Part shown: one piece after another, positions 1-64,000 of the stretch
Numbering within the stretch: the stretch's first letter is position 1
How the letters are laid out: each line of letters opens with the position of its first letter
DNA from: a virus
Taxonomy: Duplodnaviria > Caudoviricetes
Reading direction: 5' to 3' (one strand)
Virus record (IMG/VR): IMGVR_UViG_2974646641_000001
Coordinates: 9,788 to 73,787 of that record
Length of the DNA stretch: 64,000 nucleotides
Notes under the pieces: model-generated
What the model saw: the letters and a program-made list of their open reading frames with translations, nothing else
Database searches by the model: none
Told to the model about the DNA's origin: nothing
Translations under genes and position numbers: made by a program

Positions 1-52
1 ACCATTATGAATTATGGTAGAAACTTCTCAATCTAGTTAGTGGGGTGATAAG

Positions 53-472
53 ATGGCAAATAAGGTTGACCTATGGCGTTACAAAGAAAAGTTAGAACTT
101 GGCACAAACGACTCGTGGGTAGAGCTTGACAACGGAAACATTATCAACTCTGGAGCTGATATTAATGACGATACATTTGATGTTAAGTATACTTTTCATT
201 GCGCACAATATCGAGTATCAGATAGAAATATTACGAGTGTTGACGGAATGAATGATGAAGATACAATCGTGGTTGCCGTTAAACACAGACCAAACTTTGA
301 CTATGATAGTTACCGAGCTAGATTTAGAAAGAAGTATTATATCGTAACCTACATCGTACCAGATACCGCCGCAATCGTATCGTATGACTTATTATCACTA
401 AAATCAGTCATTAAGAACGGTGGTTCATCTGGTGCTTCCGATTCATTTGGGGGTGGCACATTTGGCGACTAA
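53..472 (+). CDS. putative head-tail joining (head closure) protein
   Basis: 139 aa; position upstream of tail-completion and major tail genes; GGGGTG RBS. Confidence 0.6.
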   Translation: MANKVDLWRYKEKLELGTNDSWVELDNGNIINSGADINDDTFDVKYTFHCAQYRVSDRNITSVDGMNDEDTIVVAVKHRPNFDYDSYRARFRKKYYIVTYIVPDTAAIVSYDLLSLKSVIKNGGSSGASDSFGGGTFGD

Positions 473-914
473 AAAGCAATTAGTCACTAGCGGATTAGGT
501 TCAATTGAGGTAACTGGTGAAGACGAATTATTAAGGCAGTTAGATAAGCTTAAATTAACCCGTAAAGAACGTTCAGCTATTGTTGAAGCCGCTATTCCGA
601 TTGCCGAAAAACACTTGTATGATTGCACGCCTTATGATGAATTTGAAGATATTCGTAACAAAAAACTATACGGAAAATCAATCGGGCACTTGCGTGACCA
701 TATCACACATAAACCGAACCAATTTATTGATGGCGGCACTGAATTAGGGTTTGAGCAAAAGGCTTATCCAATTGCTGTCTGGACTGATTGGGGAACATAT
801 CGTCAGCCTGCACAGTTCTGGTTTGAAAAGTCCGTTGAAACCATGCCATATGACCAAATCTTTGCCGCACAAACTCAAACGGCTAAGGCTATTTTAAAGG
901 CAAAGGGGTTGTAA
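462..914 (+). CDS. HK97 gp10-like tail component
   Basis: HLRDHI, GF..KAY.IAVWTDWGT.RQPAQFWFEKS motifs; probable TTG start at 462 after GGGGGTGG. Confidence 0.65.
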   Translation: MATKKQLVTSGLGSIEVTGEDELLRQLDKLKLTRKERSAIVEAAIPIAEKHLYDCTPYDEFEDIRNKKLYGKSIGHLRDHITHKPNQFIDGGTELGFEQKAYPIAVWTDWGTYRQPAQFWFEKSVETMPYDQIFAAQTQTAKAILKAKGL

Positions 915-917
915 GAT

Positions 918-1295
918 TTGATTTCAAATGACGTTAAACAATTAATCAGGGACGCCAACATTGATGGAATTGACTCTGACTACGTTTTTGCGTATGGTCT
1001 TCCTGACCGTGTTAAGGCGTCAGTTCAGAATAAAATAGTCATTTTAGTAAATGATATTTCACGGATTCCTAGCAAATTTGGTAGCGATGATATAATCGCT
1101 GATGATGGTACGGTACAGGTACAGTTCTTTTACCCACTAAGTATCAAGGGTGATGTCACAGCTTTATATGAGCACCCTGTTCGTAACATGCTACGACATA
1201 ATGGTTGGTATCAAACAATTGGTGGCGGTGTTGACCGTGAACCAAAGACTTCACAACTTTACTCAACCTATCACTTTAAGAAAACTATTTATTAA
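918..1295 (+). CDS. putative tail terminator/completion protein
   Basis: 125 aa; VQVQFFY strand; directly upstream of major tail gene. Confidence 0.6.
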   Translation: MISNDVKQLIRDANIDGIDSDYVFAYGLPDRVKASVQNKIVILVNDISRIPSKFGSDDIIADDGTVQVQFFYPLSIKGDVTALYEHPVRNMLRHNGWYQTIGGGVDREPKTSQLYSTYHFKKTIY

Positions 1296-1316
1296 AAAAG
1301 AAAGAGGTAATCAATA

Positions 1317-1934
1317 ATGGCAAAAACCAAAGGTATTGACAGCGCTCGGCTTGCTATTTTTCAAACAGACAAGGAACAAGTTAATACGACAAACACAGCA
1401 ATTGGTACGACTGGTGTATACACGTTAGACTCAACTACCGCACAAGGTATGACGGTCGGCAATATTACTGGTCTTACTCCAACGATGACTAAGATTTACG
1501 GTTCTGACATGGTTGTTGAAACGTCTGGTAAAGGTGTTGGGTCTGTTCAAGCAACTGTTGGTGCTAACGATATTCCAGAAGACATCATTGACGCTATTAC
1601 TGGTGTTGACAATGAAAAAGGTTTCTCTGTTGTTACATCAGATACTCGTGCGCCATATTCAGTTATTGAATTTATCACCCACGGCCGTTTGAACAACAAA
1701 TTACACTTCGCCTTATTGAAAGGTACTTTCGGTCTGGAAGAACACAACATGCAAACGAACACCGAATCAGAACAATTGGCACCAGACTCATTGACGTTTA
1801 CTGGTGTTAACCGTCAATCTGATAAGGCCGCTTATGCTAAAGGTGACGAAGCTAAGGACACTTTCAAGATTGAAGATTGGACTAACTTCGTATTTCCGGG
1901 TAATGCTGTTGCGAGTAGCGGCTCCCACGCCTAA
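1317..1934 (+). CDS. major tail protein (phi13-like)
   Basis: 205 aa; KIYGSD, FALLKGTF, DSLTF motifs; AGAGG RBS; synteny. Confidence 0.85.
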   Translation: MAKTKGIDSARLAIFQTDKEQVNTTNTAIGTTGVYTLDSTTAQGMTVGNITGLTPTMTKIYGSDMVVETSGKGVGSVQATVGANDIPEDIIDAITGVDNEKGFSVVTSDTRAPYSVIEFITHGRLNNKLHFALLKGTFGLEEHNMQTNTESEQLAPDSLTFTGVNRQSDKAAYAKGDEAKDTFKIEDWTNFVFPGNAVASSGSHA

Positions 1935-1992
1935 ATTAGCTAAGGTTACTCCTAGTGTGAGTAATGTAACAATTGAAACTGAATAATCACCT

Positions 1993-2020
1993 ACATACCC
2001 CGTCTGGGGTGTGTGTACAT
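1993..2020 (+). promoter_or_regulatory. intergenic hairpin flanked by two TACAT sites
   Basis: catacccc-gtct-ggggtgtg stem-loop; TACAT at 1992-1996 and 2016-2020. Confidence 0.6.
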
Positions 2021-2061
2021 ATCCAAAAATAAAATATTAGATGAAAGACGAGGAGATTCAC

Positions 2062-2460
2062 ATGACTGTCAAAATCAATGCAAAAGACTTAGGTATTCGC
2101 AAGCCCGTCGAAGTAAACGAAACCAACAAAAATATCAAAAAGACGTTAAAGGTGCAAATGAAGTTGGAAGCGTTAGGTAACATTGACGCCGAAAACATGA
2201 CTGATGAGGAAGCTTATAGTGTGTTCTTGAAGAACCAGTACGAAGCTAACGAAGCAACCACCGAATATATTGCTGACATGTTGCGTTTATCAGAATCACA
2301 AATTGATAAACTAGAAGACTTGGATTCAGACAAGACCGATGAGTTGTTCGCTCAAATCATTCAAAAGGTTATGCACATTGACCAGATTGTGGACGGTGAC
2401 GAAGACGACAGTACGCCCAGCGGAACCGCAGACGTTTCAGGAAACGCTGGACGAGATTAA
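2062..2460 (+). CDS. tail assembly chaperone (gpG-like)
   Basis: acidic helical protein between MTP and TMP; GAGGAG RBS before ATG 2062. Confidence 0.75.
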   Translation: MTVKINAKDLGIRKPVEVNETNKNIKKTLKVQMKLEALGNIDAENMTDEEAYSVFLKNQYEANEATTEYIADMLRLSESQIDKLEDLDSDKTDELFAQIIQKVMHIDQIVDGDEDDSTPSGTADVSGNAGRD

Positions 2461-2638
2461 TCGTCTTGAAAAAGCATTAGTTGCTCAAAAGCAAGACACG
2501 TTCAACAACCTAGAGGAAACCAATTATTTTGATTTACTAGAAATGCTATCTGTTGATGATAACAGCGATGGTTCTAGTTCTGACGATGAGGTAGTTCCTT
2601 TGGGGTACTGGTTAGAAGATAACATTGCCGAGGGGTAA
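2417..2638 (+). CDS. tail assembly chaperone extension (gpT-like), probably reached by frameshift
   Basis: open +1 frame overlapping the gpG 3' end; no RBS-linked start; ETNYFDLLEML segment. Confidence 0.6.
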   Translation, partial: PAEPQTFQETLDEINRLEKALVAQKQDTFNNLEETNYFDLLEMLSVDDNSDGSSSDDEVVPLGYWLEDNIAEG

Positions 2639-2668
2639 TGTTATTGTTTTTACTTATTTTTGTTGGTT

Positions 2669-2695
2669 AAGTTCGCTTTGGCGGGCTTGTTTTTT
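2669..2695 (+). terminator. intrinsic terminator-like hairpin before tape measure gene
   Basis: aagttcgc-tttg-gcgggctt then gtttttt. Confidence 0.5.
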
Positions 2696-2712
2696 GCAAG
2701 GAGGGTTTTTAA

Positions 2713-5700
2713 ATGAAACAGGCCGCATATGGTAGCTTAACATATAATGTTAATATTAACGATACCAAGGCTCAATCAAGCCTGCGTACGTTAAAAGGAG
2801 CTATCCGCTCCACAGGCCACGAATGGCGCTCTAACGCTTCTGCAATGCAAGCCGCTGGTGACAGTGCAAGTGCTCTGGAAGCCAAGATAACAGGACTTAA
2901 TAAAGAAATTGAGCTACAATCTGATTACAACAAGCGTTTAGCTGACGCCTTAAAACATGCCAATGCTCAAACTGACAAGGAAAAACTTGCGGTTATGCGC
3001 TGGACGAACGAATTAACCCGAAGTAATGCGGCGTTGAAACGGCGTCAAAGCGAATTGGCAAGTGCGCGTGCCGCTGAAATCAGATTCTCAACTGGTATCG
3101 ACAAGGCTAAAACCTCACATAAAGCTTATACCAGTGCGATTGAGGCAAACGAAAAGGCTTTACTAGCAGAGGGCAAAGAGGAACAAGCAAGCGCTAAACA
3201 TAAACAACTATTGGCGGCCAAGACATCTGCTTTAAAAGATGAACTCGGTCGTGAGGAAAAGGCATTCAAGGCGTTAAAATCTAGTGCTAGTTCATCTAAT
3301 GTTGATATTAACAAACAGTCTGCCGTTGTATCAAAAGCTCGCGAAGCTTATGCTAGGGCCCGTGAGGAACAGCGTAAGTATTCTACCGGCTTGCACAAGA
3401 TGGAACAGTATTCTAAGTCAACTGCGGAAATATCACAGTCGCTTGCTTCAAGATTGCGAGCGGAGGGTAAGGGCTACTCTGCAATGGCGGTAGAATTGAA
3501 GTCATTAATTAGTTCTCGCAAGGGCCTAATGGCTCAATACAAGGCCGAAGCGTCTGAGTTGGCGTTAGTCAAAAAACGTTCCGGCGAAACAAGTGCGGCT
3601 TATTCAACGCAAGCTAAGAAGGTCAACGAACTAGGTGCGAAAATTGGGGCAACAGAATCAAAAATCCGTTCTTTAAACAAGCGTGTTGGCCTATCTGGTA
3701 CAGCGATAAATTCATTTAGCGACAAAATTGGTGGTATGCAGAAAAAATATTCTGGTGTTGCCACTGCGATGTCTGCTGTTTCTCGTGGTACTGGTTATGC
3801 AACCTTAGGGCTTGCCGCTGTGACCAAGCAAGGCGTTTCGATGGCAACCTCTCTACAATCTTCTTTTGTGAAGACTAAAAACTTAATTGTTAAGTCTAAT
3901 ACAGAAGGTACTGGCGAGATTAATCGTAACCTTGCAAAGATGAAATCAAATGCTCAATCATATTCTAAGGAGTATGGATTGACACAACAAAAGATTGCCG
4001 ATGGCTATCAAGACTTAATCAAGCGTGGTTATAGTTCAGCACAAGCGTTAGGTTCAATGAAGACATTAGTTAAAGGTGCTATCGCCACTGGTGATGACTT
4101 TAATGATGTCACAGCCGTTTCTACACAGACTTTGGAATCATTCGGTCTAAGAGCTAAATCTACCGCTCAAATGGCTAAGAATACGTCTAAGGTTGTTAAC
4201 GAGATGGCCTACGCCGCCGATATGACGGCTACCGATTTCCAAAGCTTGGGTAAAGGTATGGAATATGTCGGTAACACGGCCCATCAAGCAGGGTTTAGTA
4301 TCTCCGAAACTGCTAGTGCCATGGGTATTTTATCGAACAACGGTTTGGAATCTGACAAAGCTGGTACTGGACTACGTAAGACGATTAACTCATTGGTATC
4401 TCCTACTGATAACGCTACTGGCGCTTTGAAGAAATTAGGGTTATCAACAAGTAGTTTTACAGATAAGAATGGTAAGATGAAGTCGATGTCGGAAATCTTC
4501 GGCATTTTGAATCGTCACATGAAGGGCTTATCTGGTCACGACCGTACTGATGTATTCCACGCAATCTTTGGCACAACTGGTCAGCAAGCCGGTGGTATCT
4601 TAACCGATAATTATAAATCACTTGGAAAACTTAATGACGAGGTTGCTAGGTCTGCGAAGAACGATTATATTGGTGGTTTATCTGCAAAGAACATGGAAAC
4701 TGCGCAGAATCAGTTTAACAAGTTTAAGGTTACTTTTCAAGCTTTAGAGATTGAGTTTGCAAACGTATTACTTCCATATTTAACCAAAGGCGCTAAGGCG
4801 CTGACTGGATTAATGGATAAGTTTGATAAGCTAAGTCCTTCCGCTAAAAAAGCCGCCGGAGCAACGCTTCTATTAGTTCCAGCAATTAGTGCTGTTACTG
4901 GTGTAATCGCCGCTTTCATTCGGAACTCAGGGACAATCGCGACTGTTATTTCTAAGTTGTTTAGCACGTCTAAGGTTAAAACTGCCAGTTCAAGTAAATC
5001 CGCCATAGCCGCAATTAACGAACAAACGGCCGCTGTTAAAGCTCTTTCTGCGGCATGGGGAGAAGCTGGACGAGCCGCCGGAGCAGAAGCAGAGGAAGCC
5101 GGTGCCGGAGTTGGCGGCGGTTCTAAAGGAAAAGCTGGAAAGACAGCTTCCGAAGTGGAGTCAGTTGGCACTCGCGAAGAATATAAGGCGGCTAAGAAGT
5201 CTGGTTCCAAGACATCTATTCTGAAACGTATGGCCAAGGGACAGACAACCACAGAAGACGCCGAAGCCATCTCATCAAGAGTTGGCAAAATTGGCACTAC
5301 TGGTTCTAAGCTAGGGAAAATAGCTAGAGGCACTGGTAGTGTTCTTAAACGTGTTCCATGGTTACAAACTGGGTTAGCCGCCATGAATCTTATCGGTATC
5401 AACAAGAAGAACGCCGGCCAGAAGGTTGGTTCCACTGCTGGTCAATTAGGTGGTACAATTGGTGGCGGTGCTATTGGTACTGGCCTTGGGGGCCTAATCG
5501 GTGGTGGACTCGGAACTTTCTTTGGCCCAGCAGGAACAGTCGCTGGTGCTAAGATTGGTTCTACTGTTGGTGGACTTGCTGGTAGCTTATTTGGTGGTTC
5601 TAAGGGCCAAGATTGGGGTGGACAATTAGGTAAGAAGATTCAGAAGTCTTTAAAGAACTTCAAAATGCCTAAGATGTCAACCGTCACTAAGTCAATCGGT

Positions 5701-8376
5701 GATTGGTTTGGTGGTATTGGTAAGTGGATTAGTAAGCTAAAGCTACCAAGTATTAATTTTGGTAAAATGTTTAAAGGATTTAAACTTCCTAACATTGGGA
5801 AGATGTTTAAAAACTTCAAACTGCCTAAAATTAGTGGAATTGGTAAGTGGTTTAGCGGATTGTTCAAAGGGCTTAAAATGCCTAGTTTAAGTAGTCTTGG
5901 CAAATCAATCGGTTCAGCATTTAGTAAGATGTTCTCTGGTCTTGGCAAAACAGGTATCGGAAAATCAATCTCTAAAATGCTGGCCGGTGTTGGTAAAACC
6001 ATGTCAGGCTGGGCTAAGGGGATTGGTAAGTTCTTTGCCCCGGCTGTTAAGGCAATTCAAACACCTTTTAAGAAAATTGGTAAGTGGTTTAAGACCAGCC
6101 CAGTTGGTAAGTCAATTGTAACTATTGGTAAAGATATTGCCGGCGTAGTCAAGGGTATTGGTAAGTTTATTGCCGCCCTAGGAGCAATTGCCGGAAAGTT
6201 AGCCGCAATCGGTTTAGTCAAGTTATTTAAAGGAATTGGCAAGGCTCTTGGAGGCATGGGCAAAATCTTCTCTAAGGTCGGCAAGACAATTGGAAGATGG
6301 GCTAAGGGTGTTCGTAAGACCATTGACAATATGGTTAAACCAATTCAAAAAACGATGGGTAAAATCGGTAAAGGCATTTCTAAGGCATGGAGTGGCGCTT
6401 TAAAGACTGTCACAAAATTTGTTAAGAATATGTACCACACCGCCACTAAATGGATTGGAAAATTAGTAAGTCCACTGGCTAAAACTTGGCATTCCATCTC
6501 TAAAACTGCTGAAAAATGGTGGAAGAACATATCAGGAACTGTTGGTCGCTGGGTTCATAATCTCTACAAAACTGCCACTAAATGGATTGGAAGGCTGTTA
6601 AGTCCCGTAGCTAAGGCTTGGAAGTCAATTTCCAAAACTGCTGGTAGATGGTGGAAATCTATCTCCAATGCGATTGGTAGTTGGGCTCACAAAATCTACA
6701 AAAATGTGACTAAGTGGTTCAGAAACTTGCTGTCACCAGTTGCCAGAGCATGGAAAAATGTATCTAAAACCATCGGCGGCTGGATTAAGGGTATTTGGAA
6801 AAATATCTCTAAATTCGGTAACAATATGGCAAGCTTCTTTAAAAAGCTTCCGGGGCGGATTTCCGGCGCACTAAAAGGTGCATGGCATGGTATCTGGAAC
6901 GCAATGGCCGGAATTGTTAACAACGGTGTTATTCACCCTGTTGTTAAAGGTTGGAATGCCGTTGCCGGAGCCATTAACGGTGTCGAAAAGAAAATTGGTG
7001 TTGGCAAGAGCTTTAGACTTAGCACAGCTAGTTACGGTTCGGCTAAGCTAAGCACCTATGCCAATGGTACTCCGGGAGGGCCAGCGTTAGTAAATGACGC
7101 TAAGTCTAAATACTGGCGCGAAGCTTACAAGCTTCCAGATGGCCGCATGGGTATGTTCCCTAATAAGCGTAACATTATAGTTAACCTTCCAAAAGGAACT
7201 GAAATTGCCAAAGGTGAGGACGCTAGAATGGTTCAGCCTTACCTAGAACACACTGGTGGTAAAATCCCGGCCTTTGCTTCTGCTACTGGCTGGTTAGATG
7301 GTATCGGCAGTGCTATCGGCGGTGCTGTGCACGGTGTCGGTAATTGGTTCTCTGGAGTTGAAACTAAGGCTTCTAAGCTTATTGATAATTTAGGCAAGAT
7401 GATTAAGTCACCTGCTAAATATCTATCTGCTATGATTGCTTCACCATTAAACGCTTTAGCAAAAGGCGGTGGCATAGCCGCTAAAGCCGTTGGCATGACT
7501 GGTGACATTGTTGTCAACTCTCTTACTAGCTGGTTCAAAAAGATGTTAAAAGCAGGCCAAGATGAACAACTTGTCGGCAACGTCAAGCTTGGTGGTAGCG
7601 TTGCTTCACGTGCTCGTGCGTTAGCTAAAGCATTCAAGCAAGGTTATCCTGCTTCTAACAACGGTGGTATTGCCGGTATCTTAGGTAACTGGATTCAAGA
7701 ATCTAACTTGAACCCTTCCGCTGTCAACTCTAGTGACCATGGTACTGGTTTGGGGCAATGGACGTTCACTCGTGAAACTGGATTAAGAAATTGGTTACGT
7801 AAGCACGGTTACGCATGGAACTCCGCCGCTGGTCAAATTGGCTATGCCTTGAATGAACCCGGCGCAAACGGAATGCTAAAGGCTGTATTGAGAATGACAA
7901 ATCCTACTGCCGCGGCTCAAAAGTTCTTCGCAACTTGGGAGTCTGGCGGTAACATGGACGCTTCTGGTGGTGCTCGTTTGAGTAACGCTTCTGCTGTATA
8001 CCGCTACATTAAGGGTATGGAGAACGGTGGTCTTGTTGATAAAGCTCAAATGATTAACATTGCGGAACACAACAAACCAGAAATGGTTGTGTCTTTGACC
8101 AACAAAGACGCCGCAATTCGTCAATTGAAGCAATCAATTAGCTACCTTGAGAGTGGTAACACCGCCACTAACGTGAATACTCAAAATACGTCGTCTGCTG
8201 ATAGTCAAGCAATTGAACAAATTGCAACTGCTATCCAGCAAACTAACGCATTATTGCAAGCTATTCTGTCATCAAGCAATACCCCGAACGTCGCAGTTCT
8301 TGCTTCTCAAAGCGTTGTGGATTCAGTTAACAATGCTCGTCTTGCAAAAGATAGATACAACAAAATGTTGAATTAG
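2713..8376 (+). CDS. tape measure protein with C-terminal tail-lysozyme domain
   Basis: 1887 aa; TP901-type TMP core (AYAADMTATD, MGILSNNGLESDKAGT); Trp-periodic repeats; C-terminal ILGNWIQES...GLGQWT. Confidence 0.95.
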   Translation: MKQAAYGSLTYNVNINDTKAQSSLRTLKGAIRSTGHEWRSNASAMQAAGDSASALEAKITGLNKEIELQSDYNKRLADALKHANAQTDKEKLAVMRWTNELTRSNAALKRRQSELASARAAEIRFSTGIDKAKTSHKAYTSAIEANEKALLAEGKEEQASAKHKQLLAAKTSALKDELGREEKAFKALKSSASSSNVDINKQSAVVSKAREAYARAREEQRKYSTGLHKMEQYSKSTAEISQSLASRLRAEGKGYSAMAVELKSLISSRKGLMAQYKAEASELALVKKRSGETSAAYSTQAKKVNELGAKIGATESKIRSLNKRVGLSGTAINSFSDKIGGMQKKYSGVATAMSAVSRGTGYATLGLAAVTKQGVSMATSLQSSFVKTKNLIVKSNTEGTGEINRNLAKMKSNAQSYSKEYGLTQQKIADGYQDLIKRGYSSAQALGSMKTLVKGAIATGDDFNDVTAVSTQTLESFGLRAKSTAQMAKNTSKVVNEMAYAADMTATDFQSLGKGMEYVGNTAHQAGFSISETASAMGILSNNGLESDKAGTGLRKTINSLVSPTDNATGALKKLGLSTSSFTDKNGKMKSMSEIFGILNRHMKGLSGHDRTDVFHAIFGTTGQQAGGILTDNYKSLGKLNDEVARSAKNDYIGGLSAKNMETAQNQFNKFKVTFQALEIEFANVLLPYLTKGAKALTGLMDKFDKLSPSAKKAAGATLLLVPAISAVTGVIAAFIRNSGTIATVISKLFSTSKVKTASSSKSAIAAINEQTAAVKALSAAWGEAGRAAGAEAEEAGAGVGGGSKGKAGKTASEVESVGTREEYKAAKKSGSKTSILKRMAKGQTTTEDAEAISSRVGKIGTTGSKLGKIARGTGSVLKRVPWLQTGLAAMNLIGINKKNAGQKVGSTAGQLGGTIGGGAIGTGLGGLIGGGLGTFFGPAGTVAGAKIGSTVGGLAGSLFGGSKGQDWGGQLGKKIQKSLKNFKMPKMSTVTKSIGDWFGGIGKWISKLKLPSINFGKMFKGFKLPNIGKMFKNFKLPKISGIGKWFSGLFKGLKMPSLSSLGKSIGSAFSKMFSGLGKTGIGKSISKMLAGVGKTMSGWAKGIGKFFAPAVKAIQTPFKKIGKWFKTSPVGKSIVTIGKDIAGVVKGIGKFIAALGAIAGKLAAIGLVKLFKGIGKALGGMGKIFSKVGKTIGRWAKGVRKTIDNMVKPIQKTMGKIGKGISKAWSGALKTVTKFVKNMYHTATKWIGKLVSPLAKTWHSISKTAEKWWKNISGTVGRWVHNLYKTATKWIGRLLSPVAKAWKSISKTAGRWWKSISNAIGSWAHKIYKNVTKWFRNLLSPVARAWKNVSKTIGGWIKGIWKNISKFGNNMASFFKKLPGRISGALKGAWHGIWNAMAGIVNNGVIHPVVKGWNAVAGAINGVEKKIGVGKSFRLSTASYGSAKLSTYANGTPGGPALVNDAKSKYWREAYKLPDGRMGMFPNKRNIIVNLPKGTEIAKGEDARMVQPYLEHTGGKIPAFASATGWLDGIGSAIGGAVHGVGNWFSGVETKASKLIDNLGKMIKSPAKYLSAMIASPLNALAKGGGIAAKAVGMTGDIVVNSLTSWFKKMLKAGQDEQLVGNVKLGGSVASRARALAKAFKQGYPASNNGGIAGILGNWIQESNLNPSAVNSSDHGTGLGQWTFTRETGLRNWLRKHGYAWNSAAGQIGYALNEPGANGMLKAVLRMTNPTAAAQKFFATWESGGNMDASGGARLSNASAVYRYIKGMENGGLVDKAQMINIAEHNKPEMVVSLTNKDAAIRQLKQSISYLESGNTATNVNTQNTSSADSQAIEQIATAIQQTNALLQAILSSSNTPNVAVLASQSVVDSVNNARLAKDRYNKMLN
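6439..6834 (+). repeat. three 132-bp (44 aa) tandem repeats inside TMP
   Basis: TATKWIG...SP.AK.W..ISKT unit starting at 6439, 6571, 6703. Confidence 0.8.
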
Positions 8377-8380
8377 CACC

Positions 8381-8415
8381 ATATTTGGGGGCCACACCCC
8401 CAAATATACATACAT
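8381..8415 (+). promoter_or_regulatory. intergenic hairpin + TACATACAT
   Basis: perfect 11-bp stem atatttggggg/cccccaaatat, loop ccaca; TACAT at 8407 and 8411. Confidence 0.7.
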
Positions 8416-8437
8416 CATTAACATAGGAGGTAATATA

Positions 8438-10222
8438 ATGGCGTTAAAGAATGATGAATTCAGTATCGGTGGATTGAACAGCCGCTCCGACTTACATGTT
8501 ATTATGGGTATGGTGTTGCCACCGATTGCCCCAACAATGTCAGAGTTATCGACAGATATTCCCGCTAAATACGGTAACTATTTTGGCGGAATTGATTATA
8601 CATCAAAAACAATTAACATTCCAATTACGATAATGGCTCCACATAACTCACAATCATATATAGACTACGCGCAAACCTTGGCCGGGTTGTTATTAACAGA
8701 CAATCCAGACAACAACCAAGAATTACCATTGGTATTTGGTTTTCAACCAGATTTAACATATTGGGGGCACATCACTTCAATATCTGACCCGCAAGTGACA
8801 CAGGAAGGGTCTTGGGATTCGACATCAACTATCACATTCGTAATGTCTGACCCTAGAGCAACTATGCCACAGGTAGAAATGCCATTGAAAAACGGGTTAA
8901 ATGTTATAACCGTTGATGGAACTGCACAAACAGAACCAGTTATCCAAATTATTCCAAAAAGAGCGTTAAAATATGTTGGATATACTCTCAATGGCGGTAA
9001 CTATGGCGTCGGCCCAGAAGACCCAATTGACCAAGATAATGCCGTTCAAGAGTGGCAAAGTGTTATTGATGACCCCATTAACTCGATGGCTTTATGGAGT
9101 AATGGAGATGACGCATTATCACCAATAAAAACTGGGACTGCGCATGTTTTTCAAGGTAGTGCTACTATTAATGAAGACTCTGGCTCAATGATTGTTAAAA
9201 AAGTCAATGGCAAAAAGGATTATGGAACAATGCCATCTAGTTTGGCAGAAAATGATAATAAGTGGCTCGGCCCCGGCTATAAGTATAATGGTATGACTCA
9301 GTCTCTTTCGGAGTGGAGAATTAAAGCAGGAATTCATCATACTAAATGGCAAGGGGCACATCGTGGAAGGGCAATTGGTCAAATTCAACTATTATGGTTA
9401 AGCCCAAACGGAGAAACAATTGGCCATTTTGGAATTTCTGACCATGCTTATGGTGCTCGCCCAGAATGTTTTTTGCAGATTACACAGCCCGGTGGGAATT
9501 TTGACGTTGGAGATGGGACTCACAGGACTTTCTACTATGGTTATGGCCCCTCTGGGGCATTTAGCAATGATTCAGACCAATCAATTAAAATAAAAACAGG
9601 TACAAAAACAATCTCTAAGACAGTTTCCTCCCGTGCTAAGAACGGCAAAGTAACTAAGAAGACAATTAACGAAAAGGTAGATACCTACGTAACGGTTCAA
9701 AACAGGAGAGAGTACAGTGCGTTGTCCGACGCGTGGTTATTTTTAGATTTATCATATTATGATAATGAATATCACTATTCAATTACTCAACATAATTTAG
9801 CAAACGGTCAACCATATACAAATCCTAACAAGTATTTCATCGTCAGTTCTCAACAACCAGTAAAGACAGGCACGGCTTACGATACAGCATTAGGAGGTTT
9901 TGCGATATTCTTCGGAAAAAGACCAATCACGGAAGATGTTCAAAAAATAGACTATGATGAACCGTATATGTCGTTAACCCATTTGCAAGTATTTAAACAC
10001 AATAAGGTTGATAGTAAGGATACACCAACATATATTGCGAATGCAGGATCTGAAATTATTATGGATTCAGAAGCTCAAAGAACAACGGTTGATGGGAAAA
10101 TAGAATATCCTGTTTGGTCAACAAGTTATCCAAAACTAAAGCCGGGTGTTAACTCTCTTAATATTGTTGGAGATTTAGATGACGCAAAAATGGTTCTGAA
10201 ATATTTACCAAAAAAGCTTTAG
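8438..10222 (+). CDS. distal tail protein (Dit) with large internal insertion
   Basis: N-terminal FSIGGLNS...YFGGIDY; C-terminal YPKLKPGVNSL...YLPKKL; 594 aa. Confidence 0.8.
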   Translation: MALKNDEFSIGGLNSRSDLHVIMGMVLPPIAPTMSELSTDIPAKYGNYFGGIDYTSKTINIPITIMAPHNSQSYIDYAQTLAGLLLTDNPDNNQELPLVFGFQPDLTYWGHITSISDPQVTQEGSWDSTSTITFVMSDPRATMPQVEMPLKNGLNVITVDGTAQTEPVIQIIPKRALKYVGYTLNGGNYGVGPEDPIDQDNAVQEWQSVIDDPINSMALWSNGDDALSPIKTGTAHVFQGSATINEDSGSMIVKKVNGKKDYGTMPSSLAENDNKWLGPGYKYNGMTQSLSEWRIKAGIHHTKWQGAHRGRAIGQIQLLWLSPNGETIGHFGISDHAYGARPECFLQITQPGGNFDVGDGTHRTFYYGYGPSGAFSNDSDQSIKIKTGTKTISKTVSSRAKNGKVTKKTINEKVDTYVTVQNRREYSALSDAWLFLDLSYYDNEYHYSITQHNLANGQPYTNPNKYFIVSSQQPVKTGTAYDTALGGFAIFFGKRPITEDVQKIDYDEPYMSLTHLQVFKHNKVDSKDTPTYIANAGSEIIMDSEAQRTTVDGKIEYPVWSTSYPKLKPGVNSLNIVGDLDDAKMVLKYLPKKL

Positions 10223-10227
10223 ACGGA

Positions 10228-10256
10228 ACGATAGAGAACTCCTCTATCGTACATAC
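10228..10256 (+). promoter_or_regulatory. intergenic hairpin + TACATAC
   Basis: perfect 9-bp stem acgatagag/ctctatcgt, loop aactc; TACAT at 10250. Confidence 0.7.
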
Positions 10257-10275
10257 ACAAGAGGAGGTATTGTTA

Positions 10276-12654
10276 ATGGCGTTAAATAATCAATATTTAA
10301 TTCTCGATTCACATCTAAACAATATTGGTATTCTAACGGTTGATGGTGCGACTAAATTCACCAACGATTCTATATCTATGCAAATTGCTGATACAGACAA
10401 TACGAATACCCAGTATGATGATGATGTTAGCGTAGGAACTGATGACAATTATCGTACAGAAATAAATTCAAATTTTCAATCTAAACACTATGACCATAGT
10501 GGAACTGTAACCGTTCCACAGGGGCAACCAGATAGTGATAAGGTAGTGGCTGGAAATTATTTAGCATATTATGATAAATTTTTAGATAGATGGTATGTTA
10601 TGTATATATATACGACCGCAGAAGAATCGACATCTACAGCTTCTGTTAATACGGTCGCATATGTATGTAATATGATGTTAAGGGACTTAGCTTTTAGCAT
10701 TCCAGACGCGGCGACCGTTAAAAACGACACCATTCAAACAGTCTTTTCACACGTTTTCCAAAATTCTGGGTGGACGGTAGAATACAACACAGGTAACACA
10801 TCTATTCAAAACAGTGATTCTTTTGATGGCAAGACAAAAGCCACGGTACTGTTGCAAAGCATGTTGCAATTATTTGGAGTTGAAATTACTGCTTATGTAA
10901 AAATAAATAGCCAGGGGAAAATAACAGATAAGATAGCAGAAGTGACAGACGAACTATCTTCTGGGGTTATTTATGAAGAAGCAGTTTTTGGAAAAAATAT
11001 TACAAATATAAAAAGAACAACGGTTTCTGCACCTATCACAAAGTTATACGTATATGGCCCAAACGGAACTACAATGAAGTCTAGTAATGATGGTAAAGAT
11101 TATATTGTAGATGATAATGCAAACCAATTATATAACTATGAGGGTTCACAAGCAAGTAGTTATTTAGAAGGCGTTATCGTTTCCAATCAAATTGAGTCTG
11201 CTTCTGGTCTTAAATCTTGGGGACAGCAAATGTTAACCTTATTTAATCACCCAAGAACATTTTATGAAGTAAACGTCACCCCTGATTTTTTACCGCCATT
11301 AGGAACAACGATTAGATTTAAGGACAAATATATTTCTCCAGAATTAAATGCAACTGGTAGAGTTATCCAAAGAACTTTAAGCTTCTCAAATCCTAATAGC
11401 AATAGCATTGCTTTCGGTGAGTTTGTAACCGTTCCAGTAGCTACTCCTGCATGGTTAACAAATTATCAGTCCGCATTAGCAGACGCTGTTTCAAAAGCCA
11501 TAACAGACGCTTCTGCTATTACCCCAGTATTATCTCACCCAGATGGTCTTGATTTTGCTCAAGGTGAAACATCAAAACGTCTTATATTAAGTGCATGGGT
11601 TGGAAAGCAAAATATTAGCACATACGTTGATAGTAAAGGGTTCGCATGGCGACATATCAACACAGACGGCTCAATTGACCCAAATTGGGAGTCAACAGGC
11701 GACCTAATCAATGTAACTCCGTCTTTAATGGGTAATATCAGGGCATACATTGATGGTGATTATATATCGACAGACCCAGAGTTCCATATTGATAATCAAT
11801 CTTTCAAGCTGATTGGAAGCTTTGACCCGAGCGACAATCCAATAGGCCGTGTCGCACAACATATGGAACCGCTTGATGACGGTACTTGGTATCAGTCTTC
11901 TGCTCATGATAACGGGGTAGACACTAACTTTATTCTTAGAGACCGTAACCTGAATTACGTTTCAAGAATGGTTATTAAAATGGGAGGACACGGAACCTCT
12001 TTCGGAGTCAAGTATATCAATGGTTCTCCTTGGATAATTACTGCCATGAAAAACGACGTGAACGACTGGGATATTGTAAGGTTCCAATTCAAAGCAAATG
12101 CAACACTTGGGTACAATGATGTAGTTCATCTTTTTAATACTCATCATTATGCAAGGGTAAACTATGATAGAAAAAATGATTTGCTTGCCTATTGTGACGC
12201 CGCATTCAACTATCGTATTGTCAACATGGAGGACGCAGAACAGGGCATTCAGACAGTTGAATATTCTATCAATTGGCTAGATTACGATTTTACTGGAGAT
12301 GACCAAATTGTTCAAGGCCAAACTCTTGACTTTCCATACGTTTATTGGAATGTCGGAAACCAAGGGCTGAAAGTGTCAACTGAATTATATTGTGTAAACG
12401 CTATTCATAAAGGGGAAGTATTTCATGTCTATTACGACCCAGAGGAACAGCTCGGAATAACTAATAAGGTTATTGAACCAGAAGGGTTAGGTTTTCACAA
12501 TTTTGGTGATGGTTATAAGCTGGTTCATTCATTTAATGTTACTCCAGATGGGAACCCACCAAAACGTCAGATGATTTACACATCTGATTTCGTTTACCGT
12601 GAAGAAATGCCGGTTGTCAATGGCGGCAATGATAGTAATGACAAAGACGAGTAG
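10276..12654 (+). CDS. Tal/baseplate hub with C-terminal beta-propeller-like receptor-binding region
   Basis: after Dit; YGKNI..I.R..ITKLY.YG hub pattern (FGKNITNIKR); C-terminal GGHGT motif. Confidence 0.75.
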   Translation: MALNNQYLILDSHLNNIGILTVDGATKFTNDSISMQIADTDNTNTQYDDDVSVGTDDNYRTEINSNFQSKHYDHSGTVTVPQGQPDSDKVVAGNYLAYYDKFLDRWYVMYIYTTAEESTSTASVNTVAYVCNMMLRDLAFSIPDAATVKNDTIQTVFSHVFQNSGWTVEYNTGNTSIQNSDSFDGKTKATVLLQSMLQLFGVEITAYVKINSQGKITDKIAEVTDELSSGVIYEEAVFGKNITNIKRTTVSAPITKLYVYGPNGTTMKSSNDGKDYIVDDNANQLYNYEGSQASSYLEGVIVSNQIESASGLKSWGQQMLTLFNHPRTFYEVNVTPDFLPPLGTTIRFKDKYISPELNATGRVIQRTLSFSNPNSNSIAFGEFVTVPVATPAWLTNYQSALADAVSKAITDASAITPVLSHPDGLDFAQGETSKRLILSAWVGKQNISTYVDSKGFAWRHINTDGSIDPNWESTGDLINVTPSLMGNIRAYIDGDYISTDPEFHIDNQSFKLIGSFDPSDNPIGRVAQHMEPLDDGTWYQSSAHDNGVDTNFILRDRNLNYVSRMVIKMGGHGTSFGVKYINGSPWIITAMKNDVNDWDIVRFQFKANATLGYNDVVHLFNTHHYARVNYDRKNDLLAYCDAAFNYRIVNMEDAEQGIQTVEYSINWLDYDFTGDDQIVQGQTLDFPYVYWNVGNQGLKVSTELYCVNAIHKGEVFHVYYDPEEQLGITNKVIEPEGLGFHNFGDGYKLVHSFNVTPDGNPPKRQMIYTSDFVYREEMPVVNGGNDSNDKDE

Positions 12655-12665
12655 GAGGTTATAGA

Positions 12666-15600
12666 ATGGCAAGAAGTGCATTTGTCGAAGTTAATATTAC
12701 CAACCCTACTAAACTAGCACAAGATTCACAGGACACTGCCAACAACGCGGTTAAGGGTGTCACAGACTTAAATGACCCTAATTTAATGTCCGTGATTGAG
12801 AAGCAAAACAACGTTGTGCAGTTCGCTGGTTTAACATCTCAATATAACGTTCTCGTACAGAACGCTAAAGATGAGGGGATTGACACAACCGCTGTAACTA
12901 CGGCGTATAACAACTTGAACAAATTCATGGCTGACGTTTTAGCAGACCCTGACCATGCTAGTGATGTTGACCGTGTGACATATAAGAAATATCAGGACGC
13001 TTACAACGAAGAATTAGCAAAGCTTCAAAACGCTCTACAAAATAATGCCAACAATAAATTTGATAGTGCCGCCAGTGCCACAAGTCAGGCGGCTTCAACA
13101 GCTAGTCAAGCGGCTAGTCAAGCACAGTCTGCTGTTGATTATACTAATGGTCAAATTGCTTCACAAGCGAGTGCCGTTTCAGAAGCTTCTAAGAATGCTT
13201 CCGAAGCTTCATCAAAAGCCAACAGTGCTCTTGACGCGGCTAGTGGTGCTAACGCTGAAATTACTAAGCTAAAAGGTGGTTCAACCTTAACCATCGCAGA
13301 GCTAGAAGATGGTCTAGGTACAAAAGTTTCTAATGATACATTCACGACATATCAAACACAAACTGCTAGTCAGTTCGCAGAAACAGTTAAAGAAGCTGAC
13401 TTTACAACTTACCAAACTCAAACCAGCAAGTTAATCGAATCTAAAGTTGATAACGGAACTTACCAGACAGATAAGACACAAACAGCTAAAGATATCGCTT
13501 CAAAAGTTTCTTCTAGCGATTTTGAGACTTATCAAACGCAAACAGACGGCATGATTGCCAGTAAGGTTTCTAAGAAAGACGCTAATAATGTCAACTTAAT
13601 ACCTTACTCTAGCAACTTTTCAGATTCATTAGAAGGTTGGCAATTAATGGCATGGGGTGCAACTGATAGAAAACTATTGGTAACTACTCACAGTTTCTAT
13701 AAAAATGGAACTGGGAAGTTATTATACCTAAATACAGCACAGAACGCAACTTCTGCCGCTGGTTCATTACGTTTCTCGGTATTACCAAACACTAAATACA
13801 CGTTCCAATTTAAGGCGTTTGCTTCATCTAACGTTGTTGGAGCTAATGTGTATTTCTTGTCACGTGCTTATGGTTCGACCAGTGATTACGACACAGCTCA
13901 TGGCCTATTTAATAATCTGGTAACTTCTCCATCACATATTGACCAGTATACGGTTACATTTACAACTGGAGCCAATGATAATGAAGGTTATATCAGAGTT
14001 GATAATATAGGTTCTAATAATGGAGCTTCTTCTGGTTTGTTCTTTACTGAACTCAAAATGGAGCCGGGTGATACCGCAACGAACTATATTTATGGTGGTC
14101 AAGATTCTATGATTTCTCAAATGTCTAACGACATCATTCTAAGAGTAACCAAAGATGGCTTGATTGACCAAATTAATATTCAGGCTGGTAATACCTTAAT
14201 TTCATCTAGTGGTCAACTAACATTGTCTGGTAAAAGTGTCTTCCTTGACAGTGTTGACCCCGTTATCATGAAAAGTGCTAATATTGACACGCTCCTTGTT
14301 GGTAAAAAACTGACGGCGGCTGATATTGCGGCCAATACCTTCACAACTAATAACGGGACTTTCACAGTAGACAAGAATGGTCTTGTTACGGCGACGAGCC
14401 TAATTATTCGTGGCTCTACAAACCTAGTTTATAACGCGTCATTATCCGGTGGTAATGGCTCATATATTCCGGGGTGGAATATGAACGGTGAAGGCTATTA
14501 TTCTAACGCTGTTTTGTATGATGGTGTGCCGGCTTTAGTTTGGGCGGGTACAACCGCAAGCGGTGTTTGGGATAATTACGCAACAACCTATTATCAACCT
14601 GTAACACAAACCGGCATTCCATATAGTGCTTCTGGGACTTTCAGAGATTATGGTTCTGCTAGTGGAATGATGTTTCAATGCACTTTAGCATTCTTTACTG
14701 ATAAAGCCACAGCTTCACGTATTAACGGTTATAAGGCATTCAATTATACCGCAACTGGTGGAGATAGTGGTAGTATTTACTTCACTATTGACAATGTAGT
14801 TGCACCAAGCAATGCTAAGTATGTGGCTTTACAGTTCTGGGCTTATAACGGCAAAGGACATGCCGCATGGAGCCAGCCGATGTTAACACAGACTGCAAAA
14901 GCTACTGGTTATCAACCAGATACGGGCAATATTATCAGCGCTGGTACGGTAATTGGTACAAACATTAGCGCTTCTATTATTAGCGGGACAACGATTCATG
15001 CTGGAGATATTATTAATAGCACCAATAATACTGCTAATTTTTATCCATTAACAATTGATTCTAATGGTTTCATACAATCATACCATATTGACGATAATTT
15101 TGCAAACTCTGCTAAATTATACACTGGAAATTTGGTTATTAGCAACCGTAATATGTCAGCCAATGCTGGGTCTAATAATTTTGCCGGTGAAACTGCTGTT
15201 CTAGGTGGTTCTTCTTTAACATTGTCATCTGGATATACAGTCGGGAAAGATACCGATTTTACAAAAACCTTAATATCAGAAGGTCAGCCGGGGACGACTA
15301 AACTTACACTTTCGGGTATCACTGGCATTACCTTAAAAGGCGACGACCAAAAGATTCACTTTCACGGCATGTATTCAGACTCTCAGCCTAAAGGAATAAC
15401 ATTCACACCATATGGGAACATAAATGGTGACGAGGGTAGAACGACTGGTAATTGGTACGTTGGTTATAATTTAGCTAATATGACTGCGCAGTTTGGGATA
15501 GATAATCTCAATAAAAATACCATTGAATTTTATCGTCCAACCTTTGTTGATGAAATTGGCGCTATGGGTAATCGCTTAGATAACGGCAGATTATTGCTAC

Positions 15601-16085
15601 ACGCTGTTGATGGAAATGCCCAAATGTACCTTTTAAATGATGGTTCGCCAGCGGTTGCGTCACCGACAGTTTATAACCGAACGTATTCTAACGGTGCAAA
15701 TGTGTTTGTCACCTCATATGGTCGTATCGGTAGGTCAACCTCGGCAAGTAAGTACAAACTAGCTATCGCCAGAAGCGATGATACATTGCAAGCTGACCGT
15801 TTAATGACTCTAAAACCAGCAAGCTGGAATGACAAAGTAGCTACGGAAAAAATGGCTGAATCATTGTCAAATGGTGAAATACCAGTAGAAGCAGAAATAA
15901 ATCTAAGACGACATTACGGCTTAATTGCCGAGGATTTACGAGACGCTGGACTAGATGAGTTCTTAATCACTGGTAAAGATGGTCAAATTGAAGGTATTGA
16001 ATACGACCGTTTATGGACGGTACTAATTCCTAAAATTAAACAGCTAAATAATAGAATTAACGAACTTGAAAGGAAGACCCTATAA
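12666..16085 (+). CDS. tail fibre/host-specificity protein with CBM-like domains and C-terminal S74 chaperone
   Basis: coiled-coil N-terminus; NLIPYSSNF..W and NLVYNAS CBM-like starts; SASKYK...HYGLIAEDL...IEYDRL. Confidence 0.85.
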   Translation: MARSAFVEVNITNPTKLAQDSQDTANNAVKGVTDLNDPNLMSVIEKQNNVVQFAGLTSQYNVLVQNAKDEGIDTTAVTTAYNNLNKFMADVLADPDHASDVDRVTYKKYQDAYNEELAKLQNALQNNANNKFDSAASATSQAASTASQAASQAQSAVDYTNGQIASQASAVSEASKNASEASSKANSALDAASGANAEITKLKGGSTLTIAELEDGLGTKVSNDTFTTYQTQTASQFAETVKEADFTTYQTQTSKLIESKVDNGTYQTDKTQTAKDIASKVSSSDFETYQTQTDGMIASKVSKKDANNVNLIPYSSNFSDSLEGWQLMAWGATDRKLLVTTHSFYKNGTGKLLYLNTAQNATSAAGSLRFSVLPNTKYTFQFKAFASSNVVGANVYFLSRAYGSTSDYDTAHGLFNNLVTSPSHIDQYTVTFTTGANDNEGYIRVDNIGSNNGASSGLFFTELKMEPGDTATNYIYGGQDSMISQMSNDIILRVTKDGLIDQINIQAGNTLISSSGQLTLSGKSVFLDSVDPVIMKSANIDTLLVGKKLTAADIAANTFTTNNGTFTVDKNGLVTATSLIIRGSTNLVYNASLSGGNGSYIPGWNMNGEGYYSNAVLYDGVPALVWAGTTASGVWDNYATTYYQPVTQTGIPYSASGTFRDYGSASGMMFQCTLAFFTDKATASRINGYKAFNYTATGGDSGSIYFTIDNVVAPSNAKYVALQFWAYNGKGHAAWSQPMLTQTAKATGYQPDTGNIISAGTVIGTNISASIISGTTIHAGDIINSTNNTANFYPLTIDSNGFIQSYHIDDNFANSAKLYTGNLVISNRNMSANAGSNNFAGETAVLGGSSLTLSSGYTVGKDTDFTKTLISEGQPGTTKLTLSGITGITLKGDDQKIHFHGMYSDSQPKGITFTPYGNINGDEGRTTGNWYVGYNLANMTAQFGIDNLNKNTIEFYRPTFVDEIGAMGNRLDNGRLLLHAVDGNAQMYLLNDGSPAVASPTVYNRTYSNGANVFVTSYGRIGRSTSASKYKLAIARSDDTLQADRLMTLKPASWNDKVATEKMAESLSNGEIPVEAEINLRRHYGLIAEDLRDAGLDEFLITGKDGQIEGIEYDRLWTVLIPKIKQLNNRINELERKTL

Positions 16086-16327
16086 TGGAAAACATTAATA
16101 TTACAACTGTATCAGTTCAGCCGGATAGTGTTTTTAAAATCAACTTTTCGGCAACGTATGAATCATCGTCACATATCGAGGGCTTTGTTCTTATGAAAGC
16201 AGAAGATTATCGTTCTAAGACAGGTGACGAACAAGTAGCATTCATTAAGCAAACTATTGCAGATAATTTGGCTGGCAAGATTACACCAGTATCTCAATTA
16301 GCTACTAACGATTCTAATAAGATTTAA
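16085..16327 (+). CDS. hypothetical tail-associated protein
   Basis: 80 aa; TAATG coupling to the fibre gene. Confidence 0.6.
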   Translation: MENINITTVSVQPDSVFKINFSATYESSSHIEGFVLMKAEDYRSKTGDEQVAFIKQTIADNLAGKITPVSQLATNDSNKI

Positions 16328-16344
16328 TATGGAGGATTTAAATT

Positions 16345-16767
16345 ATGAAATTTGAATTACAAAACCAATTTGTTGCACCATCAATTGAATTTCTAAAGAG
16401 GTTGTCACTTGCTGGCTACCAATCAATTGCTCGGACACGCTTAATTAAAATGTTATCTGATAAAAATGATGAAATTGTTGGTCTTCAAAAAGACCTAATT
16501 AAAGAATACGCCGATAAAGACGATAAAGGTGAATTGATTGTCAAAGACGGTCAATACAGCTTTACACCTGAAAATGATGTAGCTTTCAGAAAAGCGTATT
16601 TTGAATTAATGATGGAAAATGGCGAAATTGAAAAGGCCACCTATTCACACCACAAAGAAGACTGTCAAGACTTCTTATTAAATGCAGACATTAATGTATC
16701 TGGCGATGAAGCAACGTGTTATGACGCGTTATGTATTGCATTAGATGTTGATTTCGATAAGCGATAG
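16345..16767 (+). CDS. DUF1617-like tail module protein
   Basis: L..L.L.G.QSIARTRLIK pattern; GGAGG RBS. Confidence 0.6.
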   Translation: MKFELQNQFVAPSIEFLKRLSLAGYQSIARTRLIKMLSDKNDEIVGLQKDLIKEYADKDDKGELIVKDGQYSFTPENDVAFRKAYFELMMENGEIEKATYSHHKEDCQDFLLNADINVSGDEATCYDALCIALDVDFDKR

Positions 16768-16783
16768 AAAGGAATGATTTAGT

Positions 16784-17896
16784 TTGGCAAAGACATTAGA
16801 ATATGCCGACACTTCTGCTCAAACCGTAAAAATTGGCGATACGACTACCAGTTTCACAATGGTATTGGGCGAAGATAGCAACCCCATTGACCTTACTAAC
16901 GCAACAAGCATTATTGCCAAGATAGGTAATAGCACCGGCTACCTAAAAGAGCAAACAGTCACTTCTGATAATATCCCAGACCCTTTGTCTGGTCAAGTAA
17001 TTATTAAATTTGATTCTGAATTTATGAATGGACTTCCAGCGGGTTCTTACTTGTTAGAAGTTTGGGTGACTTATGATAGCGGAGTTGCTATCTATCCTAG
17101 TGGTGCTTTAACAGGATTTACAATTAATAATAACATTGAAGCTAGTGGTGGTTCAACCATCACAACTATCACATTCGATGATTTCGTAGATAAGTTTAAT
17201 GAAATCGCGGCAAACGCACTACCGGGGACAACTGACACTACTAACTTTCAGAAACGAAAAATTACGAACGATGATGGTAGTTTTTATTTAAGCATTCCTA
17301 ATGCAACTGGCGTTGATGTGACGGATAAATTACTTTCTTTGCCAAGTGGTTTATACACCTGCTATATTCAGGTCGGTGCAAAGAATAACCCAAGCAATGA
17401 TTCGCTAAGAGGAATTGTTTGGGTTTCTGCTGGTTATGGGGGTGGCATTTTTGGCACAAACACTACTGGTGGGTATACATCGTATAGACTATTTATAGAA
17501 GGCTCATCTTTACAGTGGAAAAAATACCCCGCTCAAACGTCTGGTACTTTAGATGTTGAGCCGGCATTTTATATGACTGGTACAACAAGTAGTGAAAAAG
17601 CCTTGAACTATGTGCTAACTGGAAATGTATTGCACGTCAGTGGTATTGTTGTCCCAAGTTCTGAAATAGCGGCAGGAGGTACTGCTGTATTATTCAACTT
17701 ACCATCTTCAATTGGTACCATAAGCGAATACAGAACCGCTGTACAGCAAAGCTCTAGCTATAACTTGTATTGTTTGAATTGGAAGCCAAATGGCCCCGTT
17801 TCAGTGATTAAACATAATACTGCTGGAACCGCAACAGCTATCACAACATCAACAGAATTGCAGGTATGCGTTGATATTGTTATTAACCCTAGTTAG
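16784..17896 (+). CDS. BppU-like baseplate/receptor-binding protein
   Basis: N-terminal VKIGDTTTSF...IDLT...YLLEVWV...IYPS; beta-rich C-terminus. Confidence 0.7.
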   Translation: MAKTLEYADTSAQTVKIGDTTTSFTMVLGEDSNPIDLTNATSIIAKIGNSTGYLKEQTVTSDNIPDPLSGQVIIKFDSEFMNGLPAGSYLLEVWVTYDSGVAIYPSGALTGFTINNNIEASGGSTITTITFDDFVDKFNEIAANALPGTTDTTNFQKRKITNDDGSFYLSIPNATGVDVTDKLLSLPSGLYTCYIQVGAKNNPSNDSLRGIVWVSAGYGGGIFGTNTTGGYTSYRLFIEGSSLQWKKYPAQTSGTLDVEPAFYMTGTTSSEKALNYVLTGNVLHVSGIVVPSSEIAAGGTAVLFNLPSSIGTISEYRTAVQQSSSYNLYCLNWKPNGPVSVIKHNTAGTATAITTSTELQVCVDIVINPS

Positions 17897-17968
17897 CAAT
17901 AAAATTCAAATTTTACTCTGAAAAAATTATCAAGAAGTAAACATTAACACACAAAAGGAGACATAAAG

Positions 17969-19360
17969 ATGAATAAACGACTAAAACACGTACTATACGG
18001 TACTGCATTGGCATTATCGTTAGGATTATCTGCTTCTGCTATTAATACGCAGAATGCCAGTGCCGCTAACACCAGTGATGGTGCCGTTGTTAAAAAAGTT
18101 GTTGACATTTCAGAATGGCAAGGCAACGTTTCTTATCAGAAGGCTTTAGCTTTAAAATCTGAAACCTCATTTGTAATTGTCCGTGTTCAATACGGTTCTA
18201 ATTACAAGGATATTCAGTATAAGAACACGATTGCTAACCTCGAAAAAGCTGGGACGCCATACGGTGTTTATTCTTATTCGCGGTATGTAAATGCTTCTGA
18301 CGCTAAGCAAGAAGCCAAAGACCTTTATAATCGTGCTAAGAATGCTAAGTTCTTCGTTAATGACGCAGAAGAAGTTACTACGACTAGTGGTTCTTATTCT
18401 AGTGCTGTTAAGGCTTGGGGTTCTGAAATGCAAAGCTTAACCAACAAGCCAGTTATCCTATATTCTGGTAGCTATTTCTACAACAATTATATTGGAACTA
18501 TGAGCAACTATGACGCTTTTTGGGAAGCTAACTATAGTAACCATTATCTCAAAGACCCAGCATTATGGCAGTACACGGATTCTGGTTACTCAACTAGTCT
18601 TGGTTTAGGTGTTGATACCAACAAGGTTATCACATCTAAACACCCTGTAAAGTGGTGGATTGGTTCCAGTGCCGCTGACAAGCAAAACGTAGACAAGTAT
18701 CATGTTGGTGGATTCAAGGTTGGTGACAAAGTTAAGATTAACTCTAACGTTGCTAAATGGGACGATGGCGATACTAAGACCCCAATTGATAGTTCCGTAT
18801 TGAAGAAGACTTACACTGTTGGTCAAATCAAGCAAGTAACGGAAGGCAAATCTAACCAAATGCTCTTACTAAAGAGCGGTAACACCGTTGTTGGTTGGAC
18901 GTTAGCTGAACATGTTACGAAGCAAGGTTCTAGTTCGAATTCCAGCTCATCTAACAGCAACAAAGCTTCTAACCAAACCTATAACCAAAACGGGACATTC
19001 TACCCAAACACCACTCTTAATGTTCGTACTGGAGCTGGCACCAACTACTCCAAGGTAGCCACTTATTACAGTGGTGAAAGCGTTAAGTATAACCAAGTAA
19101 TCATTAAATCTGATTATGTCTGGGCTAGATATTTACGCTCTAACGGTTATTACGGGTATATTGCTCTAGGTGTAAATGGTGGTGAAAGCTACGGTAAGCG
19201 TATTGTCGGTGCTTCTCATACCTATTATACAGTTAAATCTGGTGATAGTCTATGGAAGATTGCCAACGACCACGGAACTACTATTAGCAATTTAACTAGC
19301 CTTAATGGTATCTCGATGTATAGCACTATCTATCCAAACCAACGACTAATTATTAGCTGA
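17969..19360 (+). CDS. signal-peptide endolysin: GH25 muramidase + SH3-like + LysM
   Basis: N-terminal signal ending ASA; VVDISEWQG, DAEE, LWQYT; TTLNVRTGAG SH3b; YTVKSGDSLWKIA LysM. Confidence 0.9.
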   Translation: MNKRLKHVLYGTALALSLGLSASAINTQNASAANTSDGAVVKKVVDISEWQGNVSYQKALALKSETSFVIVRVQYGSNYKDIQYKNTIANLEKAGTPYGVYSYSRYVNASDAKQEAKDLYNRAKNAKFFVNDAEEVTTTSGSYSSAVKAWGSEMQSLTNKPVILYSGSYFYNNYIGTMSNYDAFWEANYSNHYLKDPALWQYTDSGYSTSLGLGVDTNKVITSKHPVKWWIGSSAADKQNVDKYHVGGFKVGDKVKINSNVAKWDDGDTKTPIDSSVLKKTYTVGQIKQVTEGKSNQMLLLKSGNTVVGWTLAEHVTKQGSSSNSSSSNSNKASNQTYNQNGTFYPNTTLNVRTGAGTNYSKVATYYSGESVKYNQVIIKSDYVWARYLRSNGYYGYIALGVNGGESYGKRIVGASHTYYTVKSGDSLWKIANDHGTTISNLTSLNGISMYSTIYPNQRLIIS

Positions 19361-19377
19361 TAAGGGAGGTTCACCAC

Positions 19378-19707
19378 ATGGTATTAAGTAACATTATTGC
19401 CGCCGTTCCACCTCATTATTTCTTTGGATATAATCTTAGTGAATGGACGGAACTGATTGCCATTGTGAGTGCTTTTTTATCACTAGTTTCTTGGTTGTTC
19501 AAACGAGTTATTATTGACCCGTTGATGGAAAAGATTAGTGACTTAGGTGATAGTATTAAGCAATTGTCTGCTACGCAGAATGAAGATTCTAACACATTTA
19601 TGCAAACGCTAGAGAAGCACACCGAAGAACTTGGAGAAGTTAAGATTACGATGGCAAGGCACGACGAAGAATTAAGGTCTCTCTGGAAGGGGAAGAATAG
19701 AACATGA
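19378..19707 (+). CDS. holin-like/XhlA-like membrane protein
   Basis: one TM helix then coiled coil; directly after endolysin. Confidence 0.55.
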   Translation: MVLSNIIAAVPPHYFFGYNLSEWTELIAIVSAFLSLVSWLFKRVIIDPLMEKISDLGDSIKQLSATQNEDSNTFMQTLEKHTEELGEVKITMARHDEELRSLWKGKNRT

Positions 19708-20300
19708 ACAAAATTAAAACTGCATTTAACAACTTTATTTCTCAATTCGTAAAAACATTTGAAACTAACAAGACTAAGCCTAGCTACTGGTTACAAATTA
19801 TCGGTTCTGTTTTAATCATCGGATTAGCTGTTGGTTCAGCATTCTTTGGTCTAAAGATTGACCGTAGTGATGTCCTTATGGTATTTACGGTTATTGGTTC
19901 AGTGCTTGCGTTCGTAGGTACTGTAACGGATAATTCTATCCTTGAAAATGTTGGTAACGGTATTAAAAACGATTCTGATAGTTTAACGAGTAGTGAACAA
20001 GACGTTCTCAACAAACTTGTCGAAGCTCAAAAGGCGATTGAAAATGCAAAGACACCAACTGAGCAAGCACAATTAGCATTAAGTGCCGCTAATGAAGCTC
20101 AATCTGTTGCAGATAGCTTAGCAAATAAACTATCTAAAGAAGCCGTTTCAGACGCAGTCGTTAGTACGCAGGAAGTAGCACAGGTCGTAACCAGTGAATC
20201 AACAAGTGTCGCAGAGCCAGCTAGTGCTGTATCAGAAGTACCAGTAAGCGAAGCTACGTCAGAAGCTCCTACTAGCGAAACTCCTACTAGCGAAGCTTAG
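19704..20300 (+). CDS. holin with long acidic Ser/Thr/Glu tail
   Basis: two TM helices; ATGA overlap; lysis cassette position. Confidence 0.7.
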   Translation: MNKIKTAFNNFISQFVKTFETNKTKPSYWLQIIGSVLIIGLAVGSAFFGLKIDRSDVLMVFTVIGSVLAFVGTVTDNSILENVGNGIKNDSDSLTSSEQDVLNKLVEAQKAIENAKTPTEQAQLALSAANEAQSVADSLANKLSKEAVSDAVVSTQEVAQVVTSESTSVAEPASAVSEVPVSEATSEAPTSETPTSEA

Positions 20301-20306
20301 TATTAA

Positions 20307-20332
20307 TCCTCACAGTTATGTGAGGGTACATA
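20307..20332 (+). promoter_or_regulatory. intergenic hairpin + TACATA
   Basis: tcctcaca-gtta-tgtgaggg stem-loop; TACAT at 20327. Confidence 0.65.
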
Positions 20333-20361
20333 AAATACAAAAAAAGGAATGGTGAGATACA

Positions 20362-21333
20362 ATGGAACTATTTAATCAAGAAGTCTGGGACACAAAAGTC
20401 AAAGATGAAGATAAAGAAGCCTTAGAAGATTACTTATTAGAGCTTGAAGCCAACGGTCGGGCCGTTAAGACTCGTTATCAGTATAAGGCAGATATTCGTG
20501 GATTCTTATGCTATTCAAATAAGAAATATCCAAACAAAACTGTCACACAATTAAAGCGTAAAGATTTTCGTAATTTCTTCTTATTAATGCAACGTGATGG
20601 AACCAGCCATGCACGTATTAATCGTTTTCAAAGTAGTATTAGAAATTTTCTGGAATATCTGACAATCAGTGAAGACTACGATTACGAAGTAAACCAAATG
20701 CACGCCATTAAGGGTCTTATCAAAGAACCTGTTAAAACACACACTTATTTAACAGATGGCGAAGTTAACATGTTGCTAGATTATTTAATTCGCCATAAGA
20801 AATACGAAAAGGCTTTATTTGTTAGCCTTGCTTATGAATCATGCGGTCGGCGGAATGAAATTCTACAAGTTAAAAAGGATAAATTCGTGGAATCAAATCA
20901 AACAAACACCGTTATTGGTAAGCGTGCAAAACGCTTTAAATTAATCTATTTCAAGCGTACTCAACAAATCGCTGACCTTTATTTAAAGCAACGGGGCGAT
21001 GATGACATTGATAGTTTATGGATTTCAGACTACGGTGACGAACGCCACGCAATTAACTACTCCGTGTTCTATGAATGGTGCAACCAATTCGGTCGTATTT
21101 TAACAAAACTCACTGGTCATGAGGTTGCTGTTCACCCTCACGATTTCAGACGTACTGGTCTTGAAAACTACTCTACTGGTGTTCATCACGTATTAAAGGA
21201 AGCAGACAAGGACGCATTACCTTTGGAAGTGCTGAAACTGGTTGCTCATCATTCAAGTTCTGAAACTACGCAAGGTTATCTACAAGACCATGATGATGAC
21301 AAATTGAGTGACGCATTCGGAATTGAAATTTAA
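20362..21333 (+). CDS. tyrosine recombinase (Xer/integrase family)
   Basis: SAM-like N-domain; GRRNEI, GKRAK, HPHDFRRT, HSSSETTQGY catalytic boxes. Confidence 0.9.
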   Translation: MELFNQEVWDTKVKDEDKEALEDYLLELEANGRAVKTRYQYKADIRGFLCYSNKKYPNKTVTQLKRKDFRNFFLLMQRDGTSHARINRFQSSIRNFLEYLTISEDYDYEVNQMHAIKGLIKEPVKTHTYLTDGEVNMLLDYLIRHKKYEKALFVSLAYESCGRRNEILQVKKDKFVESNQTNTVIGKRAKRFKLIYFKRTQQIADLYLKQRGDDDIDSLWISDYGDERHAINYSVFYEWCNQFGRILTKLTGHEVAVHPHDFRRTGLENYSTGVHHVLKEADKDALPLEVLKLVAHHSSSETTQGYLQDHDDDKLSDAFGIEI

Positions 21334-21350
21334 TAAAGGGGTTTTAAACT

Positions 21351-21599
21351 ATGAATACAGTAGAAGTACAAGATGGCGAAGCAACTTTAACACGGGCAGT
21401 CCTATTCGATTGTCGAGCGAAAGGTATGTCAGCATTCCTCACGAAGCGTGACTTGGACGACTACCTTGAATTACTATACTATAAAGCCAACAAAGATGAC
21501 AATAAGATTAATAAGCGAAAATACAACGCAATGGTTAAAAAGATGGATATTACTGAATATGATTATTATGGCGTAAAAATCGGTTATCTAGTAAAATAA
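21351..21599 (+). CDS. hypothetical protein
   Basis: 82 aa ORF with AAAGGGG RBS. Confidence 0.6.
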   Translation: MNTVEVQDGEATLTRAVLFDCRAKGMSAFLTKRDLDDYLELLYYKANKDDNKINKRKYNAMVKKMDITEYDYYGVKIGYLVK

Positions 21600-21605
21600 T
21601 CAAAC

Positions 21606-21638
21606 AAAAAGGGCACCCGAAATTGGGTGTCCTTTTTT
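21606..21638. terminator. bidirectional intrinsic terminator between convergent blocks
   Basis: aaaaa-gggcaccc-gaaatt-gggtgtcc-tttttt. Confidence 0.85.
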
Positions 21639-24600
21639 ATTTGTCGAAAACCAATCTTACTTTACTACCATATCCGTTAATCAACATTGCCGTTGTGCTA
21701 AGGTTATGGTCACGTCTTAATCTAAACGAATCTTGCTGACGATAGCCGGTTACTACCAACTTATTACCTCTTTCCAGCCAACTGTCTGAAACACAATGAC
21801 GGTTCTTACCTTGGCCGACCATTTCTTTTTTACCAAGTTTTGCGTACAATTGACGTCCTAAGGACACAATTGCTAAACCATCTGGTGTTAATAGGCTAAC
21901 CGTTGATTTGATATTATTCTTTGCCACAATGGTTCCTGCAATAATATGATTTTCATAGATTGAGAACTTGCGTCCGTTCCGGCTAGTCACTTCTTTAATG
22001 ACTTTTGGTTCTGGTTCTAACTCATTAAACGCTTGATAATTGAGCATTGTTCCAAGCGTTGACACTTCAAGTTCATGCTTTTCAGGGTAGAAGTTTAACG
22101 CCTCAAAAGCCCAGTGTTCTGGATTCCCTTTGCATTCCTTAGTCCATAATTCAGCACAACGTTTTTTCCGCTCAATTTCAACCGCCTCTGGAGTTTTCAG
22201 CCACTCTTTTAATGGTTTTGCAAACACATTAAACCATTTGTTATAACGTTTTGTATCAATGACAAGACGTTCATCATCAATGCTCCATAAGCTATCCTCT
22301 GGGGTCTTCTTTAATCCGTTCTCGTATTCTACGATTAAAGGTTCAACGGTATTGAGGAACCAGCGACCAATCGGGCTATCAAGTTTAACGTCATTGTCCT
22401 TTACATGCTTTTTCATTAGATAAGCATTCTTTTGTAGCTCATATTCCTCTGGAATCTTATCTTTAATCTTTTTAATCTGAACTGTGGTTAGTTTTGCTTT
22501 TGGTTCTGTTACTTCGGAAATATAATCAATCATGAGCTTTCTACGGTCATTTTCAAAATAATTGAACGCTCCAGATTTGATTAGTAGAATCATCTTCTTA
22601 ATTGAGAAGACTTCTTTATTCTTATCAATGAAGTCGTCTAGCGAATCATAGGGGCGATTGTCCATGATACTTTCAATTTCATTAGTGCCGATACCAGATA
22701 TGGCATTTAGTCCCAGCAAAATATTTTTAGATTGTTCGGTAATCTTAGGGACGAATCCTACCTCACTACGGTTAATATCTGGATAGGTCACTAATCCTTT
22801 TGGAAGCTGGCCAATCGCCGTTGCAAGCTTATTGTAGTCTGGATTTGCCATTTCATCACCATATGTCTTGGCATTGACCGATAATACAGCGGTTTGCCAA
22901 TAAATTGGGTCGAATCGGTAGCAGATATTCATTTCAACCATCAAAATCAATGTATATGGTAGTGAGTGACTAACCGAAAACGCGTACCCCGATTGAATAG
23001 AGATTTGTTCGTCCCAGACGTATTTTGCAAACTCATCTCTAAGACCGTGTTCCTTAGCTTTTTTCAAAAAGAATACGTGTTGTTCCTCTTGCTTCTTTTT
23101 GTCCTTTTTAGCAATTGACTTCCGTAACTTGTTTGCCTCTTGCAATGAGTAGTCAGCAATCTTTAACACCATTTGCATTAGACGTTCCTGTGAGTTGTTT
23201 ACCCCTTTATAATCATCAAGCAGTTCGTGCATTAATTTCTTTTCATTGTCATTAAGCCCAGCATGGTTCATATCCATATCCCAGTCGCTAGGGTTGTTCT
23301 GATAGCGAATAAAACGGTCAAGCGCTAGTTCATCGCTGTCACCACCGGTCAGTCGCATAAGACCATTGGCAGATACCAAAGCCATATAATCACGAGCGTT
23401 TAGCTTACGCAACGTCTTATAACCAACTGATGAACTAAATTCAAAAGCGTCAATGACTTTCCCGTCAAACAGCATTTTGTACATTTCAGGATTAGTCATG
23501 TCCAGTGCTTCTGGGCCAAAATATTTCATATAGGTTTCACGCAACGTATCTTGTTTATTAACTAGACCATCTTTAATCAGCATATCAATCGCACAATGAA
23601 CTTTATCCAAGGCTGATAATGATAGGAAGTCGAACTTAATCATGCCGGCATATTCAGAGTCGTCAGCGTCAAATTGAGTAACGGCAATTCCGTTTGGCGT
23701 GAGCATTGCGGCATTATGTTCTGTATAGCCGTTGTTGGCAACCAACACACCAGAAGCATGTTCGCTACGGCCGACAACCAATCCGAATAAACCGATAATT
23801 GTTTCTTTCATATTAGGGTATTTGTTTACTTCTGATAACAGTTTATTAGATGGTTTACGACCCTTTTTCTCATTACCAAGCAAAGCGTCTGTAATCGGCC
23901 ACTCATCATGTCCGTCTGCTGGTAGCAAGGAAACAATATAATTAACTTCGTTGTTATCAATCCCTAAGCCACGTCCGGCGTACTTGATGGCCGCACGTGT
24001 TCCAATTGTCGTGAAAGTTGCAAAGTTAAGAACCTTATCTTTTCCGTATACTTCTTTAACTTTGTCAATAATTTTTTCGCGCTTCGAGGCTTCCGTATCT
24101 GTATCAATATCTGGATAGTTAGAAGCAGTGTTTTCCGTAACACGTTCGGCTGAAAGAAAACGGTAATGCGGTAAGTCATATTTTAAGGCGTCAACTTGCG
24201 TCAAACCAATCAAGTAGTTCAATAACCAGCATGATGAACTCCCACGGCCGGGGCCAACTAAGCTTTGGCTCCACATAATATCAACAAAGTCATGCTGTGC
24301 AATAAAATAAGAACTCATTGGCTGGCCGATATTTTCAGTGATTTTGACAAGTTCTCCGACTTCCAAATCAAGGCGCTTTAGATAATCATTCTTATCCAAC
24401 AGTCCGTGTTTTTTAAGGCCATCGAGAGCTAACTTCATCAAATAACCATCAGTTTCGTGTTCACTCTCAACCATAACCTTAATGTTTGGCAAGTCTTCAC
24501 CGTGGTAGAAGTCTTCGTAAGTTGGTTTCTCAAACTCTGGAATGTGTCCCTTTGGAACAATTGGCGTATGTTCTAACGAATAATCCTGAACACGTTCAAT

Positions 24601-25497
24601 GATTGAATGCAAGGCCGTGAACGCCTTTGTCAATGTATCATCATCAAAGAACTCAAATAGCTCCTCTACGCTGAATAAGTGCGCCGTATCGTAAACTGAT
24701 AAATCTCTTTCTTGGTTTCGAGATAATAATAGGGCACCGTGTACAGGCCGTTGTGATTCATTCAAATAATGAGAATCGGTTGTAATAATAAATGGAACGC
24801 CAAGCGATTTGCTAATTCTCTTTAGCCAATTGTTGACCACCAGTTGTTCTTTGTTGTGACTTGGCATTAATTCAAGAAAGAAGTTGTCTTTACCGAACAC
24901 TTTAATCGCCCAGTCAATCATGGCTTTTACTTTGTTAAGATGAACCTTGTCACCATCATCTTCGTAAGCTAGAAGCTCCTGTGCTACATATCCTCCAAGA
25001 CAAGCTGTGCTTGCAATGACATGGCCTTTGTAATCACCGCTTTTCATAAGTGCTTCTATTTCACCGTAGAAGCTTGGAACACGTTCAGCACCATGATATA
25101 CGTGATAATGGCTCCAAGCAAGTGAAGACTGCTTTTGAAGGAACTCGTGACCTTTCTTATCAAGAGCATTTAATAGGAAGTGGTTGAACTTGAAAGGCTC
25201 GTTAGCTTCCTCTGCCTTTTCCATCTCACTTTGGTCAACTAAGTAAATTTCGTTGCCTAAAACCAGTTTAATGTCCTTGAATTTATCTTGATTATCATGA
25301 TAGTAGCGCTCGGCCTTAATGTGGTCGCTAAGAGATTCATGTCCCGTGAACGACACTGCTTTTAAACCGATTTTATTGGCGTAATCTAGCATTTCTTTTA
25401 TGGTAATTGTACTATCCAGAAAACGTAGGTTACTGCTAAGGTCTGTGTGGCCATGTAGATTGCCATATTTGTAAGCTATCAACTCATTTTTATCCAT
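21637..25497 (-). CDS. dnaE: DNA polymerase III alpha subunit (DnaE type)
   Basis: PHP domain (LHGHTD, TTDSHY), GPGRGSS, YPDIDTD, KFDFLSL, GYAFSVSH, OB-fold C-terminus. Confidence 0.95.
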   Translation of the reverse strand: MDKNELIAYKYGNLHGHTDLSSNLRFLDSTITIKEMLDYANKIGLKAVSFTGHESLSDHIKAERYYHDNQDKFKDIKLVLGNEIYLVDQSEMEKAEEANEPFKFNHFLLNALDKKGHEFLQKQSSLAWSHYHVYHGAERVPSFYGEIEALMKSGDYKGHVIASTACLGGYVAQELLAYEDDGDKVHLNKVKAMIDWAIKVFGKDNFFLELMPSHNKEQLVVNNWLKRISKSLGVPFIITTDSHYLNESQRPVHGALLLSRNQERDLSVYDTAHLFSVEELFEFFDDDTLTKAFTALHSIIERVQDYSLEHTPIVPKGHIPEFEKPTYEDFYHGEDLPNIKVMVESEHETDGYLMKLALDGLKKHGLLDKNDYLKRLDLEVGELVKITENIGQPMSSYFIAQHDFVDIMWSQSLVGPGRGSSSCWLLNYLIGLTQVDALKYDLPHYRFLSAERVTENTASNYPDIDTDTEASKREKIIDKVKEVYGKDKVLNFATFTTIGTRAAIKYAGRGLGIDNNEVNYIVSLLPADGHDEWPITDALLGNEKKGRKPSNKLLSEVNKYPNMKETIIGLFGLVVGRSEHASGVLVANNGYTEHNAAMLTPNGIAVTQFDADDSEYAGMIKFDFLSLSALDKVHCAIDMLIKDGLVNKQDTLRETYMKYFGPEALDMTNPEMYKMLFDGKVIDAFEFSSSVGYKTLRKLNARDYMALVSANGLMRLTGGDSDELALDRFIRYQNNPSDWDMDMNHAGLNDNEKKLMHELLDDYKGVNNSQERLMQMVLKIADYSLQEANKLRKSIAKKDKKKQEEQHVFFLKKAKEHGLRDEFAKYVWDEQISIQSGYAFSVSHSLPYTLILMVEMNICYRFDPIYWQTAVLSVNAKTYGDEMANPDYNKLATAIGQLPKGLVTYPDINRSEVGFVPKITEQSKNILLGLNAISGIGTNEIESIMDNRPYDSLDDFIDKNKEVFSIKKMILLIKSGAFNYFENDRRKLMIDYISEVTEPKAKLTTVQIKKIKDKIPEEYELQKNAYLMKKHVKDNDVKLDSPIGRWFLNTVEPLIVEYENGLKKTPEDSLWSIDDERLVIDTKRYNKWFNVFAKPLKEWLKTPEAVEIERKKRCAELWTKECKGNPEHWAFEALNFYPEKHELEVSTLGTMLNYQAFNELEPEPKVIKEVTSRNGRKFSIYENHIIAGTIVAKNNIKSTVSLLTPDGLAIVSLGRQLYAKLGKKEMVGQGKNRHCVSDSWLERGNKLVVTGYRQQDSFRLRRDHNLSTTAMLINGYGSKVRLVFDK

Positions 25498-25518
25498 TTT
25501 ATTATCTTTCCTCTCGTA

Positions 25519-26163
25519 CTAATTATAGTCCTGTTCACCCATTAGTTGCTCAACTTTACGAGCTAACTCATCACCAAATTTATCTTTAATATTTTTTATC
25601 GCATTTTCATCTGCATAAGTTAGCCAGAAACCGCTTGTCTGATTGAGCTTACCTTTGAGAATACTATTAATGTTTCCGTGGCTAACTCCAAGTGACCTGC
25701 CAGCTTCACGTTGCGATTCAAAATGCAATACTTTCAATGTGCCTAATTTAACTGCAATTACAGGCGATTTAGGTGCATTATTTTTGTAATTTGTATGACC
25801 TAATTTATCCCGATATGCAATGTTTTGTTTACGTGTACACCATTCCAAATTCTCAACATAATTATTAGCTGGGTTACAATCCCTGTGAATAACTTCTGGT
25901 AAATTGTCTGGATTCGGCAAGAAACAAGTAGCGATTACTCTATGAACTAGTCGGTAGACTTTCTCCCCGTTTACGCTGAATTGTGCTATCATATAACCAC
26001 ACTTGTCGCAGTATGGCTTCAAGACACGCCCCTTTATGAAGCACTTTCTGCCATTTTTTCGTATAACAATTCTATCGACCGTCCTAACACGCCCTAAATT
26101 ACTCGCCTGAATAAAGTCAAATTCAGGGTAAGTTTTCCAAATCTCTTTTTCACTTTTATCCAT
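25519..26163 (-). CDS. NUMOD4-HNH-NUMOD1 homing endonuclease
   Basis: EIWK...SNLGRVR; LVHRVIA..F..N...H.D.N..NN...NLEW; FESQREAGR. Confidence 0.9.
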   Translation of the reverse strand: MDKSEKEIWKTYPEFDFIQASNLGRVRTVDRIVIRKNGRKCFIKGRVLKPYCDKCGYMIAQFSVNGEKVYRLVHRVIATCFLPNPDNLPEVIHRDCNPANNYVENLEWCTRKQNIAYRDKLGHTNYKNNAPKSPVIAVKLGTLKVLHFESQREAGRSLGVSHGNINSILKGKLNQTSGFWLTYADENAIKNIKDKFGDELARKVEQLMGEQDYN

Positions 26164-26233
26164 TGTTGTTTCCTCCTTTTTTCGATATTATTATAGTACC
26201 ACACTCTGTTAAGTTTTGCAACCCTATAAACGC

Positions 26234-26262
26234 AAAAAACAGCCACCTTTTATAGTGGCTGT
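26234..26262 (-). terminator. intrinsic terminator
   Basis: acagccac/gtggctgt stem with A-run giving a U-tract on the minus strand. Confidence 0.7.
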
Positions 26263-26266
26263 AATT

Positions 26267-26632
26267 TTATTGTGGCTGTGTGAGCTTCTTCATATGTTCA
26301 TCAATAATGTGGCTGACCTCATCGTTGTTGAAACCGACAGCTTGTAATACTGCATAAATGGCAAGTACATCTTTCTCGGCATATGATTTAATAGGTGTTT
26401 CTGTACCCGCAACTGAAAATCCTTGCCCTAAATCAACGGCAATTGCACTAAATTTAGGGCTGTTGTAGAACGTGGCAAAGCTCTCGCCAGTCGGAACCTT
26501 GTGATTACCGTGGGCGTGGTTCCATCGGCTACGGGGTTGGTCGCCGTGAAAGACGGCGTAGTAACGTTTATAGATATTATTTGTCGGTGTCTTCATTGGA
26601 CGTTTCGTAATACTTTTGTGCTTCTTTAACAT
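26267..26632 (-). CDS. hypothetical protein
   Basis: 121 aa ORF in co-oriented run; start uncertain. Confidence 0.55.
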   Translation of the reverse strand: MLKKHKSITKRPMKTPTNNIYKRYYAVFHGDQPRSRWNHAHGNHKVPTGESFATFYNSPKFSAIAVDLGQGFSVAGTETPIKSYAEKDVLAIYAVLQAVGFNNDEVSHIIDEHMKKLTQPQ

Positions 26633-26888
26633 TTTTAGTGGCCTCCTCTAAGATTGAATCAAATTCATCAAGATATTCACGAACAGTTGTAACTTTCTTT
26701 TCGTTTTTATTAATGACGGTTTGAGCATAATATTTCAGTGCGTAAATAACGTCTTTGTGGTAAGTTCGTTCAAATCGCGGTTTCCGTCCTTTTTTCTGGA
26801 TTTTGTGAATTAATATCACACCAGAAACAGAATATTCATTATTGATTAACAGCCAAGACGGCGATAGTTTAATTTCTAAAGACATCAT
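26577..26888 (-). CDS. hypothetical protein
   Basis: 103 aa; ATGA overlap with upstream HNH. Confidence 0.6.
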   Translation of the reverse strand: MMSLEIKLSPSWLLINNEYSVSGVILIHKIQKKGRKPRFERTYHKDVIYALKYYAQTVINKNEKKVTTVREYLDEFDSILEEATKNVKEAQKYYETSNEDTDK

Positions 26889-27511
26889 TGCACCTCCATT
26901 ATTTTTGCGACTTTTTCAGCAACATAGTTACCAAACTTGGTTCTGGTATTCTCTACGGAATTATTATCAGCGTTTGTAAACCAGAAGTTGTGATGTTGTT
27001 TGTAGCGACCTTTGGTAACGTCTTTAATGGCTGGCTGATAAGCCCCTAACCGTCTGGCGGCTTCATGTTGTGATGGAAACCGCAAAACTTCTAACGTTTT
27101 TAAATTAACTGCAATTACAGGCTTCTTTGGTTTGTTGTGGCGAGCTGTGTGACCTAATTTATCCCGATATGCAATGTTATCTTGGCGAGTGACCCACTCT
27201 AGGTTCTCTACTCGATTGTCGGTGCGAACGGCGTTCTTGTGGTTCACCTCTGGCAAGTCATCAGGATTGTCCAAAAAGCAACCTGCAATGATTCGATGGA
27301 CTTTTTTGGTAACTTGTTTGCCATCTGCACTAAAACACACATACATGTAACCACTTTTATCACGTTGTGGTTTCAAAATCCTCCCTTTAATCAACCGCTT
27401 GCCATTCTTGACTTTGACATATCTTTCAACCGTTCTAACTCTGCCAAAATCGCTTCCCTGAATAAAGCCAAACTCTGGATAAGTCCTCCAAATCTCTTTT
27501 TCCCTATCCAT
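26885..27511 (-). CDS. NUMOD4-HNH-NUMOD1 homing endonuclease
   Basis: EIWRTYPE; KVHRIIA...VNHKNAVRTDNRVENLEW; FPSQHEAARRL. Confidence 0.9.
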   Translation of the reverse strand: MDREKEIWRTYPEFGFIQGSDFGRVRTVERYVKVKNGKRLIKGRILKPQRDKSGYMYVCFSADGKQVTKKVHRIIAGCFLDNPDDLPEVNHKNAVRTDNRVENLEWVTRQDNIAYRDKLGHTARHNKPKKPVIAVNLKTLEVLRFPSQHEAARRLGAYQPAIKDVTKGRYKQHHNFWFTNADNNSVENTRTKFGNYVAEKVAKIMEVQ

Positions 27512-27751
27512 AAAAATTCCTCCTTTTCAACTATGGCTCTATTATAAATCATCTCTGTCCAAAAGTCAACCATTTTTGAATAAAATCGGGATTTTACTCA
27601 CAATTTTTGACCTGATAATCGCTATAATCCAATATACGCCTGTCAGACGGCTTCTAGGATATTTTACTAGGCGTCTGGTATAATAAGCCATGAGTTTTTC
27701 CAAAACAGCTCTGACGGACTCTCACAAGACTATTTTTTCAGAACCGCCATT

Positions 27752-28078
27752 TTAGCGGCTGATTTTTGGTGGTTTTGGCAGATTACTTCTAAATAATCTA
27801 ACTCTACACCAACTCCGACCAAAAGAAATGTAATAGCCAAGTTTACTAAAGTATTGCTCAATTGCTTCTGCTCTATCGTCATCGGTACGTGTCCAGAAGT
27901 GGATATAAACATAATCTTCACCATTTCTGACAGTCTTTTCAATTTCTCTCTTAATGACTTGTACCTTTTTATCATGTTCAATATCTTCAAGATAATATTC
28001 AACACGTGCTTCCTTATTCTCACGACTTAGTTCCTGTGCTTCTTTTGCGCTCATAAATTTCATCATGCTTCGCCCCAA
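27752..28078 (-). CDS. hypothetical protein
   Basis: ~105 aa; coupled to upstream ORF. Confidence 0.6.
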   Translation of the reverse strand: MGRSMMKFMSAKEAQELSRENKEARVEYYLEDIEHDKKVQVIKREIEKTVRNGEDYVYIHFWTRTDDDRAEAIEQYFSKLGYYISFGRSWCRVRLFRSNLPKPPKISR

Positions 28079-28419
28079 TCAATTTTTACGTGCACTTCTT
28101 TAAAAAATCCGCCCCTATCCACGAACGGGTCTGCTGGCAGAGGAATGACCTTTGTAGTAATATTAAGTATCAAATTGTTCTTTCGTAAGTTTACCGCATA
28201 TAATTCTTGATTGTAAAGCATATCCTCCAGCATTTTGGTTGGCTTATCATACGGTTCTTTACCATCAAACAGTCGACCGTACATTTCCAAACAATAATGA
28301 CCATTTGACGCAGAACCACGCAAGGCTTCAACCAACGTGTCCCAGTAATCTGGTTTACCTTTTTCCTCAATTGCTTTTCTAGCTGATTCACGCAACTCTT
28401 TAAACAAATCTTTTTCCAT
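28063..28419 (-). CDS. hypothetical protein
   Basis: AAGGAG RBS; own promoter-like TTGACA upstream. Confidence 0.65.
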   Translation of the reverse strand: MEKDLFKELRESARKAIEEKGKPDYWDTLVEALRGSASNGHYCLEMYGRLFDGKEPYDKPTKMLEDMLYNQELYAVNLRKNNLILNITTKVIPLPADPFVDRGGFFKEVHVKIDWGEA

Positions 28420-28474
28420 TTCTATCATCTCCTTGCAATTATAATACCACATTCTAGTCAAGATGTCAATAATA

Positions 28475-28503
28475 AAAAAAGAGGTGCATTACACACCTCT
28501 TTT
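28475..28503. terminator. intrinsic terminator
   Basis: gaggtg/cacctc stem flanked by A and T runs. Confidence 0.75.
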
Positions 28504-28507
28504 AATC

Positions 28508-29236
28508 TTACCAAGCGGTTGCTTGCCAAGCAACGATTCCTTGTTTGCGATATAATTGAGCGGCCTCGTTAATTTGTGTACCGACATTGCCGTGACTGGA
28601 ACGCATTAACTGGAACAAGCCATGAGCACCGCTTCCTTCTGAATTATAAACGCCAACATTACCACGGCTTTCTCGATTGATAATCATACTCCAAGTCGAA
28701 GCAGATTCACCAGTTCGTGAACTCATCTCTGCGGCCACTTGATTAATTTCCGCTTGTGACAATTGACCAGAAGTCTTTGACATTAATCCTTGGCTACTTT
28801 GCTGTGGTTGCGTTTGCTGTGGTTGAACTTTTTGTGACTGTGTTTGTTGTTGTTGTGAGCTCTGCTGTGGTTGTGAACTCTGTTGAGGTTGAACTTTTTG
28901 TGGCTGAACCTGATTTTGAGTTGTTGGAACTGAATAGCTAGGTGCCTTACTTGTCACCGCTGGTTGTTGTACCTTTGGTTGCGTTACTGCTGGGGCTTGC
29001 GTGTAAGTCGAATGGTTAACTGCTGGTGCGCTGATTTCCAACTTGTCGCCAATATAAATCAGGTCTGGGTTGCTTAAATGGTTCTGTGTAACAATATCAT
29101 TAATAGTCGTCCCATGCTGATAAGCAATTTGACTAACAGTATCTCCAGCTTGAACAGTGTAAGTGTCCGCGTTGGCCGCTTGAACTCCGAGCGCTAAACC
29201 TAGTGCCATTGAACTTGCTACCAATGCTTTTTTCAT
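28508..29236 (-). CDS. secreted LysM + Gln-rich linker + SLT-like lytic transglycosylase
   Basis: signal MKKALVASSMALGLALGVQAANA; YTVQAGDTVSQIA LysM; IINRESRGN...GAHGLFQ. Confidence 0.85.
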   Translation of the reverse strand: MKKALVASSMALGLALGVQAANADTYTVQAGDTVSQIAYQHGTTINDIVTQNHLSNPDLIYIGDKLEISAPAVNHSTYTQAPAVTQPKVQQPAVTSKAPSYSVPTTQNQVQPQKVQPQQSSQPQQSSQQQQTQSQKVQPQQTQPQQSSQGLMSKTSGQLSQAEINQVAAEMSSRTGESASTWSMIINRESRGNVGVYNSEGSGAHGLFQLMRSSHGNVGTQINEAAQLYRKQGIVAWQATAW

Positions 29237-29320
29237 AAATAAAAAACCTCTTTCTTTATTTGATAACCATATTATAACATATAATTGTTTCAAAACAGTT
29301 ACAGCGAAATTACTTATTCT

Positions 29321-30142
29321 TTACAAAGTACGTTTTATCAATTTTGCGGCCTTGCTTGCCACACTGTCACCGAATTTTTCTCTGGTAAGACTTACTGCGT
29401 TTGAGTCTGCTTTAGTAAACCAATAACCACCGAAATTGGCGCATTCACCTCTAATAACCATGCTAATTCCTCCTCGGCCAACCCTTAACTGACGAGCGGC
29501 CTCACGTTGAGATTTAAAGCATAGTGGCTCTTTGTTTTCTAGGTTGATTGCAATTACAAAACATTTTAAAATGCTAGACTTAATTTCTTGTAACTTCTCT
29601 TTAGTAATCTCATTTTTGGATTCCGTAAAATAGTAACCACCTGCCTGTTGATATTCACCTTTTAAAACTTTATTAATGTTTCCCTGTCCGACTAACGTCT
29701 GTCGTTCGGCTTCACGCTGTGAGTGAAAATATTGCTTTTTAAATGTCTTCAAATCGTATGCTGTTAAAGGGCGCCCCTTTGCCTCACCGTGCCTCTCCGT
29801 ATACTGGCGATTATAAGAAGCAGTGCACCATTCAAGGTTATCAACACGATTATCGGTTCTAATGCAATTTTTATGGTTAACTTGCGGTAGGCTATCAGAA
29901 TTCGGAATGAAAGTTTCTGCCACCAATCGGTGAACTTTTTTCGATTGCCATTTACCATTGTAAAAAACGTTCGCCGTTAAATAACTATGACTATTGTCAT
30001 ATTGTGGTCTAATCCCACCTTTAATATATCGTTCACCATTCTCATCGCAAATCACCATATCCAGCATATTAATTCTTCCACGAGAACTCGCTTCTACGCC
30101 GAGTACACTGGGAACTGGTTTCCAAATTTCCGTTTCATTCAT
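29321..30142 (-). CDS. NUMOD4-HNH homing endonuclease with two NUMOD1 repeats
   Basis: EIWKPVP; KVHRLVAETF..VNHKNCIRTDNRVDNLEW; two F.SQREA.R...GG repeats. Confidence 0.9.
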   Translation of the reverse strand: MNETEIWKPVPSVLGVEASSRGRINMLDMVICDENGERYIKGGIRPQYDNSHSYLTANVFYNGKWQSKKVHRLVAETFIPNSDSLPQVNHKNCIRTDNRVDNLEWCTASYNRQYTERHGEAKGRPLTAYDLKTFKKQYFHSQREAERQTLVGQGNINKVLKGEYQQAGGYYFTESKNEITKEKLQEIKSSILKCFVIAINLENKEPLCFKSQREAARQLRVGRGGISMVIRGECANFGGYWFTKADSNAVSLTREKFGDSVASKAAKLIKRTL

Positions 30143-30218
30143 TTTTAACCCTCATATTCTTTATTTTATATACTGATTATAGCACAACATTGTTACAAAA
30201 CCTATACAATGATATTAC

Positions 30219-30752
30219 TTATTGTTTACAAAACATGTTTCTTGTAATCTTCACTAATTCTTGCTTGTTATTTAATTCAATAGCTAGTGCCATCTCAACC
30301 TTTTCAATCTCGTCTTCTTGTGCCAAATAATAATCTGTGCGTTTTGTAATGTTATGAATCTGTTGAAGATTATTTAACGCCTTGGTGATTTCGTTAATTT
30401 TCTTATTTTGTTTGCGAAGTAATCTATCGAATGTTTCAGTCAAACCGCCAATAATCTCATTAATCACATCTTTATTCACTATTTCGCTATTGGAACGTTT
30501 CGCAAGCCAAACACAATCATGTAAACTATATACGGTGATGAGATTTCTATTATGAACGTCAACTACGACACGAATTTCATCAACGTCTAAGAACCAAATA
30601 CCGTCTTGATTCGTCTTGCTGAAAGTGCCGTGAGAAACAATATTAAGCAACCAAGGTTGCATAAGCGATTTGGAAATTCCAAATCTCTGACGTGCTCTTT
30701 TCTTAAAATGCTCACTTCTTGAATAAGCCAAGATTTCGTTCCGATTAATCAT
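30219..30752 (-). CDS. hypothetical protein with DUF4258/BECR-like N-terminus + coiled coil
   Basis: SEHFKKRARQRFGI...RVVVD...NLITVY pattern; start overlaps upstream stop. Confidence 0.5.
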   Translation of the reverse strand: MINRNEILAYSRSEHFKKRARQRFGISKSLMQPWLLNIVSHGTFSKTNQDGIWFLDVDEIRVVVDVHNRNLITVYSLHDCVWLAKRSNSEIVNKDVINEIIGGLTETFDRLLRKQNKKINEITKALNNLQQIHNITKRTDYYLAQEDEIEKVEMALAIELNNKQELVKITRNMFCKQ

Positions 30753-31074
30753 TATAATTCTCCTTTTTTGTCAGTGCTACTTGAAGTTTAATGAAAATAT
30801 CACGTGCTTGTTCGCTATCATATCTTCCAATGAACGACACATTGTCTGTATCTTTCATTTTCTGCATAATTCTAATCATCTTTTGATTATTTGAGATGAT
30901 GAAGATTTTCTCATCACTCTTATCTGCAAAGCTCATAATATAATTAAGGACATCTTTTTCAGTGTTACTCTTATCGAATCTCCTAAAATAGAAGTTCACC
31001 CAGTAATCACTTGCACAGGCATATGCAACTCTAACACCATCACTCGCTTTATAATAAGTAAGATAGACTTTCAT
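30745..31074 (-). CDS. hypothetical protein, possibly degenerate RNase H fold
   Basis: ATGA-coupled to mazF; three strands, a helix, then KIFIISNNQKMIRIM. Confidence 0.5.
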   Translation of the reverse strand: MKVYLTYYKASDGVRVAYACASDYWVNFYFRRFDKSNTEKDVLNYIMSFADKSDEKIFIISNNQKMIRIMQKMKDTDNVSFIGRYDSEQARDIFIKLQVALTKKENYND

Positions 31075-31433
31075 AGCGATAATGCCACCACCAAACACTT
31101 ATTGACTTCTTTCATAATATCATCGTCCAAACTACCAATCTTGAAATAAAGTTGGTCTACGTTAATTGTACGAACCTGCTCACATAGTGCAGTGTTTGAA
31201 ACAACTTCACCGTGATTTGGCAATCCAAATTCGATATGAGTTGGTAAATGGTGTTTGTTACGAGTAGTTAGTGGTACAATCGTAATTGCTGGTGAGTATT
31301 TGTTTGCCAAGTTATTTGATACAACCAACACTGGTCTTTTTCCACGTTGCACTGCGTCACGTGAACTTTGCCGTTCACCCAAATCTGCATAGTATACATT
31401 TCCTCGTTCAATTCTCTCATTATTTACTAACAT
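31071..31433 (-). CDS. mazF: MazF/PemK (EndoA-like) endoribonuclease, no adjacent antitoxin
   Basis: RGNVYYADL, RPVLVVSN, PLTT, LPTH, EQVRTI motifs; AAGGAGG RBS. Confidence 0.93.
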   Translation of the reverse strand: MLVNNERIERGNVYYADLGERQSSRDAVQRGKRPVLVVSNNLANKYSPAITIVPLTTRNKHHLPTHIEFGLPNHGEVVSNTALCEQVRTINVDQLYFKIGSLDDDIMKEVNKCLVVALSL

Positions 31434-31466
31434 CGTAATAATTCCTCCTTGATATTTTGTAATTAC

Positions 31467-31495
31467 ATTATACGTCCAGAAACAACTTTTGTCAA
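31467..31495 (-). promoter_or_regulatory. consensus sigma70/sigmaA promoter of mazF operon
   Basis: TTGACA-17-TATAAT on minus strand. Confidence 0.85.
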
Positions 31496-31677
31496 GCTAA
31501 AAAATACATTTTTTTGATTTGCGTGTTTGGTCTTTTCAAATCTTTCAATCGTTTTATAGTTGTTCTTCTAAAGTTTCCTTCATATAAATATCCTTCTTTC
31601 TTTTTTCTATGTAAAAAGCATACCATTTCTGATATGCTTTGTCAAGTATTATTATTAGTGTTACTATTGATGATTAT

Positions 31678-32292
31678 CTACTTTAGCAATGTATTGGTCG
31701 TATAAATAGTATAATCACAACGATAAATAAATAATCGCTTGCCATCAATCAAAAGTGACGTGCTACTAGGAACCTGTGTTGACTTATAACTAACTGTATC
31801 ACCAGCGAAAGTAGCAATTGGCTGTCCGGCTTGTGAGCGAATAAGAACAACCTTACTAGAACCTGTAAAATAGTTCTGATACTTGTTTACAAAGCGGTTC
31901 ATAAATGGAACTGAACTATTATTGTTAGTGACATTATATCGCTTTGGATATTTATCAAGTACGTTAGTCAATCCATCTTGGTAGGCGATTAAACTACTGC
32001 CTACGTGAGTGATTTGTTTTCCGCCTAATGTAATATTAAGCACAGATGAAGCCTTAGATGTTTCGCCATTTTCATTTACTTGGTCAAACTCTTTATCTCG
32101 TGCAATCGACAATGATTTCCCGTGTATAGTGTCAATTTTTTGTGCATTGTAGTCATATGTTTGTACCGTCATAGGTAATCCATATGTTTGTTGCTCAAAG
32201 TCTGAAAACCAGCTATCTACAAATTGACAGCCCCCTAAAACAACCGTAAGCGATAGCGTAAGCGCTACAAGCAATAGTTTCTTTTTATTCAT
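31678..32292 (-). CDS. lipoprotein (DUF5052-like)
   Basis: lipobox LGGC after hydrophobic leader; GLPMTVQTYD motif. Confidence 0.7.
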   Translation of the reverse strand: MNKKKLLLVALTLSLTVVLGGCQFVDSWFSDFEQQTYGLPMTVQTYDYNAQKIDTIHGKSLSIARDKEFDQVNENGETSKASSVLNITLGGKQITHVGSSLIAYQDGLTNVLDKYPKRYNVTNNNSSVPFMNRFVNKYQNYFTGSSKVVLIRSQAGQPIATFAGDTVSYKSTQVPSSTSLLIDGKRLFIYRCDYTIYTTNTLLK

Positions 32293-32303
32293 TGTATACC
32301 ACC

Positions 32304-32648
32304 TTATTTTTCATCGTTGTCTTGCCCAAACTCTTCGCTAAATTGCATTAAGGCATAGATACTTGGAATAGTCCCGTATTTTATGAAATTCTGATATTCG
32401 TCAGTCACCGAATCTACTGATGAACTTCCCTCTGTTAATCGTGCAATCGTCATCAGCGTTGTACCATCTTTGAACGTCAAATCATCATCTGTTAAAGATT
32501 CCACGTCCTTAACAAATAAGTCTGCGTCTTGTTTGGAAATGATTACAGAAATTAGTTTGTTATATCCCGGCTTGTTTAACACAACAACGAAGTCGCCATC
32601 ACCGGCAATATCATCAAAATTATCTAACAAATAATCTTTCACGCTCAT
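32304..32648 (-). CDS. hypothetical acidic protein
   Basis: 114 aa; ATGA overlap with nrdH. Confidence 0.6.
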   Translation of the reverse strand: MSVKDYLLDNFDDIAGDGDFVVVLNKPGYNKLISVIISKQDADLFVKDVESLTDDDLTFKDGTTLMTIARLTEGSSSVDSVTDEYQNFIKYGTIPSIYALMQFSEEFGQDNDEK

Positions 32649-32968
32649 TGTTCTTCCACCGCCTTATTACGTTTAGTACCATATAGGACTGCTAACTTTT
32701 TAATTGCGTCTGGTTGGAAACCTCCCCACATACCAGTCTGTGACCACCGAGCACTCTTGCCAGTTTCCAAATAACGAAATGAAACAATAGGAGCCTGCCA
32801 GAATCCCTCGTCCTTTAAGTTGTTAATTTCATCTTCTGACAAGGCTGAAATGTCGGTTTCAAAGTAAGCAATATCGTAGTGGTCGAGAAGTTTCTTTGTC
32901 ATTCGACATTGACCGCAGTTTTTCTTAGTGTATAAATCTACTCGAATTTGTTTTTTATTATTTGCCAT
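32645..32968 (-). CDS. nrdH: NrdH-like glutaredoxin
   Basis: LYTKKNCGQCRMTKK..L; QAPIV; WGGFQPDAI. Confidence 0.85.
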   Translation of the reverse strand: MANNKKQIRVDLYTKKNCGQCRMTKKLLDHYDIAYFETDISALSEDEINNLKDEGFWQAPIVSFRYLETGKSARWSQTGMWGGFQPDAIKKLAVLYGTKRNKAVEEQ

Positions 32969-33113
32969 TTTTATCACCTTTCATTAATTCATATAACTCA
33001 TAACGCAAGTCGTCATTTTCTAATTTAAGCTCATCTAATTGTTCCTCTAGTTCAGCAACTCTGTCTTGATAATACCATAGCTGTTGAGCTAATTCAAACC
33101 TACTGTCTTCCAT
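32958..33113 (-). CDS. small coiled-coil protein (51 aa, below ORF-track cutoff)
   Basis: MEDSRFELAQQLWYYQDRVAELEEQL...; GAGGTGG RBS. Confidence 0.55.
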   Translation of the reverse strand: MEDSRFELAQQLWYYQDRVAELEEQLDELKLENDDLRYELYELMKGDKNGK

Positions 33114-33126
33114 GTAAGCCACCTCT

Positions 33127-33480
33127 TTAATAATCTAACCCGTAAATTGGCCCCTTGATAGAATATTCGGTTGACAGCATATCGGCAATACGTTTGAAAT
33201 CACCTGCCGTAATACCATTGCCAATCAGCTTATGAATCTTATCAATAATTTCATACGCGGTGCGGTTATCGCTGTTAGCCAATTCATTATATTCACGATA
33301 TAAGTCATCATAGTCTTGGCCAAGAAGTTCGTAAGCCACGCTCAATGCTTGATTGTCTTTTTCGATATCTTCAACTTCGCCTTGTAGTTCCTCGTTTTGT
33401 TCTTCGAGAATCTTATTATCTATCACGGCGTCTTCCAATTTTTTCTGTAATTCTACAATTCGTTCTTTATCAGTCATCAT
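33127..33480 (-). CDS. acidic coiled-coil protein, paralogue A
   Basis: C-terminal IGNGI...FK.IADMLS..YSIK.PI.GLDY shared with the adjacent ORF. Confidence 0.7.
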   Translation of the reverse strand: MMTDKERIVELQKKLEDAVIDNKILEEQNEELQGEVEDIEKDNQALSVAYELLGQDYDDLYREYNELANSDNRTAYEIIDKIHKLIGNGITAGDFKRIADMLSTEYSIKGPIYGLDY

Positions 33481-33549
33481 AAAACACTTCCCTTTCTTTT
33501 CAAACATTATTCTTATTGCGAATACATTTTAACACGATTAACGTCTGTA

Positions 33550-33891
33550 TTATTCGCCATAATCCAAACCAAATATTGGCTCCTTAATAGAATACTTAAT
33601 TGATAACATATCTGCAATCTTCTTAAATTCTGCGGAAGAAATACCATTACCAATCATAGAATGAATATCATTGATAATTTCAGGTACATTAGAGTTTTCA
33701 AGCCTTTTTCTTAATTCACCATTTTCCTTATATAAATCATCATAGTCTTGTTCAAGGGAATCATATTCTCGTGATAATTCTTGGTTGTCAAACTCGCTAT
33801 TATCAAGTTCAGTGCCAAGCGAATCATTTTCAGCTTCGAGGTCTTCAACCTGTTGTTCTAGTTCTCTAATATATTCTTCTTCATTGTCCAT
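33550..33891 (-). CDS. acidic coiled-coil protein, paralogue B
   Basis: same C-terminal motif as paralogue A. Confidence 0.7.
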   Translation of the reverse strand: MDNEEEYIRELEQQVEDLEAENDSLGTELDNSEFDNQELSREYDSLEQDYDDLYKENGELRKRLENSNVPEIINDIHSMIGNGISSAEFKKIADMLSIKYSIKEPIFGLDYGE

Positions 33892-33983
33892 TACAATCAC
33901 TTTCCTTTCCTTTTTAAATCCTTATTACATCTGTAATTATATCATGATTTGTGCTTATAGTCAAGCCCATAATTAAATTATTT

Positions 33984-34499
33984 TTATTTCTTGTTGCACT
34001 CGCAAAAGTGATACCCACCATGTGTATTTCTTCTACCTCTCAAACAAGCACTTATTTTTGAGGCGCTAAGTCCAAGTCTTCTTGCACAATCATTAACCCC
34101 AGAATATTTCATTTTTCTATTATCTTTGATTGCATATATTTCTCTTTGTGGGAATGTCTTGTTTTTCTCTTGTTCTAGCCTGCTCGCCCACCTAAGATTG
34201 GACGCCCTGTTATTATCTTTATTTCTATCAATATGGTCAACAGTTTCCTTATTGTCTGGGTTATCAATAAAAGCCAGAGCTACTTGTCTATGAACAGATA
34301 CATTTTTTGGCACGCCATTTTTATATAGCGTCACCATATGATACCTTCCAGTTGTGTCTTGTGAGAGTATTTTAGACTTGACGGTTCTGGTTCCGTTTCC
34401 TCTTGTTTTAACTTTTCTAGTAATTGACCTAACCCTACCAAGGCTAGATACTTCATAATTAGGATAACCCAATATTGGCTTCCAAACTTCTTTTTCCAT
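33984..34499 (-). CDS. NUMOD4-HNH-NUMOD1 homing endonuclease
   Basis: EVWKPI.GYPNYEVSSLGRVRS; SVHRQVA...VDHIDRNKDNN..NLRW. Confidence 0.9.
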   Translation of the reverse strand: MEKEVWKPILGYPNYEVSSLGRVRSITRKVKTRGNGTRTVKSKILSQDTTGRYHMVTLYKNGVPKNVSVHRQVALAFIDNPDNKETVDHIDRNKDNNRASNLRWASRLEQEKNKTFPQREIYAIKDNRKMKYSGVNDCARRLGLSASKISACLRGRRNTHGGYHFCECNKK

Positions 34500-34584
34500 A
34501 CAAAAAACCTCCTCATCTTTAATGTAACTATATTATACATCAGATAAGGAGGTTTTACAACCACAATTATTCAATTTTTATTTT

Positions 34585-35322
34585 TTATTTTTTCTTTGCA
34601 AACCACTTGCTATCAAAGAATGCCACAAGGTCGTTCATAATATATAGCATGTAGGTAAAGAACAGAACCCAAACAGCTTCTCCTTGCATAGCAGTTACTA
34701 ACCACAATACGATGGAACTAAGACCTTGTGCAAACCAGAAGTAGTAAGAAGCACGGAAACGGCGAACGGTTAAGATTGCCCCCGTAAGACCGATAGTAGC
34801 GGCAAATGCGTCAATAAACGGACGGGGACTCGTTAAGATAACCGTATCAAGACCGTATGTCACGATAAAGAAGCCAACGAAAGTTAATGCCGTCTGCAAA
34901 GCGAACTTGGAGTTCATCTTACGAGGTTCTAAATCTTTACCATTATTCCAAGTCTTATTAAATAGCACCGGCAAGTCCAACAGGAAGATATAGAAGCCTT
35001 GCATAACAATATCAGAGAAGTTCCCTGTCTTTAACGCCACGTAAATCAGCATAGCCGCAGAAACGAAGCCTAGAACACCGTTGATAGGACGTCCGTTCGT
35101 GATACTTAACGTACAAGTAAAACCAATCAACCCGGCAATCGTTGAAGTTACTCCCAAACCAGTAATTCCATTACTAAGACCAACGTATAACAGGAACAGC
35201 CAACCAATTACCAGCAAGACATAGCTGGACTTTGTCCAGCCAGTCATCTGGTCTTTGTACCAACGCCAATTGAACACTCGACTAGCAGATTCTGGATTGT
35301 AACCTAAGCTTGTATTTTGCAA
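34585..35322 (-). CDS. pnuC: PnuC-family nucleoside/nicotinamide riboside transporter
   Basis: 7-8 TM helices; FIDAFAATIG..GAIL...R...SY.FW signature. Confidence 0.85.
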   Translation of the reverse strand: MQNTSLGYNPESASRVFNWRWYKDQMTGWTKSSYVLLVIGWLFLLYVGLSNGITGLGVTSTIAGLIGFTCTLSITNGRPINGVLGFVSAAMLIYVALKTGNFSDIVMQGFYIFLLDLPVLFNKTWNNGKDLEPRKMNSKFALQTALTFVGFFIVTYGLDTVILTSPRPFIDAFAATIGLTGAILTVRRFRASYYFWFAQGLSSIVLWLVTAMQGEAVWVLFFTYMLYIMNDLVAFFDSKWFAKKK

Positions 35323-35366
35323 AATTATGATACCTCTTTCTATTTTTGTTTAAGTTCTATCAGTTT

Positions 35367-36599
35367 TTATAAGATAACTGGTAACGGAGTAACCGTTCCA
35401 TCACTACTTACATCTAACATAACTTGTGAGCGTGAGGCTCGATAGTGTAGTCGTTCTGAATAACTCGTAGGGCCAATGACGCTACCAGATTGAATAACTA
35501 GCCCAGATTCCTCACGTATTGACATACTGTGGAAGTGTCCGCCTAAAATTGCGTCATATAACATGCTGTCGAACTGTGAAGCTGTTGCCAATGTTTCAGC
35601 TTTAGATAGGTTGTGTAAGTCGCCGTGTACGAACTTGATATTGTTTCCATTGACACTCAAATGGTCTTCGGTGGCTTTATCAGGTTCTTTTACGGTAATA
35701 TCATAAGAAGTTTGTTCTGCAATCAGCTTAATAGCCTCATTCAGCACTGTTGAAAAGCCATCATCAGGTAAGTTATCCTTTTTATTACCGTTGGCACGGT
35801 CGTGATTGCCCAAGATACCCGAATAAATAACTGGAATGCCAGTGTTCTTAGCGATATTGACAACAAATTCTGAAACCAATTTAATCGCCGTGTTAATTTG
35901 TTCAGACAGCTTCATCGTAATTTCGTATGATTGATTGTTTCTCATGTAGGCACCTTCGATAGAATCGCCTAAGTTCTCAATGTAAATCGCACCGAACTTA
36001 GAAAAACTTGCATATCGAATTACCTTGTCTGCATATTCAGATAATTTATCTTTAGCAATGTCTTCATCGTATTTGTAGCCATCGACATCAACCTTAGCTC
36101 CGATATGGAGGTCTGACAACGCAACAATTAATACGCTTCCGTCACTTAGCGGTTTTACAACAGGGTAATCAAGTTCGTTAGGAACGACTGTAATGCCATC
36201 TTTCAATGACCGCTTTACATCACGCTTGAATAATTCCATATCAGCGTAGTCACGGCGACTCTTGTTAAATTCACGCCGCATTAATTGTAATTCGCGCTTT
36301 TCCAGCAACATTTCATCAATTTCTTTATCAAGAGCATTGCGTTTGTGGTCTAATTCCAAGGAACGTTGCTCCTTAGATGACTTTAATACGCCGGTCTTAC
36401 GTTGATATTTCTTTACCAGTTGTCGCAACCCTTCGCATTGCTTTGCGTCATAACCATCTTGTCGTAACAAACGGGCTACTTTGCCCCAGTTAGCCCGTCC
36501 GTTTTCACGTTGTAATTCAGTCTTATAACGAGAGGCTGTTTCCAGCCCAATATCATCAATTTCATGAGTTTTTCCTTTGTTGTCCGTGTAAGTTGCCAT
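35367..36599 (-). CDS. calcineurin-like metallophosphoesterase with N-terminal helical/coiled-coil region
   Basis: SDLHIG, LGDSIEG, GNHDR, FVHGD, GGHFH motifs. Confidence 0.85.
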   Translation of the reverse strand: MATYTDNKGKTHEIDDIGLETASRYKTELQRENGRANWGKVARLLRQDGYDAKQCEGLRQLVKKYQRKTGVLKSSKEQRSLELDHKRNALDKEIDEMLLEKRELQLMRREFNKSRRDYADMELFKRDVKRSLKDGITVVPNELDYPVVKPLSDGSVLIVALSDLHIGAKVDVDGYKYDEDIAKDKLSEYADKVIRYASFSKFGAIYIENLGDSIEGAYMRNNQSYEITMKLSEQINTAIKLVSEFVVNIAKNTGIPVIYSGILGNHDRANGNKKDNLPDDGFSTVLNEAIKLIAEQTSYDITVKEPDKATEDHLSVNGNNIKFVHGDLHNLSKAETLATASQFDSMLYDAILGGHFHSMSIREESGLVIQSGSVIGPTSYSERLHYRASRSQVMLDVSSDGTVTPLPVIL

Positions 36600-36605
36600 T
36601 GGTTT

Positions 36606-37649
36606 TTAATATCCTTTCTTTTCTGCGGCTTCGGTCAAGTCTGCCAAGATGATTGCTAGGTCTTCAACACGACCCTCGTTTAAATCATTAACCTTGTTGC
36701 CATTGCCTAAGGTCTTTTCAACAATTGTAGTTAACGTCTTAATGTCATTGTTCTTTTGGAACAAAATTGCGACTTCTTTGGTCTTTTCTAGCAAGTCATC
36801 AAAGTCATATTCAACGTCCTTGGTGTCAGCGTGCAAAACTTTCTTATCAGTCGTCTTTTCATAGTTACCGCCAAGAACCCGTTTAACTTCTTCTTTATAC
36901 GATTCGGCAGTGAATGGAATAATCGGTTTAACACCTTTGAATGTCGTACCAGCTTCATATTGAAGCGTTCCACGTAAGTGCAATACCCGTTGTTCCTTAC
37001 CGTTTACTAAGTTGTTTTCAGCATACAAGACGTTATCAACCATCTTAGTAACTGGCCCTAGTGCCTTTTCTTTTAAGTCAGGAACAATCTTTGTAAACTC
37101 TACCATTTCTGTTCCATCGCTTTCTTGTGATACGACAGCGTCAGGAATTGAATTAAATTCAGCAGAGTTGATATACGGCATTTTTACAATCTTTTCAATT
37201 GAGTGCGAAACAAAGATATTCGTGTAAGGTAATGACTCTAATTCTTTCAAGCCACGGAACCAAACCTCATTTAGACGTGTATGGTCACGTCCATATCCAA
37301 CGTTACCATCACCAACACTAAATTCATCAAATTGAGAAGCCGTGAATTTATCTGCATAGCGGTATAGGTTTTCGATTGTGTCAATTGAGATAGCGTCAAA
37401 CATTGATTGAACTTCTTTTCGCTTTAACTGCGATAGCACTTGTTTAAATTCACTCCAGCTAGACACGTATTGAACCATCGCACCGTCTAAAGCGCCGTAA
37501 CGCTTTTCAGTCATGATATGAAGCACTTTCGGGAACAGCTCTTGCACAAAGGTCGTCTTACCAATCTTAGACGGCCCATACAGCAATAGGCTGTAACTTG
37601 AAGGGTCGGTAGAAACTTTGTTCGGTTCAATCTTTGTTAAATCAATCAT
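36606..37649 (-). CDS. AAA_24/Sak4-like ATPase (ssDNA annealing)
   Basis: LLYGPSKIGKTT Walker A; ISIDTI; FVSH; next to SSB. Confidence 0.8.
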   Translation of the reverse strand: MIDLTKIEPNKVSTDPSSYSLLLYGPSKIGKTTFVQELFPKVLHIMTEKRYGALDGAMVQYVSSWSEFKQVLSQLKRKEVQSMFDAISIDTIENLYRYADKFTASQFDEFSVGDGNVGYGRDHTRLNEVWFRGLKELESLPYTNIFVSHSIEKIVKMPYINSAEFNSIPDAVVSQESDGTEMVEFTKIVPDLKEKALGPVTKMVDNVLYAENNLVNGKEQRVLHLRGTLQYEAGTTFKGVKPIIPFTAESYKEEVKRVLGGNYEKTTDKKVLHADTKDVEYDFDDLLEKTKEVAILFQKNNDIKTLTTIVEKTLGNGNKVNDLNEGRVEDLAIILADLTEAAEKKGY

Positions 37650-37708
37650 TATCGTGTTTTCCTCCTATTTTAAAAACCATGCTTGTACATTAACGTTGTA
37701 ATCAAATC

Positions 37709-38692
37709 TTAGAATGGTAAGTCATCGTCAGAAATTTCTAATCCTGCACCACTGTTAGCAAACGGGTTTGATTCATTCTTTACTGCGCTACCAAATCCGC
37801 CTTGACGAGCTTGTTGAGCATTTTTAACAGGAGCAGTTTGCTTGTTGTTTGCACGTGAAATTGCTTCTGTACGTTGTTTGCGTAATTCCTCGTGAGCCTT
37901 TTGGATTTGGTCTTCCGTAAGTGACAATTCATCGTTTTCTAGCGGTGCACCACCAACGATTAACAGTTGACGAACATAAGAATTTGATTTAACAACTGCA
38001 TGAATTTGTCCAAATGAACCACCACCAGCATTGTCAACATTTTGCTTCTTAACGACAACATAGTTCAAAATATTGTAGTAAAGTACGCCGGTAGTTCCTT
38101 CTGGTAACGCACCTTGCATTTCAGACGCCAATTCACTAGCAATCTTTAAGTCCATTACACGACCAACTCGACCATTATAGCCAACAGTGAGTGCTTTAAC
38201 TTTCCATAAACCAGTTGGATTTCCGTCCTTGTCAATGTCTTCGTCATAGCTTTCAATAACTGCTGGAATGCTACCGTAAGTGTCGTCTTCTAAGTCTTGA
38301 CCATTTACACGGTGAACGGTAGTTGCACGGAAACGATTTGATTCTTGAACAGTTTCACCATCTGATGAATAGATATTGTATGATAGGTCGCCAAGTACGT
38401 TTACTCGGTCTGCCCGTTCTTCGTCACCGTTGACATCTTGTAACGAAACATAGTCTTTCATAACAGTTGCGAATCCTTTGAACAATTTATTTTCTTTGCC
38501 AGATTTAGTGAACTTCCGGTTATAGGCGTTGAACGTTACCATGTTTACCTTGTCGTTTTGCTTTACTTGAACACGAATATACCCTTTGATAATTTCATTA
38601 CCATCACGGTCTGTCGCAAATTCTAAGGATTTTTCAGCTAAAGTACCAGTTACTGAAAGTTGATTTCCTTTTAATTCTTTAAGTTCAGTCAT
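37709..38692 (-). CDS. ssb: single-stranded DNA-binding protein
   Basis: OB-fold strands; acidic tail ISDDDLPF. Confidence 0.8.
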   Translation of the reverse strand: MTELKELKGNQLSVTGTLAEKSLEFATDRDGNEIIKGYIRVQVKQNDKVNMVTFNAYNRKFTKSGKENKLFKGFATVMKDYVSLQDVNGDEERADRVNVLGDLSYNIYSSDGETVQESNRFRATTVHRVNGQDLEDDTYGSIPAVIESYDEDIDKDGNPTGLWKVKALTVGYNGRVGRVMDLKIASELASEMQGALPEGTTGVLYYNILNYVVVKKQNVDNAGGGSFGQIHAVVKSNSYVRQLLIVGGAPLENDELSLTEDQIQKAHEELRKQRTEAISRANNKQTAPVKNAQQARQGGFGSAVKNESNPFANSGAGLEISDDDLPF

Positions 38693-38898
38693 ATAAAATT
38701 CCTCCTAATATTTTTTCTTATTCAACTTTACTTCATAATTATAACATTGATTAAAATATAAGTCAAGCACTTTTTAAATTTATTTTCCGACTAACCAATT
38801 ATCAAGCTTTTAAGCAACAGGTTCTTTAATCATCACTCCTTATATTTATCTTGTTATGATTATATATTAACACTTTCTTGTTGAAAAGTCAACCATTT

Positions 38899-39216
38899 TT
38901 ACAAATTTCTTGTAAATAATTCTTTATCCAAAGGATAATCTTCACTATCACCTAAAATAATGTAGGTCGCTACAACCTCTAGGAAGTGAGAAACATTGTC
39001 GTTTTCAGACTCAACTTGGTCTTTAGGGGTTGTTACTAAGAATTGAGAGCCGAAATATTCACCGAAAAATCCATTGCTTTGTTCTTCAAGGAACTTCTTG
39101 CAGTCATCAACACGCTGTTCTGCGTTATGAGATTGGTCATAGTAGTTTTCAAAGAAAATCTTTTTTAAGTCAAATAAAGTGACGCCGTTTAGCGCCCCTT
39201 CAAATCGTCTAAACAT
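38899..39216 (-). CDS. hypothetical protein
   Basis: 105 aa ORF in co-oriented run. Confidence 0.6.
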   Translation of the reverse strand: MFRRFEGALNGVTLFDLKKIFFENYYDQSHNAEQRVDDCKKFLEEQSNGFFGEYFGSQFLVTTPKDQVESENDNVSHFLEVVATYIILGDSEDYPLDKELFTRNL

Positions 39217-39218
39217 TT

Positions 39219-39653
39219 TTATTCGCTCCAGTCGTATTTTATATTTTCGTGAATCTGAATATCATATTTTTTAGTTGTACCAAGAACCTTTGTTTTAAAG
39301 TCATGTTTCCTTACAACAACAACTTCAACAGGAATACCATATTGCTTGGCGAACAGCTTGAATACAATTCCAGCTCCACGGTCAATCGCATAAGGCGTGA
39401 ATCCGTTCTTTACGTCATATACGTGTTTAATAATTCCTTTATCTCGTACCACGAAATCTGGTCGGTAGGTAATACCGCGTAATGTGATTTTGTCGTTAAT
39501 AACGTTCTTTTCTAATAAATTAAACTTCTCATGGATAGTGATTGATTCAACATCAGAGTTCCTCAAAAACCTGTCATAGAAGTCATATTCTTTTTGAGAA
39601 TCAAACGTAATACCGTTTTCTTTTATTTTTTTACCATAATGTTGTAAACCCAA
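39219..39653 (-). CDS. DUF1064-like PD-(D/E)xK nuclease
   Basis: GITFDSQKE...Y; ITYRPDF; YDVKNG. Confidence 0.75.
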   Translation of the reverse strand: MGLQHYGKKIKENGITFDSQKEYDFYDRFLRNSDVESITIHEKFNLLEKNVINDKITLRGITYRPDFVVRDKGIIKHVYDVKNGFTPYAIDRGAGIVFKLFAKQYGIPVEVVVVRKHDFKTKVLGTTKKYDIQIHENIKYDWSE

Positions 39654-39654
39654 A

Positions 39655-39897
39655 TTACCAATCCTCCCGTTCTACCGTGTTCCATTTACTTGTCACGACA
39701 GACAGATGAGAACCTTTCTGTGGAACAACATCAGTGGTATTAACCATATCCCAGCATTCATCACGGCTTCCGATAAAGTCGAACCATTGCGTTATTAAAA
39801 TCGGAATATCATCACTAACTGACACTACCTGACACAAATCTGATAAACACAATTCTTTATCTCCAATGTGTACAGTATTATTCTTAATTTCTCTCAT
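39655..39897 (-). CDS. hypothetical protein
   Basis: 80 aa; RBS present. Confidence 0.55.
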   Translation of the reverse strand: MREIKNNTVHIGDKELCLSDLCQVVSVSDDIPILITQWFDFIGSRDECWDMVNTTDVVPQKGSHLSVVTSKWNTVEREDW

Positions 39898-39971
39898 TGA
39901 ATTTCAGTTCCTTTCCTTTAACTATAACTACATTATATAACAAATTGTGCTATTTGTCAATCTTTTTAAAA

Positions 39972-40154
39972 CTATTCTGGCAATATTTTTTCAACACTGC
40001 TTCGCTCGAATAACTTGGTTTCGGTTGAGTCAGTAATTGAAACAACTAACATATCGTCTGTTCGTTGAGCCATGTCAAAAACATTAATTAATGCGACCAC
40101 AACACCATAGATGTTTGTTCCTTTAATCTTAACAAAATCTCCGACAGAAAACAT
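39972..40154 (-). CDS. small SH3/KOW-like beta protein
   Basis: FSVGDFVKIK...GVVV pattern. Confidence 0.5.
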   Translation of the reverse strand: MFSVGDFVKIKGTNIYGVVVALINVFDMAQRTDDMLVVSITDSTETKLFERSSVEKILPE

Positions 40155-40157
40155 TGA

Positions 40158-40769
40158 TTAGTCCTCCTCATTTAGTAGTTTTTCAACTTTACGAGCTACG
40201 CTGTCGCCAAACTTGGTTCTGACGGATTCCGAGGCTTGGCTATTATAACAGGCGAACCAAAAGCCGTGATGTGATTTTCGTTTGCATTTGATAACATCGG
40301 TAATGTGTTGTTGATAGGCCCCAAGCTGTCTAGCCGCTTCCATTCGTGACGGGAAACATAAGATTTCACACGTTGTTAAATTGATTGCAATTACACGCTG
40401 TCCCCGTGACTTGCCATATTTTTCAACATATTGCTGATTGTAGAAACCATCGCACCACTCCAAATTATCAACCAGATTGTTGGCTGGATTGCAATCAATA
40501 TGATTAACTTGCGGTAGGCTGTCTGGATTATCAATAAAGCAACTTGCAACAACACGATGAACAAGCGCGTGAACTATTTTTCCGCCTGTCCTAAACGACA
40601 CATACATGTAACCATTTTTATGTCGGTGTTGCTTCAACACACGACCCTTAATCAATTGCTTGCGGCCGTCCTTACCTGTCACGTAGTGGTCGAGTGTCCT
40701 CACCCTACCTAAATTACTACCTTGCAACCACTCAATTTCTGGATAAGTCTTCCAAATTTCATTTTCCAT
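40158..40769 (-). CDS. NUMOD4-HNH-NUMOD1 homing endonuclease
   Basis: EIWKTYPE; LVHRVVA..VNHIDCNPANN..DNLEW; FPSRMEAARQL. Confidence 0.9.
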   Translation of the reverse strand: MENEIWKTYPEIEWLQGSNLGRVRTLDHYVTGKDGRKQLIKGRVLKQHRHKNGYMYVSFRTGGKIVHALVHRVVASCFIDNPDSLPQVNHIDCNPANNLVDNLEWCDGFYNQQYVEKYGKSRGQRVIAINLTTCEILCFPSRMEAARQLGAYQQHITDVIKCKRKSHHGFWFACYNSQASESVRTKFGDSVARKVEKLLNEED

Positions 40770-40864
40770 TCTTAAAATCCTCCTTAATTTATATTTCTTG
40801 ATATGATTCAATTGTAACATTGTCTGAATATTTTGTCAACCACTTCTTTGTAATTTGTTGTTAA

Positions 40865-41685
40865 TAAATAGAGAAATCATACGTGTTTCTATGTTTATGG
40901 AAAAATTTCTCGCCTTAGAAACCGGCTCTGTGTGCATATCAACTAATAACAACCAATCTGACGAACTGGTCTGTTTCTCAACGAGTTGGATTCAACGTGA
41001 CGTCTAGTATATGAAAAACACCTTAGTTTAGCTTAGCCCGGCACTCACATAATCGTGCCCCAACCATAAAAACCCAAAACCAATTAATATTTAGATTGAT
41101 TCTGGTTTGTTTAGTTAGATGTAACTTTAATTTAACACAAGACTAGAACCACCGCTGTTTGTAATGCGATTTGTTGAGCTGAACAGTCCTTTGCCTTAGC
41201 TCATATAAAAAAGTGCAGACTAATACACTGACTAAGAAACAAAGGATTGTGAGTTGTTCGCAACGCTGATAGTGTCGCCTCACGGGAGATTTATCCTTGA
41301 TTAGTATTTCAACTAATCACTAGCTTTCTACTACTACGTCATCTGTCCAAGTAGCTTAGCTTTCGCATATCTTCTAGTTTGCCTTACAGAGTGAGTTGAG
41401 TCTAATCGCCATATTAATAGTAAATAACAGAACTCATATCTGCCAGTGACTAGCTTAGTACGATTAGCGAACTTTGGCCCTTTTCCATTCCGTCTTTAGC
41501 ATATCCATTTCATAAGGACTTAGCTTTCATCATACGATTAGAGGCTTCGGAAATTTTACCCCTTGACGCAACCAGCACCACTTCAAATCTCCTAAAGCAA
41601 TACCGGCACTTACCTATTTGTTAGTAACGCAGTAGGTTTTCTGCGCTGAATATTTGGTGCTTATTAAGTTTTCGTTATTTTATGT
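40865..41685 (-). ncRNA. candidate large structured ncRNA (~820 nt; GOLLD/ROOL-like class possible)
   Basis: no ORF >=60 aa on either strand; leftward promoters; many stems; 7x CUAAG; 3x GAAAGCUA; 3' hairpin. Confidence 0.7.
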
Positions 41686-41689
41686 CTAT

Positions 41690-41719
41690 ATAATAGCACA
41701 TTTTTTTCAAGCTTGTCAA
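41690..41719 (-). promoter_or_regulatory. leftward promoter driving the ncRNA candidate
   Basis: TTGACA-18-TATTAT with extended TG. Confidence 0.75.
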
Positions 41720-41825
41720 TAGTTTTTACTAACTTTTTAAACTCTTTGTGCTACGGTATCATCTTATCACAATGGCCTTTTATTGTCAACTAAAAAAATA
41801 TTTTTATCTTTTTTGTAATTTACTA

Positions 41826-41856
41826 TTGACTTTGTGTTGGAATCATGCTATTATAT
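41826..41856 (+). promoter_or_regulatory. rightward promoter of the replication block
   Basis: TTGACT...TG-C-TATTAT, then AAAGGAGG RBS. Confidence 0.75.
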
Positions 41857-41885
41857 AGTCACATTCAAAAAAGGAGGAAATAGCG

Positions 41886-42170
41886 ATGGAAAGGCGAATC
41901 ATTATGAGTCCAGACGAATATGAGGAATTAGAAGCAGATTCAAACCGTCTTGAATACTTTATGTCGCTTTTTAAGGTTGATGGACAAGATGTAATTCTGA
42001 ATAAAACTTCAATTTTATCCCTAGTATTATCGAAGCAATTGGTCGATGAGGGCTACGAACGGGTAACAACTATCTATGGGAGTGGTAAGGCAATTGCACT
42101 AGAAGGATTTAAAGAAGACGGTCAGACTAAAGAAATGGGGTTGGACGATTATGAAATTAAAATTCAGTAA
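41886..42170 (+). CDS. hypothetical protein
   Basis: 94 aa; AAAGGAGG RBS. Confidence 0.65.
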   Translation: MERRIIMSPDEYEELEADSNRLEYFMSLFKVDGQDVILNKTSILSLVLSKQLVDEGYERVTTIYGSGKAIALEGFKEDGQTKEMGLDDYEIKIQ

Positions 42171-42648
42171 AGAAAGTGCGGTTCCAGAACACTATCAAAA
42201 AGATGGTCAGGACTTGTTGTCACACCTTGAACATATCTTACCGGAAGACGAAATGCGTGGCGCTTACCGTTTTAACGTTATGAAGTACGCTACCAGAGCT
42301 GGACGTAAAGATGACATTATTTTAGAACTTGACAAAATTACCCAGTATGCTGAACGCTGGAAGCAATTTGAACAGTCATTAAGAAAACAAGATGGTTTTG
42401 ACCGTATGCTTCAATTCAAACAACGTTATTACGATGGTCAGCAGATTGCAATGTATGTTGATGAGGCTGTACAAGATAGCGATACGTGTCGTTTAACCTT
42501 AGATGGCGTTCCGGCATATATTAATTCACTAAACTTTATTGTTTGCACTGACCAGCCTGTTTGCTATTCTAAGAAGCAATTGATGAAGTTCTTTAACACA
42601 TGCAGTAATGATAAGTTTGTTAATTTGGAAATCTCAATCAAAAAATAG
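42151..42648 (+). CDS. DUF3310-family protein with C-terminal extension
   Basis: PEHY...G...FNVMKY..RAGRK...ELDKI..Y. Confidence 0.7.
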   Translation: MKLKFSKESAVPEHYQKDGQDLLSHLEHILPEDEMRGAYRFNVMKYATRAGRKDDIILELDKITQYAERWKQFEQSLRKQDGFDRMLQFKQRYYDGQQIAMYVDEAVQDSDTCRLTLDGVPAYINSLNFIVCTDQPVCYSKKQLMKFFNTCSNDKFVNLEISIKK

Positions 42649-42666
42649 AAAGGACAGGAAATCAAT

Positions 42667-43374
42667 TTGTTAATCAATATTATGGCCTCGTTTGGGGCTG
42701 GCAAAAGCTCGTTGGTAAAAATTTTAGGTGGGGATTTGAATGCGAAAGAATATTTGGAAGACCCGTATGCTATTCCGATTCTAAAGGATTATTATTCTGG
42801 TGGTAAGGAAACTCGTAAAAAGTACGGATTCCCTTTGCAAATCGCATGGCTAGATGAACGTTTCTCACAACTGCGAGAAGCTGTCGTACAAGACCGTGCT
42901 GTCATGGATTCCAATTTGGTTGCAGATTCGATTGTCTACAAAGTTATTCACGACCGTGGCGAAACGACAGACCAAGAATATTTCTTATATTTGAAGTTAT
43001 TGCGCCATATGTTAGATTCAGTTAGTGCAGAACCAAAAGGACATTATCCAGACTTATATGTGTTCTTAGATATTTCCCCAGAGAATGAGATTAAGAGTAT
43101 CTTAGAACGCAATCGTGCAATGGAAACGACCGACCCGGCATTGATTGAATACTATCACTCAATTAATGATGGTTTTAAGAACTGGGCTGATTCTTACAGT
43201 GAAGCACCAATTGTTAGAATCGACAGAAACAAATATGACTTTGTGAACAGTACCGAAGATAGGATTGTTGTTTTAGACACAATTGAAAAAGCGTTGGTCG
43301 ATTTAGGTTACTTGACTGATTCAGAATTTGACGAAATTAAAAATACACGAGAGAAGCGAGGAGTTTTAAAATAA
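42667..43374 (+). CDS. deoxynucleoside kinase (dAK/dGK family)
   Basis: ASFGAGKSSL; YLEDP; LQI..L..RF; PDLYVFLD; RI..RNRAME. Confidence 0.9.
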   Translation: MLINIMASFGAGKSSLVKILGGDLNAKEYLEDPYAIPILKDYYSGGKETRKKYGFPLQIAWLDERFSQLREAVVQDRAVMDSNLVADSIVYKVIHDRGETTDQEYFLYLKLLRHMLDSVSAEPKGHYPDLYVFLDISPENEIKSILERNRAMETTDPALIEYYHSINDGFKNWADSYSEAPIVRIDRNKYDFVNSTEDRIVVLDTIEKALVDLGYLTDSEFDEIKNTREKRGVLK

Positions 43375-43574
43375 TGGACACTTTAATTAATATTTTGACT
43401 TTCTTATTGGTAGCGGCATTGATGGTAGTATTCTACGGTATCGTAGCGGCAGTGCTTGGCGCATTGTGGGGCTTTAATGTTTCACTTGCTCTAGCACTCC
43501 GAGCTGGAGTCACTGGTTATATCCTGTCGATTGTGGCTCCAATGATTTTCTGTTCACCATCATCAGACGAATAG
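43374..43574 (+). CDS. small membrane protein
   Basis: two hydrophobic segments; TAATG coupling. Confidence 0.6.
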   Translation: MDTLINILTFLLVAALMVVFYGIVAAVLGALWGFNVSLALALRAGVTGYILSIVAPMIFCSPSSDE

Positions 43575-43658
43575 AATTAAAAAGTTTGAAAACACGCTTG
43601 CAAGGCGTGTTTTTTTGTGCTATAATACTTGTATAGTAAGAGAAAGGATTGATGGTAC

Positions 43659-44132
43659 ATGAGATTAATAACTTGCTACGGGCCTAATTGCTACAAGCAA
43701 GGAATTAAACACCCTAAAGACGAATTAACAGAGTTCCACGGCAAAAACTATTGTAATAAATGTTTAAATGAAGTGATGAGTGATTATGAGTTCAGAACGT
43801 CACTAACAATATTATTGCTGGGCGATTATAAGGGAAGCCCTTATCTTCCGTCAATGGTTGAAAACCAAATCAAGAAATATCTTAAAATGGGTATGACCTA
43901 TGAGGGTATGTATCGTACAGCAACATGGCTTAAAAGGGAAAAAGGAATTGTATTTGAAAGAAAATATGGAATTGGCCTGATTAGGCATTACTATGACAGT
44001 TATTCTAGCTATAAAGAAGATAACAAGAATGACAATCAAGCAACCGGGAGAGAAGCGGTCGTGGTAATAGCTAAGCCAGAACGCAGACATAAGCAAATCA
44101 AGGAAATAAATGGAGATGATTTATTTGATTAA
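43659..44132 (+). CDS. Zn-finger protein upstream of helicase (possible loader/initiator)
   Basis: CYGPNC...YCNKC; adjacent to helicase. Confidence 0.5.
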   Translation: MRLITCYGPNCYKQGIKHPKDELTEFHGKNYCNKCLNEVMSDYEFRTSLTILLLGDYKGSPYLPSMVENQIKKYLKMGMTYEGMYRTATWLKREKGIVFERKYGIGLIRHYYDSYSSYKEDNKNDNQATGREAVVVIAKPERRHKQIKEINGDDLFD

Positions 44133-45714
44133 CCAAAACGAATTAAAGGCATTAATCCCACAAAGCCAGATTTTTGGAGTGTTAGGTGTTCTATTAAATA
44201 ACCCGGAAAAATTACTTTCAGATAACGTATGCTTGGACAAAGAAGATTTTCAGAACAAGGTTCACCGCATTATCTTCTTTGCAATCAACAACATTATTAA
44301 AGAATCGCAACACTTAAAAGAAATATCAGCAATTGACGTTGACACATATCTAACGCAGTTTGAGCAGTATCATTCAATCTTTGCTTCTGCCAAAGGAATT
44401 GATTACATTCAATCAGCAAAAGACAACGCCAACGTTGGTACGTTTAACTCAAACTACCATTATCTAAAGAAGATGACGGTGCTTCGTAAGTTTGCAGAAA
44501 AGGGTATCGACATTAGCGATATTTATGATATTCACACCGAGGACGTTAAGCTGTTGGAAGACCAACAAAAACGGCTTAGCCAATTATCGGAGGAAGACAT
44601 TGTCAACCACTTTACTCAAATCGTCAGTGGTATTAGAAATGAAGTTTCAGATTGGCAAAATAATTCATCGTCTTTCTCTGCTGGTGATGATATTGAGGAC
44701 TTTATTGAACATATCAATGACGCCCCTCAGTATGGATATGGATTTAAAGATAGCTTCATGAACTCGTTAACGGGTGGTATGCAATTCGGAAAGCTATTCT
44801 TACGTTCAATGAAAACCGGTGGTGGGAAGACTCGTTTAGGACTTTTAGACTTGATTAACGTGTCTATCACAGAACAGTACAACTGGCATACTAAAAAGTG
44901 GGTTAAAAATGATGATGTTGAGCCATCTTTATTTATCTCAACAGAGCTGGATAAACATGAAATTCAAATGATTCTGTTGTCAGCAATCACTAATTTAACA
45001 CCAGAAATCATTCGGCGTGGGAACTACGACCCAGCAACAAAGAAGACTATTGCTCATGCCGCAGAGGTTTTGCACGATTCGCCAATGCACTTCAAGGAAA
45101 TCCAAGATTTCAGTATTGACGATGTCATGTCAATCATTGACGAATATGTTTTTAATTATGACGTGAAATACGTCAACTTCGATTATATTCAAGCAGTACC
45201 GAAGCTATTGCGAACTGGTTCTGAACTTTACGGCGGACGTGATATTCGTGACGACCGTATCTTGTTAGCCTTGACCGACAAGCTTCGTAACAAGGCCAAG
45301 GAACTCGATATTTTCATTCAGTCAGCAACGCAGATTTCACCATCTGGTGAACTTGATTATGAATACAGCCGCACTGAACGTGCCTTACGTGACTCTAAAT
45401 CAATCGCTGATAAGATTGACGTTGGCGTAATTTCAGCCGAAGTTAATGGAAAAGACTTGAAGAATTTGGAAAACTTAATTAATAACGCTGACGTTAACCC
45501 CTATGGTCTGGAACCTAACATGGGTCACTTCATTTATAAGAACCGTCTTGGAAAGAAATCGGTAGTTATTTGGACGTACACAAACCTAGGTACACTGTAT
45601 AGCTATCCTTTGTTCGTGACCGATTACAACTACAACTTAGTTGATGTACCGAGAACTAAAATTACAGTTGGCAGTGATGGAAAATTTGGTGTTGATGAAG
45701 ATTTAGTTTTTTAG
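44110..45714 (+). CDS. dnaB: DnaB-like replicative helicase
   Basis: MKTGGGKTR; FISTEL; FDYIQ; SATQI; DSKSIADK.D. Confidence 0.88.
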   Translation: MEMIYLINQNELKALIPQSQIFGVLGVLLNNPEKLLSDNVCLDKEDFQNKVHRIIFFAINNIIKESQHLKEISAIDVDTYLTQFEQYHSIFASAKGIDYIQSAKDNANVGTFNSNYHYLKKMTVLRKFAEKGIDISDIYDIHTEDVKLLEDQQKRLSQLSEEDIVNHFTQIVSGIRNEVSDWQNNSSSFSAGDDIEDFIEHINDAPQYGYGFKDSFMNSLTGGMQFGKLFLRSMKTGGGKTRLGLLDLINVSITEQYNWHTKKWVKNDDVEPSLFISTELDKHEIQMILLSAITNLTPEIIRRGNYDPATKKTIAHAAEVLHDSPMHFKEIQDFSIDDVMSIIDEYVFNYDVKYVNFDYIQAVPKLLRTGSELYGGRDIRDDRILLALTDKLRNKAKELDIFIQSATQISPSGELDYEYSRTERALRDSKSIADKIDVGVISAEVNGKDLKNLENLINNADVNPYGLEPNMGHFIYKNRLGKKSVVIWTYTNLGTLYSYPLFVTDYNYNLVDVPRTKITVGSDGKFGVDEDLVF

Positions 45715-45726
45715 AGGTATGGGAAA

Positions 45727-46764
45727 ATGAAATATTATAAGAGTGATTTAAACAAAGTTATTGATTATTATGGTTTTGATTATCGGGAGGGAAATGGAAA
45801 TTGTCAATTAAGAACTTACTGTCACCACCACGATGGTGACGGAAACTACAAACTATATGCTTATTTTGATGACGATGAATCAGTTCATCTCTATTGTTAT
45901 TCGAGTTGTGGTTCTATGGACTTGGTCGGCTTCATCATGCACTACAAAGATTGCAATTACTACACAGCCCAGAATGAAATCGACATGATTGTTGGCAGGC
46001 GCCATCAAGTCGGTTTTGTGGCACAGGAGTTATATAATCCAGCAAAGCAACTTGAAAAGAGGCATGAGAATAAAAGCTCTGCTGACATAAAAAGGTTGAG
46101 TGCCGAGATTTTAAGTTCTTATAGCAATTATGCCTACGAGGGCTGGGTGAATGAGGGGATTAGCACTGAAACGCAAGCGAAGTTCGGCATTCGGTTCTCA
46201 ATCCCTGATAATAAAGTGATAATTCCGCAAGTCGATAAAGATGGTGAATTGATTGGGGTTCGTGGTCGTAGCTTAGACCAGTATGAAGTTGAAACTTACG
46301 GCAAGTATCGGCCAGTGACATTCAGAGGCCAGACGCTATCGTTCCCGACCAGCTTGAACTGGTATGGCCTATACCAGAACAAAGAAATAATCATGAAGAC
46401 GAAACAGGTGATTATCTTTGAATCTGAAAAGTCGGTTATGCAGTTAGATACGATGATGAACGGACACGGTAATGGTTTGGCACTTTCTGGTTCAAGTATT
46501 TCTGATTGGCAGATAAGAGAGCTGATGAATCTGGATATAAATGAGGTTGTTGTTGGTCTTGATAAAGACTATAAAGATGAGGCCGGTTATAATCTTCATG
46601 CCAACTTGATTGTGAAGATGTTTAGCAAACTACTACTTAGATTCAATGTGACAGTTATATTTGATGATGTGGACGGTTTGCTTGGCTATAAGGACAGCCC
46701 CACTGATTGTGGTAAAGAAACATTTCTAAAACTAATGAAAACTAGGAAGGTAATGAGTTTATGA
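45727..46764 (+). CDS. DNA primase (Zn-binding + TOPRIM)
   Basis: CHH...CYSSC; IIPQ.D..G..IGVRGR; IFESEKS; GLDKD. Confidence 0.88.
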   Translation: MKYYKSDLNKVIDYYGFDYREGNGNCQLRTYCHHHDGDGNYKLYAYFDDDESVHLYCYSSCGSMDLVGFIMHYKDCNYYTAQNEIDMIVGRRHQVGFVAQELYNPAKQLEKRHENKSSADIKRLSAEILSSYSNYAYEGWVNEGISTETQAKFGIRFSIPDNKVIIPQVDKDGELIGVRGRSLDQYEVETYGKYRPVTFRGQTLSFPTSLNWYGLYQNKEIIMKTKQVIIFESEKSVMQLDTMMNGHGNGLALSGSSISDWQIRELMNLDINEVVVGLDKDYKDEAGYNLHANLIVKMFSKLLLRFNVTVIFDDVDGLLGYKDSPTDCGKETFLKLMKTRKVMSL

Positions 46765-48503
46765 GAATTGTAAAAAGTGACGAAGATTTAGCGAACGACC
46801 AGATTGACGGGTTCAATATTAATATTTTGCCAAAGACTGTGGGGAATATGGTCGAGCAAGCGATTGAATATCGAAAACATCACGTCTGGGACACGAGTGA
46901 TGGCTCTATTGATGTTGATGATTTGCCGTATAAGTCCGAGTTGAACAGGATAGCTGATGACTTACACGAAAACAACCGTAGAATCGCTATCCTAGTCGAT
47001 GTCGATGTGGACGGTTATTGTTCGTCAGCCATCATCTATAAGGCGTTGAAAGCCGTTAACGAGAAGCTGGATATTGATACTTTGCTTCCGAATGCTAAGT
47101 TGCACGGTATCAAAGCCAACATTGACTTGGTCAAGAAGGATTATGATTATCTATTCTTGCCTGATAGTTCAGCTAACGACTTGCACACGATTGCAGAGCT
47201 GGAAAAGAGCGGAACAAAATGCGTTGTTATTGACCACCATATTATTGAACAGGAACCGTATCTATTGGACAACCCCGATAAGTTCTTGATTTGTAGCAAT
47301 CAATATCAAGATTCAGAACTAGACCGTAACTTGACTGGTGCGGGTATGGCATTACTGGTTACTAAACTCTGGAAGCAGAAGTACGATATTGAGCTTAATT
47401 ATGACTTGGCGGCCTTGGGACAGATTGCAGATATGAGTAATCTGGACGATAAAGACATTTGGGAAATTGTTCAAAAAGGGTTAGCGAATATGAACAGCAA
47501 AATGTTGACGACTTTCTTTGAAGATGACCTAGAACTTCTCACGGTTAAACACTTGCAATTTAGTTTAATACCCCGTATCAATGCTGTGTCACGAATTGGT
47601 GAACACGAAGACCGCGAACTTATCTTTGACGCTTTGATTGACCAAGATGAATTAAAACCCGTGAGTGTTCGTCATAAAGGACAAGACGGTAAATTTCACA
47701 CGGAAACCGTCAAAATGGACGTTTACAGCCGTGCAAAACGAACACTGGATAAAGTAAAAGGACGTCAAGATAGACTGGTTAAAAAGGCTCTAAAGGACGT
47801 TGAGTTTCTCACTAACAGAAATGATAATTTCAACGTAGCTGTACTAGACAAGAAATACGACAAAGGGATTTCGGGTTTAGTCGCGAACAAAATGCTCGGC
47901 AATACTAAGCAACCAACATTGGTAGTAAAACGAAACGGTGAGCGCCTAGACGGTTCTGGACGCTTTCCAGTGACAATTAATGGATTGCAACTGTTACAAG
48001 GCGTTAATGCTTTCGCCGCAGGTCATGAGCAGGCATTCGGTGTTGGTTTTAAGGCTAACCAGTTTGACGATGTTTCAGAAGCGATTGGAATAGCCGTCAA
48101 TGACGCTCCTGATTATGTTTATCGTGTTGATGAAGCGTTAGTTAACGAATTGCCAAGTGTAGCAGAAATTAGAGCAATCTATCAAAGTTCCAAAACGTTC
48201 CGTGGCGCAAAAGACGAGCCACTTATAGCTGTGCTCGGACTAAAGGTTGAGAAACGAAACATCACATTGAAGAATAATTGGCTAAAAATCACATTAGGAG
48301 ATATTATAGTTAACGACTTTAATGCGACAGACGACATTAAACGCTACGTTGAGTCTGGCTTCGGCGACAAATGTTTTAGTTTTGTTTGTTCGGCAGGGTT
48401 TAATTTCTGGACTGGGCGACCGATTCCGACATTAACTGTTGAGAAATTAGTTAAAAGTGATGGTGTTGAGGTCGGGGTTACTAAGGATAACTTCATCTTC
48501 TAA
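46761..48503 (+). CDS. recJ: RecJ-like DHH ssDNA exonuclease
   Basis: DVDVDG, IDHH, LAALGQIADM, PRINAVSR, GH..AFG. Confidence 0.9.
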   Translation: MRIVKSDEDLANDQIDGFNINILPKTVGNMVEQAIEYRKHHVWDTSDGSIDVDDLPYKSELNRIADDLHENNRRIAILVDVDVDGYCSSAIIYKALKAVNEKLDIDTLLPNAKLHGIKANIDLVKKDYDYLFLPDSSANDLHTIAELEKSGTKCVVIDHHIIEQEPYLLDNPDKFLICSNQYQDSELDRNLTGAGMALLVTKLWKQKYDIELNYDLAALGQIADMSNLDDKDIWEIVQKGLANMNSKMLTTFFEDDLELLTVKHLQFSLIPRINAVSRIGEHEDRELIFDALIDQDELKPVSVRHKGQDGKFHTETVKMDVYSRAKRTLDKVKGRQDRLVKKALKDVEFLTNRNDNFNVAVLDKKYDKGISGLVANKMLGNTKQPTLVVKRNGERLDGSGRFPVTINGLQLLQGVNAFAAGHEQAFGVGFKANQFDDVSEAIGIAVNDAPDYVYRVDEALVNELPSVAEIRAIYQSSKTFRGAKDEPLIAVLGLKVEKRNITLKNNWLKITLGDIIVNDFNATDDIKRYVESGFGDKCFSFVCSAGFNFWTGRPIPTLTVEKLVKSDGVEVGVTKDNFIF

Positions 48504-48507
48504 AATT

Positions 48508-48530
48508 AAGAGCAGAAATGCTCTTTTTTA
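48508..48530 (+). terminator. intrinsic terminator
   Basis: aagagca-gaaa-tgctctt + T-run. Confidence 0.8.
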
Positions 48531-48707
48531 TTTTTGCGTTTTTTTAAGAAGTGTTGACATTTGGTAGAATACGCAGTATAATTGATTCATAAATTAAAGG
48601 GAAGAGGTAATATGAATGAAAAATCAAGATTATTTTAAATGATGGTTGACATAGACGATGTATTCTGGTAAAATACAGAGTGTGATAAGAAAAAAGGAGT
48701 GATAGTA

Positions 48708-49028
48708 ATGCGAGAGCTAACACAAGCAGAGGCTTACGAATTATCTGTTAGAAGTAAAGCAACCAAAAGCAATCTAGGTAGCCTAGACGATGATAAACAA
48801 AAGGTAATGAGGGATATTCTTTCACTGACTGGTTTTGGTTTTGATGTCACAATTTCTGTCTACAAAAACCAAGATTGTCGAGGATATTTTGAGCCAGAAG
48901 ATTTACTGTTGAAGAACTACAAGGGAATCAAAAAGTGGTTAAAATCACTTGGCTATAAGGTCGAATTATTTCCGGCCGCTTGGATTCCTTGCGAACAACA
49001 CTTTTTAACTGTTGATTGGAGGAAATAA
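48708..49028 (+). CDS. hypothetical protein
   Basis: AAGGAG RBS; upstream promoter-like sequence. Confidence 0.6.
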   Translation: MRELTQAEAYELSVRSKATKSNLGSLDDDKQKVMRDILSLTGFGFDVTISVYKNQDCRGYFEPEDLLLKNYKGIKKWLKSLGYKVELFPAAWIPCEQHFLTVDWRK

Positions 49029-49031
49029 ATC

Positions 49032-49205
49032 ATGAAATTTAGGAAACCAACAAAATTACACAAACACCATTGGGTTTTGGTAACTGACCAGCCTTGGCTA
49101 AAAACATTCGGAGGTTTATCAGTTTTGCACTGTTCTATCTGTGGTCAGGTTACGAACGTCCCGAAAGATTGTGTAGACAAAATTGAAGCTAAAACACGTT
49201 TATAG
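49032..49205 (+). CDS. small CxxC protein (57 aa)
   Basis: MKFRKPTKLHKHHW...HCSICG; GGAGG RBS. Confidence 0.55.
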   Translation: MKFRKPTKLHKHHWVLVTDQPWLKTFGGLSVLHCSICGQVTNVPKDCVDKIEAKTRL

Positions 49206-49211
49206 GAGGAA

Positions 49212-49598
49212 TTGAAAATGAAGATTAAAAAGTATCTAAGCACGGTATTTGATGATACCAACCGAAAAGTTTATTTATTTAATCCACGAACAGGTAAGAC
49301 GAAATCAGCACCATCAGGGCTATCTTTCACGGTTACATTATTTGGGCCAATTGCTCCGTTATTCCGAGGTGATTTTCTAGGGTTCCTATTAATTTTAGCG
49401 ATTTACGTTTTTACTGGTTTTAATCCATTTATTAATATCTTGGGAATTTTGTTAACCTCGGTTTTCTATAATTACTTTTACATCTCACACAAAATCAACA
49501 GTGGCTACACAGTAATGTCAGACGAAGGTAAGAAAATGCTGTTAGACCACGGCTATGACGTTAATACGACTATCTATCGAGGTGATTACCATGAATAA
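49212..49598 (+). CDS. membrane protein (DUF2628/HrgC-like)
   Basis: K..P.G.S.T..LFG..APLFRGD; TM segments. Confidence 0.55.
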   Translation: MKMKIKKYLSTVFDDTNRKVYLFNPRTGKTKSAPSGLSFTVTLFGPIAPLFRGDFLGFLLILAIYVFTGFNPFINILGILLTSVFYNYFYISHKINSGYTVMSDEGKKMLLDHGYDVNTTIYRGDYHE

Positions 49599-49923
49599 AC
49601 TATTAAAAATGATTGCACTACTTGCTTCTTACTGGATTGTGTTGTACACTGTATATCAATATACTGATATTCTAAAAGGCCCCGGATTTAAGCACGCAGT
49701 GTTCATGATTGTCTTGACAACACTGTACACGTATTTGTTGTCGGCCATCAATAAAGAAACGTTCAGTTTGACTTTCAGCATTCCAGCCATGATTTTCTAT
49801 GTAATTGGGGTTGCTGGTTACGTCATCTGTGCAGGTGCAGGGTTTGGTAATGGTGCCGCTTGGTTAGTATCAATCGTGGCGACAGCATTCCTAATTACTG
49901 GGGTAGTGGAATTTAATGAATGA
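49591..49923 (+). CDS. four-TM membrane protein
   Basis: hydrophobic helices; start MNKLL. Confidence 0.55.
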   Translation: MNKLLKMIALLASYWIVLYTVYQYTDILKGPGFKHAVFMIVLTTLYTYLLSAINKETFSLTFSIPAMIFYVIGVAGYVICAGAGFGNGAAWLVSIVATAFLITGVVEFNE

Positions 49924-50158
49924 AGCAAAAAAGTTCCGCACACTCGGCGCTTCTATGGCATTCGCACAGGCTAATCGCTTAGTGTGGTATACTAATTGTT
50001 GGAAATATTGCAATTATGACCCTATCGCTGGTTTAAAAGCTAAAGCTGGTGACGATGTAAAATACGTTGTTACAGAAGTTGGGGAAACATATCAAATTTT
50101 CTATGAAAAGAAAGGGGAAACAAAAAATGAATGGTTACGCAAAAAGAAAAAACGGTAA
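49916..50158 (+). CDS. hypothetical protein
   Basis: overlap-coupled 80 aa ORF. Confidence 0.55.
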   Translation: MNEAKKFRTLGASMAFAQANRLVWYTNCWKYCNYDPIAGLKAKAGDDVKYVVTEVGETYQIFYEKKGETKNEWLRKKKKR

Positions 50159-50573
50159 GGTATTATCATACTGCGACATTAAAACTTTTTATGAGTTTTA
50201 TTTCCAAACAAGTATGGCTCACAAAATTATTAAGCTAGATGATACGCATTATTATTTAACTGACACTGGCTTTAAACATGTAGAATCTGACAGCATTGTT
50301 ATCTTTGATAAAAATGAAGACCACTGGACAAAATACAATGACGTGATTTCTAAAAAGGAATTTGATAGCGAACTTGCTATCATTGAAGCTCCATGGATTC
50401 CACCGTTCCTAATGAGCTTTCGATTCCATATGAGATTCGACCAGATGATTGCAGTGTTTACGACCATGTTAGATGAGTTCAACGCAGACGACACTGACGA
50501 CACTGACAATTTAAAAGACCAATTAGAGTGGATTTTGAAGAACCAAGATGTATTTAAGTATATTTTGGGATAG
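50127..50573 (+). CDS. hypothetical protein
   Basis: AAGGGG RBS; followed by hairpin 50570-50590. Confidence 0.55.
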   Translation: MNGYAKRKNGKVLSYCDIKTFYEFYFQTSMAHKIIKLDDTHYYLTDTGFKHVESDSIVIFDKNEDHWTKYNDVISKKEFDSELAIIEAPWIPPFLMSFRFHMRFDQMIAVFTTMLDEFNADDTDDTDNLKDQLEWILKNQDVFKYILG

Positions 50574-50672
50574 GGTTTAAGCCCTATTTTTCGTTGTTTT
50601 GTATTTCTAAAAAATACTTGCATTACCCTATGATTGGTGTTATAATTGATTTATCAAATAAGGGGAAATAAT

Positions 50673-50927
50673 ATGAGAAAAATTGTGCGATTATATGCCG
50701 TTAGTGATGAGGATTACGCTGTACAGCATTTCTACACGGAGAAAATCTTTGACGCCGGTTTTGATGTTCGGTATAAGTTAGACAAAGATGGTGAAAAAGC
50801 AAGTTATTTAGTGGATTTCGACTTACGTGATTTACCTAAGCTGATGAAAGCTGTTGACGAGGAGATAATTATATCTTATGACAATAATGAATTGGCAATC
50901 ACAATCTATGATATGCCATTTTGCTAA
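50673..50927 (+). CDS. hypothetical acidic protein
   Basis: own promoter-like sequence; AAGGGG RBS. Confidence 0.6.
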   Translation: MRKIVRLYAVSDEDYAVQHFYTEKIFDAGFDVRYKLDKDGEKASYLVDFDLRDLPKLMKAVDEEIIISYDNNELAITIYDMPFC

Positions 50928-50944
50928 TTAAAGGAGGAATAATT

Positions 50945-51340
50945 ATGGACTTTACTGAAATGACTAAGAAACTGTTTGCTGGAGAGCTGGTAAGACGGGT
51001 TGATTGGAAGCTAGACTATCACATTTTTATCGCTCCAGACAGTGTTATTGTTGACGAAGACGGGTTCCCTTATAGTTTTTCCAGATATGATTACGAAGCT
51101 GAATGGGAAGTCTATTCTCCGGCTACCGAAGACCATGAAGCCGGAACAATATTGTCTTACATCACCTTAGATGGTGATAAGAAGCTTTGCGTGTTGGTTG
51201 AGGATAGTGACGATAATAGCTACGTTATTGTGGATATGAGCGACTGGAGTATTTACGCGAAACACATTAGAAAAGACGACTTAGATATTTTCCTTGACGC
51301 ATATAGCTTGAAAAAAGAAAAGAAAACGGAGGACAAATAA
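50945..51340 (+). CDS. hypothetical protein (DUF2829-like N-terminus)
   Basis: MDF.E....L..G..VRR..W pattern. Confidence 0.5.
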   Translation: MDFTEMTKKLFAGELVRRVDWKLDYHIFIAPDSVIVDEDGFPYSFSRYDYEAEWEVYSPATEDHEAGTILSYITLDGDKKLCVLVEDSDDNSYVIVDMSDWSIYAKHIRKDDLDIFLDAYSLKKEKKTEDK

Positions 51341-51648
51341 TGATGGATATGATTGAAGCAATTGAAGGCTGGGCTAAGGAACGTGGACTTGACAAATCAG
51401 ATAGTAATAAACAGCTCATTAAGTTGGTAGAAGAGGTGGGAGAACTAAGCGAGGCGCATAATAAGGGCTGGGAAGCTGAACGAGCTGACAGCCTCGGTGA
51501 CATGTTTGTCGTAATGGTAATTTATGCCATGCAAAACAATCTGCACATGGAATATTGTATTGATAAAGCCTACGAAACCATCAAGAACCGTAAAGGTAAG
51601 ACTGTTAATGGCGTGTTCATTAAAGACCAAGATTTAAAGGAGGATTGA
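51340..51648 (+). CDS. MazG-like nucleotide pyrophosphohydrolase
   Basis: KLVEEVGEL...DSLGD; AY..IK.RKG..VNG.F.K. Confidence 0.85.
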   Translation: MMDMIEAIEGWAKERGLDKSDSNKQLIKLVEEVGELSEAHNKGWEAERADSLGDMFVVMVIYAMQNNLHMEYCIDKAYETIKNRKGKTVNGVFIKDQDLKED

Positions 51649-51932
51649 TAATGGCTGACAGAGTATTTGATTTCATTACAAAGGAAAACAAGCCGGGTAA
51701 GATTAATCACAAATATGTCAAAGAGTCGAGCGTAGAAAAAGCAATTGAAGTTCACCATATAGATATTAATAAGTATGTTGTCACAGAATTGACGCTGGAC
51801 GAATTTGTATCTATCAGCGACCGATTCGATGAATATTTCGGCCATGAGCGCAAGTCGTTAGATGAACGAAAGAAAAACCTAAAGGATTATCAAGGCGTCT
51901 TGCTTGTGACTAATGTATCTCTATGGCCCTAA
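51645..51932 (+). CDS. hypothetical protein
   Basis: overlap-coupled ORF. Confidence 0.55.
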   Translation: MIMADRVFDFITKENKPGKINHKYVKESSVEKAIEVHHIDINKYVVTELTLDEFVSISDRFDEYFGHERKSLDERKKNLKDYQGVLLVTNVSLWP

Positions 51933-52033
51933 TCGCTAAAAATAACGAATAAAATGGTAATTTTACCAAGAAAACAGTTGACAAAAGCGTGCCAGTTTGG
52001 TACGCTGTACATACAATAAAGGAGGAATGTGAT

Positions 52034-52465
52034 ATGGATATTGGTTTTGCGGCTGGTACTAAGGTGCTAATCAAAAAAGGACAAAAGAATATTGAGAGTG
52101 TCACGACCAGAGATGAAGTCTTGACAGCCAACGGCACCTATCGGAAAGTGTCACAAAAGATGACTGACAAGTCGGACGATATTTATGAACTGAAAATTCT
52201 GTTTCAACCTGACACTAAAGTCACTGGAAACCAACGCTACTGTATTAGGCGAAAAATGGAAGATGGTTATTCACTGTCGAGGTGGGTGCCAGTCAATGAC
52301 GTTAATGTTGGTGATTTGGTAATTGTCTATGTGTTGGACGACACAGCCCCTGTTCATAGACCAGTTAAAGGTATTAAAAAACTGAACGAGGGGCAAAAAG
52401 TTTATAGCTTAAAAACCAATGAAAAACACAGCTTTACAGCCAATGGCGCTGTGGTTCATGATTAA
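52034..52465 (+). CDS. stand-alone Hint (intein-like) domain protein with degenerate catalytic residues
   Basis: GFAAGTKV...G..NIE.V...DEVLT; WVPV.DV.VGD; VYSL....HSFTANGAVVHD-stop. Confidence 0.8.
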   Translation: MDIGFAAGTKVLIKKGQKNIESVTTRDEVLTANGTYRKVSQKMTDKSDDIYELKILFQPDTKVTGNQRYCIRRKMEDGYSLSRWVPVNDVNVGDLVIVYVLDDTAPVHRPVKGIKKLNEGQKVYSLKTNEKHSFTANGAVVHD

Positions 52466-52476
52466 AGGAGGAAATA

Positions 52477-52848
52477 ATGGATAATTTAAAGTTTCGTGCA
52501 TGGATTAAAAAGGCCGATGGTACTTGCGACAAAGTTAGCCCTATGACAATTCAACAGATGTTACGGCAAGAAACGGCACTTGGATTAGTGTCTTTAGGGG
52601 TAACGGATTTAGAGCAATCAACTAACATTAAAGATAAGAACGGAGAAATTATTTTTGACGGTGACATTGTTCATTTATCAACTCACGATGGATATAAACG
52701 AACTGGTCAGGTTGAGGTTGAAAATGGCCGAGTTAGGATTGTTAGCGAATTAGATTCTTATTCTTTCAGCCGAACTGGTTCCGAAAGTGATACCTTGGAA
52801 GTCGTTGGTAATGTACACGAGGACAAAGAATTATTGGAGAAGGAATAA
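52477..52848 (+). CDS. YopX-family protein
   Basis: LKFRAW; QST..KDKNG..IFDGDI; EVVGNVHED.ELLE. Confidence 0.85.
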   Translation: MDNLKFRAWIKKADGTCDKVSPMTIQQMLRQETALGLVSLGVTDLEQSTNIKDKNGEIIFDGDIVHLSTHDGYKRTGQVEVENGRVRIVSELDSYSFSRTGSESDTLEVVGNVHEDKELLEKE

Positions 52849-52850
52849 AA

Positions 52851-53129
52851 ATGGACGATGATTTTGAATATGCTGACGCTGTGCTTGTCCAAGTCGACTC
52901 AAATGGTAAGGCAGAAGAATTATGGCTACTGTCAGACGAAGATTTCTTAGACTATATTATTAAAAATGGCATTGATTGTGACTATGCTGTCAAAGGGTTT
53001 AAGGCGTGGACAATTGCCAAAAGAATTAAGCGTAATGGGTGGCGTCCTACTCTAAAGCAAAGAACCGCAATCACTAACGTGTTCTGTTTTACTCTATATG
53101 GAGTGACGCCAAATTGGTTAATAAATTAA
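52851..53129 (+). CDS. hypothetical protein
   Basis: 92 aa; GAAGGA RBS. Confidence 0.55.
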   Translation: MDDDFEYADAVLVQVDSNGKAEELWLLSDEDFLDYIIKNGIDCDYAVKGFKAWTIAKRIKRNGWRPTLKQRTAITNVFCFTLYGVTPNWLIN

Positions 53130-53145
53130 TTAAGGAGGAAAACTT

Positions 53146-53625
53146 ATGATTAAGTTTAGAGCGTGGGACAAGAGAATCGAAGCTTATCTTTATAATGTAC
53201 AAGACGCTTATGACACGTTGAGCGGCTTCGTAAAATATGACGATGGTGAAGACGCTGACTATGATGAGGATTGCTTTGGAGCATTCTTAGATAATAAACG
53301 GTATGACGTTGAGCAGTTTACCGGATTGAAAGACGTGAACGGTAAGGAAATCTATGTTGGCGATATTATCCAGTATAACGAACATTACTACGCATATTCT
53401 ATGGGTGGAGTAACAAATATCAAAACTGAATATATTGGAATTGTTGTTAAAAATAATTGGTCTTTAGGGATTTTAATTAATAAAGTTATCCATACAGACG
53501 CGCATATCAATCATTATAATACTAAAGAATTTGTGCCGTTTCGTGATTTTGAAGACCCAGAGGCAGATGTGTTGTTAAAGGGCAACGTTCACGCTAACCC
53601 AGAGCTATTGGAGGAAGACGAATGA
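53146..53625 (+). CDS. YopX-family protein
   Basis: IKFRAWDK; QFTGLKD.NGKEIY.GDI; GNVH.NPELLE. Confidence 0.88.
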   Translation: MIKFRAWDKRIEAYLYNVQDAYDTLSGFVKYDDGEDADYDEDCFGAFLDNKRYDVEQFTGLKDVNGKEIYVGDIIQYNEHYYAYSMGGVTNIKTEYIGIVVKNNWSLGILINKVIHTDAHINHYNTKEFVPFRDFEDPEADVLLKGNVHANPELLEEDE

Positions 53626-54029
53626 TTAAAGTTTATCGTAAAACAGCCACTATCAAGGCCGAACAGTTTGATAATAGTAGAGAGATGGCTAAAAAGTATC
53701 ATGTTGAATATGATGGAGCATACATTTTACCTTTCAGAATTGAAACCAAGAATGGGTGGCTAGGAATGAAAGTTGGTGACTGGATTTTAACTGATACAGA
53801 CGGAAAGCACTGGCCGATTGCAGATGACGTATTCAAAAAGACGTATGACGAACTGCCAGTGATTCCTAAAGAGGTAGCGGATTATCTTGAAGTTGTCAGA
53901 CAGGAAGAAACACTGTTTGGTGTTTTAGATGAGGCACTAGCAGGGGTTAGCGACTTATCTCTGTGGATTGCTGAGAACCAAGATAATTTTGCCCGTGCGT
54001 GGCTAGACGGTTATACGGTGGAGGAATAA
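53622..54029 (+). CDS. two-domain protein with C-terminal DUF1642, paralogue A
   Basis: LPVIPKEVA.Y...FARAWLDGY.VEE. Confidence 0.75.
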   Translation: MIKVYRKTATIKAEQFDNSREMAKKYHVEYDGAYILPFRIETKNGWLGMKVGDWILTDTDGKHWPIADDVFKKTYDELPVIPKEVADYLEVVRQEETLFGVLDEALAGVSDLSLWIAENQDNFARAWLDGYTVEE

Positions 54030-54032
54030 AAA

Positions 54033-54476
54033 ATGAAAGTATATCTTAAACGGCCATTTCAGGCCGAAAAATTTGATGGTAGTGAAGAAATGAGAGAAAA
54101 ATATCATATTGCTATTGGAAGCGGCTGGGTAGCCCCTTATCGAATTAATACTCTTGAAGGCTGGGTGGGAGTACAAATTAACTCTTGGATTGCAACTGGT
54201 ATTGATGGTGAGCATTGGACTATTGCAGATGATGTGTTCAAAAAGATGTATGCCGAGTTACCGGTGATTCCTAAAGAAGTTGCAAATTACCTTGTTGACT
54301 GTAAGCATGACCATACTACCATAGGAACATCTTTATCTGGCAATATCGTGTTGTTTGGTCATGCTAGGTCACATGATATAATTCACGACATATTAAGTTG
54401 GTTGTGCCCGTCTGATAATCAAGATTTGTTTGCCCGTGCTTGGTTAGATGGGTACGTTGTGGAGGAAAACAAATGA
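54033..54476 (+). CDS. two-domain protein with C-terminal DUF1642, paralogue B
   Basis: same architecture and motifs as paralogue A. Confidence 0.75.
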   Translation: MKVYLKRPFQAEKFDGSEEMREKYHIAIGSGWVAPYRINTLEGWVGVQINSWIATGIDGEHWTIADDVFKKMYAELPVIPKEVANYLVDCKHDHTTIGTSLSGNIVLFGHARSHDIIHDILSWLCPSDNQDLFARAWLDGYVVEENK

Positions 54477-54979
54477 AAAATAAAGTTCTGATTATTGCGG
54501 CATTCCCAGCGATGGGTAAAACATATTTCACAGAACACAATTCAAAATATACAAAACAAATTCTGGACTCTGACAGCTCGCTATTTAGTTGGAGCTATAA
54601 CCACAGGGGAAACAGTCGTAATAGGAATCCAGAATTTCCTTATAACTATTTAAATTATATTGCATATATGTATAAGAGTTTACAACATAGTCCCGTGATG
54701 GATATTGAAGGTCTACCACAGGTTAGCGGTATTATTTTTACTAGCACTCATTCTAGTGTGGTTAAAGGTTTAAATCAATACAATCTTCCTTTTACCGCAG
54801 TCATTCCTAACTCAAAGTCTATTTTAATGGAGCGGCTAAAAGCTAGGAATGACCCTATGACTGAGATGATTGATGGAAACTATGATAAATTTACTAATGA
54901 CGTAAAAGTGAACGCTGGTAGTGTAATAATTTCTAATTTAACAATCAGCGGACTGGTAAGAGAACGTTGGTTTGATTAA
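54473..54979 (+). CDS. P-loop NTPase/kinase-like protein
   Basis: IIAAFPAMGKTY; LDSDSS; L.ERL..R. Confidence 0.65.
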   Translation: MKNKVLIIAAFPAMGKTYFTEHNSKYTKQILDSDSSLFSWSYNHRGNSRNRNPEFPYNYLNYIAYMYKSLQHSPVMDIEGLPQVSGIIFTSTHSSVVKGLNQYNLPFTAVIPNSKSILMERLKARNDPMTEMIDGNYDKFTNDVKVNAGSVIISNLTISGLVRERWFD

Positions 54980-54995
54980 TTAGGAGGGGAAAATA

Positions 54996-55169
54996 ATGAA
55001 GATTAAAACTTTTAGCCAAGGTTGGCAGGAAAATGACGAAAAATTTGATAGCCGTGTGAATGGATTTATCGAAGACAAGCAAGTTGTTCAGATTACAACT
55101 AATGAAACTGTTAGTGATAGTTTTGATTTAACACATTCATTAACCGTATTATATGAGGAGGAAGCATAA
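54996..55169 (+). CDS. small hypothetical protein (57 aa)
   Basis: MKIKTFSQ...; GGAGG RBS; TAATG coupling. Confidence 0.55.
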   Translation: MKIKTFSQGWQENDEKFDSRVNGFIEDKQVVQITTNETVSDSFDLTHSLTVLYEEEA

Positions 55170-55609
55170 TGAAATATAGTGAAGCTAAGAAAGAGATTGA
55201 AGCATTATCAAGTAAGTACAATGCCTACAAAGATAAATATACGGATTATTTTAATGTTTTCTATAAGAATGAAGAAGTTGCTTATCTCAAAACTGATAAA
55301 CGTTATTCAGTTACAGTTTGGTCTGAAAATAATTTTACAAAGCTACCTTTTAGTAATAAGCTTTTCATGATTATGTCAGAACTTGCGATGACACCACTTG
55401 ATAAACGGGTGGAAGAAAAGAAGTATCAGGTAAAAGTATTCGGAGAATATCTTAATGTTCCAATTGGCAATGTTCGTCCATTTTTATTTGATGAAGACGA
55501 TACAGAAAATACCAAAACATGCTTTACTTTATACGAAATCGAACAGCTAAAGCAACGTGAAGATATTCCACTAAATTGGGAAAAAGTAAAATTGGAAGAC
55601 GCCAAATAG
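55169..55609 (+). CDS. hypothetical protein
   Basis: 146 aa; GAGGAGG RBS. Confidence 0.65.
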   Translation: MKYSEAKKEIEALSSKYNAYKDKYTDYFNVFYKNEEVAYLKTDKRYSVTVWSENNFTKLPFSNKLFMIMSELAMTPLDKRVEEKKYQVKVFGEYLNVPIGNVRPFLFDEDDTENTKTCFTLYEIEQLKQREDIPLNWEKVKLEDAK

Positions 55610-55783
55610 AGGACATGTTAAGCGAAACAACTAAGGCGTTAAAGAAAAAATATCTGGAAAATAAGGACATCTTTGATAGCAAGAGAGAAAAATTAACTAA
55701 AAGAAATAACGAGATATACTCTGAATTTATCAAGAAACAAAAGGAGTTAATCCGCCGTAAAGAATAATATTAAGAAATAAACT

Positions 55784-55812
55784 AAGGACACTTTAAATAA
55801 AGTGTTCTTTTT
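55784..55812 (+). terminator. intrinsic terminator overlapping next promoter
   Basis: aaggacacttt/aaagtgttctt stem + T-run. Confidence 0.7.
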
Positions 55813-55874
55813 GTATTGACATGAAACTGAGTCTATGATATAATATAACCATAGTTAAGAAAGGAAGATGAAAC

Positions 55875-56270
55875 ATGCAAAAATTAATTGGTTATCGAAC
55901 AGAACGGGAAGTATTGTTTCCGATTCAAGACATTTACCTCAATAAGCCCTGTGAGGTGTGGATATATAATTCAAACACAAAGGTCAATGCCGACTTGGAA
56001 AATTGGCTCCAAACTAGAATGACGTGCCGTCACTGTGGTTTTGTGTTTGTCGAGAGATTAATCGGTGAAGGGCATAAACAACGCATAGTTGAGGTTGATG
56101 GCCAGAAGCTACTCAAAGAGGAATACAAATGTATCTGCCCCTATTGCCATACAGTCTGGACTTTAAATGCCACAAGGAAGCTAGATTATAAAACTCTGGC
56201 ACTTGACGCTAACGAAGACCTGAACCAAGGTATTACAGAAGTAGATAAAGAAATCAAAGGAGAGGATTAG
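55875..56270 (+). CDS. Zn-ribbon protein
   Basis: CRHC and CPYC pairs; TTGACA-17-TATAAT-like promoter upstream. Confidence 0.65.
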   Translation: MQKLIGYRTEREVLFPIQDIYLNKPCEVWIYNSNTKVNADLENWLQTRMTCRHCGFVFVERLIGEGHKQRIVEVDGQKLLKEEYKCICPYCHTVWTLNATRKLDYKTLALDANEDLNQGITEVDKEIKGED

Positions 56271-56272
56271 CA

Positions 56273-56932
56273 ATGCTTAAAGAAATCAAAAAGAAAATTA
56301 TCACTGAATCTGTTGCTGTGGCCGAAGAACCCCTTATCAGATATTTCTATGGAGTTGTTAATTCTGGCAAAACGGCAAAGTTATTAAAATCAAACTTAGA
56401 TTATGACCGCAATATCATCTTTGTCCTCCCGGAAATTAACACAAACGGAACTATCAGCGCCGATAGAATCAAAATCTCTGACACCTATACTTTAGATTCG
56501 ACCATTTTACCAGACATCATTTTTGGTCAACACCATCAAGAACAGTCCACCGAACTACTTGACTTGCTGTATAAAGGCTGTCACCGAGTAGATAAAGTTG
56601 TCGTTGACGAAGCCCAGTTCTTAACAGTTGATGACGCCTACGAATTGATTCAGGCTTGCAAAGATACTAACACAAAGCTTGACGCCTACGGCCTACTAAC
56701 TGACTTCCGAGGTGAAATGTTCCGCAGTGCCAGAGAATTAGTAGATGGAGCTGATGAAGTTATTTGTGTTGAACGCCCCTGTGAATTTATGATGTGTCGA
56801 GAAAAAGCTAACTGGAATTGCTTAATCAAACAAGCAGAAACCCCTAAATCAAATATCGTCCTTGGTAAGGATTATATCGCCCTTTGTGATGAGCACCGAG
56901 AGGTTTTTGCGGGGGAGGGATTAATCGAATGA
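56273..56932 (+). CDS. tdk: thymidine kinase
   Basis: YG.VNSGKT..LL; VVDEAQFL; YGL.TDFRG.MF; Cys lasso region. Confidence 0.9.
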   Translation: MLKEIKKKIITESVAVAEEPLIRYFYGVVNSGKTAKLLKSNLDYDRNIIFVLPEINTNGTISADRIKISDTYTLDSTILPDIIFGQHHQEQSTELLDLLYKGCHRVDKVVVDEAQFLTVDDAYELIQACKDTNTKLDAYGLLTDFRGEMFRSARELVDGADEVICVERPCEFMMCREKANWNCLIKQAETPKSNIVLGKDYIALCDEHREVFAGEGLIE

Positions 56933-57108
56933 GTTATACAGCAGACCAAGCTATCGCCGGTGATGACCTGCTTTGTTATTGTTCCCAGTGTCAAGAGAAC
57001 AGAGAATTTAAACGAATCTCACTAGCTGTCATCACTGGTAAGTATGTAACCGCCAAATATGAATGTACAGAATGTGGACGCCAAAACTTATATAAGTTTC
57101 CAAAATAA
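56929..57108 (+). CDS. small Zn-ribbon protein (59 aa)
   Basis: CSQC...CTECG; ATGA overlap with tdk. Confidence 0.65.
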   Translation: MSYTADQAIAGDDLLCYCSQCQENREFKRISLAVITGKYVTAKYECTECGRQNLYKFPK

Positions 57109-57114
57109 TACTAA

Positions 57115-57143
57115 CCCCGGCCTAAACTGGCTGGGGCTTTTTT
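57115..57143 (+). terminator. intrinsic terminator ending the middle block
   Basis: ccccggcc/ggctgggg stem + T-run. Confidence 0.8.
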
Positions 57144-57699
57144 GTGTACGGAAATCAGAAAAAGTTTATCAATATCTACCCCCGGATAAATTAGCTTTAA
57201 CATTTTCACTCAAAAAATCCAGAAAAAGTTCTTCAATATGTGTGATGTATATTATTATGTGTCACTTGTCGCCGATTTTTGCCGTCATCAGAAAAATATT
57301 CTTGTCAGAGTCTATTAGGAGCGTTCTATCGAAGTTCAAGTATAATTATGCCAGACTACCATATCTTTGCTTAAAACGCTCATCACAGCTTGTTTTGAAA
57401 TATAAGCCTAAAATACCCTAATATTTGCCGGTTTGTCGTTAATTTCATCGTTGAATCCACTTATCAACCCACAACCGTCACATAATATCTAGCAGAGGCT
57501 CCAATACACCAAAATGTCAGCTAAGTATCTTCCAGCACCGTGCCAGACATTGTCCCAGAGCACCTCGCCACAGCCCGTTGTCAAAAGCGGAAACACAAAC
57601 AACCCACATAACACAAATATCATTTCCGGGTGCTGTAATACACAACACGACAATCGCCAGCACACAAATGGTCACATAGCATTCCGTAAACGTTCGCAG

Positions 57700-57990
57700 A
57701 ATGTACCTGTAACACATGCCCCTACGAAATATGTGCCTACCCACATGTATATCCCCTACGAAAAACACGCACATACACGTATGGGCCTAGCCTACGAAAC
57801 ACACGTATAACGCACACATGAGCCTAACCATGCCCCCACGAAACACACGCAAACACGCATATGCACACAAGCACACGCAAGGCCGGGGCTGGAAAACACG
57901 CACAAGCACGCATGGCCGCAAGCAAGGCACGCATACACCACGCACCACACCACGCCCCGAAAAAACACATGCACACATAAGGGGCAGAAA
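57700..57990. repeat. CA-rich array with CC(T/C)ACGAAA units
   Basis: units at 57721, 57755, 57791, 57835, mostly followed by ACAC(G)-rich tracts. Confidence 0.75.
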
Positions 57991-58038
57991 GACCGGCACA
58001 ATGGTATTTTGATGGTATAACACACGCAAAAAGTGACG

Positions 58039-58190
58039 TTTTTCTACTATATTATGCAAAACGTTTTTTCGTAAAGCATATAAAAGTCATTTTTAAAATG
58101 TCGTTAGGCGTTGTCGCTGTAAGGATTGCGGGGCTTTTTAGGTGCAAAAAACGATAGTTTTCTACTATATTATGCAAAAAGATTTTTTGT
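58039..58190. repeat. 22-bp direct repeat TTTTCTACTATATTATGCAAAA x2 (tandem leftward promoters)
   Basis: copies near 58040-58061 and 58158-58179; minus strand reads TTTAC(A/G)-18-TATAGT. Confidence 0.7.
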
Positions 58191-58364
58191 AAAGATTAAA
58201 CTTTTTTGAATTTAGGGCTTGACTTTTTGGCGCCAAGCAATTACACTTGAGCCATCAAGTCGAGGAGGTAAGCAATGCAAGGCAAAATAAAAAATAAAAA
58301 ACTCTTGACAAGCAAAATTAGCGGCGTTATACTTGGGTCATCAAATAGCAAAGGAGTGAGCGAC

Positions 58365-58574
58365 ATGGCAGAACGTGAACTAATAAGCATTTTTCAACGT
58401 GGTAGTTGGTTTAGAGTTACATTCCTAACCGGCAACCGTATGGAATATTTCAAGGCGCAAGGCGTTGCAAAAACACGTGAGGCAATTCAATACTACGGCG
58501 TAAAACATACGCCGGGTAACCCCTACGCGGCAACGGTCGGAATACACTTACCAATATTTTTCAAAAAAAATTGA
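58365..58574 (+). CDS. early small hypothetical protein
   Basis: own TTGACA-TATACT promoter; AAGGAG RBS. Confidence 0.65.
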   Translation: MAERELISIFQRGSWFRVTFLTGNRMEYFKAQGVAKTREAIQYYGVKHTPGNPYAATVGIHLPIFFKKN

Positions 58575-58643
58575 GGAAAAGGTTGACAAACTAAAGCATT
58601 GGGATTAGAATTGGTTCAACAAATGAGAAAAGGGGAAATAAAT

Positions 58644-58964
58644 ATGATTTTGACAAACGAATTGAATACGGTGTATAGCATTAACGAAGCATGGTTACGG
58701 CGGGCATTGCGGCGTGAAACAAGCCTTATCAATGAGCACGCCGATACTCATATGGAGGTGGAGGTTTATAACAACCGGCCTAACCGCTTTATAATCGTGG
58801 TTGATTGCGCATTAGAATACATTCTAGCCACAACCGAATACACCGCCGAACTAACTGACCCCGCCGCGGGCGATACCTTATTGGCGGCCGTGGTTGATGA
58901 TAGCGATAACTTTGAGGATAAGTTAGCAATCCATGTTATTAGCGCCGTTTACAAAACGTTATAA
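58644..58964 (+). CDS. early acidic hypothetical protein
   Basis: own TTGACA-TAGAAT promoter; AAGGGG RBS. Confidence 0.7.
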   Translation: MILTNELNTVYSINEAWLRRALRRETSLINEHADTHMEVEVYNNRPNRFIIVVDCALEYILATTEYTAELTDPAAGDTLLAAVVDDSDNFEDKLAIHVISAVYKTL

Positions 58965-59048
58965 TTTTGTAAGTTATAAAAAAAGATTTGACAAGTAAAA
59001 GCACTATTGTTAAAATTAGGTTATTCAATTAAGAAAAGGGGAAACATC

Positions 59049-59294
59049 ATGGAATTAAACAACAAACTAATCGACATGCTGTTACGAAGTTCTGAACATT
59101 TTGAATTGGTGGGAGAATTAGATATATACGGGAATGGAACAATTATGGAAGTAAACACCCGTGACAAATTCTATTTGGTTAAAACTAACTGGCAAGGGAC
59201 ATGCACCAATGACGTAGTTTTAGCTAACACCGTGCGAAAAGAAATAAACAAGCTTATCAAGGTACTGGAAAATAAAGGTTTCAAGGAATTATAG
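59049..59294 (+). CDS. early hypothetical protein
   Basis: own TTGACA-TAAAAT promoter; AAGGGG RBS. Confidence 0.7.
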   Translation: MELNNKLIDMLLRSSEHFELVGELDIYGNGTIMEVNTRDKFYLVKTNWQGTCTNDVVLANTVRKEINKLIKVLENKGFKEL

Positions 59295-59305
59295 GGGGCG
59301 GCAAC

Positions 59306-59467
59306 ATGATTAAACTAACGATTAAGGAACTGAACGACATTGCATTCGATAGGGGCTATTTACCTTACGATTTTTTTACAGAAGTAGACGCCGCGGAAGT
59401 TGTTGCGTTGTTGTTGCAAGGCAAAAAGGTTTATCGAACTGAACACGGTTATTTTACGGAAATGTAA
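59306..59467 (+). CDS. early small protein (53 aa)
   Basis: AGGGGG RBS; MIKLTIKELND... Confidence 0.6.
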   Translation: MIKLTIKELNDIAFDRGYLPYDFFTEVDAAEVVALLLQGKKVYRTEHGYFTEM

Positions 59468-59481
59468 AGGGGTGTGACAAA

Positions 59482-59616
59482 GTGCTAGTAATTACACCAG
59501 AAAAGGCGTTCCTAATCGCCATGTTGATATTCTCGGTCGTTGGTATGGTTTACGGGCTTTTTAAAATGTTCCCGGCCATCAAAGATAACAAGTTTTTCAG
59601 GTCATTTTTCAAGTAA
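59482..59616 (+). CDS. early small single-TM protein (44 aa)
   Basis: GTG start after AAGGGGTG; FLIAMLIFSVVGMVYGLF. Confidence 0.5.
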   Translation: MLVITPEKAFLIAMLIFSVVGMVYGLFKMFPAIKDNKFFRSFFK

Positions 59617-59706
59617 TAAAAAATCTCAAAAAATTATTGACGAACTCAAAAATACATGTTATATTTAGACCATCAGAAGGAAAGCAAAAAGAAAGGATTT
59701 GTAAAT

Positions 59707-59955
59707 ATGATTGAATTATTATTATACCGTGACGACATGAAATATTATATTACCGAAGAATACACCTTACAACTTGACCGTGACTGGTTAGCTGATTATA
59801 TCAAAAATAGCACCGAATACGCCAATGTAGACGAGTTTTTGGAATTTTACAATAGTGAAGATACTGAAGAGATTATCAATACACTGGACGATATGAACGA
59901 ACCTTACACGTTAGAAAAAACCGGCCGCTATTGTGATTGCGATGATTTGCTATGA
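59707..59955 (+). CDS. early very acidic protein
   Basis: own promoter; GAAAGGA RBS; D/E-rich. Confidence 0.7.
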   Translation: MIELLLYRDDMKYYITEEYTLQLDRDWLADYIKNSTEYANVDEFLEFYNSEDTEEIINTLDDMNEPYTLEKTGRYCDCDDLL

Positions 59956-60150
59956 AAATCAAAAAAATAAATTTTAAAAAGTTGTTGACTGACTGAAAAA
60001 TACATGTTATATTATAACCATCAAAAGAAATGAAAGAAGATGACACATGAAAGAAAATCAAAAATAAATTCAAAAAATTGTTGACAAGGATTTTAACGCA
60101 TGATATATTATAAACATAGAAAAGCAAAAGAAAAAGAAAGGTTGATAAAT

Positions 60151-60675
60151 ATGATTAAGGTAAATTTTAACGACATGACAAACGCAGACTACAAAGCACT
60201 TTTGGACAATAACAGCGTAGTTGATAAACTGATTCAGTTCACTACTGAAGAAACTAGCCTGATGATTAATGATTGGTTAGATATTTTGGACGGGGTAGGC
60301 GATTATAGCTTGTCAGATTCCAGCCAATACAATTACATGTATATTTGCAATTCATATCGCTTCTTACAAAGTGCTTTAGACGTACAAAAGGAATATTACT
60401 TATTAGATGATGACATGGCCGAAAAAGCACAAAAGGCCATGGACAACTACGAAAACTCGGAACTTGACCCAGAAGATGACGACAAGTTAGACGAGGCCGC
60501 CGAAAAGGTTGCGAACGCCCTTGTAAAGTTCGCACAAGCACAATACGATGGCGCAATGGAAGATGATTACTTGATTGAAGCTATGAAAGAATATGAAGCG
60601 CTGAATACGCTTTACGGTGATGACGGCTTTTATAACCGTGAAAACAATCGAATTTATTACATGTTGATGGATTAA
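60151..60675 (+). CDS. early very acidic protein
   Basis: own promoter; D/E-rich helical sequence. Confidence 0.75.
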   Translation: MIKVNFNDMTNADYKALLDNNSVVDKLIQFTTEETSLMINDWLDILDGVGDYSLSDSSQYNYMYICNSYRFLQSALDVQKEYYLLDDDMAEKAQKAMDNYENSELDPEDDDKLDEAAEKVANALVKFAQAQYDGAMEDDYLIEAMKEYEALNTLYGDDGFYNRENNRIYYMLMD

Positions 60676-60753
60676 AATTTTTAAAAAAAGCTTGACAATT
60701 TAGATTGTAGGATATATACTTGAATCATTAAATAAGCAAAGGGGTTTTGCATT

Positions 60754-61092
60754 ATGAATAAAACAGTATTAACTTTAATTGAACGGGCAGGACGCAAAGG
60801 TATGGCAAAGATTAACGCATACTATACAGATTGGTATGGTAACAGTGAAAAAACTGAAAAATACCGAGTGGTTAACAATGGTAACGAGTGGTCTTTATAT
60901 CACTACGACACATTGACCGCAACTGTTAAAAACGGTATTGGTAAAGTTGTTTGGGGTCAAAGTCGTTCAGACCTTGAATCAATCCAAACATTTTTAATCG
61001 AACTAACTGGCAAAGCCCCAGAAATGCACTATTATCCATCAAAAGAAGTCTTTCAAGTTTTGGAAGATGGCAAAGTTGTTCAATCATTTTAA
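60754..61092 (+). CDS. early hypothetical protein
   Basis: own TTGACA-TATACT promoter; AAGGGG RBS. Confidence 0.75.
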   Translation: MNKTVLTLIERAGRKGMAKINAYYTDWYGNSEKTEKYRVVNNGNEWSLYHYDTLTATVKNGIGKVVWGQSRSDLESIQTFLIELTGKAPEMHYYPSKEVFQVLEDGKVVQSF

Positions 61093-61159
61093 AAAATCCT
61101 TGACAACTCAAAAGGTAAAATATATAATTAAGATATAAATTAAAAGAAGGGTGATAGAT

Positions 61160-61408
61160 ATGAAACTTGTAGAAGCATTAGAACAATTACAAAACGATAT
61201 TTTTGACATGGAAGAAACATTTTACTCGGACTTGGGTGGTGACGTTACAGCGGAATATCAATTGATGATAACAAACGCCGGAGCGGTATTAGACGAGTTA
61301 AACATTAACCCAGAAGACTTTGAGAACTATTCAGATTTATATGAAGCAGTTGAAAGTGGATTATATGATTGCGTAGATGGCGGAATTGATGGCGTTGCGC
61401 CATTCTAA
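61160..61408 (+). CDS. early extremely acidic protein
   Basis: about 20 D/E vs 1 K in 82 aa; own promoter. Confidence 0.75.
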   Translation: MKLVEALEQLQNDIFDMEETFYSDLGGDVTAEYQLMITNAGAVLDELNINPEDFENYSDLYEAVESGLYDCVDGGIDGVAPF

Positions 61409-61412
61409 TAAG

Positions 61413-61439
61413 AAAACCGGCTTAATGGCCGGCTTTTTT
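61413..61439 (+). terminator. intrinsic terminator
   Basis: ccggc/gccgg stem + T-run. Confidence 0.75.
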
Positions 61440-61779
61440 ATTACCTTTAATTGATAGCCCTAAAAGCCCTAATTTTGATTTTAACGCCCCTTGCGCGCCC
61501 GTGATTAAATTTTAGCCGTACCCGTGGCTATTTATATTGGATTAGTTTAAAACGCCTAAAACGAGCTTAAAATGGCTTTTAAAGACATACGAAAAAAAAT
61601 AGATTATTTTTGTATTTTGTGTTGACACGGTAACGCCATCTTGTTATTATTATAACCATAGAAAAGCAAAGGACATGGCAATCACAAGAAACAAAAAAAT
61701 AAATTTTAAAAAGTTGTTGACATACGATTGAACAGGGTTTATTATTAAACCATCAAGAAAAGGAAAAGGATTGGTAAAT

Positions 61780-61980
61780 ATGAATATTTATATCAATGGA
61801 AAACGTACCGACTATGAAAACATTTTTGACTTACTGGCAGAAAAAGGCGTTTGCCCGTGGTATTGTGCAAGTACCGAATATATCGGCCGGAAACTTGGAA
61901 AAGTGTTAGACGATTGGGCGAACACCAATAAGACACATTATTTCATTGACGGCAAACGTTATGATTTTGAATTGAAATAA
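61780..61980 (+). CDS. early small protein
   Basis: own promoter; AAAGGA RBS. Confidence 0.65.
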   Translation: MNIYINGKRTDYENIFDLLAEKGVCPWYCASTEYIGRKLGKVLDDWANTNKTHYFIDGKRYDFELK

Positions 61981-62054
61981 ATTTTAAAAAAGTATTGACG
62001 AACATAAACACACATGTTATATTATAACCATAGAAAAGCAAAGGGGAAATAAAT

Positions 62055-62351
62055 ATGAAGACGTTAGCAAGTGAAAAATTAGTAGAAATGATGGCAAACA
62101 ATGAATTGACGGACGAACAATTGGACAATTTAGCAGACTGGAATGTTATTAATGTTGATAACTTACGGCACTGGTTAATCTATAAATTGGCGGACTTGCA
62201 AGATGACCCCACCAGCGTGGATTACGAGCAAACGGTTATCGCACTGGGTGATTTAATCGGGTTCACCGATGATGATTACGTTGTTTACGATGAAGATGGC
62301 GTTAATTGCCTTGATATGGACACTTTGAACGATTCTTTAGGCGTCGAATAA
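62055..62351 (+). CDS. early extremely acidic protein
   Basis: about 24 D/E vs 4 K/R in 98 aa. Confidence 0.75.
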   Translation: MKTLASEKLVEMMANNELTDEQLDNLADWNVINVDNLRHWLIYKLADLQDDPTSVDYEQTVIALGDLIGFTDDDYVVYDEDGVNCLDMDTLNDSLGVE

Positions 62352-62422
62352 AAAGGACTGTAAAAAGGTGATAGTTAAAATGTAATAAAGATAACCAAAC
62401 AAAAAGAAAAGGGGTTTTCAAA

Positions 62423-62851
62423 ATGAAGTTAGTTAAAAAAGTATTGATGGTCGTTGTGATTGCGTTTATCGGGTTGGTTGCATTAGGTGCAACGGGTGAG
62501 AAGCCTCACAGGGTCACAGGGGTGCAATTAACGAGAATCAATCAAGGCAATGCAACGAATATCGGTATTACGAATCCAACGCACAAAACACAGGAATACC
62601 ACGTTATTGTAAGGCGGGCTGGTCAAAAGGCAATCAAGTTTAACACATACGTTTCAGCGGGTGAAACGGTTGAACTATATACAACGAAACGGAATAACGG
62701 CGGTATTCTACTAACAAACAAAGTGCCGAATAAGTTCACCGTAACGGCCTACCGAATGAGTGCCAAGCAAAGCAAGCAAGAAGCAAAGCATGGATATGTT
62801 AACGCCGGTATTAAATGGACAAAGCACCAAATTACTAATGAAGATAAATAA
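62423..62851 (+). CDS. early membrane-anchored/secreted basic beta-rich protein
   Basis: N-terminal TM/signal KKVLMVVVIAFIGLVALGA. Confidence 0.7.
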   Translation: MKLVKKVLMVVVIAFIGLVALGATGEKPHRVTGVQLTRINQGNATNIGITNPTHKTQEYHVIVRRAGQKAIKFNTYVSAGETVELYTTKRNNGGILLTNKVPNKFTVTAYRMSAKQSKQEAKHGYVNAGIKWTKHQITNEDK

Positions 62852-62930
62852 AAATTGATATTAAGGGTTGTAATTTATTATCAAGCATGTTATATTATAA
62901 CCATAGAAAAAAAGAAAAGGAATGGTAAAT

Positions 62931-63296
62931 ATGAAACTAATTGACGCAGTATTAAACAATGTAACTCGGTACGATAATTTTGAGGATTTTAGTTGTTACC
63001 ATGATGATATTACGCGGGACGAATGGCAAGAGTATTGTGATGATGGCTGGGCTGGTGAATTAACGCCGGGAACTTATAACGGCGCTACAAAGAAGTTTAC
63101 AAGAGTTAGCAAGTTAACCGATGACGATATTATTAACGCCATCAAGTCGGACATTGCGGACGATGAATTTATTAACATTTCATTGCAAGAGTTTTACCCA
63201 GACAAACCAAACACCCCAGACGTGCAAGCATTGGTGTATACGGAAGCATACGAGGTGTTCACGATTGGCGAACGATTGTTCGCAGATAAAGGCTAA
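62931..63296 (+). CDS. early very acidic protein
   Basis: own promoter with conserved leader; D/E-rich. Confidence 0.7.
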   Translation: MKLIDAVLNNVTRYDNFEDFSCYHDDITRDEWQEYCDDGWAGELTPGTYNGATKKFTRVSKLTDDDIINAIKSDIADDEFINISLQEFYPDKPNTPDVQALVYTEAYEVFTIGERLFADKG

Positions 63297-63315
63297 ATAA
63301 TTGAATCAGACGAGT

Positions 63316-63346
63316 AACGGCACTGTTAATCAGTTGCCGTTTTTTT
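63316..63346 (+). terminator. intrinsic terminator ending the early block
   Basis: aacggca-ctg/cag-t-tgccgtt stem + T-run. Confidence 0.8.
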
Positions 63347-63584
63347 GTGCGCTATTTTTTGTGTATGGCCGCCTTTGATAACGCCATGAGAAGCCACGAG
63401 AAGCTATAAGAAGCCACGATAGTCTATGCAAGGCAACTACATTATAGCCAGTCAAAAAGCGTTAGGCGAACTGTTAGGGGCTTTATATTGGATTAGTGTT
63501 TGCCCCGTGTGGTCGTGTTATGGTTGTCTGTACACTGTAATGGCGTTGTGATTGTATTAACCCCCACCGGTTGCATGTGATTGG

Positions 63585-63812
63585 TTCTGTGTTCTGTGAG
63601 CTGTGTTGTGTGAGCTATGGATTGTCTTGCTTTATGTTGGTGTTGTGAACTGTGAACTGTGTTCTGTGTGTTGTGTGTTAGTGTTGTTGTGTTGTGTTAT
63701 ATCTTGCATGTTGTGTGTGTTGTATTGTGTTGTATTGTTGATGAGTTGTGTTGTGTTGTGTTGTTGTGTTGTTTGTCTTGGTATGATGGTCGTTGGTCGT
63801 GCTGGTCGTGGC
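63585..63812. repeat. GT-rich low-complexity array (TTGTG)n-like followed by 3x TGGTCGT
   Basis: near absence of A and C on the + strand; pentamer periodicity. Confidence 0.85.
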
Positions 63813-64000
63813 ATTACCATCACCGAACCGCAATCAAATGCCAATATCAAAACGGTTCGCACTGATTAATTGGAATGCTTATAAAATAAAAAATTTTCAT
63901 AATTTAGAAAAAGTTTGAAAAAAGTTTACTGGTTTTTGTATGTAAGACTGCTTGAACTTTGGCAATTTTTGGTGTGATTTGGTGATGGTTTTAGATTGGT

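What the first reader, a model, noticed from the sequence alone, without database searches (positions are those of the whole stretch)
1..21600. TACAT appears depleted in late coding DNA but concentrated in spacers
A by-eye scan found about 11 sense-strand TACAT in ~21 kb of late CDS (172, 350, 1634, 8005, 8493, 8599, 11746, 13337, 13955, 15782, 17476; only one in the 5.6 kb TMP). Base composition alone predicts roughly 35. Six more lie in ~300 nt of the four spacers. The mazF CDS has none on its sense strand and dnaE has about 3. Inference: selection against UACAU in phage mRNA, which would let the phage degrade host mRNA while sparing its own.
Basis: partly seen in the sequence, partly recalled or inferred. 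Interest (0 to 1): 0.72.

Follow-up and report, generated by a model that had tools for sequence, protein, structure and literature searches.

The report
MazF cut-site avoided in phage genes
This Lactiplantibacillus plantarum phage has removed the RNA word UACAUA (the cut site of MazF-type RNases) from the sense strand of all its genes and keeps it just after hairpins between late genes, but phages without mazF avoid the word in their genes too, so the phage's own mazF is not what drives the avoidance.

Summary
All listed TACAT positions are correct. Late coding DNA has 11 sense-strand TACAT against 21-24 expected after codon-aware shuffles, while the antisense strand sits at expectation (18 against 16-18). 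Four spacers totalling 275 nt hold 6 (0.45 expected).

The real unit is the hexamer TACATA, which matches the strict U^ACAUA site published for B. subtilis, Listeria and S. aureus MazF. The 73.8-kb genome has 0 true sense-strand copies in coding sequence against 10-13 expected.

Five L. plantarum phages without mazF are equally or more depleted (5 against 60). So are mazF-less phages of B. subtilis, S. aureus, Listeria and E. faecalis (44 against 199). Lactococcus phages are not (41 against 52). Avoidance therefore tracks a MazF-type activity in the host cell, not the phage's gene.

Host genes keep UACAU at phage-like density and carry few UACAUA, so global host shutoff is unlikely.

What does go with the mazF-bearing Tybeckvirinae is the enrichment in spacers. 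A hairpin-UACAUA cassette occurs at 48 of 48 homologous late-gene junctions across 8 phages, probably as programmed mRNA cleavage points. No cleavage has been shown.

This scan has noted the same pattern before, on this genome and on other phage genomes.

The parts
53..21599 (+). Late (tail, lysis, recombinase-like) coding block. Sense TACAT 11 against 21-24 expected. Sense TACATA 0 against 4.0 expected. Antisense at expectation.
   Evidence: gene labels from Pfam: tail tube 1317-1934, chaperone 2041-2460, Dit 8438-10222, Tal 10270-12654, endolysin 17969-19360
1992..2021 (+). Cassette at the tail-tube/chaperone junction. The hairpin spans 1992-2015; its 5' arm itself starts with TACATA (predicted paired). 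An unpaired TACATA follows at 2016-2021, 19 nt before the start codon.
   Evidence: the 2016 copy is kept in all 8 phages, the 1992 copy reads TACATG in Maenad and Satyr
8382..8415 (+). Cassette at the tape-measure/Dit junction: hairpin 8382-8406, TACATA 8407-8412, overlapping TACAT 8411-8415.
   Evidence: upstream 30-nt dG -14.7; kept in 8 of 8 phages with different stems
10229..10267 (+). Cassette at the Dit/Tal junction: hairpin of about 10229-10249, then TACATA 10250-10255. An alternative pairing of CTCCTCT (10240-10246) with the Shine-Dalgarno AGAGGAG (10261-10267) would put TACATA in a loop.
20307..20332 (+). Cassette before the tyrosine-recombinase-like gene: hairpin 20307-20326, TACATA 20327-20332.
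   Evidence: 8 of 8 phages; stems differ between genera
31071..31433 (-). mazF: 120 aa, PemK/MazF family, about 40% identical to S. aureus and B. subtilis MazF. It has its own TTGACA-N17-TATAAT promoter, no mazE upstream, and no sense TACAT.
31608..31613 (-). Promoter-proximal TACATA: TTGACA-N17-TATGCT-ttt-TACATA, about 175 nt upstream of mazF. In 8014-B2 and Lenus the same arrangement sits 21-22 nt before the mazF start.
52008..52013 (+). Promoter-proximal TACATA in a 5' leader: TTGACA-N17-TACGCT-g-TACATA-caataAAGGAGG-N8-ATG(52035). It was counted as coding only because the longest ORF starts at a GTG inside the promoter.

Best explanation
There are two layers.

(1) Avoidance in genes. The sense strand of this phage's genes has been purged of UACAUA, and to a lesser degree of UACAUC/U. 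Infected Bacillota cells contain a MazF-type endoribonuclease that cuts U^ACAUA in single-stranded RNA. This pressure falls on phages of MazF-bearing hosts in general. It does not depend on the phage's own mazF.

(2) Retained copies. The copies that remain are placed deliberately.
- In the late operon, a GC-rich hairpin is followed within 0-3 nt by UACAUA, 7-38 nt ahead of the next start codon.
- A few further copies sit 1-3 nt after the -10 box of sigma-A-type promoters, at transcript 5' ends.

Cutting at the cassettes would split the long late transcript into pieces that end in a protective 3' hairpin. The cutter is probably the phage's early-expressed MazF, which has no antitoxin upstream; the host MazF could do the same job.

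Shown: the motif statistics, strand specificity, conservation and the cross-phage comparison.

Inferred: that the selective agent is MazF, that the phage MazF reads UACAUA, and that any cleavage occurs.
For: Specificity of the signal.
- In L. plantarum phages lacking mazF, TACATA ranks 1 of 4089 sense-strand hexamers (5 against 53.1). All three frames are depleted (1/14.2, 3/14.6, 1/24.2). Antisense is 79 against 79.1. One-letter neighbours are about 1.
- The result is the same under a shuffle that keeps the protein, codon usage and junction dinucleotides.

Host tracking.
- SPO1 10/39.0, K 11/55.4, A511 6/48.4 and phiEF24C 17/45.3 rank 3rd to 26th of about 3,200-3,900 hexamers.
- Lactococcus phages 949 (27/36.0) and P087 (14/14.7) are not depleted. 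The L. lactis control genome has no PF02452 (control lines).
- U^ACAUA is the strict site of B. subtilis and Listeria MazF and the preferred site of S. aureus MazF (bioRxiv 10.64898/2026.08.06.743204).
- L. plantarum WCFS1 has an endogenous MazEF (bioRxiv 10.1101/2022.08.04.502766).

Retained sites.
- Sense TACATA in co-directional spacers is enriched in all 8 Tybeckvirinae (this genome 10/3.1; 8014-B2 17/6.2; Lenus 13/3.7). Antisense is not enriched.
- Pooled over three genera it is 40/12.6, rank 9 of 4096, behind only Shine-Dalgarno and -35 words. In mazF-less L. plantarum phages it is 14/12.4.
- 74% of 91 sites have a stable hairpin in the 32 nt upstream, against 7% of background spacer positions (P 8e-30).
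- 48 of 48 junction instances keep hairpin plus TACATA. The 22 nt 5' of the motif are only 44% identical between genera.
- The cassettes are not flagged as intrinsic terminators and match no Rfam family.

Phage MazF: the equivalents of R25, P26, N36 and T48 are conserved.
Against: - No RNA ends are available, so cleavage is not shown.
- The phage MazF is only about 40% identical to the characterised enzymes. Its beta1-beta2 loop, which holds G18 and E20 of MazF-Bs, differs and carries a 3-residue insertion. Its specificity is therefore unproven.
- I could not read the host MazF sequence.
- Predicted accessibility of the motif is no higher than the spacer background (0.54 against 0.50).
- Hairpin-associated spacer copies also occur in mazF-less temperate phages phig1e (3) and Sha1 (3 of 5) and in phiEF24C (7 of 11). 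The phage enzyme is thus not required for such sites to exist.
- Other mazF-carrying phages give mixed results: NatCom_43249 shows no signal and TR-TP1 a weak one.
- Streptococcus phages, whose hosts are said to lack canonical MazF, are somewhat depleted on small numbers (5/13.5).
Confidence: 0.62

Rival explanations
1. The phage's own MazF is the selective agent. The phage shed UACAU from its messages so that its MazF can destroy host mRNA (host shutoff) while its own mRNA survives.
For: - mazF is intact, sits under a consensus promoter and is conserved in all 8 relatives.
- Its own CDS has no sense TACAT.
- The phage has zero coding UACAUA.
- Host-resident genes still hold some (7 in 126 kb).
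Against: - mazF-less phages of the same host are at least as depleted (5/59.7). So are mazF-less phages of four other MazF-bearing hosts.
- UACAU density is the same in phage and host CDS (0.60 against 0.65 per kb).
- UACAUA is rare in host genes (about 0.06 per kb) and itself about two-fold depleted there (O/E 0.53). Few host messages would be hit.
- The model does not explain why copies are enriched after hairpins between the phage's own genes.
Confidence: 0.1
2. The hairpin-TACATA cassette is a signal of another kind. It could be a site for a different RNase (RNase Y, RNase III or a phage factor), a pause, antitermination or terminator element, or a late-promoter word. Genes would then avoid TACATA to prevent spurious copies of that signal, and the match to the MazF site would be coincidental.
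For: - The hairpin is as conserved a feature as the hexamer.
- Several copies in mazF-less phages follow terminator-like hairpins with U-runs (Sha1 19004, LP65 25186).
- Motif accessibility is not unusual.
- The specificity of the phage MazF is untested.
Against: - The avoided word is exactly the published MazF hexamer. It is avoided in unrelated phages of B. subtilis, S. aureus and Listeria that lack any such cassette enrichment.
- The cassettes lack a U-run and were not called as terminators.
- TACATA abuts the Shine-Dalgarno sequence at some junctions (for example the cgggggTACATAggaggtg junction just upstream of the window). That leaves no room for a -10 box with a downstream start.
- Other copies lie just downstream of canonical -10 boxes.
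Confidence: 0.15
3. Artefact of codon usage, codon pairs or TA-dinucleotide bias. No selection acts on the word itself.
For: - Base composition overstates the expectation (30.7 against 21-24).
- The ATA codon and TA dinucleotides are rare.
- As a pentamer the signal ranks only 47th of 1024.
Against: - Depletion persists when the protein, codon usage and junction dinucleotides are all kept.
- All three frames are depleted and the neighbours of TACATA are about 1.
- Antisense is about 1.
- Under the same null, Lactococcus phages show O/E 0.79 for TACATA. The L. plantarum chromosome sample shows O/E 0.94 for TACAT.
Confidence: 0.03

Closest known systems
EndoA/NdoA (MazF-Bs) of B. subtilis and the MazF of S. 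aureus and L. monocytogenes: U^ACAUA-specific type II toxin RNases
   Same: Same Pfam family. Catalytic Arg and Thr and the Pro26 and Asn36 equivalents are conserved. The word avoided in genes and enriched in spacers is exactly their hexamer. UACAUC, a weak S. aureus off-target, is also depleted (54/110).
   Different: Only about 40% identity, a divergent beta1-beta2 loop with an insertion, no MazE gene upstream, encoded by a virulent phage, and cleavage specificity untested.
Processing of phage T7 early and late mRNAs by host RNase III at intergenic hairpins (established knowledge)
   Same: Intercistronic structured sites in a long phage transcript. Cutting them leaves 3' hairpins that stabilise the pieces.
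   Different: Here the proposed cut is in a single-stranded hexamer next to the hairpin, not in the stem. The enzyme would be a toxin-family RNase that may be phage-encoded.
T4 RegB endoribonuclease cutting GGAG in early mRNAs (established knowledge)
   Same: A phage-encoded sequence-specific RNase acting on the phage's own messages at short motifs near ribosome-binding sites.
   Different: RegB inactivates early messages by cutting in the Shine-Dalgarno sequence. Here the motif lies upstream of intact Shine-Dalgarno sequences in late-gene spacers.
MazF interplay of SPbeta and phi3T (bioRxiv 10.1101/2023.04.27.537455; PMC10769878)
   Same: Host MazF of a Bacillota acts on phage RNA, and the density of sites in phage transcripts matters.
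   Different: The sign is opposite. Those temperate phages are reported as enriched in UACAU sites and carry MazF inhibitors (AimX, YosL). The phages here avoid the site.
Restriction-site avoidance in phage DNA
   Same: Loss of a short word under attack by a sequence-specific nuclease. It is present in the same genome (GATC 1 against 260, GGATG 0 against 114).
   Different: Restriction avoidance affects both strands. The UACAUA avoidance affects only the transcribed sense strand, so it acts at the RNA level.

Membership tests
PemK/MazF toxin family (PF02452) | Significant match to the family profile over its full length | tested here: met
   E 2.2e-23, 78.7 bits, profile positions 1-107 of 109; PHROG 1936 MazF-like E 1e-38; PDB MazF chains E about 5e-19
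PemK/MazF toxin family (PF02452) | Catalytic and RNA-binding residues of MazF-Bs (Arg25, Thr48, Pro26; Asn36 affects specificity) | tested here: met
   R33, P34 and N44 are invariant and T56 nearly invariant in 17 relatives. They align with R25, P26, N36 and T48. Residue roles are taken from PMC8634880.
U^ACAUA-specific MazF subgroup (EndoA type) | beta1-beta2 loop residues that contact the second adenine (Gly18, Glu20 of MazF-Bs) | tested here: not met
   In the HMMER alignment the loop reads GERQSSRDAVQ against SPVVGS---EQ, with a 3-residue insertion and no aligned Gly or Glu.
U^ACAUA-specific MazF subgroup (EndoA type) | Cleavage of UACAUA RNA | not testable with these tools
   There is only indirect support: the hexamer is enriched after hairpins in the phages that carry this MazF clade.
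Type II toxin-antitoxin module (mazEF) | Antitoxin gene immediately upstream in one operon | tested here: not met
   Upstream of mazF lie a promoter and a 9-codon mini-ORF only. Two downstream, translationally coupled ORFs have no Pfam family and fall in PHROGs of unknown function.
Intrinsic (Rho-independent) terminator | GC-rich hairpin followed by a U-run | tested here: not met
   The cassettes are followed by TACATA, not by a T-run. None of the 22 terminator-like hits in 1-20000 coincides with them.
Any curated RNA family (Rfam 15) | Match at the gathering score | tested here: not met
   0 matches in the 64-kb window.

The most novel reading that the evidence does not exclude
The Tybeckvirinae (Maenadvirus, Douglaswolinvirus, Lenusvirus) have domesticated a MazF toxin as a dedicated mRNA-processing enzyme. 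Hairpin-UACAUA cassettes would act as punctuation, cutting the late polycistron into hairpin-capped stable messages. More widely, sense-strand UACAUA avoidance would be a general, so far undescribed footprint of MazF-type RNA attack on phages of Bacillota.
Probability: 0.42. Interest if true: 0.8.

Novelty: new variant of a known kind. Interest (0 to 1): 0.62.

Why it matters
MazF toxins are usually discussed as growth arresters or abortive-infection devices. Whether they shape phage genomes is an open question. Three points follow from this analysis.

- The MazF hexamer is the most avoided sense-strand word in several unrelated phages of MazF-bearing hosts. That is an RNA-level counterpart of restriction-site avoidance, and it is readable from sequence alone.
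- One phage subfamily that carries its own MazF has kept the word only at hairpin-marked gene junctions. This makes a concrete, testable case for a toxin turned into a message-processing enzyme.
- The one related statement I found in the searchable literature goes the other way: SPbeta and phi3T are reported as enriched in sites. I found no paper describing avoidance or the cassettes.

This scan has already flagged the same pattern on this genome and on several other phage genomes. This report therefore adds controls rather than a first sighting.

Tried and rejected
Host genome access.
- Two scans of genome contigs found nothing: a phage HNH protein that I mistook for the kinase and the L. plantarum recA primer planF.
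- No genome handle could be obtained for any L. plantarum assembly.
- A chromosomal segment has no copy in the plasmid collection, and an IS element did not lead to plasmids.
- I walked the chromosome with the look-up of encoding contigs to about 60 kb.
- The host sample is therefore small: 51 kb of chromosomal CDS plus two plasmids. I could not read the host MazF sequence.

Whether the ORF coupled to mazF is an antitoxin is untested.

Sequencing runs. All runs holding the phage are kept as contigs, and contigs cannot show RNA ends. In the one run on record as RNA, a contig stops at 1990 and the next starts at 2036. Those breaks bracket the TACATA copies at 1992 and 2016, while DNA-like runs bridge the gap. 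This is one study at low depth, so I do not count it as evidence.

Accessibility. Predicted unpaired probability of the motif (0.54) does not differ from the spacer background (0.50).

Other mazF-carrying phages. Results are mixed. NatCom_43249 shows no depletion. TR-TP1 is weak. ATCCB and PMBT24 are depleted in genes but their spacers are only weakly enriched. Carrying a MazF-family gene does not by itself predict the cassettes.

Protein atlas. The look-up only confirmed the family.

Caveat on gene calls. All CDS are my own longest-ORF calls. Starts are sometimes too far upstream, which inflates the observed coding copies, as at 52008.


Full report
**What the window is.** The window is bases 9788-73787 of a 73.8-kb virus record. 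It is 86-91% identical over its late region to the virulent Lactiplantibacillus plantarum siphophages Maenad, Satyr, Gut-P1 and ATCC 8014-B2, subfamily Tybeckvirinae.
- Bases 53-21599 on the + strand encode tail tube, chaperone, tape measure, Dit, Tal, an endolysin and a tyrosine-recombinase-like protein.
- mazF is at 31071-31433 on the minus strand (PF02452, E 2e-23). It is about 40% identical to S. aureus and B. subtilis MazF.
- mazF has its own TTGACA-N17-TATAAT promoter and no mazE upstream.

**Observation.** Late CDS holds 11 sense TACAT.
- Base composition predicts 30.7.
- Synonymous shuffling within genes predicts 21.3 and codon permutation 24.3.
- A shuffle that also preserves codon-junction dinucleotides predicts 22.4.
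- The antisense strand shows 18 against 16-19.
- The four spacers (275 nt) hold 6 against 0.45 expected (P 8e-6).

As a pentamer the depletion is real and strand-specific but unremarkable in rank (47th of 1024). The top ranks go to restriction sites: GATC 1 against 260 expected, GGATG 0 against 114.

**The real unit is a hexamer.** A 2026 preprint reports that MazF of B. subtilis and L. monocytogenes cuts strictly U^ACAUA, and that S. aureus MazF prefers it. Five of the six spacer copies are TACATA. None of the 11 coding copies is.
- In the whole window, sense-strand TACATA in called CDS occurs once (52008) against 11 antisense copies.
- That one copy lies after TTGACA-N17-TACGCT and before AAGGAGG-N8-ATG, so it is in a 5' leader.
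- True coding sequence of the 73.8-kb genome therefore has 0 against 10.3-14.1 expected, depending on the null.

**Is the phage's mazF the cause?** All close relatives carry mazF. I therefore took five L. plantarum phages that lack the family: phiJL-1, phig1e, Sha1, ATCC 8014-B1 and LP65.
- Sense TACATA is 0/5.7, 0/5.5, 3/7.7, 0/3.9 and 2/30.3 respectively.
- Pooled, it is 5 against 53.1, the most depleted of 4089 hexamers. It is depleted in all three frames. Antisense is 79 against 79.1 and one-letter neighbours are near 1.
- The eight Tybeckvirinae give 37 against 113.4.
- Four large mazF-less phages of hosts with a characterised or reported UACAU(A) MazF are also depleted: SPO1 10/39.0, K 11/55.4, A511 6/48.4, phiEF24C 17/45.3.
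- Lactococcus phages 949 (27/36.0) and P087 (14/14.7) are not depleted. Two Streptococcus phages are ambiguous on small counts.

Avoidance follows the host cell, not the phage gene.

**Host genes.** I could obtain only about 60 kb of L. plantarum chromosome and two plasmids.
- Chromosomal CDS: TACAT 33 against 35.0, TACATA 2 against 3.1.
- With the plasmids added: TACATA 7 against 13.3 (O/E 0.53, P 0.03) and TACAT 85 against 96.3.
- Host-resident genes therefore look mildly depleted for the hexamer, far less than phages, and not depleted for the pentamer.
- UACAU density is the same in phage and host CDS (0.60 and 0.65 per kb). UACAUA is rare in host genes.
- A self-sparing global shutoff of host mRNA is therefore unlikely.
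- L. plantarum WCFS1 is reported to have an endogenous MazEF. I could not read its sequence.

**The spacer copies.**
- Sense-oriented TACATA is enriched 2.7- to 4-fold in co-directional spacers of all eight Tybeckvirinae: 10/3.1 here, 17/6.2 in 8014-B2, 13/3.7 in Lenus. Antisense is not enriched.
- Pooled over three genera it is 40 against 12.6, rank 9 of 4096, behind only Shine-Dalgarno and -35 words. In mazF-less L. plantarum phages it is 14 against 12.4.
- SPO1, K and A511 show no enrichment.
- 74% of 91 sites follow a stable hairpin, against 7% of background positions.
- At six late junctions, 48 of 48 instances in eight phages have a hairpin (dG -7 to -16) followed by TACATA, 7-38 nt before the start codon. 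The 22 nt before the motif are only 44% identical between genera, so stems have turned over while the hexamer stayed.
- The cassettes lack a U-run, are not called as terminators and match no Rfam family.
- A second class of copies lies 1-3 nt after the -10 box of consensus promoters. This includes the promoter directly before mazF in 8014-B2 and Lenus, and 31608 and 52008 here.
- Just upstream of the window, copies flank a tRNA-Pro/tRNA-Gly cluster.

**Reading.** The most economical account has two parts.
- A MazF-type UACAUA cutter is active in infected cells of many Bacillota and has purged the word from phage genes.
- The Tybeckvirinae, which carry their own early-expressed MazF with no antitoxin gene upstream, keep the word as a cleavage point behind protective hairpins.

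The steps from statistics to enzyme and to cleavage are inference. Several caveats apply.
- The phage MazF keeps R25, P26, N36 and T48 equivalents but has a different beta1-beta2 loop.
- Hairpin-linked copies also exist in mazF-less phig1e, Sha1 and phiEF24C.
- Other mazF-carrying phages give mixed results.
- No run with raw RNA reads was available.

**Literature and earlier notes.** The searchable library holds the hexamer specificity and the opposite case, enrichment of sites in SPbeta and phi3T. I found no description of avoidance or of the cassettes. Earlier notes of this scan describe the same pattern on this genome and on other phage genomes. I re-tested what I took from them.

Noticed in passing
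whole window (and the 73.8-kb genome): Extreme avoidance of restriction-type words on both strands: GATC 1 against 260 expected, GGATG 0 against 114, GATGC 1 against 105, GCWGC 1 against 65, TCTAGA 0 against 24, ATGCAT 0 against 24. This is much stronger than the TACAT signal.
   Followed up: partly
window 25519-26163, 26885-27511, 29321-30142, 33984-34499, 40158-40820 (all minus strand): Five HNH/NUMOD homing-endonuclease-like genes are scattered through the replication module.
   Followed up: no
window 20362-21333 (+): A tyrosine-recombinase (phage integrase family) gene sits at the end of the late operon of a phage whose relatives are described as virulent. It is preceded by one of the conserved hairpin-TACATA cassettes.
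   Followed up: no
window 30219-31098 (minus): Two ORFs of unknown function (PHROGs 14545 and 5083) are translationally coupled to mazF by ATGA-type overlaps. They are syntenic in Maenad, 8014-B2 and Lenus. Either could be an unconventional antitoxin or a partner.
   Followed up: partly
genome 2171-3177, i.e. 6.6-7.6 kb before the window start: tRNA-Pro (2233-2306) and tRNA-Gly (3031-3103) are flanked by sense TACATA copies. One copy ends 2 nt before the 5' end of tRNA-Pro.
   Followed up: partly
window 31434-31700 (minus): Two consensus promoters lie in tandem upstream of mazF, with a 9-codon mini-ORF between them. The upstream promoter carries the TACATA. Relatives have a small gene or a single promoter there.
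   Followed up: no
window 40865-41885: About 1 kb has no ORF of 60 aa or more, between the divergent early modules.
   Followed up: no
Lactobacillus phage ATCCB (loci L154-L158): Antisense TATGTA is enriched in co-directional spacers (19 against 6.4 expected), the opposite orientation to the other Tybeckvirinae. This is unexplained and may reflect mis-called gene strands.
   Followed up: no
L. plantarum chromosome sample (loci L068, L079-L081): In host CDS the antisense words ATGTA (18 against 28) and TATGTA (2 against 6.5) are depleted, while sense TACAT is not. This is the reverse of the phage pattern. The sample is small.
   Followed up: no

What the first reader, a model, noticed from the sequence alone, without database searches (positions are those of the whole stretch)
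1992..20332. Four late-operon spacers share hairpin + UACAU upstream of an intact RBS: candidate programmed MazF processing sites
Seen: spacers MTP|TAC (1992-2020), TMP|Dit (8381-8415), Dit|Tal (10228-10254) and holin|recombinase (20307-20331) each have a strong stem-loop with no U-tract and unrelated stem sequence. TACAT follows each stem; it is doubled at 8407/8411, and at 1992/2016 it lies on both sides. The 3' site is 26-46 nt before the next start codon, so the SD is left intact. Established: MazF/EndoA of Bacillus subtilis and Staphylococcus aureus cut U^ACAU. Seen: this genome encodes an EndoA-like MazF without an antitoxin. Inference: a phage (or host) MazF cuts the late polycistronic mRNA at designed sites. 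Upstream fragments would keep a protective 3' hairpin and downstream fragments would stay translatable, setting subunit stoichiometry. This is analogous to T7 RNase III or T4 RegB processing, but uses a TA-toxin fold.
Basis: partly seen in the sequence, partly recalled or inferred. Interest (0 to 1): 0.92.

Follow-up and report, generated by a model that had tools for sequence, protein, structure and literature searches.

The report
Hairpin-capped MazF cut sites between phage genes
This Lactobacillus plantarum phage has removed the RNA word UACAUA, the exact cutting site of the MazF/EndoA toxin RNase, from all its genes. It keeps the word only between genes, mostly right after RNA hairpins, and carries its own MazF gene, so its long late messages look built to be cut into stable pieces, though no RNA data yet show the cuts.

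Summary
All four spacers hold a stable stem-loop (-12 to -16 kcal/mol) followed within 0-1 nt by the hexamer TACATA, not just TACAT.

- **Site distribution.** The 73.8-kb genome has 15 sense-strand TACATA. None lies in a coding sequence, against 9-10 expected from codon shuffles. Ten directly follow strong hairpins. All 15 antisense copies are in genes, and none follows a strong hairpin.
- **Conservation.** Seven relatives (Tybeckvirinae) keep hairpin+TACATA at the same junctions. Their stems are unrelated in sequence but the hexamer is invariant.
- **Match to MazF.** U^ACAUA is the published strict site of Bacillota MazF/EndoA. The weaker depletion of UACUUA and UACAUC matches the reported off-target sites of S. 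aureus MazF.
- **The enzyme.** The phage encodes an intact MazF behind a consensus promoter, with no MazE-like gene nearby.

My best reading is programmed MazF-type cleavage that leaves hairpin-capped 3' ends and intact ribosome-binding sites.

The main caveat is who does the cutting. MazF-less L. plantarum phages (8014-B1, phiJL-1, Sha1) also purge the hexamer, and Sha1 has such sites. A host or competing-phage enzyme may therefore do the cutting, or share in it. No RNA-end data were available.

The same pattern was noted earlier in this scan on other genomes. I found no published description.

The parts
1992..2015 (+). Stem-loop 1 (10 bp, loop GUCU) in the MTP|tail-chaperone spacer. It starts 5 nt after the stop of the +1-frame ORF 1804-1986.
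   Evidence: -16.0 kcal/mol, z -3.4. Orthologous stems differ in 8014-B2, Gut-P1 and the Lenusvirus phages.
2016..2021 (+). TACATA (UACAUA), putative cut U^ACAUA. It lies 47 nt before the ATG at 2063 (SD GAGGAG at 2050-2055).
8381..8407 (+). Stem-loop 2 (11 bp) in the TMP|Dit spacer.
   Evidence: -16.3 kcal/mol, z -4.6. The same junction carries several unrelated stem sequences in the eight phages.
8407..8412 (+). TACATA. Its first T is the last paired base of the stem. It lies 31 nt before the ATG at 8438.
10228..10250 (+). Stem-loop 3 (9 bp) in the Dit|Tal spacer.
   Evidence: -12.3 kcal/mol, z -4.1. Stems are replaced in relatives.
10250..10255 (+). TACATA, 26 nt before the ATG at 10276 (SD GAGGAGG).
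20306..20327 (+). Stem-loop 4 (9 bp) in the holin-like|tyrosine-recombinase spacer.
   Evidence: -13.2 kcal/mol, z -4.0.
20327..20332 (+). TACATA, 35 nt before the ATG at 20362.
2618..2656 (+). Possible weak variant site in the chaperone|TMP spacer: hairpin 2618-2645, GTTTT, then TACTTA (2651-2656).
   Evidence: UACUUA is sense-depleted in CDS (6 observed against 19.3 expected) and is a reported secondary site of S. aureus MazF.
51979..52013 (+). Early-region site. TTGACA abuts hairpin 51986-52006, whose 3' arm supplies a TGgTACGCT -10 box. TACATA at 52008-52013 falls at about +1.
   Evidence: Maenad has the same architecture.
31608..31645 (-). Early-region site upstream of mazF. TTGACA (31645-31640) is followed by hairpin 31640-31615, which contains the -10 TATGCT. 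TACATA lies at 31613-31608.
31071..31433 (-). mazF, an EndoA-like PemK/MazF endoribonuclease of 120 aa.
   Evidence: PF02452, E 3e-22. (about 40% identity to S. aureus MazF and B. subtilis EndoA). (Arg33-Pro34 invariant, Thr56 nearly invariant). It is present in all seven relatives.
31467..31495 (-). Consensus sigma-A promoter of mazF (TTGACA-17-TATAAT).

Best explanation
The four spacers belong to a conserved set of composite RNA elements on the sense strand. The set numbers about 10 in this genome and 9-15 in the late region of each relative. Each element is a stable stem-loop of free sequence followed after 0-3 nt by UACAUA.

A MazF/EndoA-type endoribonuclease cuts U^ACAUA in the long late transcript. 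The most likely enzyme is the phage's own orphan MazF, made from a strong early promoter.

- The upstream piece ends in a hairpin with a 1-2 nt tail, which is a poor substrate for 3' exonucleases.
- The downstream piece starts with 5'-OH ACAUA and keeps its Shine-Dalgarno sequence.
- UACAUA has been purged from every coding sequence, so the phage's messages can be cut only at these junctions, while unprotected RNAs in the cell remain exposed.

**Shown here:** the elements, their conservation, the purge, the identity of the hexamer with the published MazF site, and the presence of an intact mazF.

**Inferred:** that cleavage happens, which enzyme does it, and its effect on stability and protein ratios.
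For: 1. **Structure plus motif.** Hairpins score -12 to -16 kcal/mol with z -3.4 to -4.6. TACATA follows within 0-3 nt in most sites.
2. **Strand- and region-specific distribution.** In this genome 15 sense TACATA are all non-coding and 15 antisense are all coding. CDS expectation is 9.0-10.3, observed 0. Late regions of eight phages give sense 96 intergenic and 5 CDS, antisense 5 intergenic and 55 CDS.
3. **Conservation with free stems.** Orthologous junctions after MCP, MTP, TMP, Dit and holin keep hairpin+TACATA, but the stem sequences are replaced. Only the hexamer carries information between -50 and +30.
4. **Published specificity.** B. subtilis EndoA cuts only U/ACAUA (PMC11780869). B. 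subtilis, Listeria and S. aureus MazF all prefer UACAUA, and S. aureus MazF has weak activity on UACUUA and UACAUC (bioRxiv 10.64898/2026.08.06.743204).
5. **Matching depletion profile.** Among the 18 single-substitution variants, UACUUA is strongly sense-depleted (0.31 of expected). UACAUC is weakly depleted (0.55, p = 0.06). TACGTA (0.28) is a palindromic restriction-type site. TAAATA (0.59) is also depleted and has no MazF link.
6. **The phage enzyme.** mazF is intact with the catalytic Arg-Pro and Thr. It has a consensus promoter and is kept in all seven relatives.
7. **A second lineage.** The MazF-encoding L. plantarum myovirus Bacchae shows the same picture. It has 3 sense sites in 39.5 kb, all after hairpins, against 18 antisense. 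CDS counts are 2 observed against 14.7 expected.
8. **Calibration.** The Lactococcus phage sk1 control shows no purge (5 observed against 7.2 expected).
Against:
- The phage MazF is about 40% identical to the enzymes of known specificity. Its beta1-beta2 loop, which contacts RNA in B. subtilis MazF, is 3 residues longer.
- Phages of the same host without mazF also lack sense TACATA in genes (8014-B1, phiJL-1; Sha1 partly). Sha1 has terminator-like hairpin+TACATA at homologous junctions. The cutting activity therefore need not come from this phage.
- At three of the four sites the U of the motif is the closing base of the stem, which might hinder a single-strand-specific enzyme.
- A formal covariation count on the one alignable junction is weak: 2 pairs with double changes, matched by 56 of 500 shuffles.
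Confidence: 0.62

Rival explanations
1. The sites are MazF-type cut sites, but the enzyme is not the phage's. A host-encoded UACAUA-specific RNase, or the MazF of competing phages, does the cutting. The phage purged its genes in defence. It keeps junction sites to exploit or sense that activity, or because they are harmless there. The phage mazF would then serve another role, such as host shutoff or exclusion of other phages.
For: - MazF-less L. plantarum phages purge sense TACATA: 8014-B1 0 observed against 3.9 expected, phiJL-1 0 against 5.2 with none on the whole sense strand, Sha1 3 against 7.9.
- None of the three has a MazF homologue.
- Sha1 carries hairpin+T-run+TACATA before terS and at the TMP|Dit and Dit|Tal junctions.
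- L. plantarum WCFS1 has a MazEF pair of unknown specificity.
Against: [quoted passage not shown]
- No close cellular homologue of the phage MazF was found; the next hits after the phage clade are at most 49% identical.
- L. plantarum was not among the genera named in the plasmid search summary or its 25 listed hits; most of the 170 hits were not listed.
- Two unrelated virulent phage lineages of this host each keep a mazF.
- Pure defence does not explain why the hexamer is invariant at junctions while everything around it drifts.
Confidence: 0.22
2. TACATA is a DNA-level late-promoter or initiator box read by host RNA polymerase with a phage factor. The hairpins are insulating terminators of the upstream unit.
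For: - The late region has no strong sigma-A promoter (best 10 of 12 matches), whereas early regions have many at 11-12 of 12.
- The motif lies 0-50 nt upstream of most SDs.
- In five early-region sites across phages, TACATA sits between a -10 box and +1 of a TTGAC(A/T) promoter.
Against: - Nothing besides the hexamer is conserved from -50 to +30, so there is no -35 or extended -10.
- In 8 of 84 hairpin sites the hexamer abuts GGAGG, so a -10 box there would start the RNA inside or past the SD.
- No phage RNA polymerase was found among the large ORFs, and no sigma factor is annotated in the relatives.
- The hairpins lack U-tracts.
- phiJL-1 has no sense TACATA at all, so it cannot be a general late promoter in this host's phages.
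- A random 6-mer would match the MazF site by chance once in 4096.
Confidence: 0.07
3. Another factor reads hairpin+UACAUA. It could be a different endoribonuclease, such as RNase Y with an unknown local preference, or an RNA-binding regulator of translation or antitermination.
For: - The hairpin and hexamer are tightly coupled in space.
- G is favoured at -1 (42 of 84 sites), which recalls the G preference reported for RNase Y.
Against: - RNase Y has only a weak consensus in B. subtilis.
- The purge applies to UACAUA anywhere in genes, with or without hairpins. That fits a sequence-only reader such as MazF.
- The off-target profile matches MazF.
Confidence: 0.06

Closest known systems
EndoA/MazF (ndoA) of Bacillus subtilis, and MazF of Listeria and S. 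aureus: U^ACAUA-specific type II toxin RNases
   Same: The 6-nt word is identical. The avoidance profile (UACUUA, UACAUC) matches the reported weak sites. The phage protein has the PemK fold with the catalytic Arg-Pro and Thr.
   Different: The phage protein is only about 40% identical, with a longer beta1-beta2 loop and no MazE partner. It is encoded by a virulent phage. The sites are arranged as hairpin-capped junctions rather than scattered regulatory targets. Its activity and specificity are untested.
RNase III processing sites of phage T7 early and late mRNAs
   Same: Intergenic cuts in long polycistronic phage transcripts leave a 3' stem-loop that stabilises the upstream message and keeps downstream genes translatable (own knowledge).
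   Different: T7 uses the host's double-strand-specific RNase III, which cuts inside the hairpin. Here a single-strand, sequence-specific toxin-family RNase would cut next to the hairpin, and the genome is purged of the word elsewhere.
T4 RegB endoribonuclease (GGAG sites)
   Same: It is a phage-encoded, sequence-specific RNase acting on phage mRNAs at short motifs in intergenic regions (own knowledge; one search lists a related paper).
   Different: RegB destroys SDs of early genes to shut them off. Here the SD is spared and a hairpin is left upstream. The protein family is different.
MazF interplay of arbitrium phages (phi3T, SPbeta)
   Same: The phage life cycle is tied to a UACAUA-specific MazF.
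   Different: Those phages modulate the host's MazEF with binding proteins. They are not reported to carry their own MazF or hairpin-capped junction sites.

Membership tests
PemK/MazF endoribonuclease (the candidate enzyme, 31071-31433) | Sequence match to the PemK_toxin family over its full length | tested here: met
   PF02452 E 3.1e-22, profile positions 1-107 of 109. phrog_1936, 'MazF-like growth inhibitor', E 1e-38.
PemK/MazF endoribonuclease (the candidate enzyme, 31071-31433) | Catalytic Arg (B. subtilis R25) followed by Pro26, and the catalytic Thr (T48) | tested here: met
   R33-P34 is invariant and T56 nearly invariant in 20 homologues. They align to the RP and T of S. aureus MazF. 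The residue roles come from PMC8634880, which cites Simanshu 2013.
EndoA-type MazF with U^ACAUA specificity | Cleaves U^ACAUA | not testable with these tools
   The support is indirect only. The phage's own genome purges and places exactly this word. Identity to the characterised enzymes is about 40%, and the loop carrying the equivalents of G18 and E20 is 3 residues longer.
Type II toxin-antitoxin module (mazEF) | Adjacent cognate antitoxin gene, usually upstream | tested here: not met
   No ORF of 50 aa or more lies between the promoter and mazF. The ATGA-coupled downstream ORF has no Pfam hit and a weak RNase H-like fold rather than a MazE fold. In SA-C12 a lysozyme gene directly follows mazF. 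An unrelated or distant inhibitor cannot be excluded.
Intrinsic (rho-independent) terminator | GC-rich hairpin followed by a U-tract | tested here: not met
   None of the four hairpins is listed by the terminator scan, and none is followed by a T-run. True terminators with T-runs exist elsewhere, for example at 21606-21637.
Sigma-A type promoter (late sites) | -35 and -10 hexamers at 16-18 nt spacing | tested here: not met
   The promoter scans list only one weak match (9 of 12) near the four late sites, at 20309-20336. No positional information lies outside TACATA in 75 unique sites. The two early-region sites at 31613 and 52008 do overlap such promoters.

The most novel reading that the evidence does not exclude
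The orphan phage MazF is a dual-purpose nuclease.

- It degrades host and competitor-phage RNAs at UACAUA. The phage's own genes have been recoded to be immune.
- The same enzyme matures the late polycistronic RNA at hairpin-capped junctions.
- It also trims read-through transcripts at early promoters, where TACATA sits at about +1. Processed and primary mRNAs would then share nearly the same 5' end.
- Because two unrelated virulent phage lineages of L. plantarum carry such MazFs, phage-borne MazF may itself be the selective force that purged UACAUA from MazF-less phages of this host.
Probability: 0.3. Interest if true: 0.9.

Novelty: new variant of a known kind. Interest (0 to 1): 0.8.

Why it matters
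If confirmed, this would be a toxin-antitoxin RNase domesticated by virulent phages as an mRNA-maturation enzyme, and possibly a host-shutoff enzyme.

- It comes with a genome-wide recoding that makes the phage immune to its own nuclease.
- It offers a simple, portable rule, hairpin + UACAUA, for cutting operon transcripts into stable units.
- It gives a direct, testable link between the newly recognised 6-nt precision of Gram-positive MazF and phage biology.
- It suggests that MazF-site avoidance can be read from phage genomes as a marker of exposure to this RNase.
- It is relevant to dairy and vegetable fermentation phages, and to the design of insulated synthetic operons.

Tried and rejected
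- **Pentamer depletion.** The dinucleotide-shuffle result for TACAT (112 observed against 183 expected) does not survive an order-3 Markov model (z = -0.8). Only the hexamer is special.
- **Host MazF.**
  - The genome search cannot draw relatives for a virus record.
  - The search for related loci in genome contigs found only four MAG homologues at 38-45% identity.
  - Handles carry no taxonomy.
  - L. plantarum was not among the genera named in the plasmid search.
  - No supplement of the preprint is held.
  - Whether L. plantarum has a UACAUA-cutting enzyme is still unknown.
- **RNA-contact residues.** The Simanshu 2013 structure paper is not held, so only the residues quoted in PMC8634880 were checked.
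- **Covariation.** RNAalifold on the MTP|TAC junction gave no structure because of gap placement. Counting a hand-given structure gave a weak result. The other junctions have stems too different to align.
- **Antitoxin.** A fold of the downstream ORF gave a weak RNase H-like match, not an antitoxin fold.
- **Phage RNA polymerase with hairpin promoters (N4-like).** Rejected, because the only very large non-structural ORF is a DnaE-type DNA polymerase.


Full report
**What the window is.** The window is 64 kb of a 73.8-kb virulent siphovirus genome. It is related to the Lactobacillus plantarum phages Maenad, Satyr, ATCC 8014-B2, Gut-P1, Nyseid, Lenus and SA-C12 of the subfamily Tybeckvirinae (78-93% nucleotide identity over the matched parts of the late region). 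Genes at 1-21600 form the + strand late operon, from head-tail connectors through lysis genes to a tyrosine recombinase. Genes at 21637-40820 run leftward, and those from 41886 onward run rightward.

Each of the four spacers has a stable stem-loop:
- 1992-2015, -16.0 kcal/mol
- 8381-8407, -16.3 kcal/mol
- 10228-10250, -12.3 kcal/mol
- 20306-20327, -13.2 kcal/mol

Their z-scores against shuffles range from -3.4 to -4.6. The stems share no sequence, no U-tract follows, and TACAT follows at once.

The second copy at 8411 reads TACATC. The copy at 1992 is part of the paired 5' arm and reads TACATG in Maenad and Satyr.

**The real motif is a hexamer, and the set is larger.** A genome-wide scan found more sites of the same form. 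Every one reads TACATA.

The whole genome has 15 sense-strand TACATA, and none lies inside a coding sequence:
- Ten sit 0-1 nt after a strong hairpin. These are the four reported sites, five in the head-gene region just upstream of the window, and window 52008 (+).
- The eleventh hairpin-adjacent site is window 31613 on the minus strand, which is sense for the leftward genes. Counted with it, the strong sites number ten if the weak one at genome 3172 is set aside.
- The remaining copies lie in the tRNA region, including one 2 nt before tRNA-Pro, or inside the 5' arm of stem 1.

The 15 antisense copies all lie inside genes, and none follows a strong hairpin.

Synonymous-codon shuffling predicts 9.0-10.3 sense copies in genes. 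The observed count is 0, since the single hit of my crude ORF caller is an over-extended start. The pentamer TACAT is not specifically avoided (order-3 Markov z = -0.8; TACATT, TACATC and TACATG together 46 sense copies).

**Comparative evidence.**
- In the late regions of the eight phages, sense TACATA is intergenic 96 times and in CDS 5 times. Antisense copies are intergenic 5 times and in CDS 55 times.
- Of the 101 sense copies, 80% have an upstream 35-nt fold of -8 kcal/mol or better. The figure is 9% for random positions and 8% for antisense copies (p = 4e-34).
- The elements sit at the same junctions in all the phages: after the small ORF before HNH/terS, after terS, after the capsid gene, after the next gene, and after MTP, TMP, Dit and the holin-like gene.
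- The stems are replaced rather than conserved. At TMP|Dit, for example, the 5' arms read ATATTTGGGGG, ACGAGGGG, ATACGAGGG, ATGGGGG and TATGGGGGAA.
- Aligned on the hexamer, 75 unique sites carry information only at TACATA (1.6-2.5 bits per position), plus a mild G preference at -1. Nothing stands out at -35, at -10 or downstream.
- On the one junction that can be aligned, 98% of cells pair and two pairs show double changes. With so few sequences this is not significant by itself.

**Link to MazF.**
- The gene at 31071-31433 is a PemK/MazF protein (Pfam E 3e-22). It is about 40% identical to S. aureus MazF and B. subtilis EndoA, and the catalytic Arg-Pro and Thr are conserved.
- It has a perfect TTGACA-17-TATAAT promoter and a good SD, with no ORF of 50 aa or more between promoter and gene.
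- All seven relatives keep the gene.
- Taggart et al. showed that EndoA cuts only U/ACAU followed by A (PMC11780869).
- A 2026 preprint shows that the B. subtilis, Listeria and S. aureus MazFs all prefer UACAUA. The S. aureus enzyme has weak activity on UACUUA and UACAUC (10.64898/2026.08.06.743204).
- I derived the hexamer from the genome before reading these papers.
- Among the 18 single-substitution variants of TACATA, UACUUA is strongly sense-depleted in genes (6 observed against 19.3 expected). UACAUC is weakly depleted (7 against 12.7). The palindrome TACGTA (4 against 14.5) looks like a restriction-type site, and TAAATA (16 against 27.1) has no MazF link.
- A hairpin followed by GUUUU and then UACUUA sits in the one long late spacer that lacks TACATA (2618-2656).

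**Mechanism proposed.** A cut at U^ACAUA would leave an upstream fragment ending in a hairpin with a 1-2 nt tail and a cyclic phosphate. That is a poor entry site for 3' exonucleases. The downstream fragment would start with 5'-OH ACAUA and keep its SD; at the four sites the motif starts 26-47 nt before the start codon.

The hairpins start 4-5 nt after the stop codon of the upstream reading frame. Segments that end in such caps include the capsid, major tail, tape-measure and Dit genes, so differential stability is plausible. It is not shown.

**Early-region sites.** The sites at 31613 (-) and 52008 (+), and three further ones in Maenad, Satyr and 8014-B2, share a second architecture. TTGAC(A/T) abuts the hairpin, the 3' arm of the hairpin supplies the -10 box, and TACATA lies between -10 and about +1. 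Primary transcripts would therefore lack the full word, and read-through transcripts would be cut almost exactly at the promoter's own start. This fits an insulating role, but it is also the best evidence for a DNA-level reading at these few sites.

**Who cuts?** This is the weak point.
- Phages of the same host that lack any MazF homologue also avoid sense TACATA in genes: ATCC 8014-B1 0 observed against 3.9 expected, phiJL-1 0 against 5.2 with none on its whole sense strand, and temperate Sha1 3 against 7.9.
- Sha1 has terminator-like hairpins followed by T-runs and TACATA before terS and at the TMP|Dit and Dit|Tal junctions.
- The Lactococcus phage sk1 control shows no purge (5 against 7.2), so the null model is sound and the effect is tied to the host.
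- A second MazF-carrying lineage, the 141-kb myovirus Bacchae, has only 3 sense TACATA in its 39.5-kb structural module. All three follow hairpins, against 18 antisense copies. Its gene count is 2 observed against 14.7 expected, and the purge is broader there (TACATC 0 against 12.6).

A UACAUA-reading activity is therefore a constant for L. plantarum phages. Whether it comes from the host is open.
- The preprint reports NdoA-type MazF absent from the Lactobacillus genus.
- WCFS1 has a MazEF pair of unknown specificity.
- I found no close cellular homologue of the phage protein.
- Two unrelated virulent lineages of this host carry mazF, so phage-borne MazF itself could be the selective agent.

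**Rivals.**
- A late-promoter reading is unlikely for the late sites. There are no other conserved positions, the hexamer abuts the SD in 8 of 84 sites, no phage RNA polymerase was found and no sigma factor is annotated in the relatives, and there are no U-tracts.
- An unrelated RNase or RNA-binding protein cannot be excluded, but it would have to mimic the MazF word and its off-target profile.
- Chance is excluded.

**Novelty.** Searches of the held literature found the MazF specificity papers and the phi3T/SPbeta-MazF interplay. They found no description of phage junctions built as hairpin+UACAUA, or of a phage-borne processing MazF.

Earlier notes of this scan describe the same pattern on other genomes, including relatives of this phage and unrelated large gut phages. 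On this genome there are first-reader notes only. Those are unchecked AI notes and I do not count them as evidence, but the scan has seen this before.

I class the finding as a new variant of known kinds, namely phage mRNA processing as in T7 RNase III sites or T4 RegB, and MazF as a precision RNase. Its interest is high because it is directly testable.

Noticed in passing
whole window and genome (for example no GATC anywhere): Strong restriction-site avoidance on both strands. GATC has 0 copies, GGATG/CATCC 0, GATGC/GCATC 1/0, GCAGC/GCTGC 1/0, CCTGG/CCAGG 0/1, GGACC 0, CTGAAG 2, TTCGAA 2 and ATCGAT 0. Tens of each are expected.
   Followed up: partly
window 1804-1986 (+), overlapping the MTP gene 1317-1934: An ORF in the +1 frame runs past the MTP stop and ends 5 nt before hairpin 1. 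Its last 20 or so residues (a Pro-rich linker then ..TPSVSNVTIETE) are conserved as protein in Maenad, Satyr, 8014-B2 and Gut-P1. This suggests a programmed frameshift extension of the major tail protein.
   Followed up: partly
window 30745-31074 (-) and 30219-30752 (-): Two ORFs of unknown function (phrog_14545, phrog_5083) are translationally coupled to mazF through ATGA and ATGATTAA overlaps. The first folds with pLDDT 79 into a weak RNase H-like fold (Foldseek 4h8k, E 5e-4, TM about 0.5). It is not antitoxin-like.
   Followed up: partly
window 2618-2656 (+): The chaperone|TMP spacer has a 12-bp hairpin, then GTTTT, then TACTTA. UACUUA is the other strongly sense-depleted variant apart from the palindrome TACGTA, and it is a reported weak MazF site. 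This may be a weaker version of the same element.
   Followed up: partly
genome 2100-3200, just upstream of the window (window coordinates -7700 to -6600): The tRNA island (tRNA-Pro, tRNA-Gly, plus tRNA-like remnants that ARAGORN does not call) is punctuated by TACATA. One copy ends 2 nt before the 5' end of tRNA-Pro. Another follows a ..CCGACCCCA end.
   Followed up: partly
window 21606-21637: A strong bidirectional intrinsic terminator (14-bp stem with T-runs on both sides) lies at the convergent junction between the late operon and the DnaE-type polymerase gene.
   Followed up: no
L018 (Lactobacillus phage Bacchae) 1601-41100: In this myovirus the purge extends to the pentamer context (TACATC 0 observed against 12.6 expected, TACATT 10 against 24). 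This hints that its MazF, or the agent acting on it, has a looser sixth-base requirement.
   Followed up: partly
L016 (Lactobacillus phage Sha1) 4203, 19004, 20848-20852: This temperate phage has no mazF but places TACATA right after terminator-like hairpins with T-runs, at the same tail-gene junctions as the Tybeckvirinae.
   Followed up: partly

What the first reader, a model, noticed from the sequence alone, without database searches (positions are those of the whole stretch)
31071..31495. Orphan MazF under a perfect TTGACA-17-TATAAT promoter, no MazE
Seen: intact EndoA-like motifs (RP, PLTT, LPTH, EQ.RT). The gene is first in its operon, ~35 nt after a consensus -10, so no upstream antitoxin ORF fits. 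Established: MazF normally needs a cognate upstream antitoxin. Inference: the lytic phage uses it as a host-shutoff or processing nuclease, or as a decoy that titrates or heterodimerises with the host MazEF defence.
Basis: partly seen in the sequence, partly recalled or inferred. Interest (0 to 1): 0.82.

Follow-up and report, generated by a model that had tools for sequence, protein, structure and literature searches.

The report
Lone phage MazF with UACAUA sites
A Lactiplantibacillus phage carries an intact MazF-type RNA-cutting toxin with no antidote gene in front of it, and has removed this enzyme family's six-letter cut site (UACAUA) from all its genes while keeping it just after RNA hairpins between genes, so the phage probably uses the former toxin to trim its own messages and attack host ones.

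Summary
Window 31433..31071 (-) encodes an intact 120-aa PemK/MazF RNase under purifying selection. It lies 33 nt behind an exact TTGACA-17-TATAAT promoter. No MazE/AbrB or RHH antitoxin is detectable upstream or anywhere in the 73.8-kb phage record.

Two corrections apply. A second promoter-like element (P2) lies upstream. The gene also has company: a 109-aa gene (X, a degenerate RNase H-like fold) overlaps its stop codon by ATGA, and this pairing is conserved in three Tybeckvirinae genera.

The strongest new evidence is genomic. UACAUA is the strict cut site of Bacillota EndoA-type MazF. It is absent from every true ORF of this phage (about 9-10 expected) but occurs about 15 times between genes, mostly 0-4 nt after a GC hairpin. 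Six related genomes share this layout, and the stems covary.

In the controls, coding avoidance also occurs in a MazF-less L. plantarum phage (LP65), so a host RNase may contribute. The hairpin cassettes occur only in the mazF-X-Y phages.

Best reading (about 45%): an antitoxin-free, phage-programmed RNase for message processing and host shut-off, comparable to T4 RegB. The decoy idea is not supported.

This scan reached similar conclusions earlier on other phage DNA.

The parts
31071..31433 (-). mazF: intact 120-aa PemK/MazF endoribonuclease gene
   Evidence: dN/dS is 0.09-0.13 against four relatives.
31467..31495 (-). P1: exact sigma-A consensus promoter TTGACA-17-TATAAT. It is identical in Satyr and Maenad.
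31444..31449 (-). Shine-Dalgarno AGGAGG of mazF, 10 nt before the ATG
31608..31645 (-). P2 composite element: TTGACA-17-TATGCT with a self-complementary spacer (arms 31640..31630 and 31625..31615), followed by TACATA at 31613..31608. In 8014-B2, Lenus and SA-C12 this element lies directly before mazF.
31554..31583 (-). 9-codon remnant ORF behind the P2-linked ribosome-binding site; probably not functional
30745..31074 (-). Gene X: 109 aa, ATGA-coupled to mazF, predicted RNase H-like fold without a complete DEDD set. The family is confined to these phages.
30219..30752 (-). Gene Y: 177 aa, overlaps X by 8 nt. It has an alpha3-beta4 N-terminal domain (RelE/RegB-like topology, weak support) and a long coiled-coil hairpin.
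28477..28503 (-). Intrinsic terminator that ends the mazF-X-Y-HNH-transglycosylase transcription unit
1992..2021 (+). Late-operon cassette: TACATA, stem ccccgtctgggg, then TACATA, 19 nt before the next start codon
8382..8412 (+). Late-operon cassette: 25-nt hairpin followed at once by TACATA, then the RBS
10229..10255 (+). Late-operon cassette: 21-nt hairpin followed at once by TACATA, then the RBS
20308..20332 (+). Late-operon cassette: 19-nt hairpin followed at once by TACATA
51980..52013 (+). Second P2-type element: TTGACA-17-TACGCT with a self-complementary spacer, followed by TACATA. My ORF caller counted this as the only 'coding' site, but it lies in a leader.

Best explanation
The gene encodes an active MazF-type endoribonuclease that the phage makes early, from host-type consensus promoters, without a MazE-type antitoxin.

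The phage does not need one. The cut site that its genome layout points to is UACAUA, the strict site of EndoA-type MazF. This site has been removed from every phage ORF.

The site is kept, on the message strand only, in about 15 spacers, usually 0-4 nt after a GC-rich hairpin and shortly before the next ribosome-binding site.

MazF would therefore do two things. It would cut the long phage transcripts between genes, leaving upstream pieces with a protective 3' hairpin and downstream pieces with the RBS intact. It would also degrade host messages that carry the site.

Shown here: the gene is intact and under purifying selection; the promoter is exact; no recognisable antitoxin is present; the distribution, strand bias, hairpin linkage and cross-genus conservation of UACAUA.

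Inferred: that this MazF, rather than a host enzyme, cuts at UACAUA; that cutting happens at all; what it does to expression; and whether X and Y act as cofactors, brakes or unrelated neighbours.
For: Gene state. Catalytic residues are intact and invariant. dN/dS is about 0.1. The exact promoter is conserved in Satyr and Maenad, and the P2 element lies directly before mazF in 8014-B2, Lenus and SA-C12.

No antitoxin. There is no PF04014 or PF01402 match in the record. Upstream neighbours differ between genera and have no Pfam hits.

Published cut site. B. subtilis, L. monocytogenes and S. aureus MazF cut U/ACAUA strictly (PMC11780869; bioRxiv 10.64898/2026.08.06.743204).

Site counts in this phage. 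Sense-strand TACATA occurs 12 times in intergenic DNA and once in 'coding' DNA. It ranks 4th of 3013 hexamers for intergenic enrichment (p 5e-11). The one 'coding' site is actually in a leader. Coding expectation is 9.2 +/- 2.7 from codon shuffles, and intergenic expectation is 4.0 +/- 2.1 from dinucleotide shuffles. The antisense word TATGTA is not enriched.

Relatives. The same pattern appears in Satyr, Maenad, 8014-B2, SA-C12 and Lenus, with 13-17 intergenic sites against 3.5-5.3 expected.

Hairpin linkage. 47-69% of intergenic sites lie 0-4 nt after a stem, against a background of 4%.

Orthologous spacers. Eight groups of orthologous spacers keep TACATA while their stems change with compensatory substitutions.

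Controls. The hairpin cassettes are not enriched in Bacchae (18 against 15 expected; 3 of 18 hairpin-linked) or in LP65 (7 against 10.6 expected; 1 of 7). Both lack X and Y.

Precedent. T4 RegB is an early, toxin-fold, sequence-specific RNase with no known antitoxin (PMC3014915).
Against: The cleavage specificity of this protein is unknown. It is only about 40% identical to EndoA-type enzymes. Its beta1-beta2 loop is 3 residues longer and lacks the Gly18 and Glu20 equivalents that contact RNA in MazF-Bs (PMC8634880).

Coding avoidance of UACAUA is just as strong in LP65, which has no MazF (2 against 30 expected, the top strand-specific depleted hexamer). A host or otherwise circulating UACAUA RNase could therefore explain the avoidance and could also cut the cassettes.

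Bacchae has a MazF but no cassette enrichment.

The six Tybeckvirinae genomes count as one phylogenetic event, so the link between the mazF-X-Y operon and the cassettes is a single co-occurrence.

X is tightly coupled to mazF and could be an inhibitor. There are no expression or cleavage data.
Confidence: 0.45

Rival explanations
1. mazF and X (possibly with Y) form a reversed-order toxin-antitoxin-like module. X would be made by translational coupling in step with MazF. It would bind and restrain MazF, or release it at a set time. The module could serve timed shut-off, superinfection exclusion or abortive-type control. This could coexist with the processing role.
For: The ATGA overlap between the mazF stop and the X start is conserved as a 4-nt overlap in Satyr, Lenus and SA-C12 and as a 10-nt overlap in 8014-B2. 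X occurs only where this mazF clade occurs. X diverges faster than MazF (31% against 61% identity, window versus Lenus), as antitoxins usually do. X has a catalytically degenerate fold, which suggests a binding role.
Against: X has no DNA-binding domain and no disordered acidic tail. It is a compact, basic alpha/beta domain (pI 8.9), unlike MazE, PemI or other type II antitoxins. The Harbinvirus MazF has no X or Y. With no UACAUA in its ORFs, the phage has little need for self-protection. No interaction test was possible because only single-chain structure prediction was available.
Confidence: 0.2
2. The UACAUA layout is shaped and used by a host-encoded (or otherwise common) UACAUA-specific RNase. 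The phage MazF would then have a different specificity or job, for example general host-mRNA shut-off at another motif or exclusion of competing phages.
For: MazF-less LP65 avoids UACAUA in its ORFs as strongly as the MazF-bearing phages do. L. plantarum WCFS1 has an endogenous MazEF (PMC10221531). The specificity loop of the phage MazF differs from EndoA.
Against: The positive feature, hairpin-UACAUA cassettes at 3-4 times expectation, is seen only in the phages with this mazF operon. EndoA-type MazF is reported absent from the genus Lactobacillus, and the L. plantarum MazF was grouped with E. coli-type proteins (PMC3519753). No other strand-specific depleted motif stands out as an alternative site: the other strongly depleted words look like restriction sites, SD-like words or homopolymers.
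Confidence: 0.2
3. The phage MazF acts as a decoy. It would titrate the host MazE antitoxin or form mixed dimers with host MazF, to blunt or to trigger a host MazEF defence.
For: Phages are known to manipulate host MazEF: phi3T AimX and YosL bind MazF, and SroA/SroB compete for MazE (PMC10769878).
Against: Catalytic residues are invariant under purifying selection, which a pure decoy would not need. The phage clade is no more than 49% identical to any cellular MazF found, and none of the nearest ones is from Lactobacillaceae. This reading gives no reason for the UACAUA layout.
Confidence: 0.05

Closest known systems
B. subtilis EndoA (NdoA/MazF-Bs) and S. aureus / L. monocytogenes MazF, U/ACAUA-specific type II toxin RNases
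   Same: Same Pfam family, with full-length alignment at about 40% identity. The catalytic Arg and Thr and the LPTH and EQxRT motifs are conserved. The hexamer that organises the phage genome is exactly their cut site.
   Different: There is no upstream MazE or EndoAI, and the gene is not in the alr-mazEF-rsb neighbourhood. The beta1-beta2 loop is 3 residues longer and lacks the Gly18 and Glu20 equivalents. The gene is encoded by a virulent-type phage, sits behind early promoters and is coupled to a downstream RNase H-like gene. Specificity is untested.
Bacteriophage T4 RegB endoribonuclease
   Same: A phage-encoded, early-expressed, sequence-specific RNase with a toxin-type fold and no known antitoxin. 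It cuts a short motif placed mainly in intergenic or ribosome-binding regions of phage messages (PMC3014915).
   Different: The fold is different (RelE/YoeB-like rather than MazF/Kid-like) and so is the motif (GGAG). RegB inactivates early mRNAs and needs ribosomal protein S1. Here the sites follow hairpins, mostly in the late operon, and spare the RBS.
PHROG 1936 'MazF-like growth inhibitor' genes of other phages (Harbinvirus Bacchae, gut Clostridia phages, staphylococcal prophages)
   Same: MazF homologues in phage genomes. The gene is already annotated as such in RefSeq records of Satyr, Lenus, 8014-B2 and SA-C12.
   Different: The Tybeckvirinae clade is separate (at least 60% identity within, no more than 49% outside). 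Among the genomes tested, only this clade combines mazF-X-Y with enriched hairpin-UACAUA cassettes.
Reversed-order type II TA modules (HigBA, MqsRA)
   Same: The toxin gene comes first and the partner gene is translationally linked downstream.
   Different: X has no HTH or other DNA-binding domain and no sequence or fold relation to HigA or MqsA. Neutralisation is untested.

Membership tests
PemK/MazF toxin family (Pfam PF02452) | Profile match above the curated threshold over the whole domain | tested here: met
   79.3 bits against a cut-off of 23.1, covering residues 9-116 of 120. PDB MazF/EndoA hits at E about 5e-19.
PemK/MazF toxin family (Pfam PF02452) | Catalytic Arg (EndoA R25) and Thr (T48) | tested here: met
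   R33 and T56 align to them and are invariant in six phage homologues. Their role is taken from Simanshu 2013 as cited in PMC8634880.
EndoA-type, UACAUA-specific MazF subfamily | Conserved beta1-beta2 loop residues that contact the RNA (Gly18, Glu20 in GSEQGGVRP) | tested here: not met
   The phage loop reads SSRDAVQRGKRP, has a 3-residue insertion, and Gly18 and Glu20 have no equivalents in the HMMER alignment.
EndoA-type, UACAUA-specific MazF subfamily | Cleavage at U/ACAUA | not testable with these tools
   Only indirect evidence: the genome-wide avoidance and placement of UACAUA.
Type II toxin-antitoxin module (MazEF/PemIK) | Adjacent, normally upstream, antitoxin gene with an AbrB/MazE or RHH DNA-binding domain | tested here: not met
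   No ORF fits upstream. There is no PF04014 or PF01402 match in the whole record. In contrast, most of the 80 bacterial relatives have a 50-117-aa ORF abutting mazF upstream.
Type II toxin-antitoxin module (MazEF/PemIK) | A co-transcribed protein that neutralises the toxin | tested here: inconclusive
   X is ATGA-coupled and co-conserved but has no antitoxin-like features. Binding was not testable.
RNase H-like superfamily (for gene X) | beta3-alpha-beta-alpha-beta-alpha core fold | tested here: met
   AF2 model with pLDDT 78. The top structural matches are all RNase H-like: Argonaute PIWI Z 9.3, integrase cores Z 8.0-8.2, RNase HI Z 7.6-7.7. Foldseek probability is 0.99-1.0, but its E-values lie above 0.001, from 1.2e-3.
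RNase H-like superfamily (for gene X) | Complete acidic DEDD catalytic set; sequence-profile match to RNase_H or RVT_3 | tested here: not met
   Strand 1 has no acidic residue (K9 is conserved). The strand-4 motif is SNN in the Maenad type and SD in the Lenus type. The last-helix Asp is present only in the Maenad type. PF00075 and PF13456 give no match at E<=10.
T4 RegB-like phage mRNA-processing RNase (functional class, not homology) | Early phage RNase without an antitoxin, whose short motif is concentrated in intergenic regions of phage mRNAs | tested here: inconclusive
   The early-type promoter and the motif placement are met. Cleavage itself is untested, and the fold differs from RegB.

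The most novel reading that the evidence does not exclude
A family of virulent Lactobacillaceae phages has domesticated a MazF toxin into an antitoxin-free RNA-processing enzyme. It would work on a genome-wide set of dedicated 'hairpin + UACAUA' cassettes that cut polycistronic messages into hairpin-capped units. Immunity would come from purging the site from all ORFs. The coupled pseudo-RNase H protein X, and perhaps the RelE/RegB-like protein Y, would act as a hairpin-reading or timing cofactor rather than a classical antitoxin.
Probability: 0.35. Interest if true: 0.85.

Novelty: new variant of a known kind. Interest (0 to 1): 0.72.

Why it matters
MazF is the textbook 'toxin that needs an antitoxin'. 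Here a virus appears to keep it without one and to have organised its whole genome around the enzyme's six-letter site.

If confirmed, this would be a second, independent case, after T4 RegB, of a toxin-fold RNase used as a phage gene-expression tool. It would show immunity to a toxin through site avoidance rather than through an antitoxin. It would also give a directly testable system in a tractable food and probiotic host.

The MazF-less control adds a further point. A UACAUA-specific RNase seems to be a general selective force on L. plantarum phages. This bears on the debated role of MazEF in phage defence and on the design of phage-resistant starter strains.

Tried and rejected
1. UACAU avoidance over the whole sense strand, using a Markov expectation, showed nothing (60 observed against 66 expected). 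The signal appeared only after I separated ORFs from spacers and used the hexamer.

2. Upstream RNA antitoxin (type III-like repeats or a known sRNA). There are no tandem or direct repeats in 31000-31750 apart from one 10-nt chance pair. Rfam gives only a sub-threshold Atu_C9 hit (24 bits against a gathering score of 40) and a chance snoRNA hit.

3. Antisense RNA into the 3' end of mazF. Only a weak 9/12 promoter-like site lies on the + strand at 30842-30870. I did not pursue it.

4. Upstream small ORFs of relatives as MazE-like antitoxins. None had a Pfam hit, apart from coiled-coil noise for the Bacchae 62-aa ORF.

5. Sequence homology of X to RNase H or RVT_3, and of Y to DUF4258. There were no matches at E<=10. 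A profile search of X against 1.84 billion representatives found only three hits at E<=0.001. One is its own cluster, one is a partial C-terminal match, and one is a weak match to a 1336-aa protein.

6. Fold search for Y. The coiled coil swamped the VIA list, and Foldseek gave only a weak RelE hit (3bpq_B, probability 0.87).

7. Recent capture from the host. The best cellular relatives are Clostridia and Bacillota at no more than 46-49% identity. No Lactiplantibacillus plasmid carries a close copy.

8. The hairpin-TACATA cassettes as promoters. I rejected this for the late-operon sites, because the RBS starts 0-20 nt after TACATA and the upstream sequence is a variable GC stem.

9. Host relatives could not be drawn for a virus record. 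I therefore could not examine the host's own MazF or its rRNA.

Full report
WHAT IS THERE.

The window is part of a 73.8-kb IMG/VR virus record with a CheckV completeness estimate of 93%. Around this locus it is about 90% identical in DNA to the Lactobacillus plantarum phages Maenad and Satyr of the Tybeckvirinae, genus Maenadvirus.

The flagged ORF (31433..31071, minus strand, 120 aa) is a clear PemK/MazF domain: PF02452 at E 3e-22 and PHROG 1936 at E 1e-38. It aligns end to end, at about 40% identity, with the solved S. aureus MazF and B. subtilis EndoA.

The equivalents of the catalytic Arg25 and Thr48 are R33 and T56. They are invariant in homologues from Satyr, 8014-B2, Lenus, SA-C12 and the myovirus Bacchae. 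dN/dS against four relatives is 0.09-0.13, so the gene is maintained by selection.

The promoter is exactly TTGACA-17-TATAAT (31495..31467), followed by AGGAGG and then the ATG 33 nt after the -10 element. Five such perfect sites occur in the window against 0.08 expected.

IS IT REALLY ALONE?

Upstream, yes. The 244-nt spacer holds no credible ORF. The MazE/AbrB and RHH profiles find nothing in the whole record.

In the related genera the upstream neighbour changes: small unknown ORFs in some, DNA methyltransferases in others, with no Pfam hit for the small ORFs.

In 8014-B2, Lenus and SA-C12 a conserved promoter-like element lies directly in front of mazF. That same element (P2, TTGACA-17-TATGCT, 31645..31617) is present in the window about 150 nt upstream of the perfect promoter.

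By contrast, most of the 80 nearest bacterial MazF genes have a 50-117-aa ORF abutting them upstream.

Downstream, no. A 109-aa gene (X) starts at an ATGA that overlaps the mazF stop. A 177-aa gene (Y) overlaps X by 8 nt. The order mazF-X-Y-transglycosylase is kept in three genera.

X is confined to these phages. A profile search of 1.84 billion representatives found only three hits at E<=0.001, and only its own cluster matched over the full length.

The AlphaFold model of X (pLDDT 78) has an RNase H-like fold. The acidic catalytic set is incomplete in every lineage, and no RNase H profile matches. X is also compact and basic, so it does not resemble a type II antitoxin.

The model of Y has an alpha3-beta4 N-terminal domain, with a weak RelE match, followed by a long coiled-coil hairpin.

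Bacchae, whose MazF is 36% identical, has neither X nor Y.

THE CUT-SITE LAYOUT.

An earlier first-stage note on this window (e1-5916376) suggested UACAU sites in four late spacers, so I tested that idea genome-wide.

Published work shows that EndoA-type MazF cuts the strict hexamer U/ACAUA in B. subtilis (PMC11780869). The same holds for the Listeria and S. aureus enzymes (bioRxiv 10.64898/2026.08.06.743204).

In this phage, message-strand TACATA occurs 12 times in same-strand spacers and once in a called ORF. It ranks 4th of 3013 hexamers for intergenic enrichment, behind only poly-A, AGGAGG and poly-T.

Inspection shows that the one 'coding' site lies in a promoter/leader. No true ORF therefore contains the site, although synonymous-codon shuffles predict 9.2 +/- 2.7.

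Spacers hold three times more sites than dinucleotide shuffles predict (12 against 4.0). The reverse-complement word shows no such bias.

Five more genomes from three genera behave the same way: 13-17 spacer sites against 3.5-5.3 expected, and 1-7 coding sites against 10-16 expected.

Between 47% and 69% of spacer sites lie 0-4 nt after a stem of at least 5 bp with at least 3 G-C pairs. The background for spacer positions is 4%.

I grouped sites by their orthologous downstream gene. Eight groups, each present in 4-6 genomes, keep TACATA invariant while the stem sequence changes with compensatory substitutions. The ribosome-binding site follows within 0-25 nt in most of them.

This placement rules out a promoter role for the late-operon sites. 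It fits a cleavage site that leaves a hairpin-capped upstream fragment and an RBS-bearing downstream fragment.

The P2 element before mazF is itself such a cassette: its spacer is self-complementary and TACATA follows it. Transcripts started at P2 would begin inside the motif. Only read-through RNA from upstream would carry the complete site.

CONTROLS AND LIMITS.

LP65 is an L. plantarum myovirus with no MazF. It avoids UACAUA in its ORFs just as strongly: 2 observed against 30 expected, the top strand-specific depleted hexamer. Bacchae does the same (7 against 37).

ORF-level avoidance is therefore a general property of L. plantarum phages. It points to a UACAUA-specific RNase in the host or in the phage community. 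WCFS1 does have a MazEF (PMC10221531), although EndoA-type MazF is reported absent from the genus Lactobacillus.

What is specific to the mazF-X-Y phages is the positive feature, the excess of hairpin-linked spacer sites. Neither LP65 (7 against 10.6 expected; 1 of 7 hairpin-linked) nor Bacchae (18 against 15 expected; 3 of 18) shows it.

Three points weaken the link to the phage enzyme:
- The six genomes represent one evolutionary event.
- The beta1-beta2 loop of the phage MazF is 3 residues longer and lacks the Gly18 and Glu20 equivalents that contact RNA in MazF-Bs. Specificity cannot be read from the sequence.
- There are no cleavage data.

MOST LIKELY MECHANISM.

I put about 45% on an antitoxin-free, early-expressed phage RNase that acts at UACAUA. 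The phage ORFs would be immune because they lack the site. Programmed cuts would occur at the hairpin cassettes, and host messages would suffer collateral damage.

This is the functional logic of T4 RegB, an early, toxin-fold, motif-specific RNase with no known antitoxin (PMC3014915), but with a different fold and motif.

About 20% goes to X (possibly with Y) acting as an unconventional downstream inhibitor or timer. This reading could coexist with the first.

About 20% goes to a host enzyme doing the cutting while the phage MazF has another target.

About 5% goes to the decoy idea. Invariant catalytic residues, the absence of close cellular relatives (no more than 49% identity) and the absence of any link to the site layout all argue against it.

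NOVELTY.

The gene family and its presence in phages are known, and RefSeq already labels the orthologues 'MazF-like growth inhibitor'.

I found no paper that connects a phage MazF with programmed UACAUA cassettes. The only papers in the library that mention UACAUA together with phages are the two B. subtilis studies and a S. aureus TA survey.

Other agents of this scan reached similar readings on other phage DNA. These are unchecked AI notes and are not independent evidence. My tests were run on this genome and its relatives.

Noticed in passing
whole window (e.g. the single GATC at 10047-10050): Extreme restriction-site avoidance. GATC occurs once in 64 kb against 177 expected. GGATG/CATCC, GCATC, GCAGC/GCTGC, CCWGG, GGWCC and CTGAAG are at 0-2 copies.
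   Followed up: partly
window 29321-30142 (-) and 33984-34499 (-): Two HNH_3 + NUMOD (I-HmuI-like) homing-endonuclease-type ORFs. The first lies between gene Y and the LysM-SLT transglycosylase, where Satyr, Lenus and 8014-B2 have no gene, so it looks like a mobile insertion into the mazF operon.
   Followed up: partly
window 30219-30752 (-): The N-terminal domain of gene Y has three helices followed by a four-stranded sheet, with conserved His and Arg residues (H15, R19, R23, H78). This is the topology described for RegB and RelE. It is followed by a 90-residue coiled-coil hairpin. Only a weak RelE fold hit supports the assignment, and there is no DUF4258 profile match.
   Followed up: partly
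LP65 (NC_006565.1; loci L124-L130) and Bacchae (NC_047924.1; L116-L123): UACAUA is the most strongly strand-specifically depleted hexamer in the ORFs of an L. plantarum phage that has no MazF (2 against 30 expected) and of Bacchae (7 against 37). This suggests a UACAUA-specific RNase acting on phages of this host in general.
   Followed up: partly
window 31608-31645 (-) and 51980-52013 (+): A promoter class, TTGACA-17-TA(T/C)GCT, in which the spacer pairs with the -10 region to form a hairpin and TACATA follows. The same DNA reads as a promoter and, in read-through RNA, as a hairpin-UACAUA cassette.
   Followed up: partly
window about 20746-21288 (+): The 325-aa ORF after the holin has a borderline Phage_integrase (tyrosine recombinase) domain, 27.4 bits against a cut-off of 27.1. 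This is a caveat to calling the phage strictly lytic.
   Followed up: no
window 31434-31677: Compared with Maenad and Satyr, the window lacks about 0.7 kb holding two or three small genes between the DUF5052 lipoprotein gene and mazF. A strong RBS followed by a 9-codon ORF (31583..31554) remains.
   Followed up: partly
window 33127-33507 (-) and 33550-33900 (-): Two neighbouring acidic coiled-coil proteins are paralogues. They share a near-identical C-terminal tail (…GNGI..(A/G)(D/E)FK.IADMLS..YSIK.PI.GLDY).
   Followed up: no

Follow-up and report, generated by a model that had tools for sequence, protein, structure and literature searches.

A large structured RNA of Lactobacillus phages that very probably represents a new family

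To our knowledge, only few RNAs of bacteria or phages combine a length above 500 nt with an elaborate conserved fold, i.e., OLE, GOLLD, ROOL, HEARO, and raiA, and we know of no phage-borne giant RNA with a known function. It was shown recently that both ROOL and GOLLD assemble into cages that consist of RNA only. The description of GOLLD reportedly goes back to Weinberg et al. in 2009. ROOL was described by Weinberg et al. in 2017 (PMC5737381), and it was studied by cryo-EM by Kretsch et al. in 2025 (PMC12286853). ROOL and GOLLD both form RNA-only multimers via kissing loops, loop-bulge pseudoknots, and minor-groove contacts (PMC12286853, PMC12990946), and GOLLD is expressed during phage lysis (PMC12286853).

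The subject of this study is a region at positions 40865-41685 of a 64-kb stretch of DNA, which is called the window throughout and to which the coordinates refer. The window stems from a 73.8-kb IMG/VR virus record, a lytic Lactobacillus plantarum phage. A first-pass annotation had proposed that the region encodes a promoter-driven, highly structured RNA of about 820 nt, which would be either a member of the GOLLD or ROOL class or the representative of a new class. Fifteen distinct homologues were found: eight come from cultured Lactobacillus phages, six from metagenome contigs, and one from an IMG/VR contig. In the cultured phages the homologous loci are not annotated as RNA.

Comparison with ROOL, GOLLD, and other known RNAs

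Rfam 15 comprises 4227 families, including ROOL and GOLLD. The comparison of positions 40600-42000 of the window and of seven homologous loci with Rfam 15 remained without a match, both at the gathering score and at E<=10. As a positive control, the same search detected ROOL in L026 (positions 4913-5478 of L026) with 140.6 bits, the gathering score of ROOL (RF03087) being 99.1 bits, and a targeted search detected it in LP65 (positions 52015-52589 of LP65) with 128.4 bits. LP65 and L026 carry both ROOL and the new RNA, which are located 1.5-3 kb apart and are divergently transcribed. In both cases a tRNA array is found beside ROOL, again divergent from the new RNA and 1.5-3 kb away from it. In the window's phage, Satyr, Gut-P1, and SA-C12, ROOL was not found with a covariance-model search, and no tRNA is present within the 64-kb window.

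The Rfam search, which had been suggested in the first-pass annotation, remained empty, and thus the RNA does not belong to a family listed in Rfam. As the same kind of search detected true ROOL in phages that carry the RNA, the RNA is neither ROOL nor GOLLD, and the locus is very probably a genuine gene for a structured RNA, which founds a new family. Of the two options that had been left side by side, the new class is backed by the covariation described below and by the absence of an Rfam match, whereas membership in ROOL or GOLLD was refuted, since the true ROOL genes are located elsewhere in LP65 and L026. By its sequence, the new RNA is a second, unrelated large RNA beside ROOL in these two cases.

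The new RNA and ROOL are alike in several respects. Both are non-coding, have a size of about 0.55-0.6 kb, and occur in phages of Lactobacillales, and neither has a known protein partner or function. ROOL contains many helices, multistem junctions, and pseudoknots, and the model of the new RNA comprises 19 helices, several junctions, and two pseudoknots. However, no similarity between the two is detectable, neither by sequence nor by covariance model. In addition, ROOL is usually found in phages and prophages, often beside tRNA arrays, whereas the new RNA in Tybeckvirinae is not located next to tRNAs. As a further parallel, ROOL monomers contain tetraloop-receptor contacts together with pseudoknots (PMC12990946), and the sequence of the new RNA includes a putative receptor motif. 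GOLLD and the new RNA are both large and phage-associated, and both consist of two parts, of which one can vary or be missing. The polarity is opposite, i.e., the 3' region of GOLLD is universally conserved and its 5' region is variable (PMC12286853), whereas the new RNA is conserved in its 5' core. In contrast to GOLLD, the new RNA has no embedded tRNA, and no GOLLD match was seen in the scans with the whole of Rfam 15.

The new RNA has more than 500 nt, no ORF, many covarying helices as well as pseudoknots, and transcription signals of its own. It is thus of the kind of the large ornate non-coding RNAs of bacteria and phages, which does not imply shared ancestry. Among the RNAs of this kind, ROOL, GOLLD, and OLE assemble into homo-oligomers made of RNA only. 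The likeness to ROOL and GOLLD is an analogy in size, phage context, and complexity. A description of the RNA was found neither in the phage genome papers, nor in the ROOL paper, nor in the recent literature on ornate RNAs.

Transcription signals and conserved fold

The absence of ORFs was verified: no ORF of at least 60 aa is present on either strand of 40865-41685, and the overlapping ORFs encode only 38, 50, and 46 aa. The two leftward promoters of the first-pass annotation were also borne out as consensus matches. The features of the locus are as follows:

41761..41789, minus strand: distal sigma-A-type promoter, TTGACA-17-TAAGAT with TG, a consensus match (10/12)
41690..41719, minus strand: proximal promoter with extended -10 region, TTGACA-18-TGnTATTAT, near-consensus (11/12), TTGACA at 41719-41714
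41149..41685, minus strand: conserved structured core of about 535 nt with 19 helices and 110 pairs (alignment and pair counts)
41060..41148, minus strand: linker, A/C-rich and then U/G-rich, poorly conserved, containing a hairpin and, behind it, a U-rich run (alignment, folding)
40892..41059, minus strand: separable 3' module of about 170 nt with hairpins at 41040-41059 and 40912-40926
40811..40839, minus strand: promoter of the next gene, TTGACA-17-TACAAT, separate from the RNA promoters (consensus scan)
40158..40820, minus strand: I-HmuI-like HNH/NUMOD homing endonuclease, an optional neighbour gene (domain scan)

The distal promoter is located 70 nt upstream of the proximal promoter, and an alignment revealed that it is present also in Satyr. 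From the proximal promoter, transcription would start at about 41683-41685. Promoter scans showed that the position of the proximal promoter directly upstream of the core is kept in Satyr, Lenus, and LP65. Its 16-nt block comprising the -10 region and the start recurs in inverted orientation at the divergent rightward promoter (repeat I3).

The 3' end is less clearly marked. A hairpin near 40870-40890, which had been taken as the 3' bracket of the RNA, turned out to be weak (-5.9 kcal/mol) and was not called by the terminator scan of the window, which called no terminator at all in 40000-42500. As the window has no convincing terminator, read-through into the HNH gene is possible. The hairpin within the linker may act as a partial terminator. 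In Satyr, a hairpin of -20 kcal/mol and a run of seven U follow the 3' module. Downstream of the RNA, promoter scans revealed a fresh promoter in the window, Satyr, Lenus, and LP65. For Gut-P1, SA-C12, and Nyseid, the alignment shows sequences at this place that resemble the -10 blocks of promoters.

Contigs from three metatranscriptomes map to positions 41261-41628 of the core. They are assembled contigs that could derive from DNA, the RNA-library runs were picked using this very stretch, and the contigs cannot prove transcription; they weakly hint at transcription of the structured RNA. Little else of 39500-43000 is covered by RNA-library contigs, and the bare flanks carry no information.

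For the analysis of covariation, 13 cores out of the 15 distinct homologues were aligned (alignment A2, 565 columns). RNAalifold predicted 97 pairs on these cores, 36 of which showed compensatory changes. A column-pair scan added the P2 hairpin and two pseudoknots to this model, so that the combined model contains 110 pairs in 19 helices, including the two pseudoknots. Standard pairs were formed in 96.2% of the cells, compared with 85.6% in shuffles and 35-46% in slid controls. Covariation among homologues, which the first-pass annotation had named as a check, was indeed found: 46 of the 110 model pairs were changed on both sides, compared with 29±2.6 in shuffles (none of 500 reached 46) and 2-12 in slid controls. 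The covariation score was 0.383, in contrast to 0.176 for the shuffles and values not above 0.083 for the slid controls. These numbers rest on 13-15 sequences, which belong to two main clades. The model includes 183 G·U cells, but only 19 A·C cells, showing that the RNA is read from the minus strand; the model fits neither the complement of this transcript nor the DNA. The parts of the core, all on the minus strand, are as follows:

41629..41644, minus strand: helix 1, hairpin with the AACCUAC block in its loop (2 covarying pairs)
41606..41613 with 41161..41167, minus strand: helix 2, long-range closing helix (91% paired, no double changes)
41573..41605, minus strand: helix 3, P2 hairpin, the loop of which forms pseudoknot 1 (6 covarying pairs)
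41584..41592 with 41285..41293, minus strand: helix 4, pseudoknot 1 of the P2 loop, strands about 300 nt apart (5 covarying pairs, 97% paired)
41540..41563, minus strand: helix 6, hairpin (3 covarying pairs), the loop bases 41549-41552 of which join pseudoknot 2
41549-41552 with 41488-41491, minus strand: helix 7, pseudoknot 2 (4 of 4 pairs covarying, 100% paired)
41499..41524, minus strand: helices 9 and 10, hairpin with GCUAAG and UAUGC at its two sides, a putative receptor that includes the conserved CUAAG no. 1
41388..41480, minus strand: helices 11-14, central nested domain, followed by the highly conserved segment AGGCARACUA
41322..41361, minus strand: helices 15-16, extended hairpin, with a rival GAAA-capped hairpin on its 5' side
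41298..41319, minus strand: helix 17, hairpin with a UGAAAU loop (6 of 8 pairs covarying)
41187..41246, minus strand: helix 19, closes a variable insert; its 3' strand AGGCAAAG is invariant across the aligned homologues

The strongest support was obtained for pseudoknots 1 and 2, the hairpin at 41298-41319, and the central domain at 41388-41480, whereas no double-sided changes were seen in helices 2, 11, and 18. Of the 12 homologues that extend over the helix 1 loop, 11 have kept the AACCUAC block. A covariance model of the central domain (R1) gave 111-132 bits on family members. Two mutually exclusive pairings, i.e., the GAAA-capped hairpin and the pairing of two AGCU blocks, both covary, and thus the structural model is not final. 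Among the 13 sequences, 199 of the 565 alignment columns are invariant, in contrast to 10 highly conserved nucleotides in ROOL, and 103 of these 199 columns are unpaired. Taken together, the locus encodes a large structured RNA of about 0.55-0.8 kb that is supported by covariation. The earlier description of about 820 highly structured nucleotides holds for the 5' part of about 535 nt, which is demonstrably structured, but not for the 3' part of about 250 nt, which is a separable module.

Several motifs that had been reported from the single sequence were recounted. CUAAG occurs seven times at exactly the positions given before, while 1.28±1.07 copies are expected (none of 2000 dinucleotide shuffles reached seven), GAAAGCUA occurs three times, as reported (expected 0.03), and UACAU is present in one copy (41119-41123). 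Folding of the single sequence resulted in z values of -2.4 for the minus strand and -2.0 for the plus strand; it is uninformative alone, and the real support for structure is comparative. Of the stems listed in the first-pass annotation, those at 41298-41319 (helix 17), 41627-41646 (helix 1), and 41040-41059 covary, whereas the gagcu/agcuc stem at 41176-41202 is not conserved. The latter overlaps and competes with the better-supported helix at 41187-41246.

The 11-nt receptor of GAAA tetraloops, CCUAAG...UAUGG, is found in group I and group II introns and in RNase P. In the new RNA, GCUAAG (41519-41524) and UAUGC (41499-41503) frame a covarying hairpin of 3 bp, and they are arranged as in this receptor. 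The outer C-G pair of the receptor is replaced by G-C or A-U, and Gut-P1, SA-C12, and Nyseid deviate from the consensus (CUAAC, CUAAA). Invariant GAAA loops are present elsewhere in the RNA, and it is a plausible hypothesis that a GAAA loop docks with the CUAAG receptor within the RNA.

Modular composition, distribution, and exchange of the RNA gene

The 3' module is conserved in sequence, but only its two hairpins at 41040-41059 and 40912-40926 covary. RNAalifold predicted two pairs only for the 3' part, and the covariation scan added one hairpin; structural support for the module is thus weak. In Lenus, L032, and L035 the module is absent, and small hairpins and the next promoter are found directly behind the core. 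The opposite case is represented by the Harbinvirus phages Semele, Bacchae, and Iacchus, which have the module without the core. In these phages it ends a different conserved ORF-free region, which is syntenic with the LP65 locus. Neither nhmmer nor the covariance model detected a core in the gap that precedes the module in the Harbinvirus phages, and, therefore, this gap was not counted as a family member. Core types and 3' module types are freely combined. One example is the 3' module of the window, which is nearly identical to that of L025, though the two cores are only 71% identical.

Among the cultured phages, the loci of Satyr and Maenad are 89% identical to the window, and those of Gut-P1, SA-C12, Nyseid, Lenus, and ATCC 8014-B2 are 68-76% identical. 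All of these phages are Tybeckvirinae. LP65, the locus of which is 74% identical to that of the window, is a 131-kb phage of the Herelleviridae and is unrelated to the Tybeckvirinae. A pattern scan of 185,579 representative bacterial and archaeal genomes with a 27-nt signature that is common to all family members revealed nothing but a chance match to an ABC-ATPase gene of Peptoniphilus; Lactobacillaceae genomes were screened by this pattern scan only. As far as the 27-nt signature reaches, the RNA, unlike ROOL, appears to belong to virulent phages and was found in no bacterial genome or prophage. Gut-P1 has been described as virulent (PMC10269749).

Several candidates were rejected. The signature matches in three Peptoniphilus genomes and five metagenome contigs all represent one near-identical coding sequence of an ABC-type ATPase, which gave 15-19 bits with R1. 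For L039 and L041, found with a 5' signature, and for L042-L046, found with a 3' signature, nhmmer yielded no match with an E value below 0.2, and L039 and L041 look like coding sequence; none of them was accepted as a family member. Eight extra contigs from the first IMG/VR pattern were chance matches, and this pattern had fixed a spacer that most members lack.

The relationships between the cores do not follow those between the phages. The Lenus core is 83% identical to that of LP65, but only 71% to those of SA-C12 and Nyseid, which belong to the same genus as Lenus. Likewise, the B2 core is 84% identical to that of LP65, but only 63% to that of Gut-P1 of its own genus. By core identity, the family falls into two clades, which cut across taxonomy. 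These identities show that two unrelated lineages of phages with common hosts have exchanged the RNA gene.

In the window the locus is situated between two divergent arms that hold the genes for DnaB, a deoxynucleoside kinase, AAA_24, and DUF1064. Within about 3 kb, no protein gene is common to the LP65-type and the Tybeckvirinae loci, and Pfam and PHROGs scans of the neighbouring genes revealed no candidate for a partner protein. The downstream genes vary; they encode an HNH endonuclease in some genomes, are small unrelated ORFs in others, and are the pnuC/NAD salvage genes in the LP65 lineage. The HNH gene follows the RNA in the window, Gut-P1 (where HNH genes are found on both sides), SA-C12, Nyseid, and L040. 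It is missing in Satyr, Lenus, B2, and LP65, and thus it is an optional neighbour. It probably exploits a conserved target, and HNH homing endonucleases are a plausible vehicle for the exchange of the RNA gene during co-infection.

Possible mode of action and alternative explanations

Taken as a whole, the results are probably best explained by a stand-alone RNA gene, the product of which would act in trans. Host RNA polymerase would transcribe the RNA leftward from one or both of the near-consensus sigma-A-type promoters. These promoters are located where the gene arms for replication and nucleotide metabolism diverge, and thus early and abundant synthesis of the RNA is probable. The first 535 nt or so would fold into a compact body, the ends of which are joined by the long-range helix. 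About 17 further helices, the two long-range pseudoknots, and the receptor-like GCUAAG/UAUGC motif would lie inside this closing helix, and the optional 3' module of about 170 nt would come after the loose linker. Because the gene has been transferred without a neighbouring protein gene, the RNA would act on a host component or alone, and not together with a phage-specific protein. By analogy with ROOL and GOLLD, it may do so as a pre-folded particle; for a host-directed particle that acts in trans, the chances appear evenly balanced, and the formation of a homo-oligomer is doubtful.

The position of the RNA as the promoter-proximal element of the leftward arm would also fit a structured leader acting in cis in the leftward early operon, where it would control read-through into the downstream genes, their stability, or their translation instead of acting as a free RNA, and the lack of a terminator in 40000-42500 and the weak 3' hairpin point in the same direction. 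However, different genes are found behind the RNA in different genomes, each of them is preceded by a promoter of its own immediately downstream of the RNA, and Satyr has a strong terminator at this place, which together argue against a leader. In addition, no protein gene travels with the RNA between lineages, and 535 nt with two pseudoknots far exceed known leaders, so that this explanation is rather improbable. Still less probable is an RNA of a replication origin, i.e., a structured primer or an R-loop transcript like ColE1 RNA II or the T4 origin transcripts. The locus is indeed situated between the replication arms, the minimum of the cumulative GC skew is found near 41.7 kb, and the LP65-type and the syntenic Harbinvirus gap are two genes away from a DNA helicase gene. 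The skew minimum, however, coincides with the switch of gene orientation and needs no origin, and neither iterons nor repeated boxes are present in or beside the RNA. Furthermore, the RNA is common to Tybeckvirinae and Herelleviridae, the loci of which share no neighbouring gene, and the conservation of its pseudoknots and junctions is more in line with a free, folded RNA than with an RNA-DNA hybrid.

The frequent HNH neighbour could suggest a ribozyme or a remnant of a mobile intron-like element tied to this homing endonuclease, and the high fraction of unpaired positions among the invariant columns (103/199) resembles catalytic RNAs. Yet no group I or group II intron or ribozyme family matched at E<=10, a promoter and not an exon is found upstream, there are no flanking exons and no interrupted ORF, and the HNH gene is absent from four of the phages named above, all of which makes this explanation very improbable. 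A very divergent member of ROOL or GOLLD would have a similar size, phage context, and Lactobacillales hosts, and the LP65 copy is only about 3 kb away from a tRNA array. But the Rfam scans were empty at E<=10 while ROOL scored 128-141 bits elsewhere in the same phages, and LP65 would have to hold two ROOL genes without detectable mutual similarity; such a relationship is extremely improbable. Least of all, small proteins might have been missed by ORF calling. SA-C12 is annotated with two hypothetical proteins in the homologous stretch, and L025 has a stop-free stretch of 123 codons, which is not conserved in the others. The chance that such proteins explain the locus is negligible, because no frame is conserved, the indels comprise 120 of 1 nt, 47 of 2 nt, and 13 of 3 nt, the longest stop-free stretch in LP65 has 39 codons, and compensatory base changes account for the conservation.

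A stand-alone, trans-acting RNA gene, therefore, remains the preferred explanation. A bolder version, namely that the RNA represents a third class of giant phage RNA, which is unrelated to ROOL and GOLLD but like these self-assembles into a symmetric multimer, in this case early in infection, is unlikely. If it were true, the exclusive pairings at the palindromic AGCU blocks (41322-41325, 41358-41361) would represent an intermolecular contact or a switch from monomer to oligomer, and a single cell infected by LP65 would contain RNA particles of two kinds.

The new family is very probably a further class of giant phage RNA. That the gene has moved between unrelated phages, while no partner protein moved with it, argues for a host target. 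The family is found in lytic phages that are cultured and genetically tractable and that infect a host well suited to laboratory work, i.e., Satyr, Maenad, Lenus, Nyseid, ATCC 8014-B2, Gut-P1, SA-C12, and LP65. Natural variants exist in the form of the core alone (Lenus), the core together with the 3' module, the 3' module behind another 5' region (Harbinvirus), and the RNA in combination with ROOL (LP65). With these variants in cultured phages, deletion, swapping, and structural experiments on giant phage RNAs are directly feasible.

Alternative pairings, promoters and annotated frames of the RNA gene

Two mutually exclusive pairings were found within the core, at window positions 41322-41368 (columns 334-345 and 379-382 of A2, the alignment of 13 core homologues). 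One alternative is a GAAA-capped hairpin, the other pairs AGCU with AGCU, and compensatory changes keep both; columns 342 and 343 each have two covarying partners.

A 16-nt block, TGCTATTATATAGNCA, spans the transcription start together with the extended -10. It is present at 41683-41698, and a copy lies as an inverted repeat at 41846-41861. The copies are located at the leftward promoter of the RNA and at the rightward promoter 41826-41854, and the two divergent units probably share one promoter class.

In phage SA-C12 (locus L003) two hypothetical proteins are annotated on opposite strands, SAC12_087 (3060-3266) and SAC12_088 (3286-3471). Both are located within the RNA gene, no conserved frame was found for either in the homologues, and they are probably mis-annotations.

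ROOL RNAs and the Harbinvirus gap

Two of the genomes that carry the RNA also encode a bona fide ROOL RNA, in both cases within or adjoining a tRNA array:

AY682195.1 52015-52589, ROOL RNA of LP65 (locus L036), 128 bits
L026:4913-5478, ROOL RNA of an LP65-like metagenome contig, 141 bits

The region table of LP65 contains the tRNAs, but not ROOL. It assigns the tRNAs to the plus strand; according to Infernal they are on the minus strand.

The syntenic counterpart of the LP65 RNA locus in Harbinvirus phages is a gap of 1.2-1.35 kb without ORFs, which contains a promoter-like site of its own:

L037:1540-2775, gap of Semele (Semele 46539-47774)
L038:1506-2863, gap of Iacchus
L037:2640-2775 and, in L038, the end of the gap, conserved GC-richer segment preceding the gene for the nicotinamide riboside transporter (pnuC)

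Over about 0.86 kb, the gap sequence shows 97-98% conservation in the phages Lpa804, Bacchae, Dionysus, Iacchus and Bromius; in LpeD, conservation is 75% over 367 nt. The gap sequence had no match in Rfam and no detectable similarity to the window RNA core. Its 3' end is the same 3' module as in the window RNA. The gap may encode another large RNA, with a 5' body that differs from the core.

The segment just 5' of pnuC in Semele and Iacchus contains the complementary blocks CCGCC... / ...GACGG and GTGCG...CGGCAC. It had no Rfam match at E<=1, and it may be an attenuator or a riboswitch-like leader of the NAD salvage operon.

Homing endonucleases beside the RNA gene

I-HmuI-like HNH/NUMOD homing endonuclease genes were found at the following positions:

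Window 40158-40820
L002:2276-2920 and 3922-4557 (Gut-P1)
L003:3919-4557 (SA-C12)
L004:2913-3551 (Nyseid)
L040, from about 3250 (contig carrying the RNA)

Otherwise collinear phages differ in the presence or absence of such a gene adjoining the RNA gene, which in Gut-P1 is flanked by one on either side. This pattern fits free-standing homing endonucleases that target the conserved RNA gene, and may explain the mosaic exchange.
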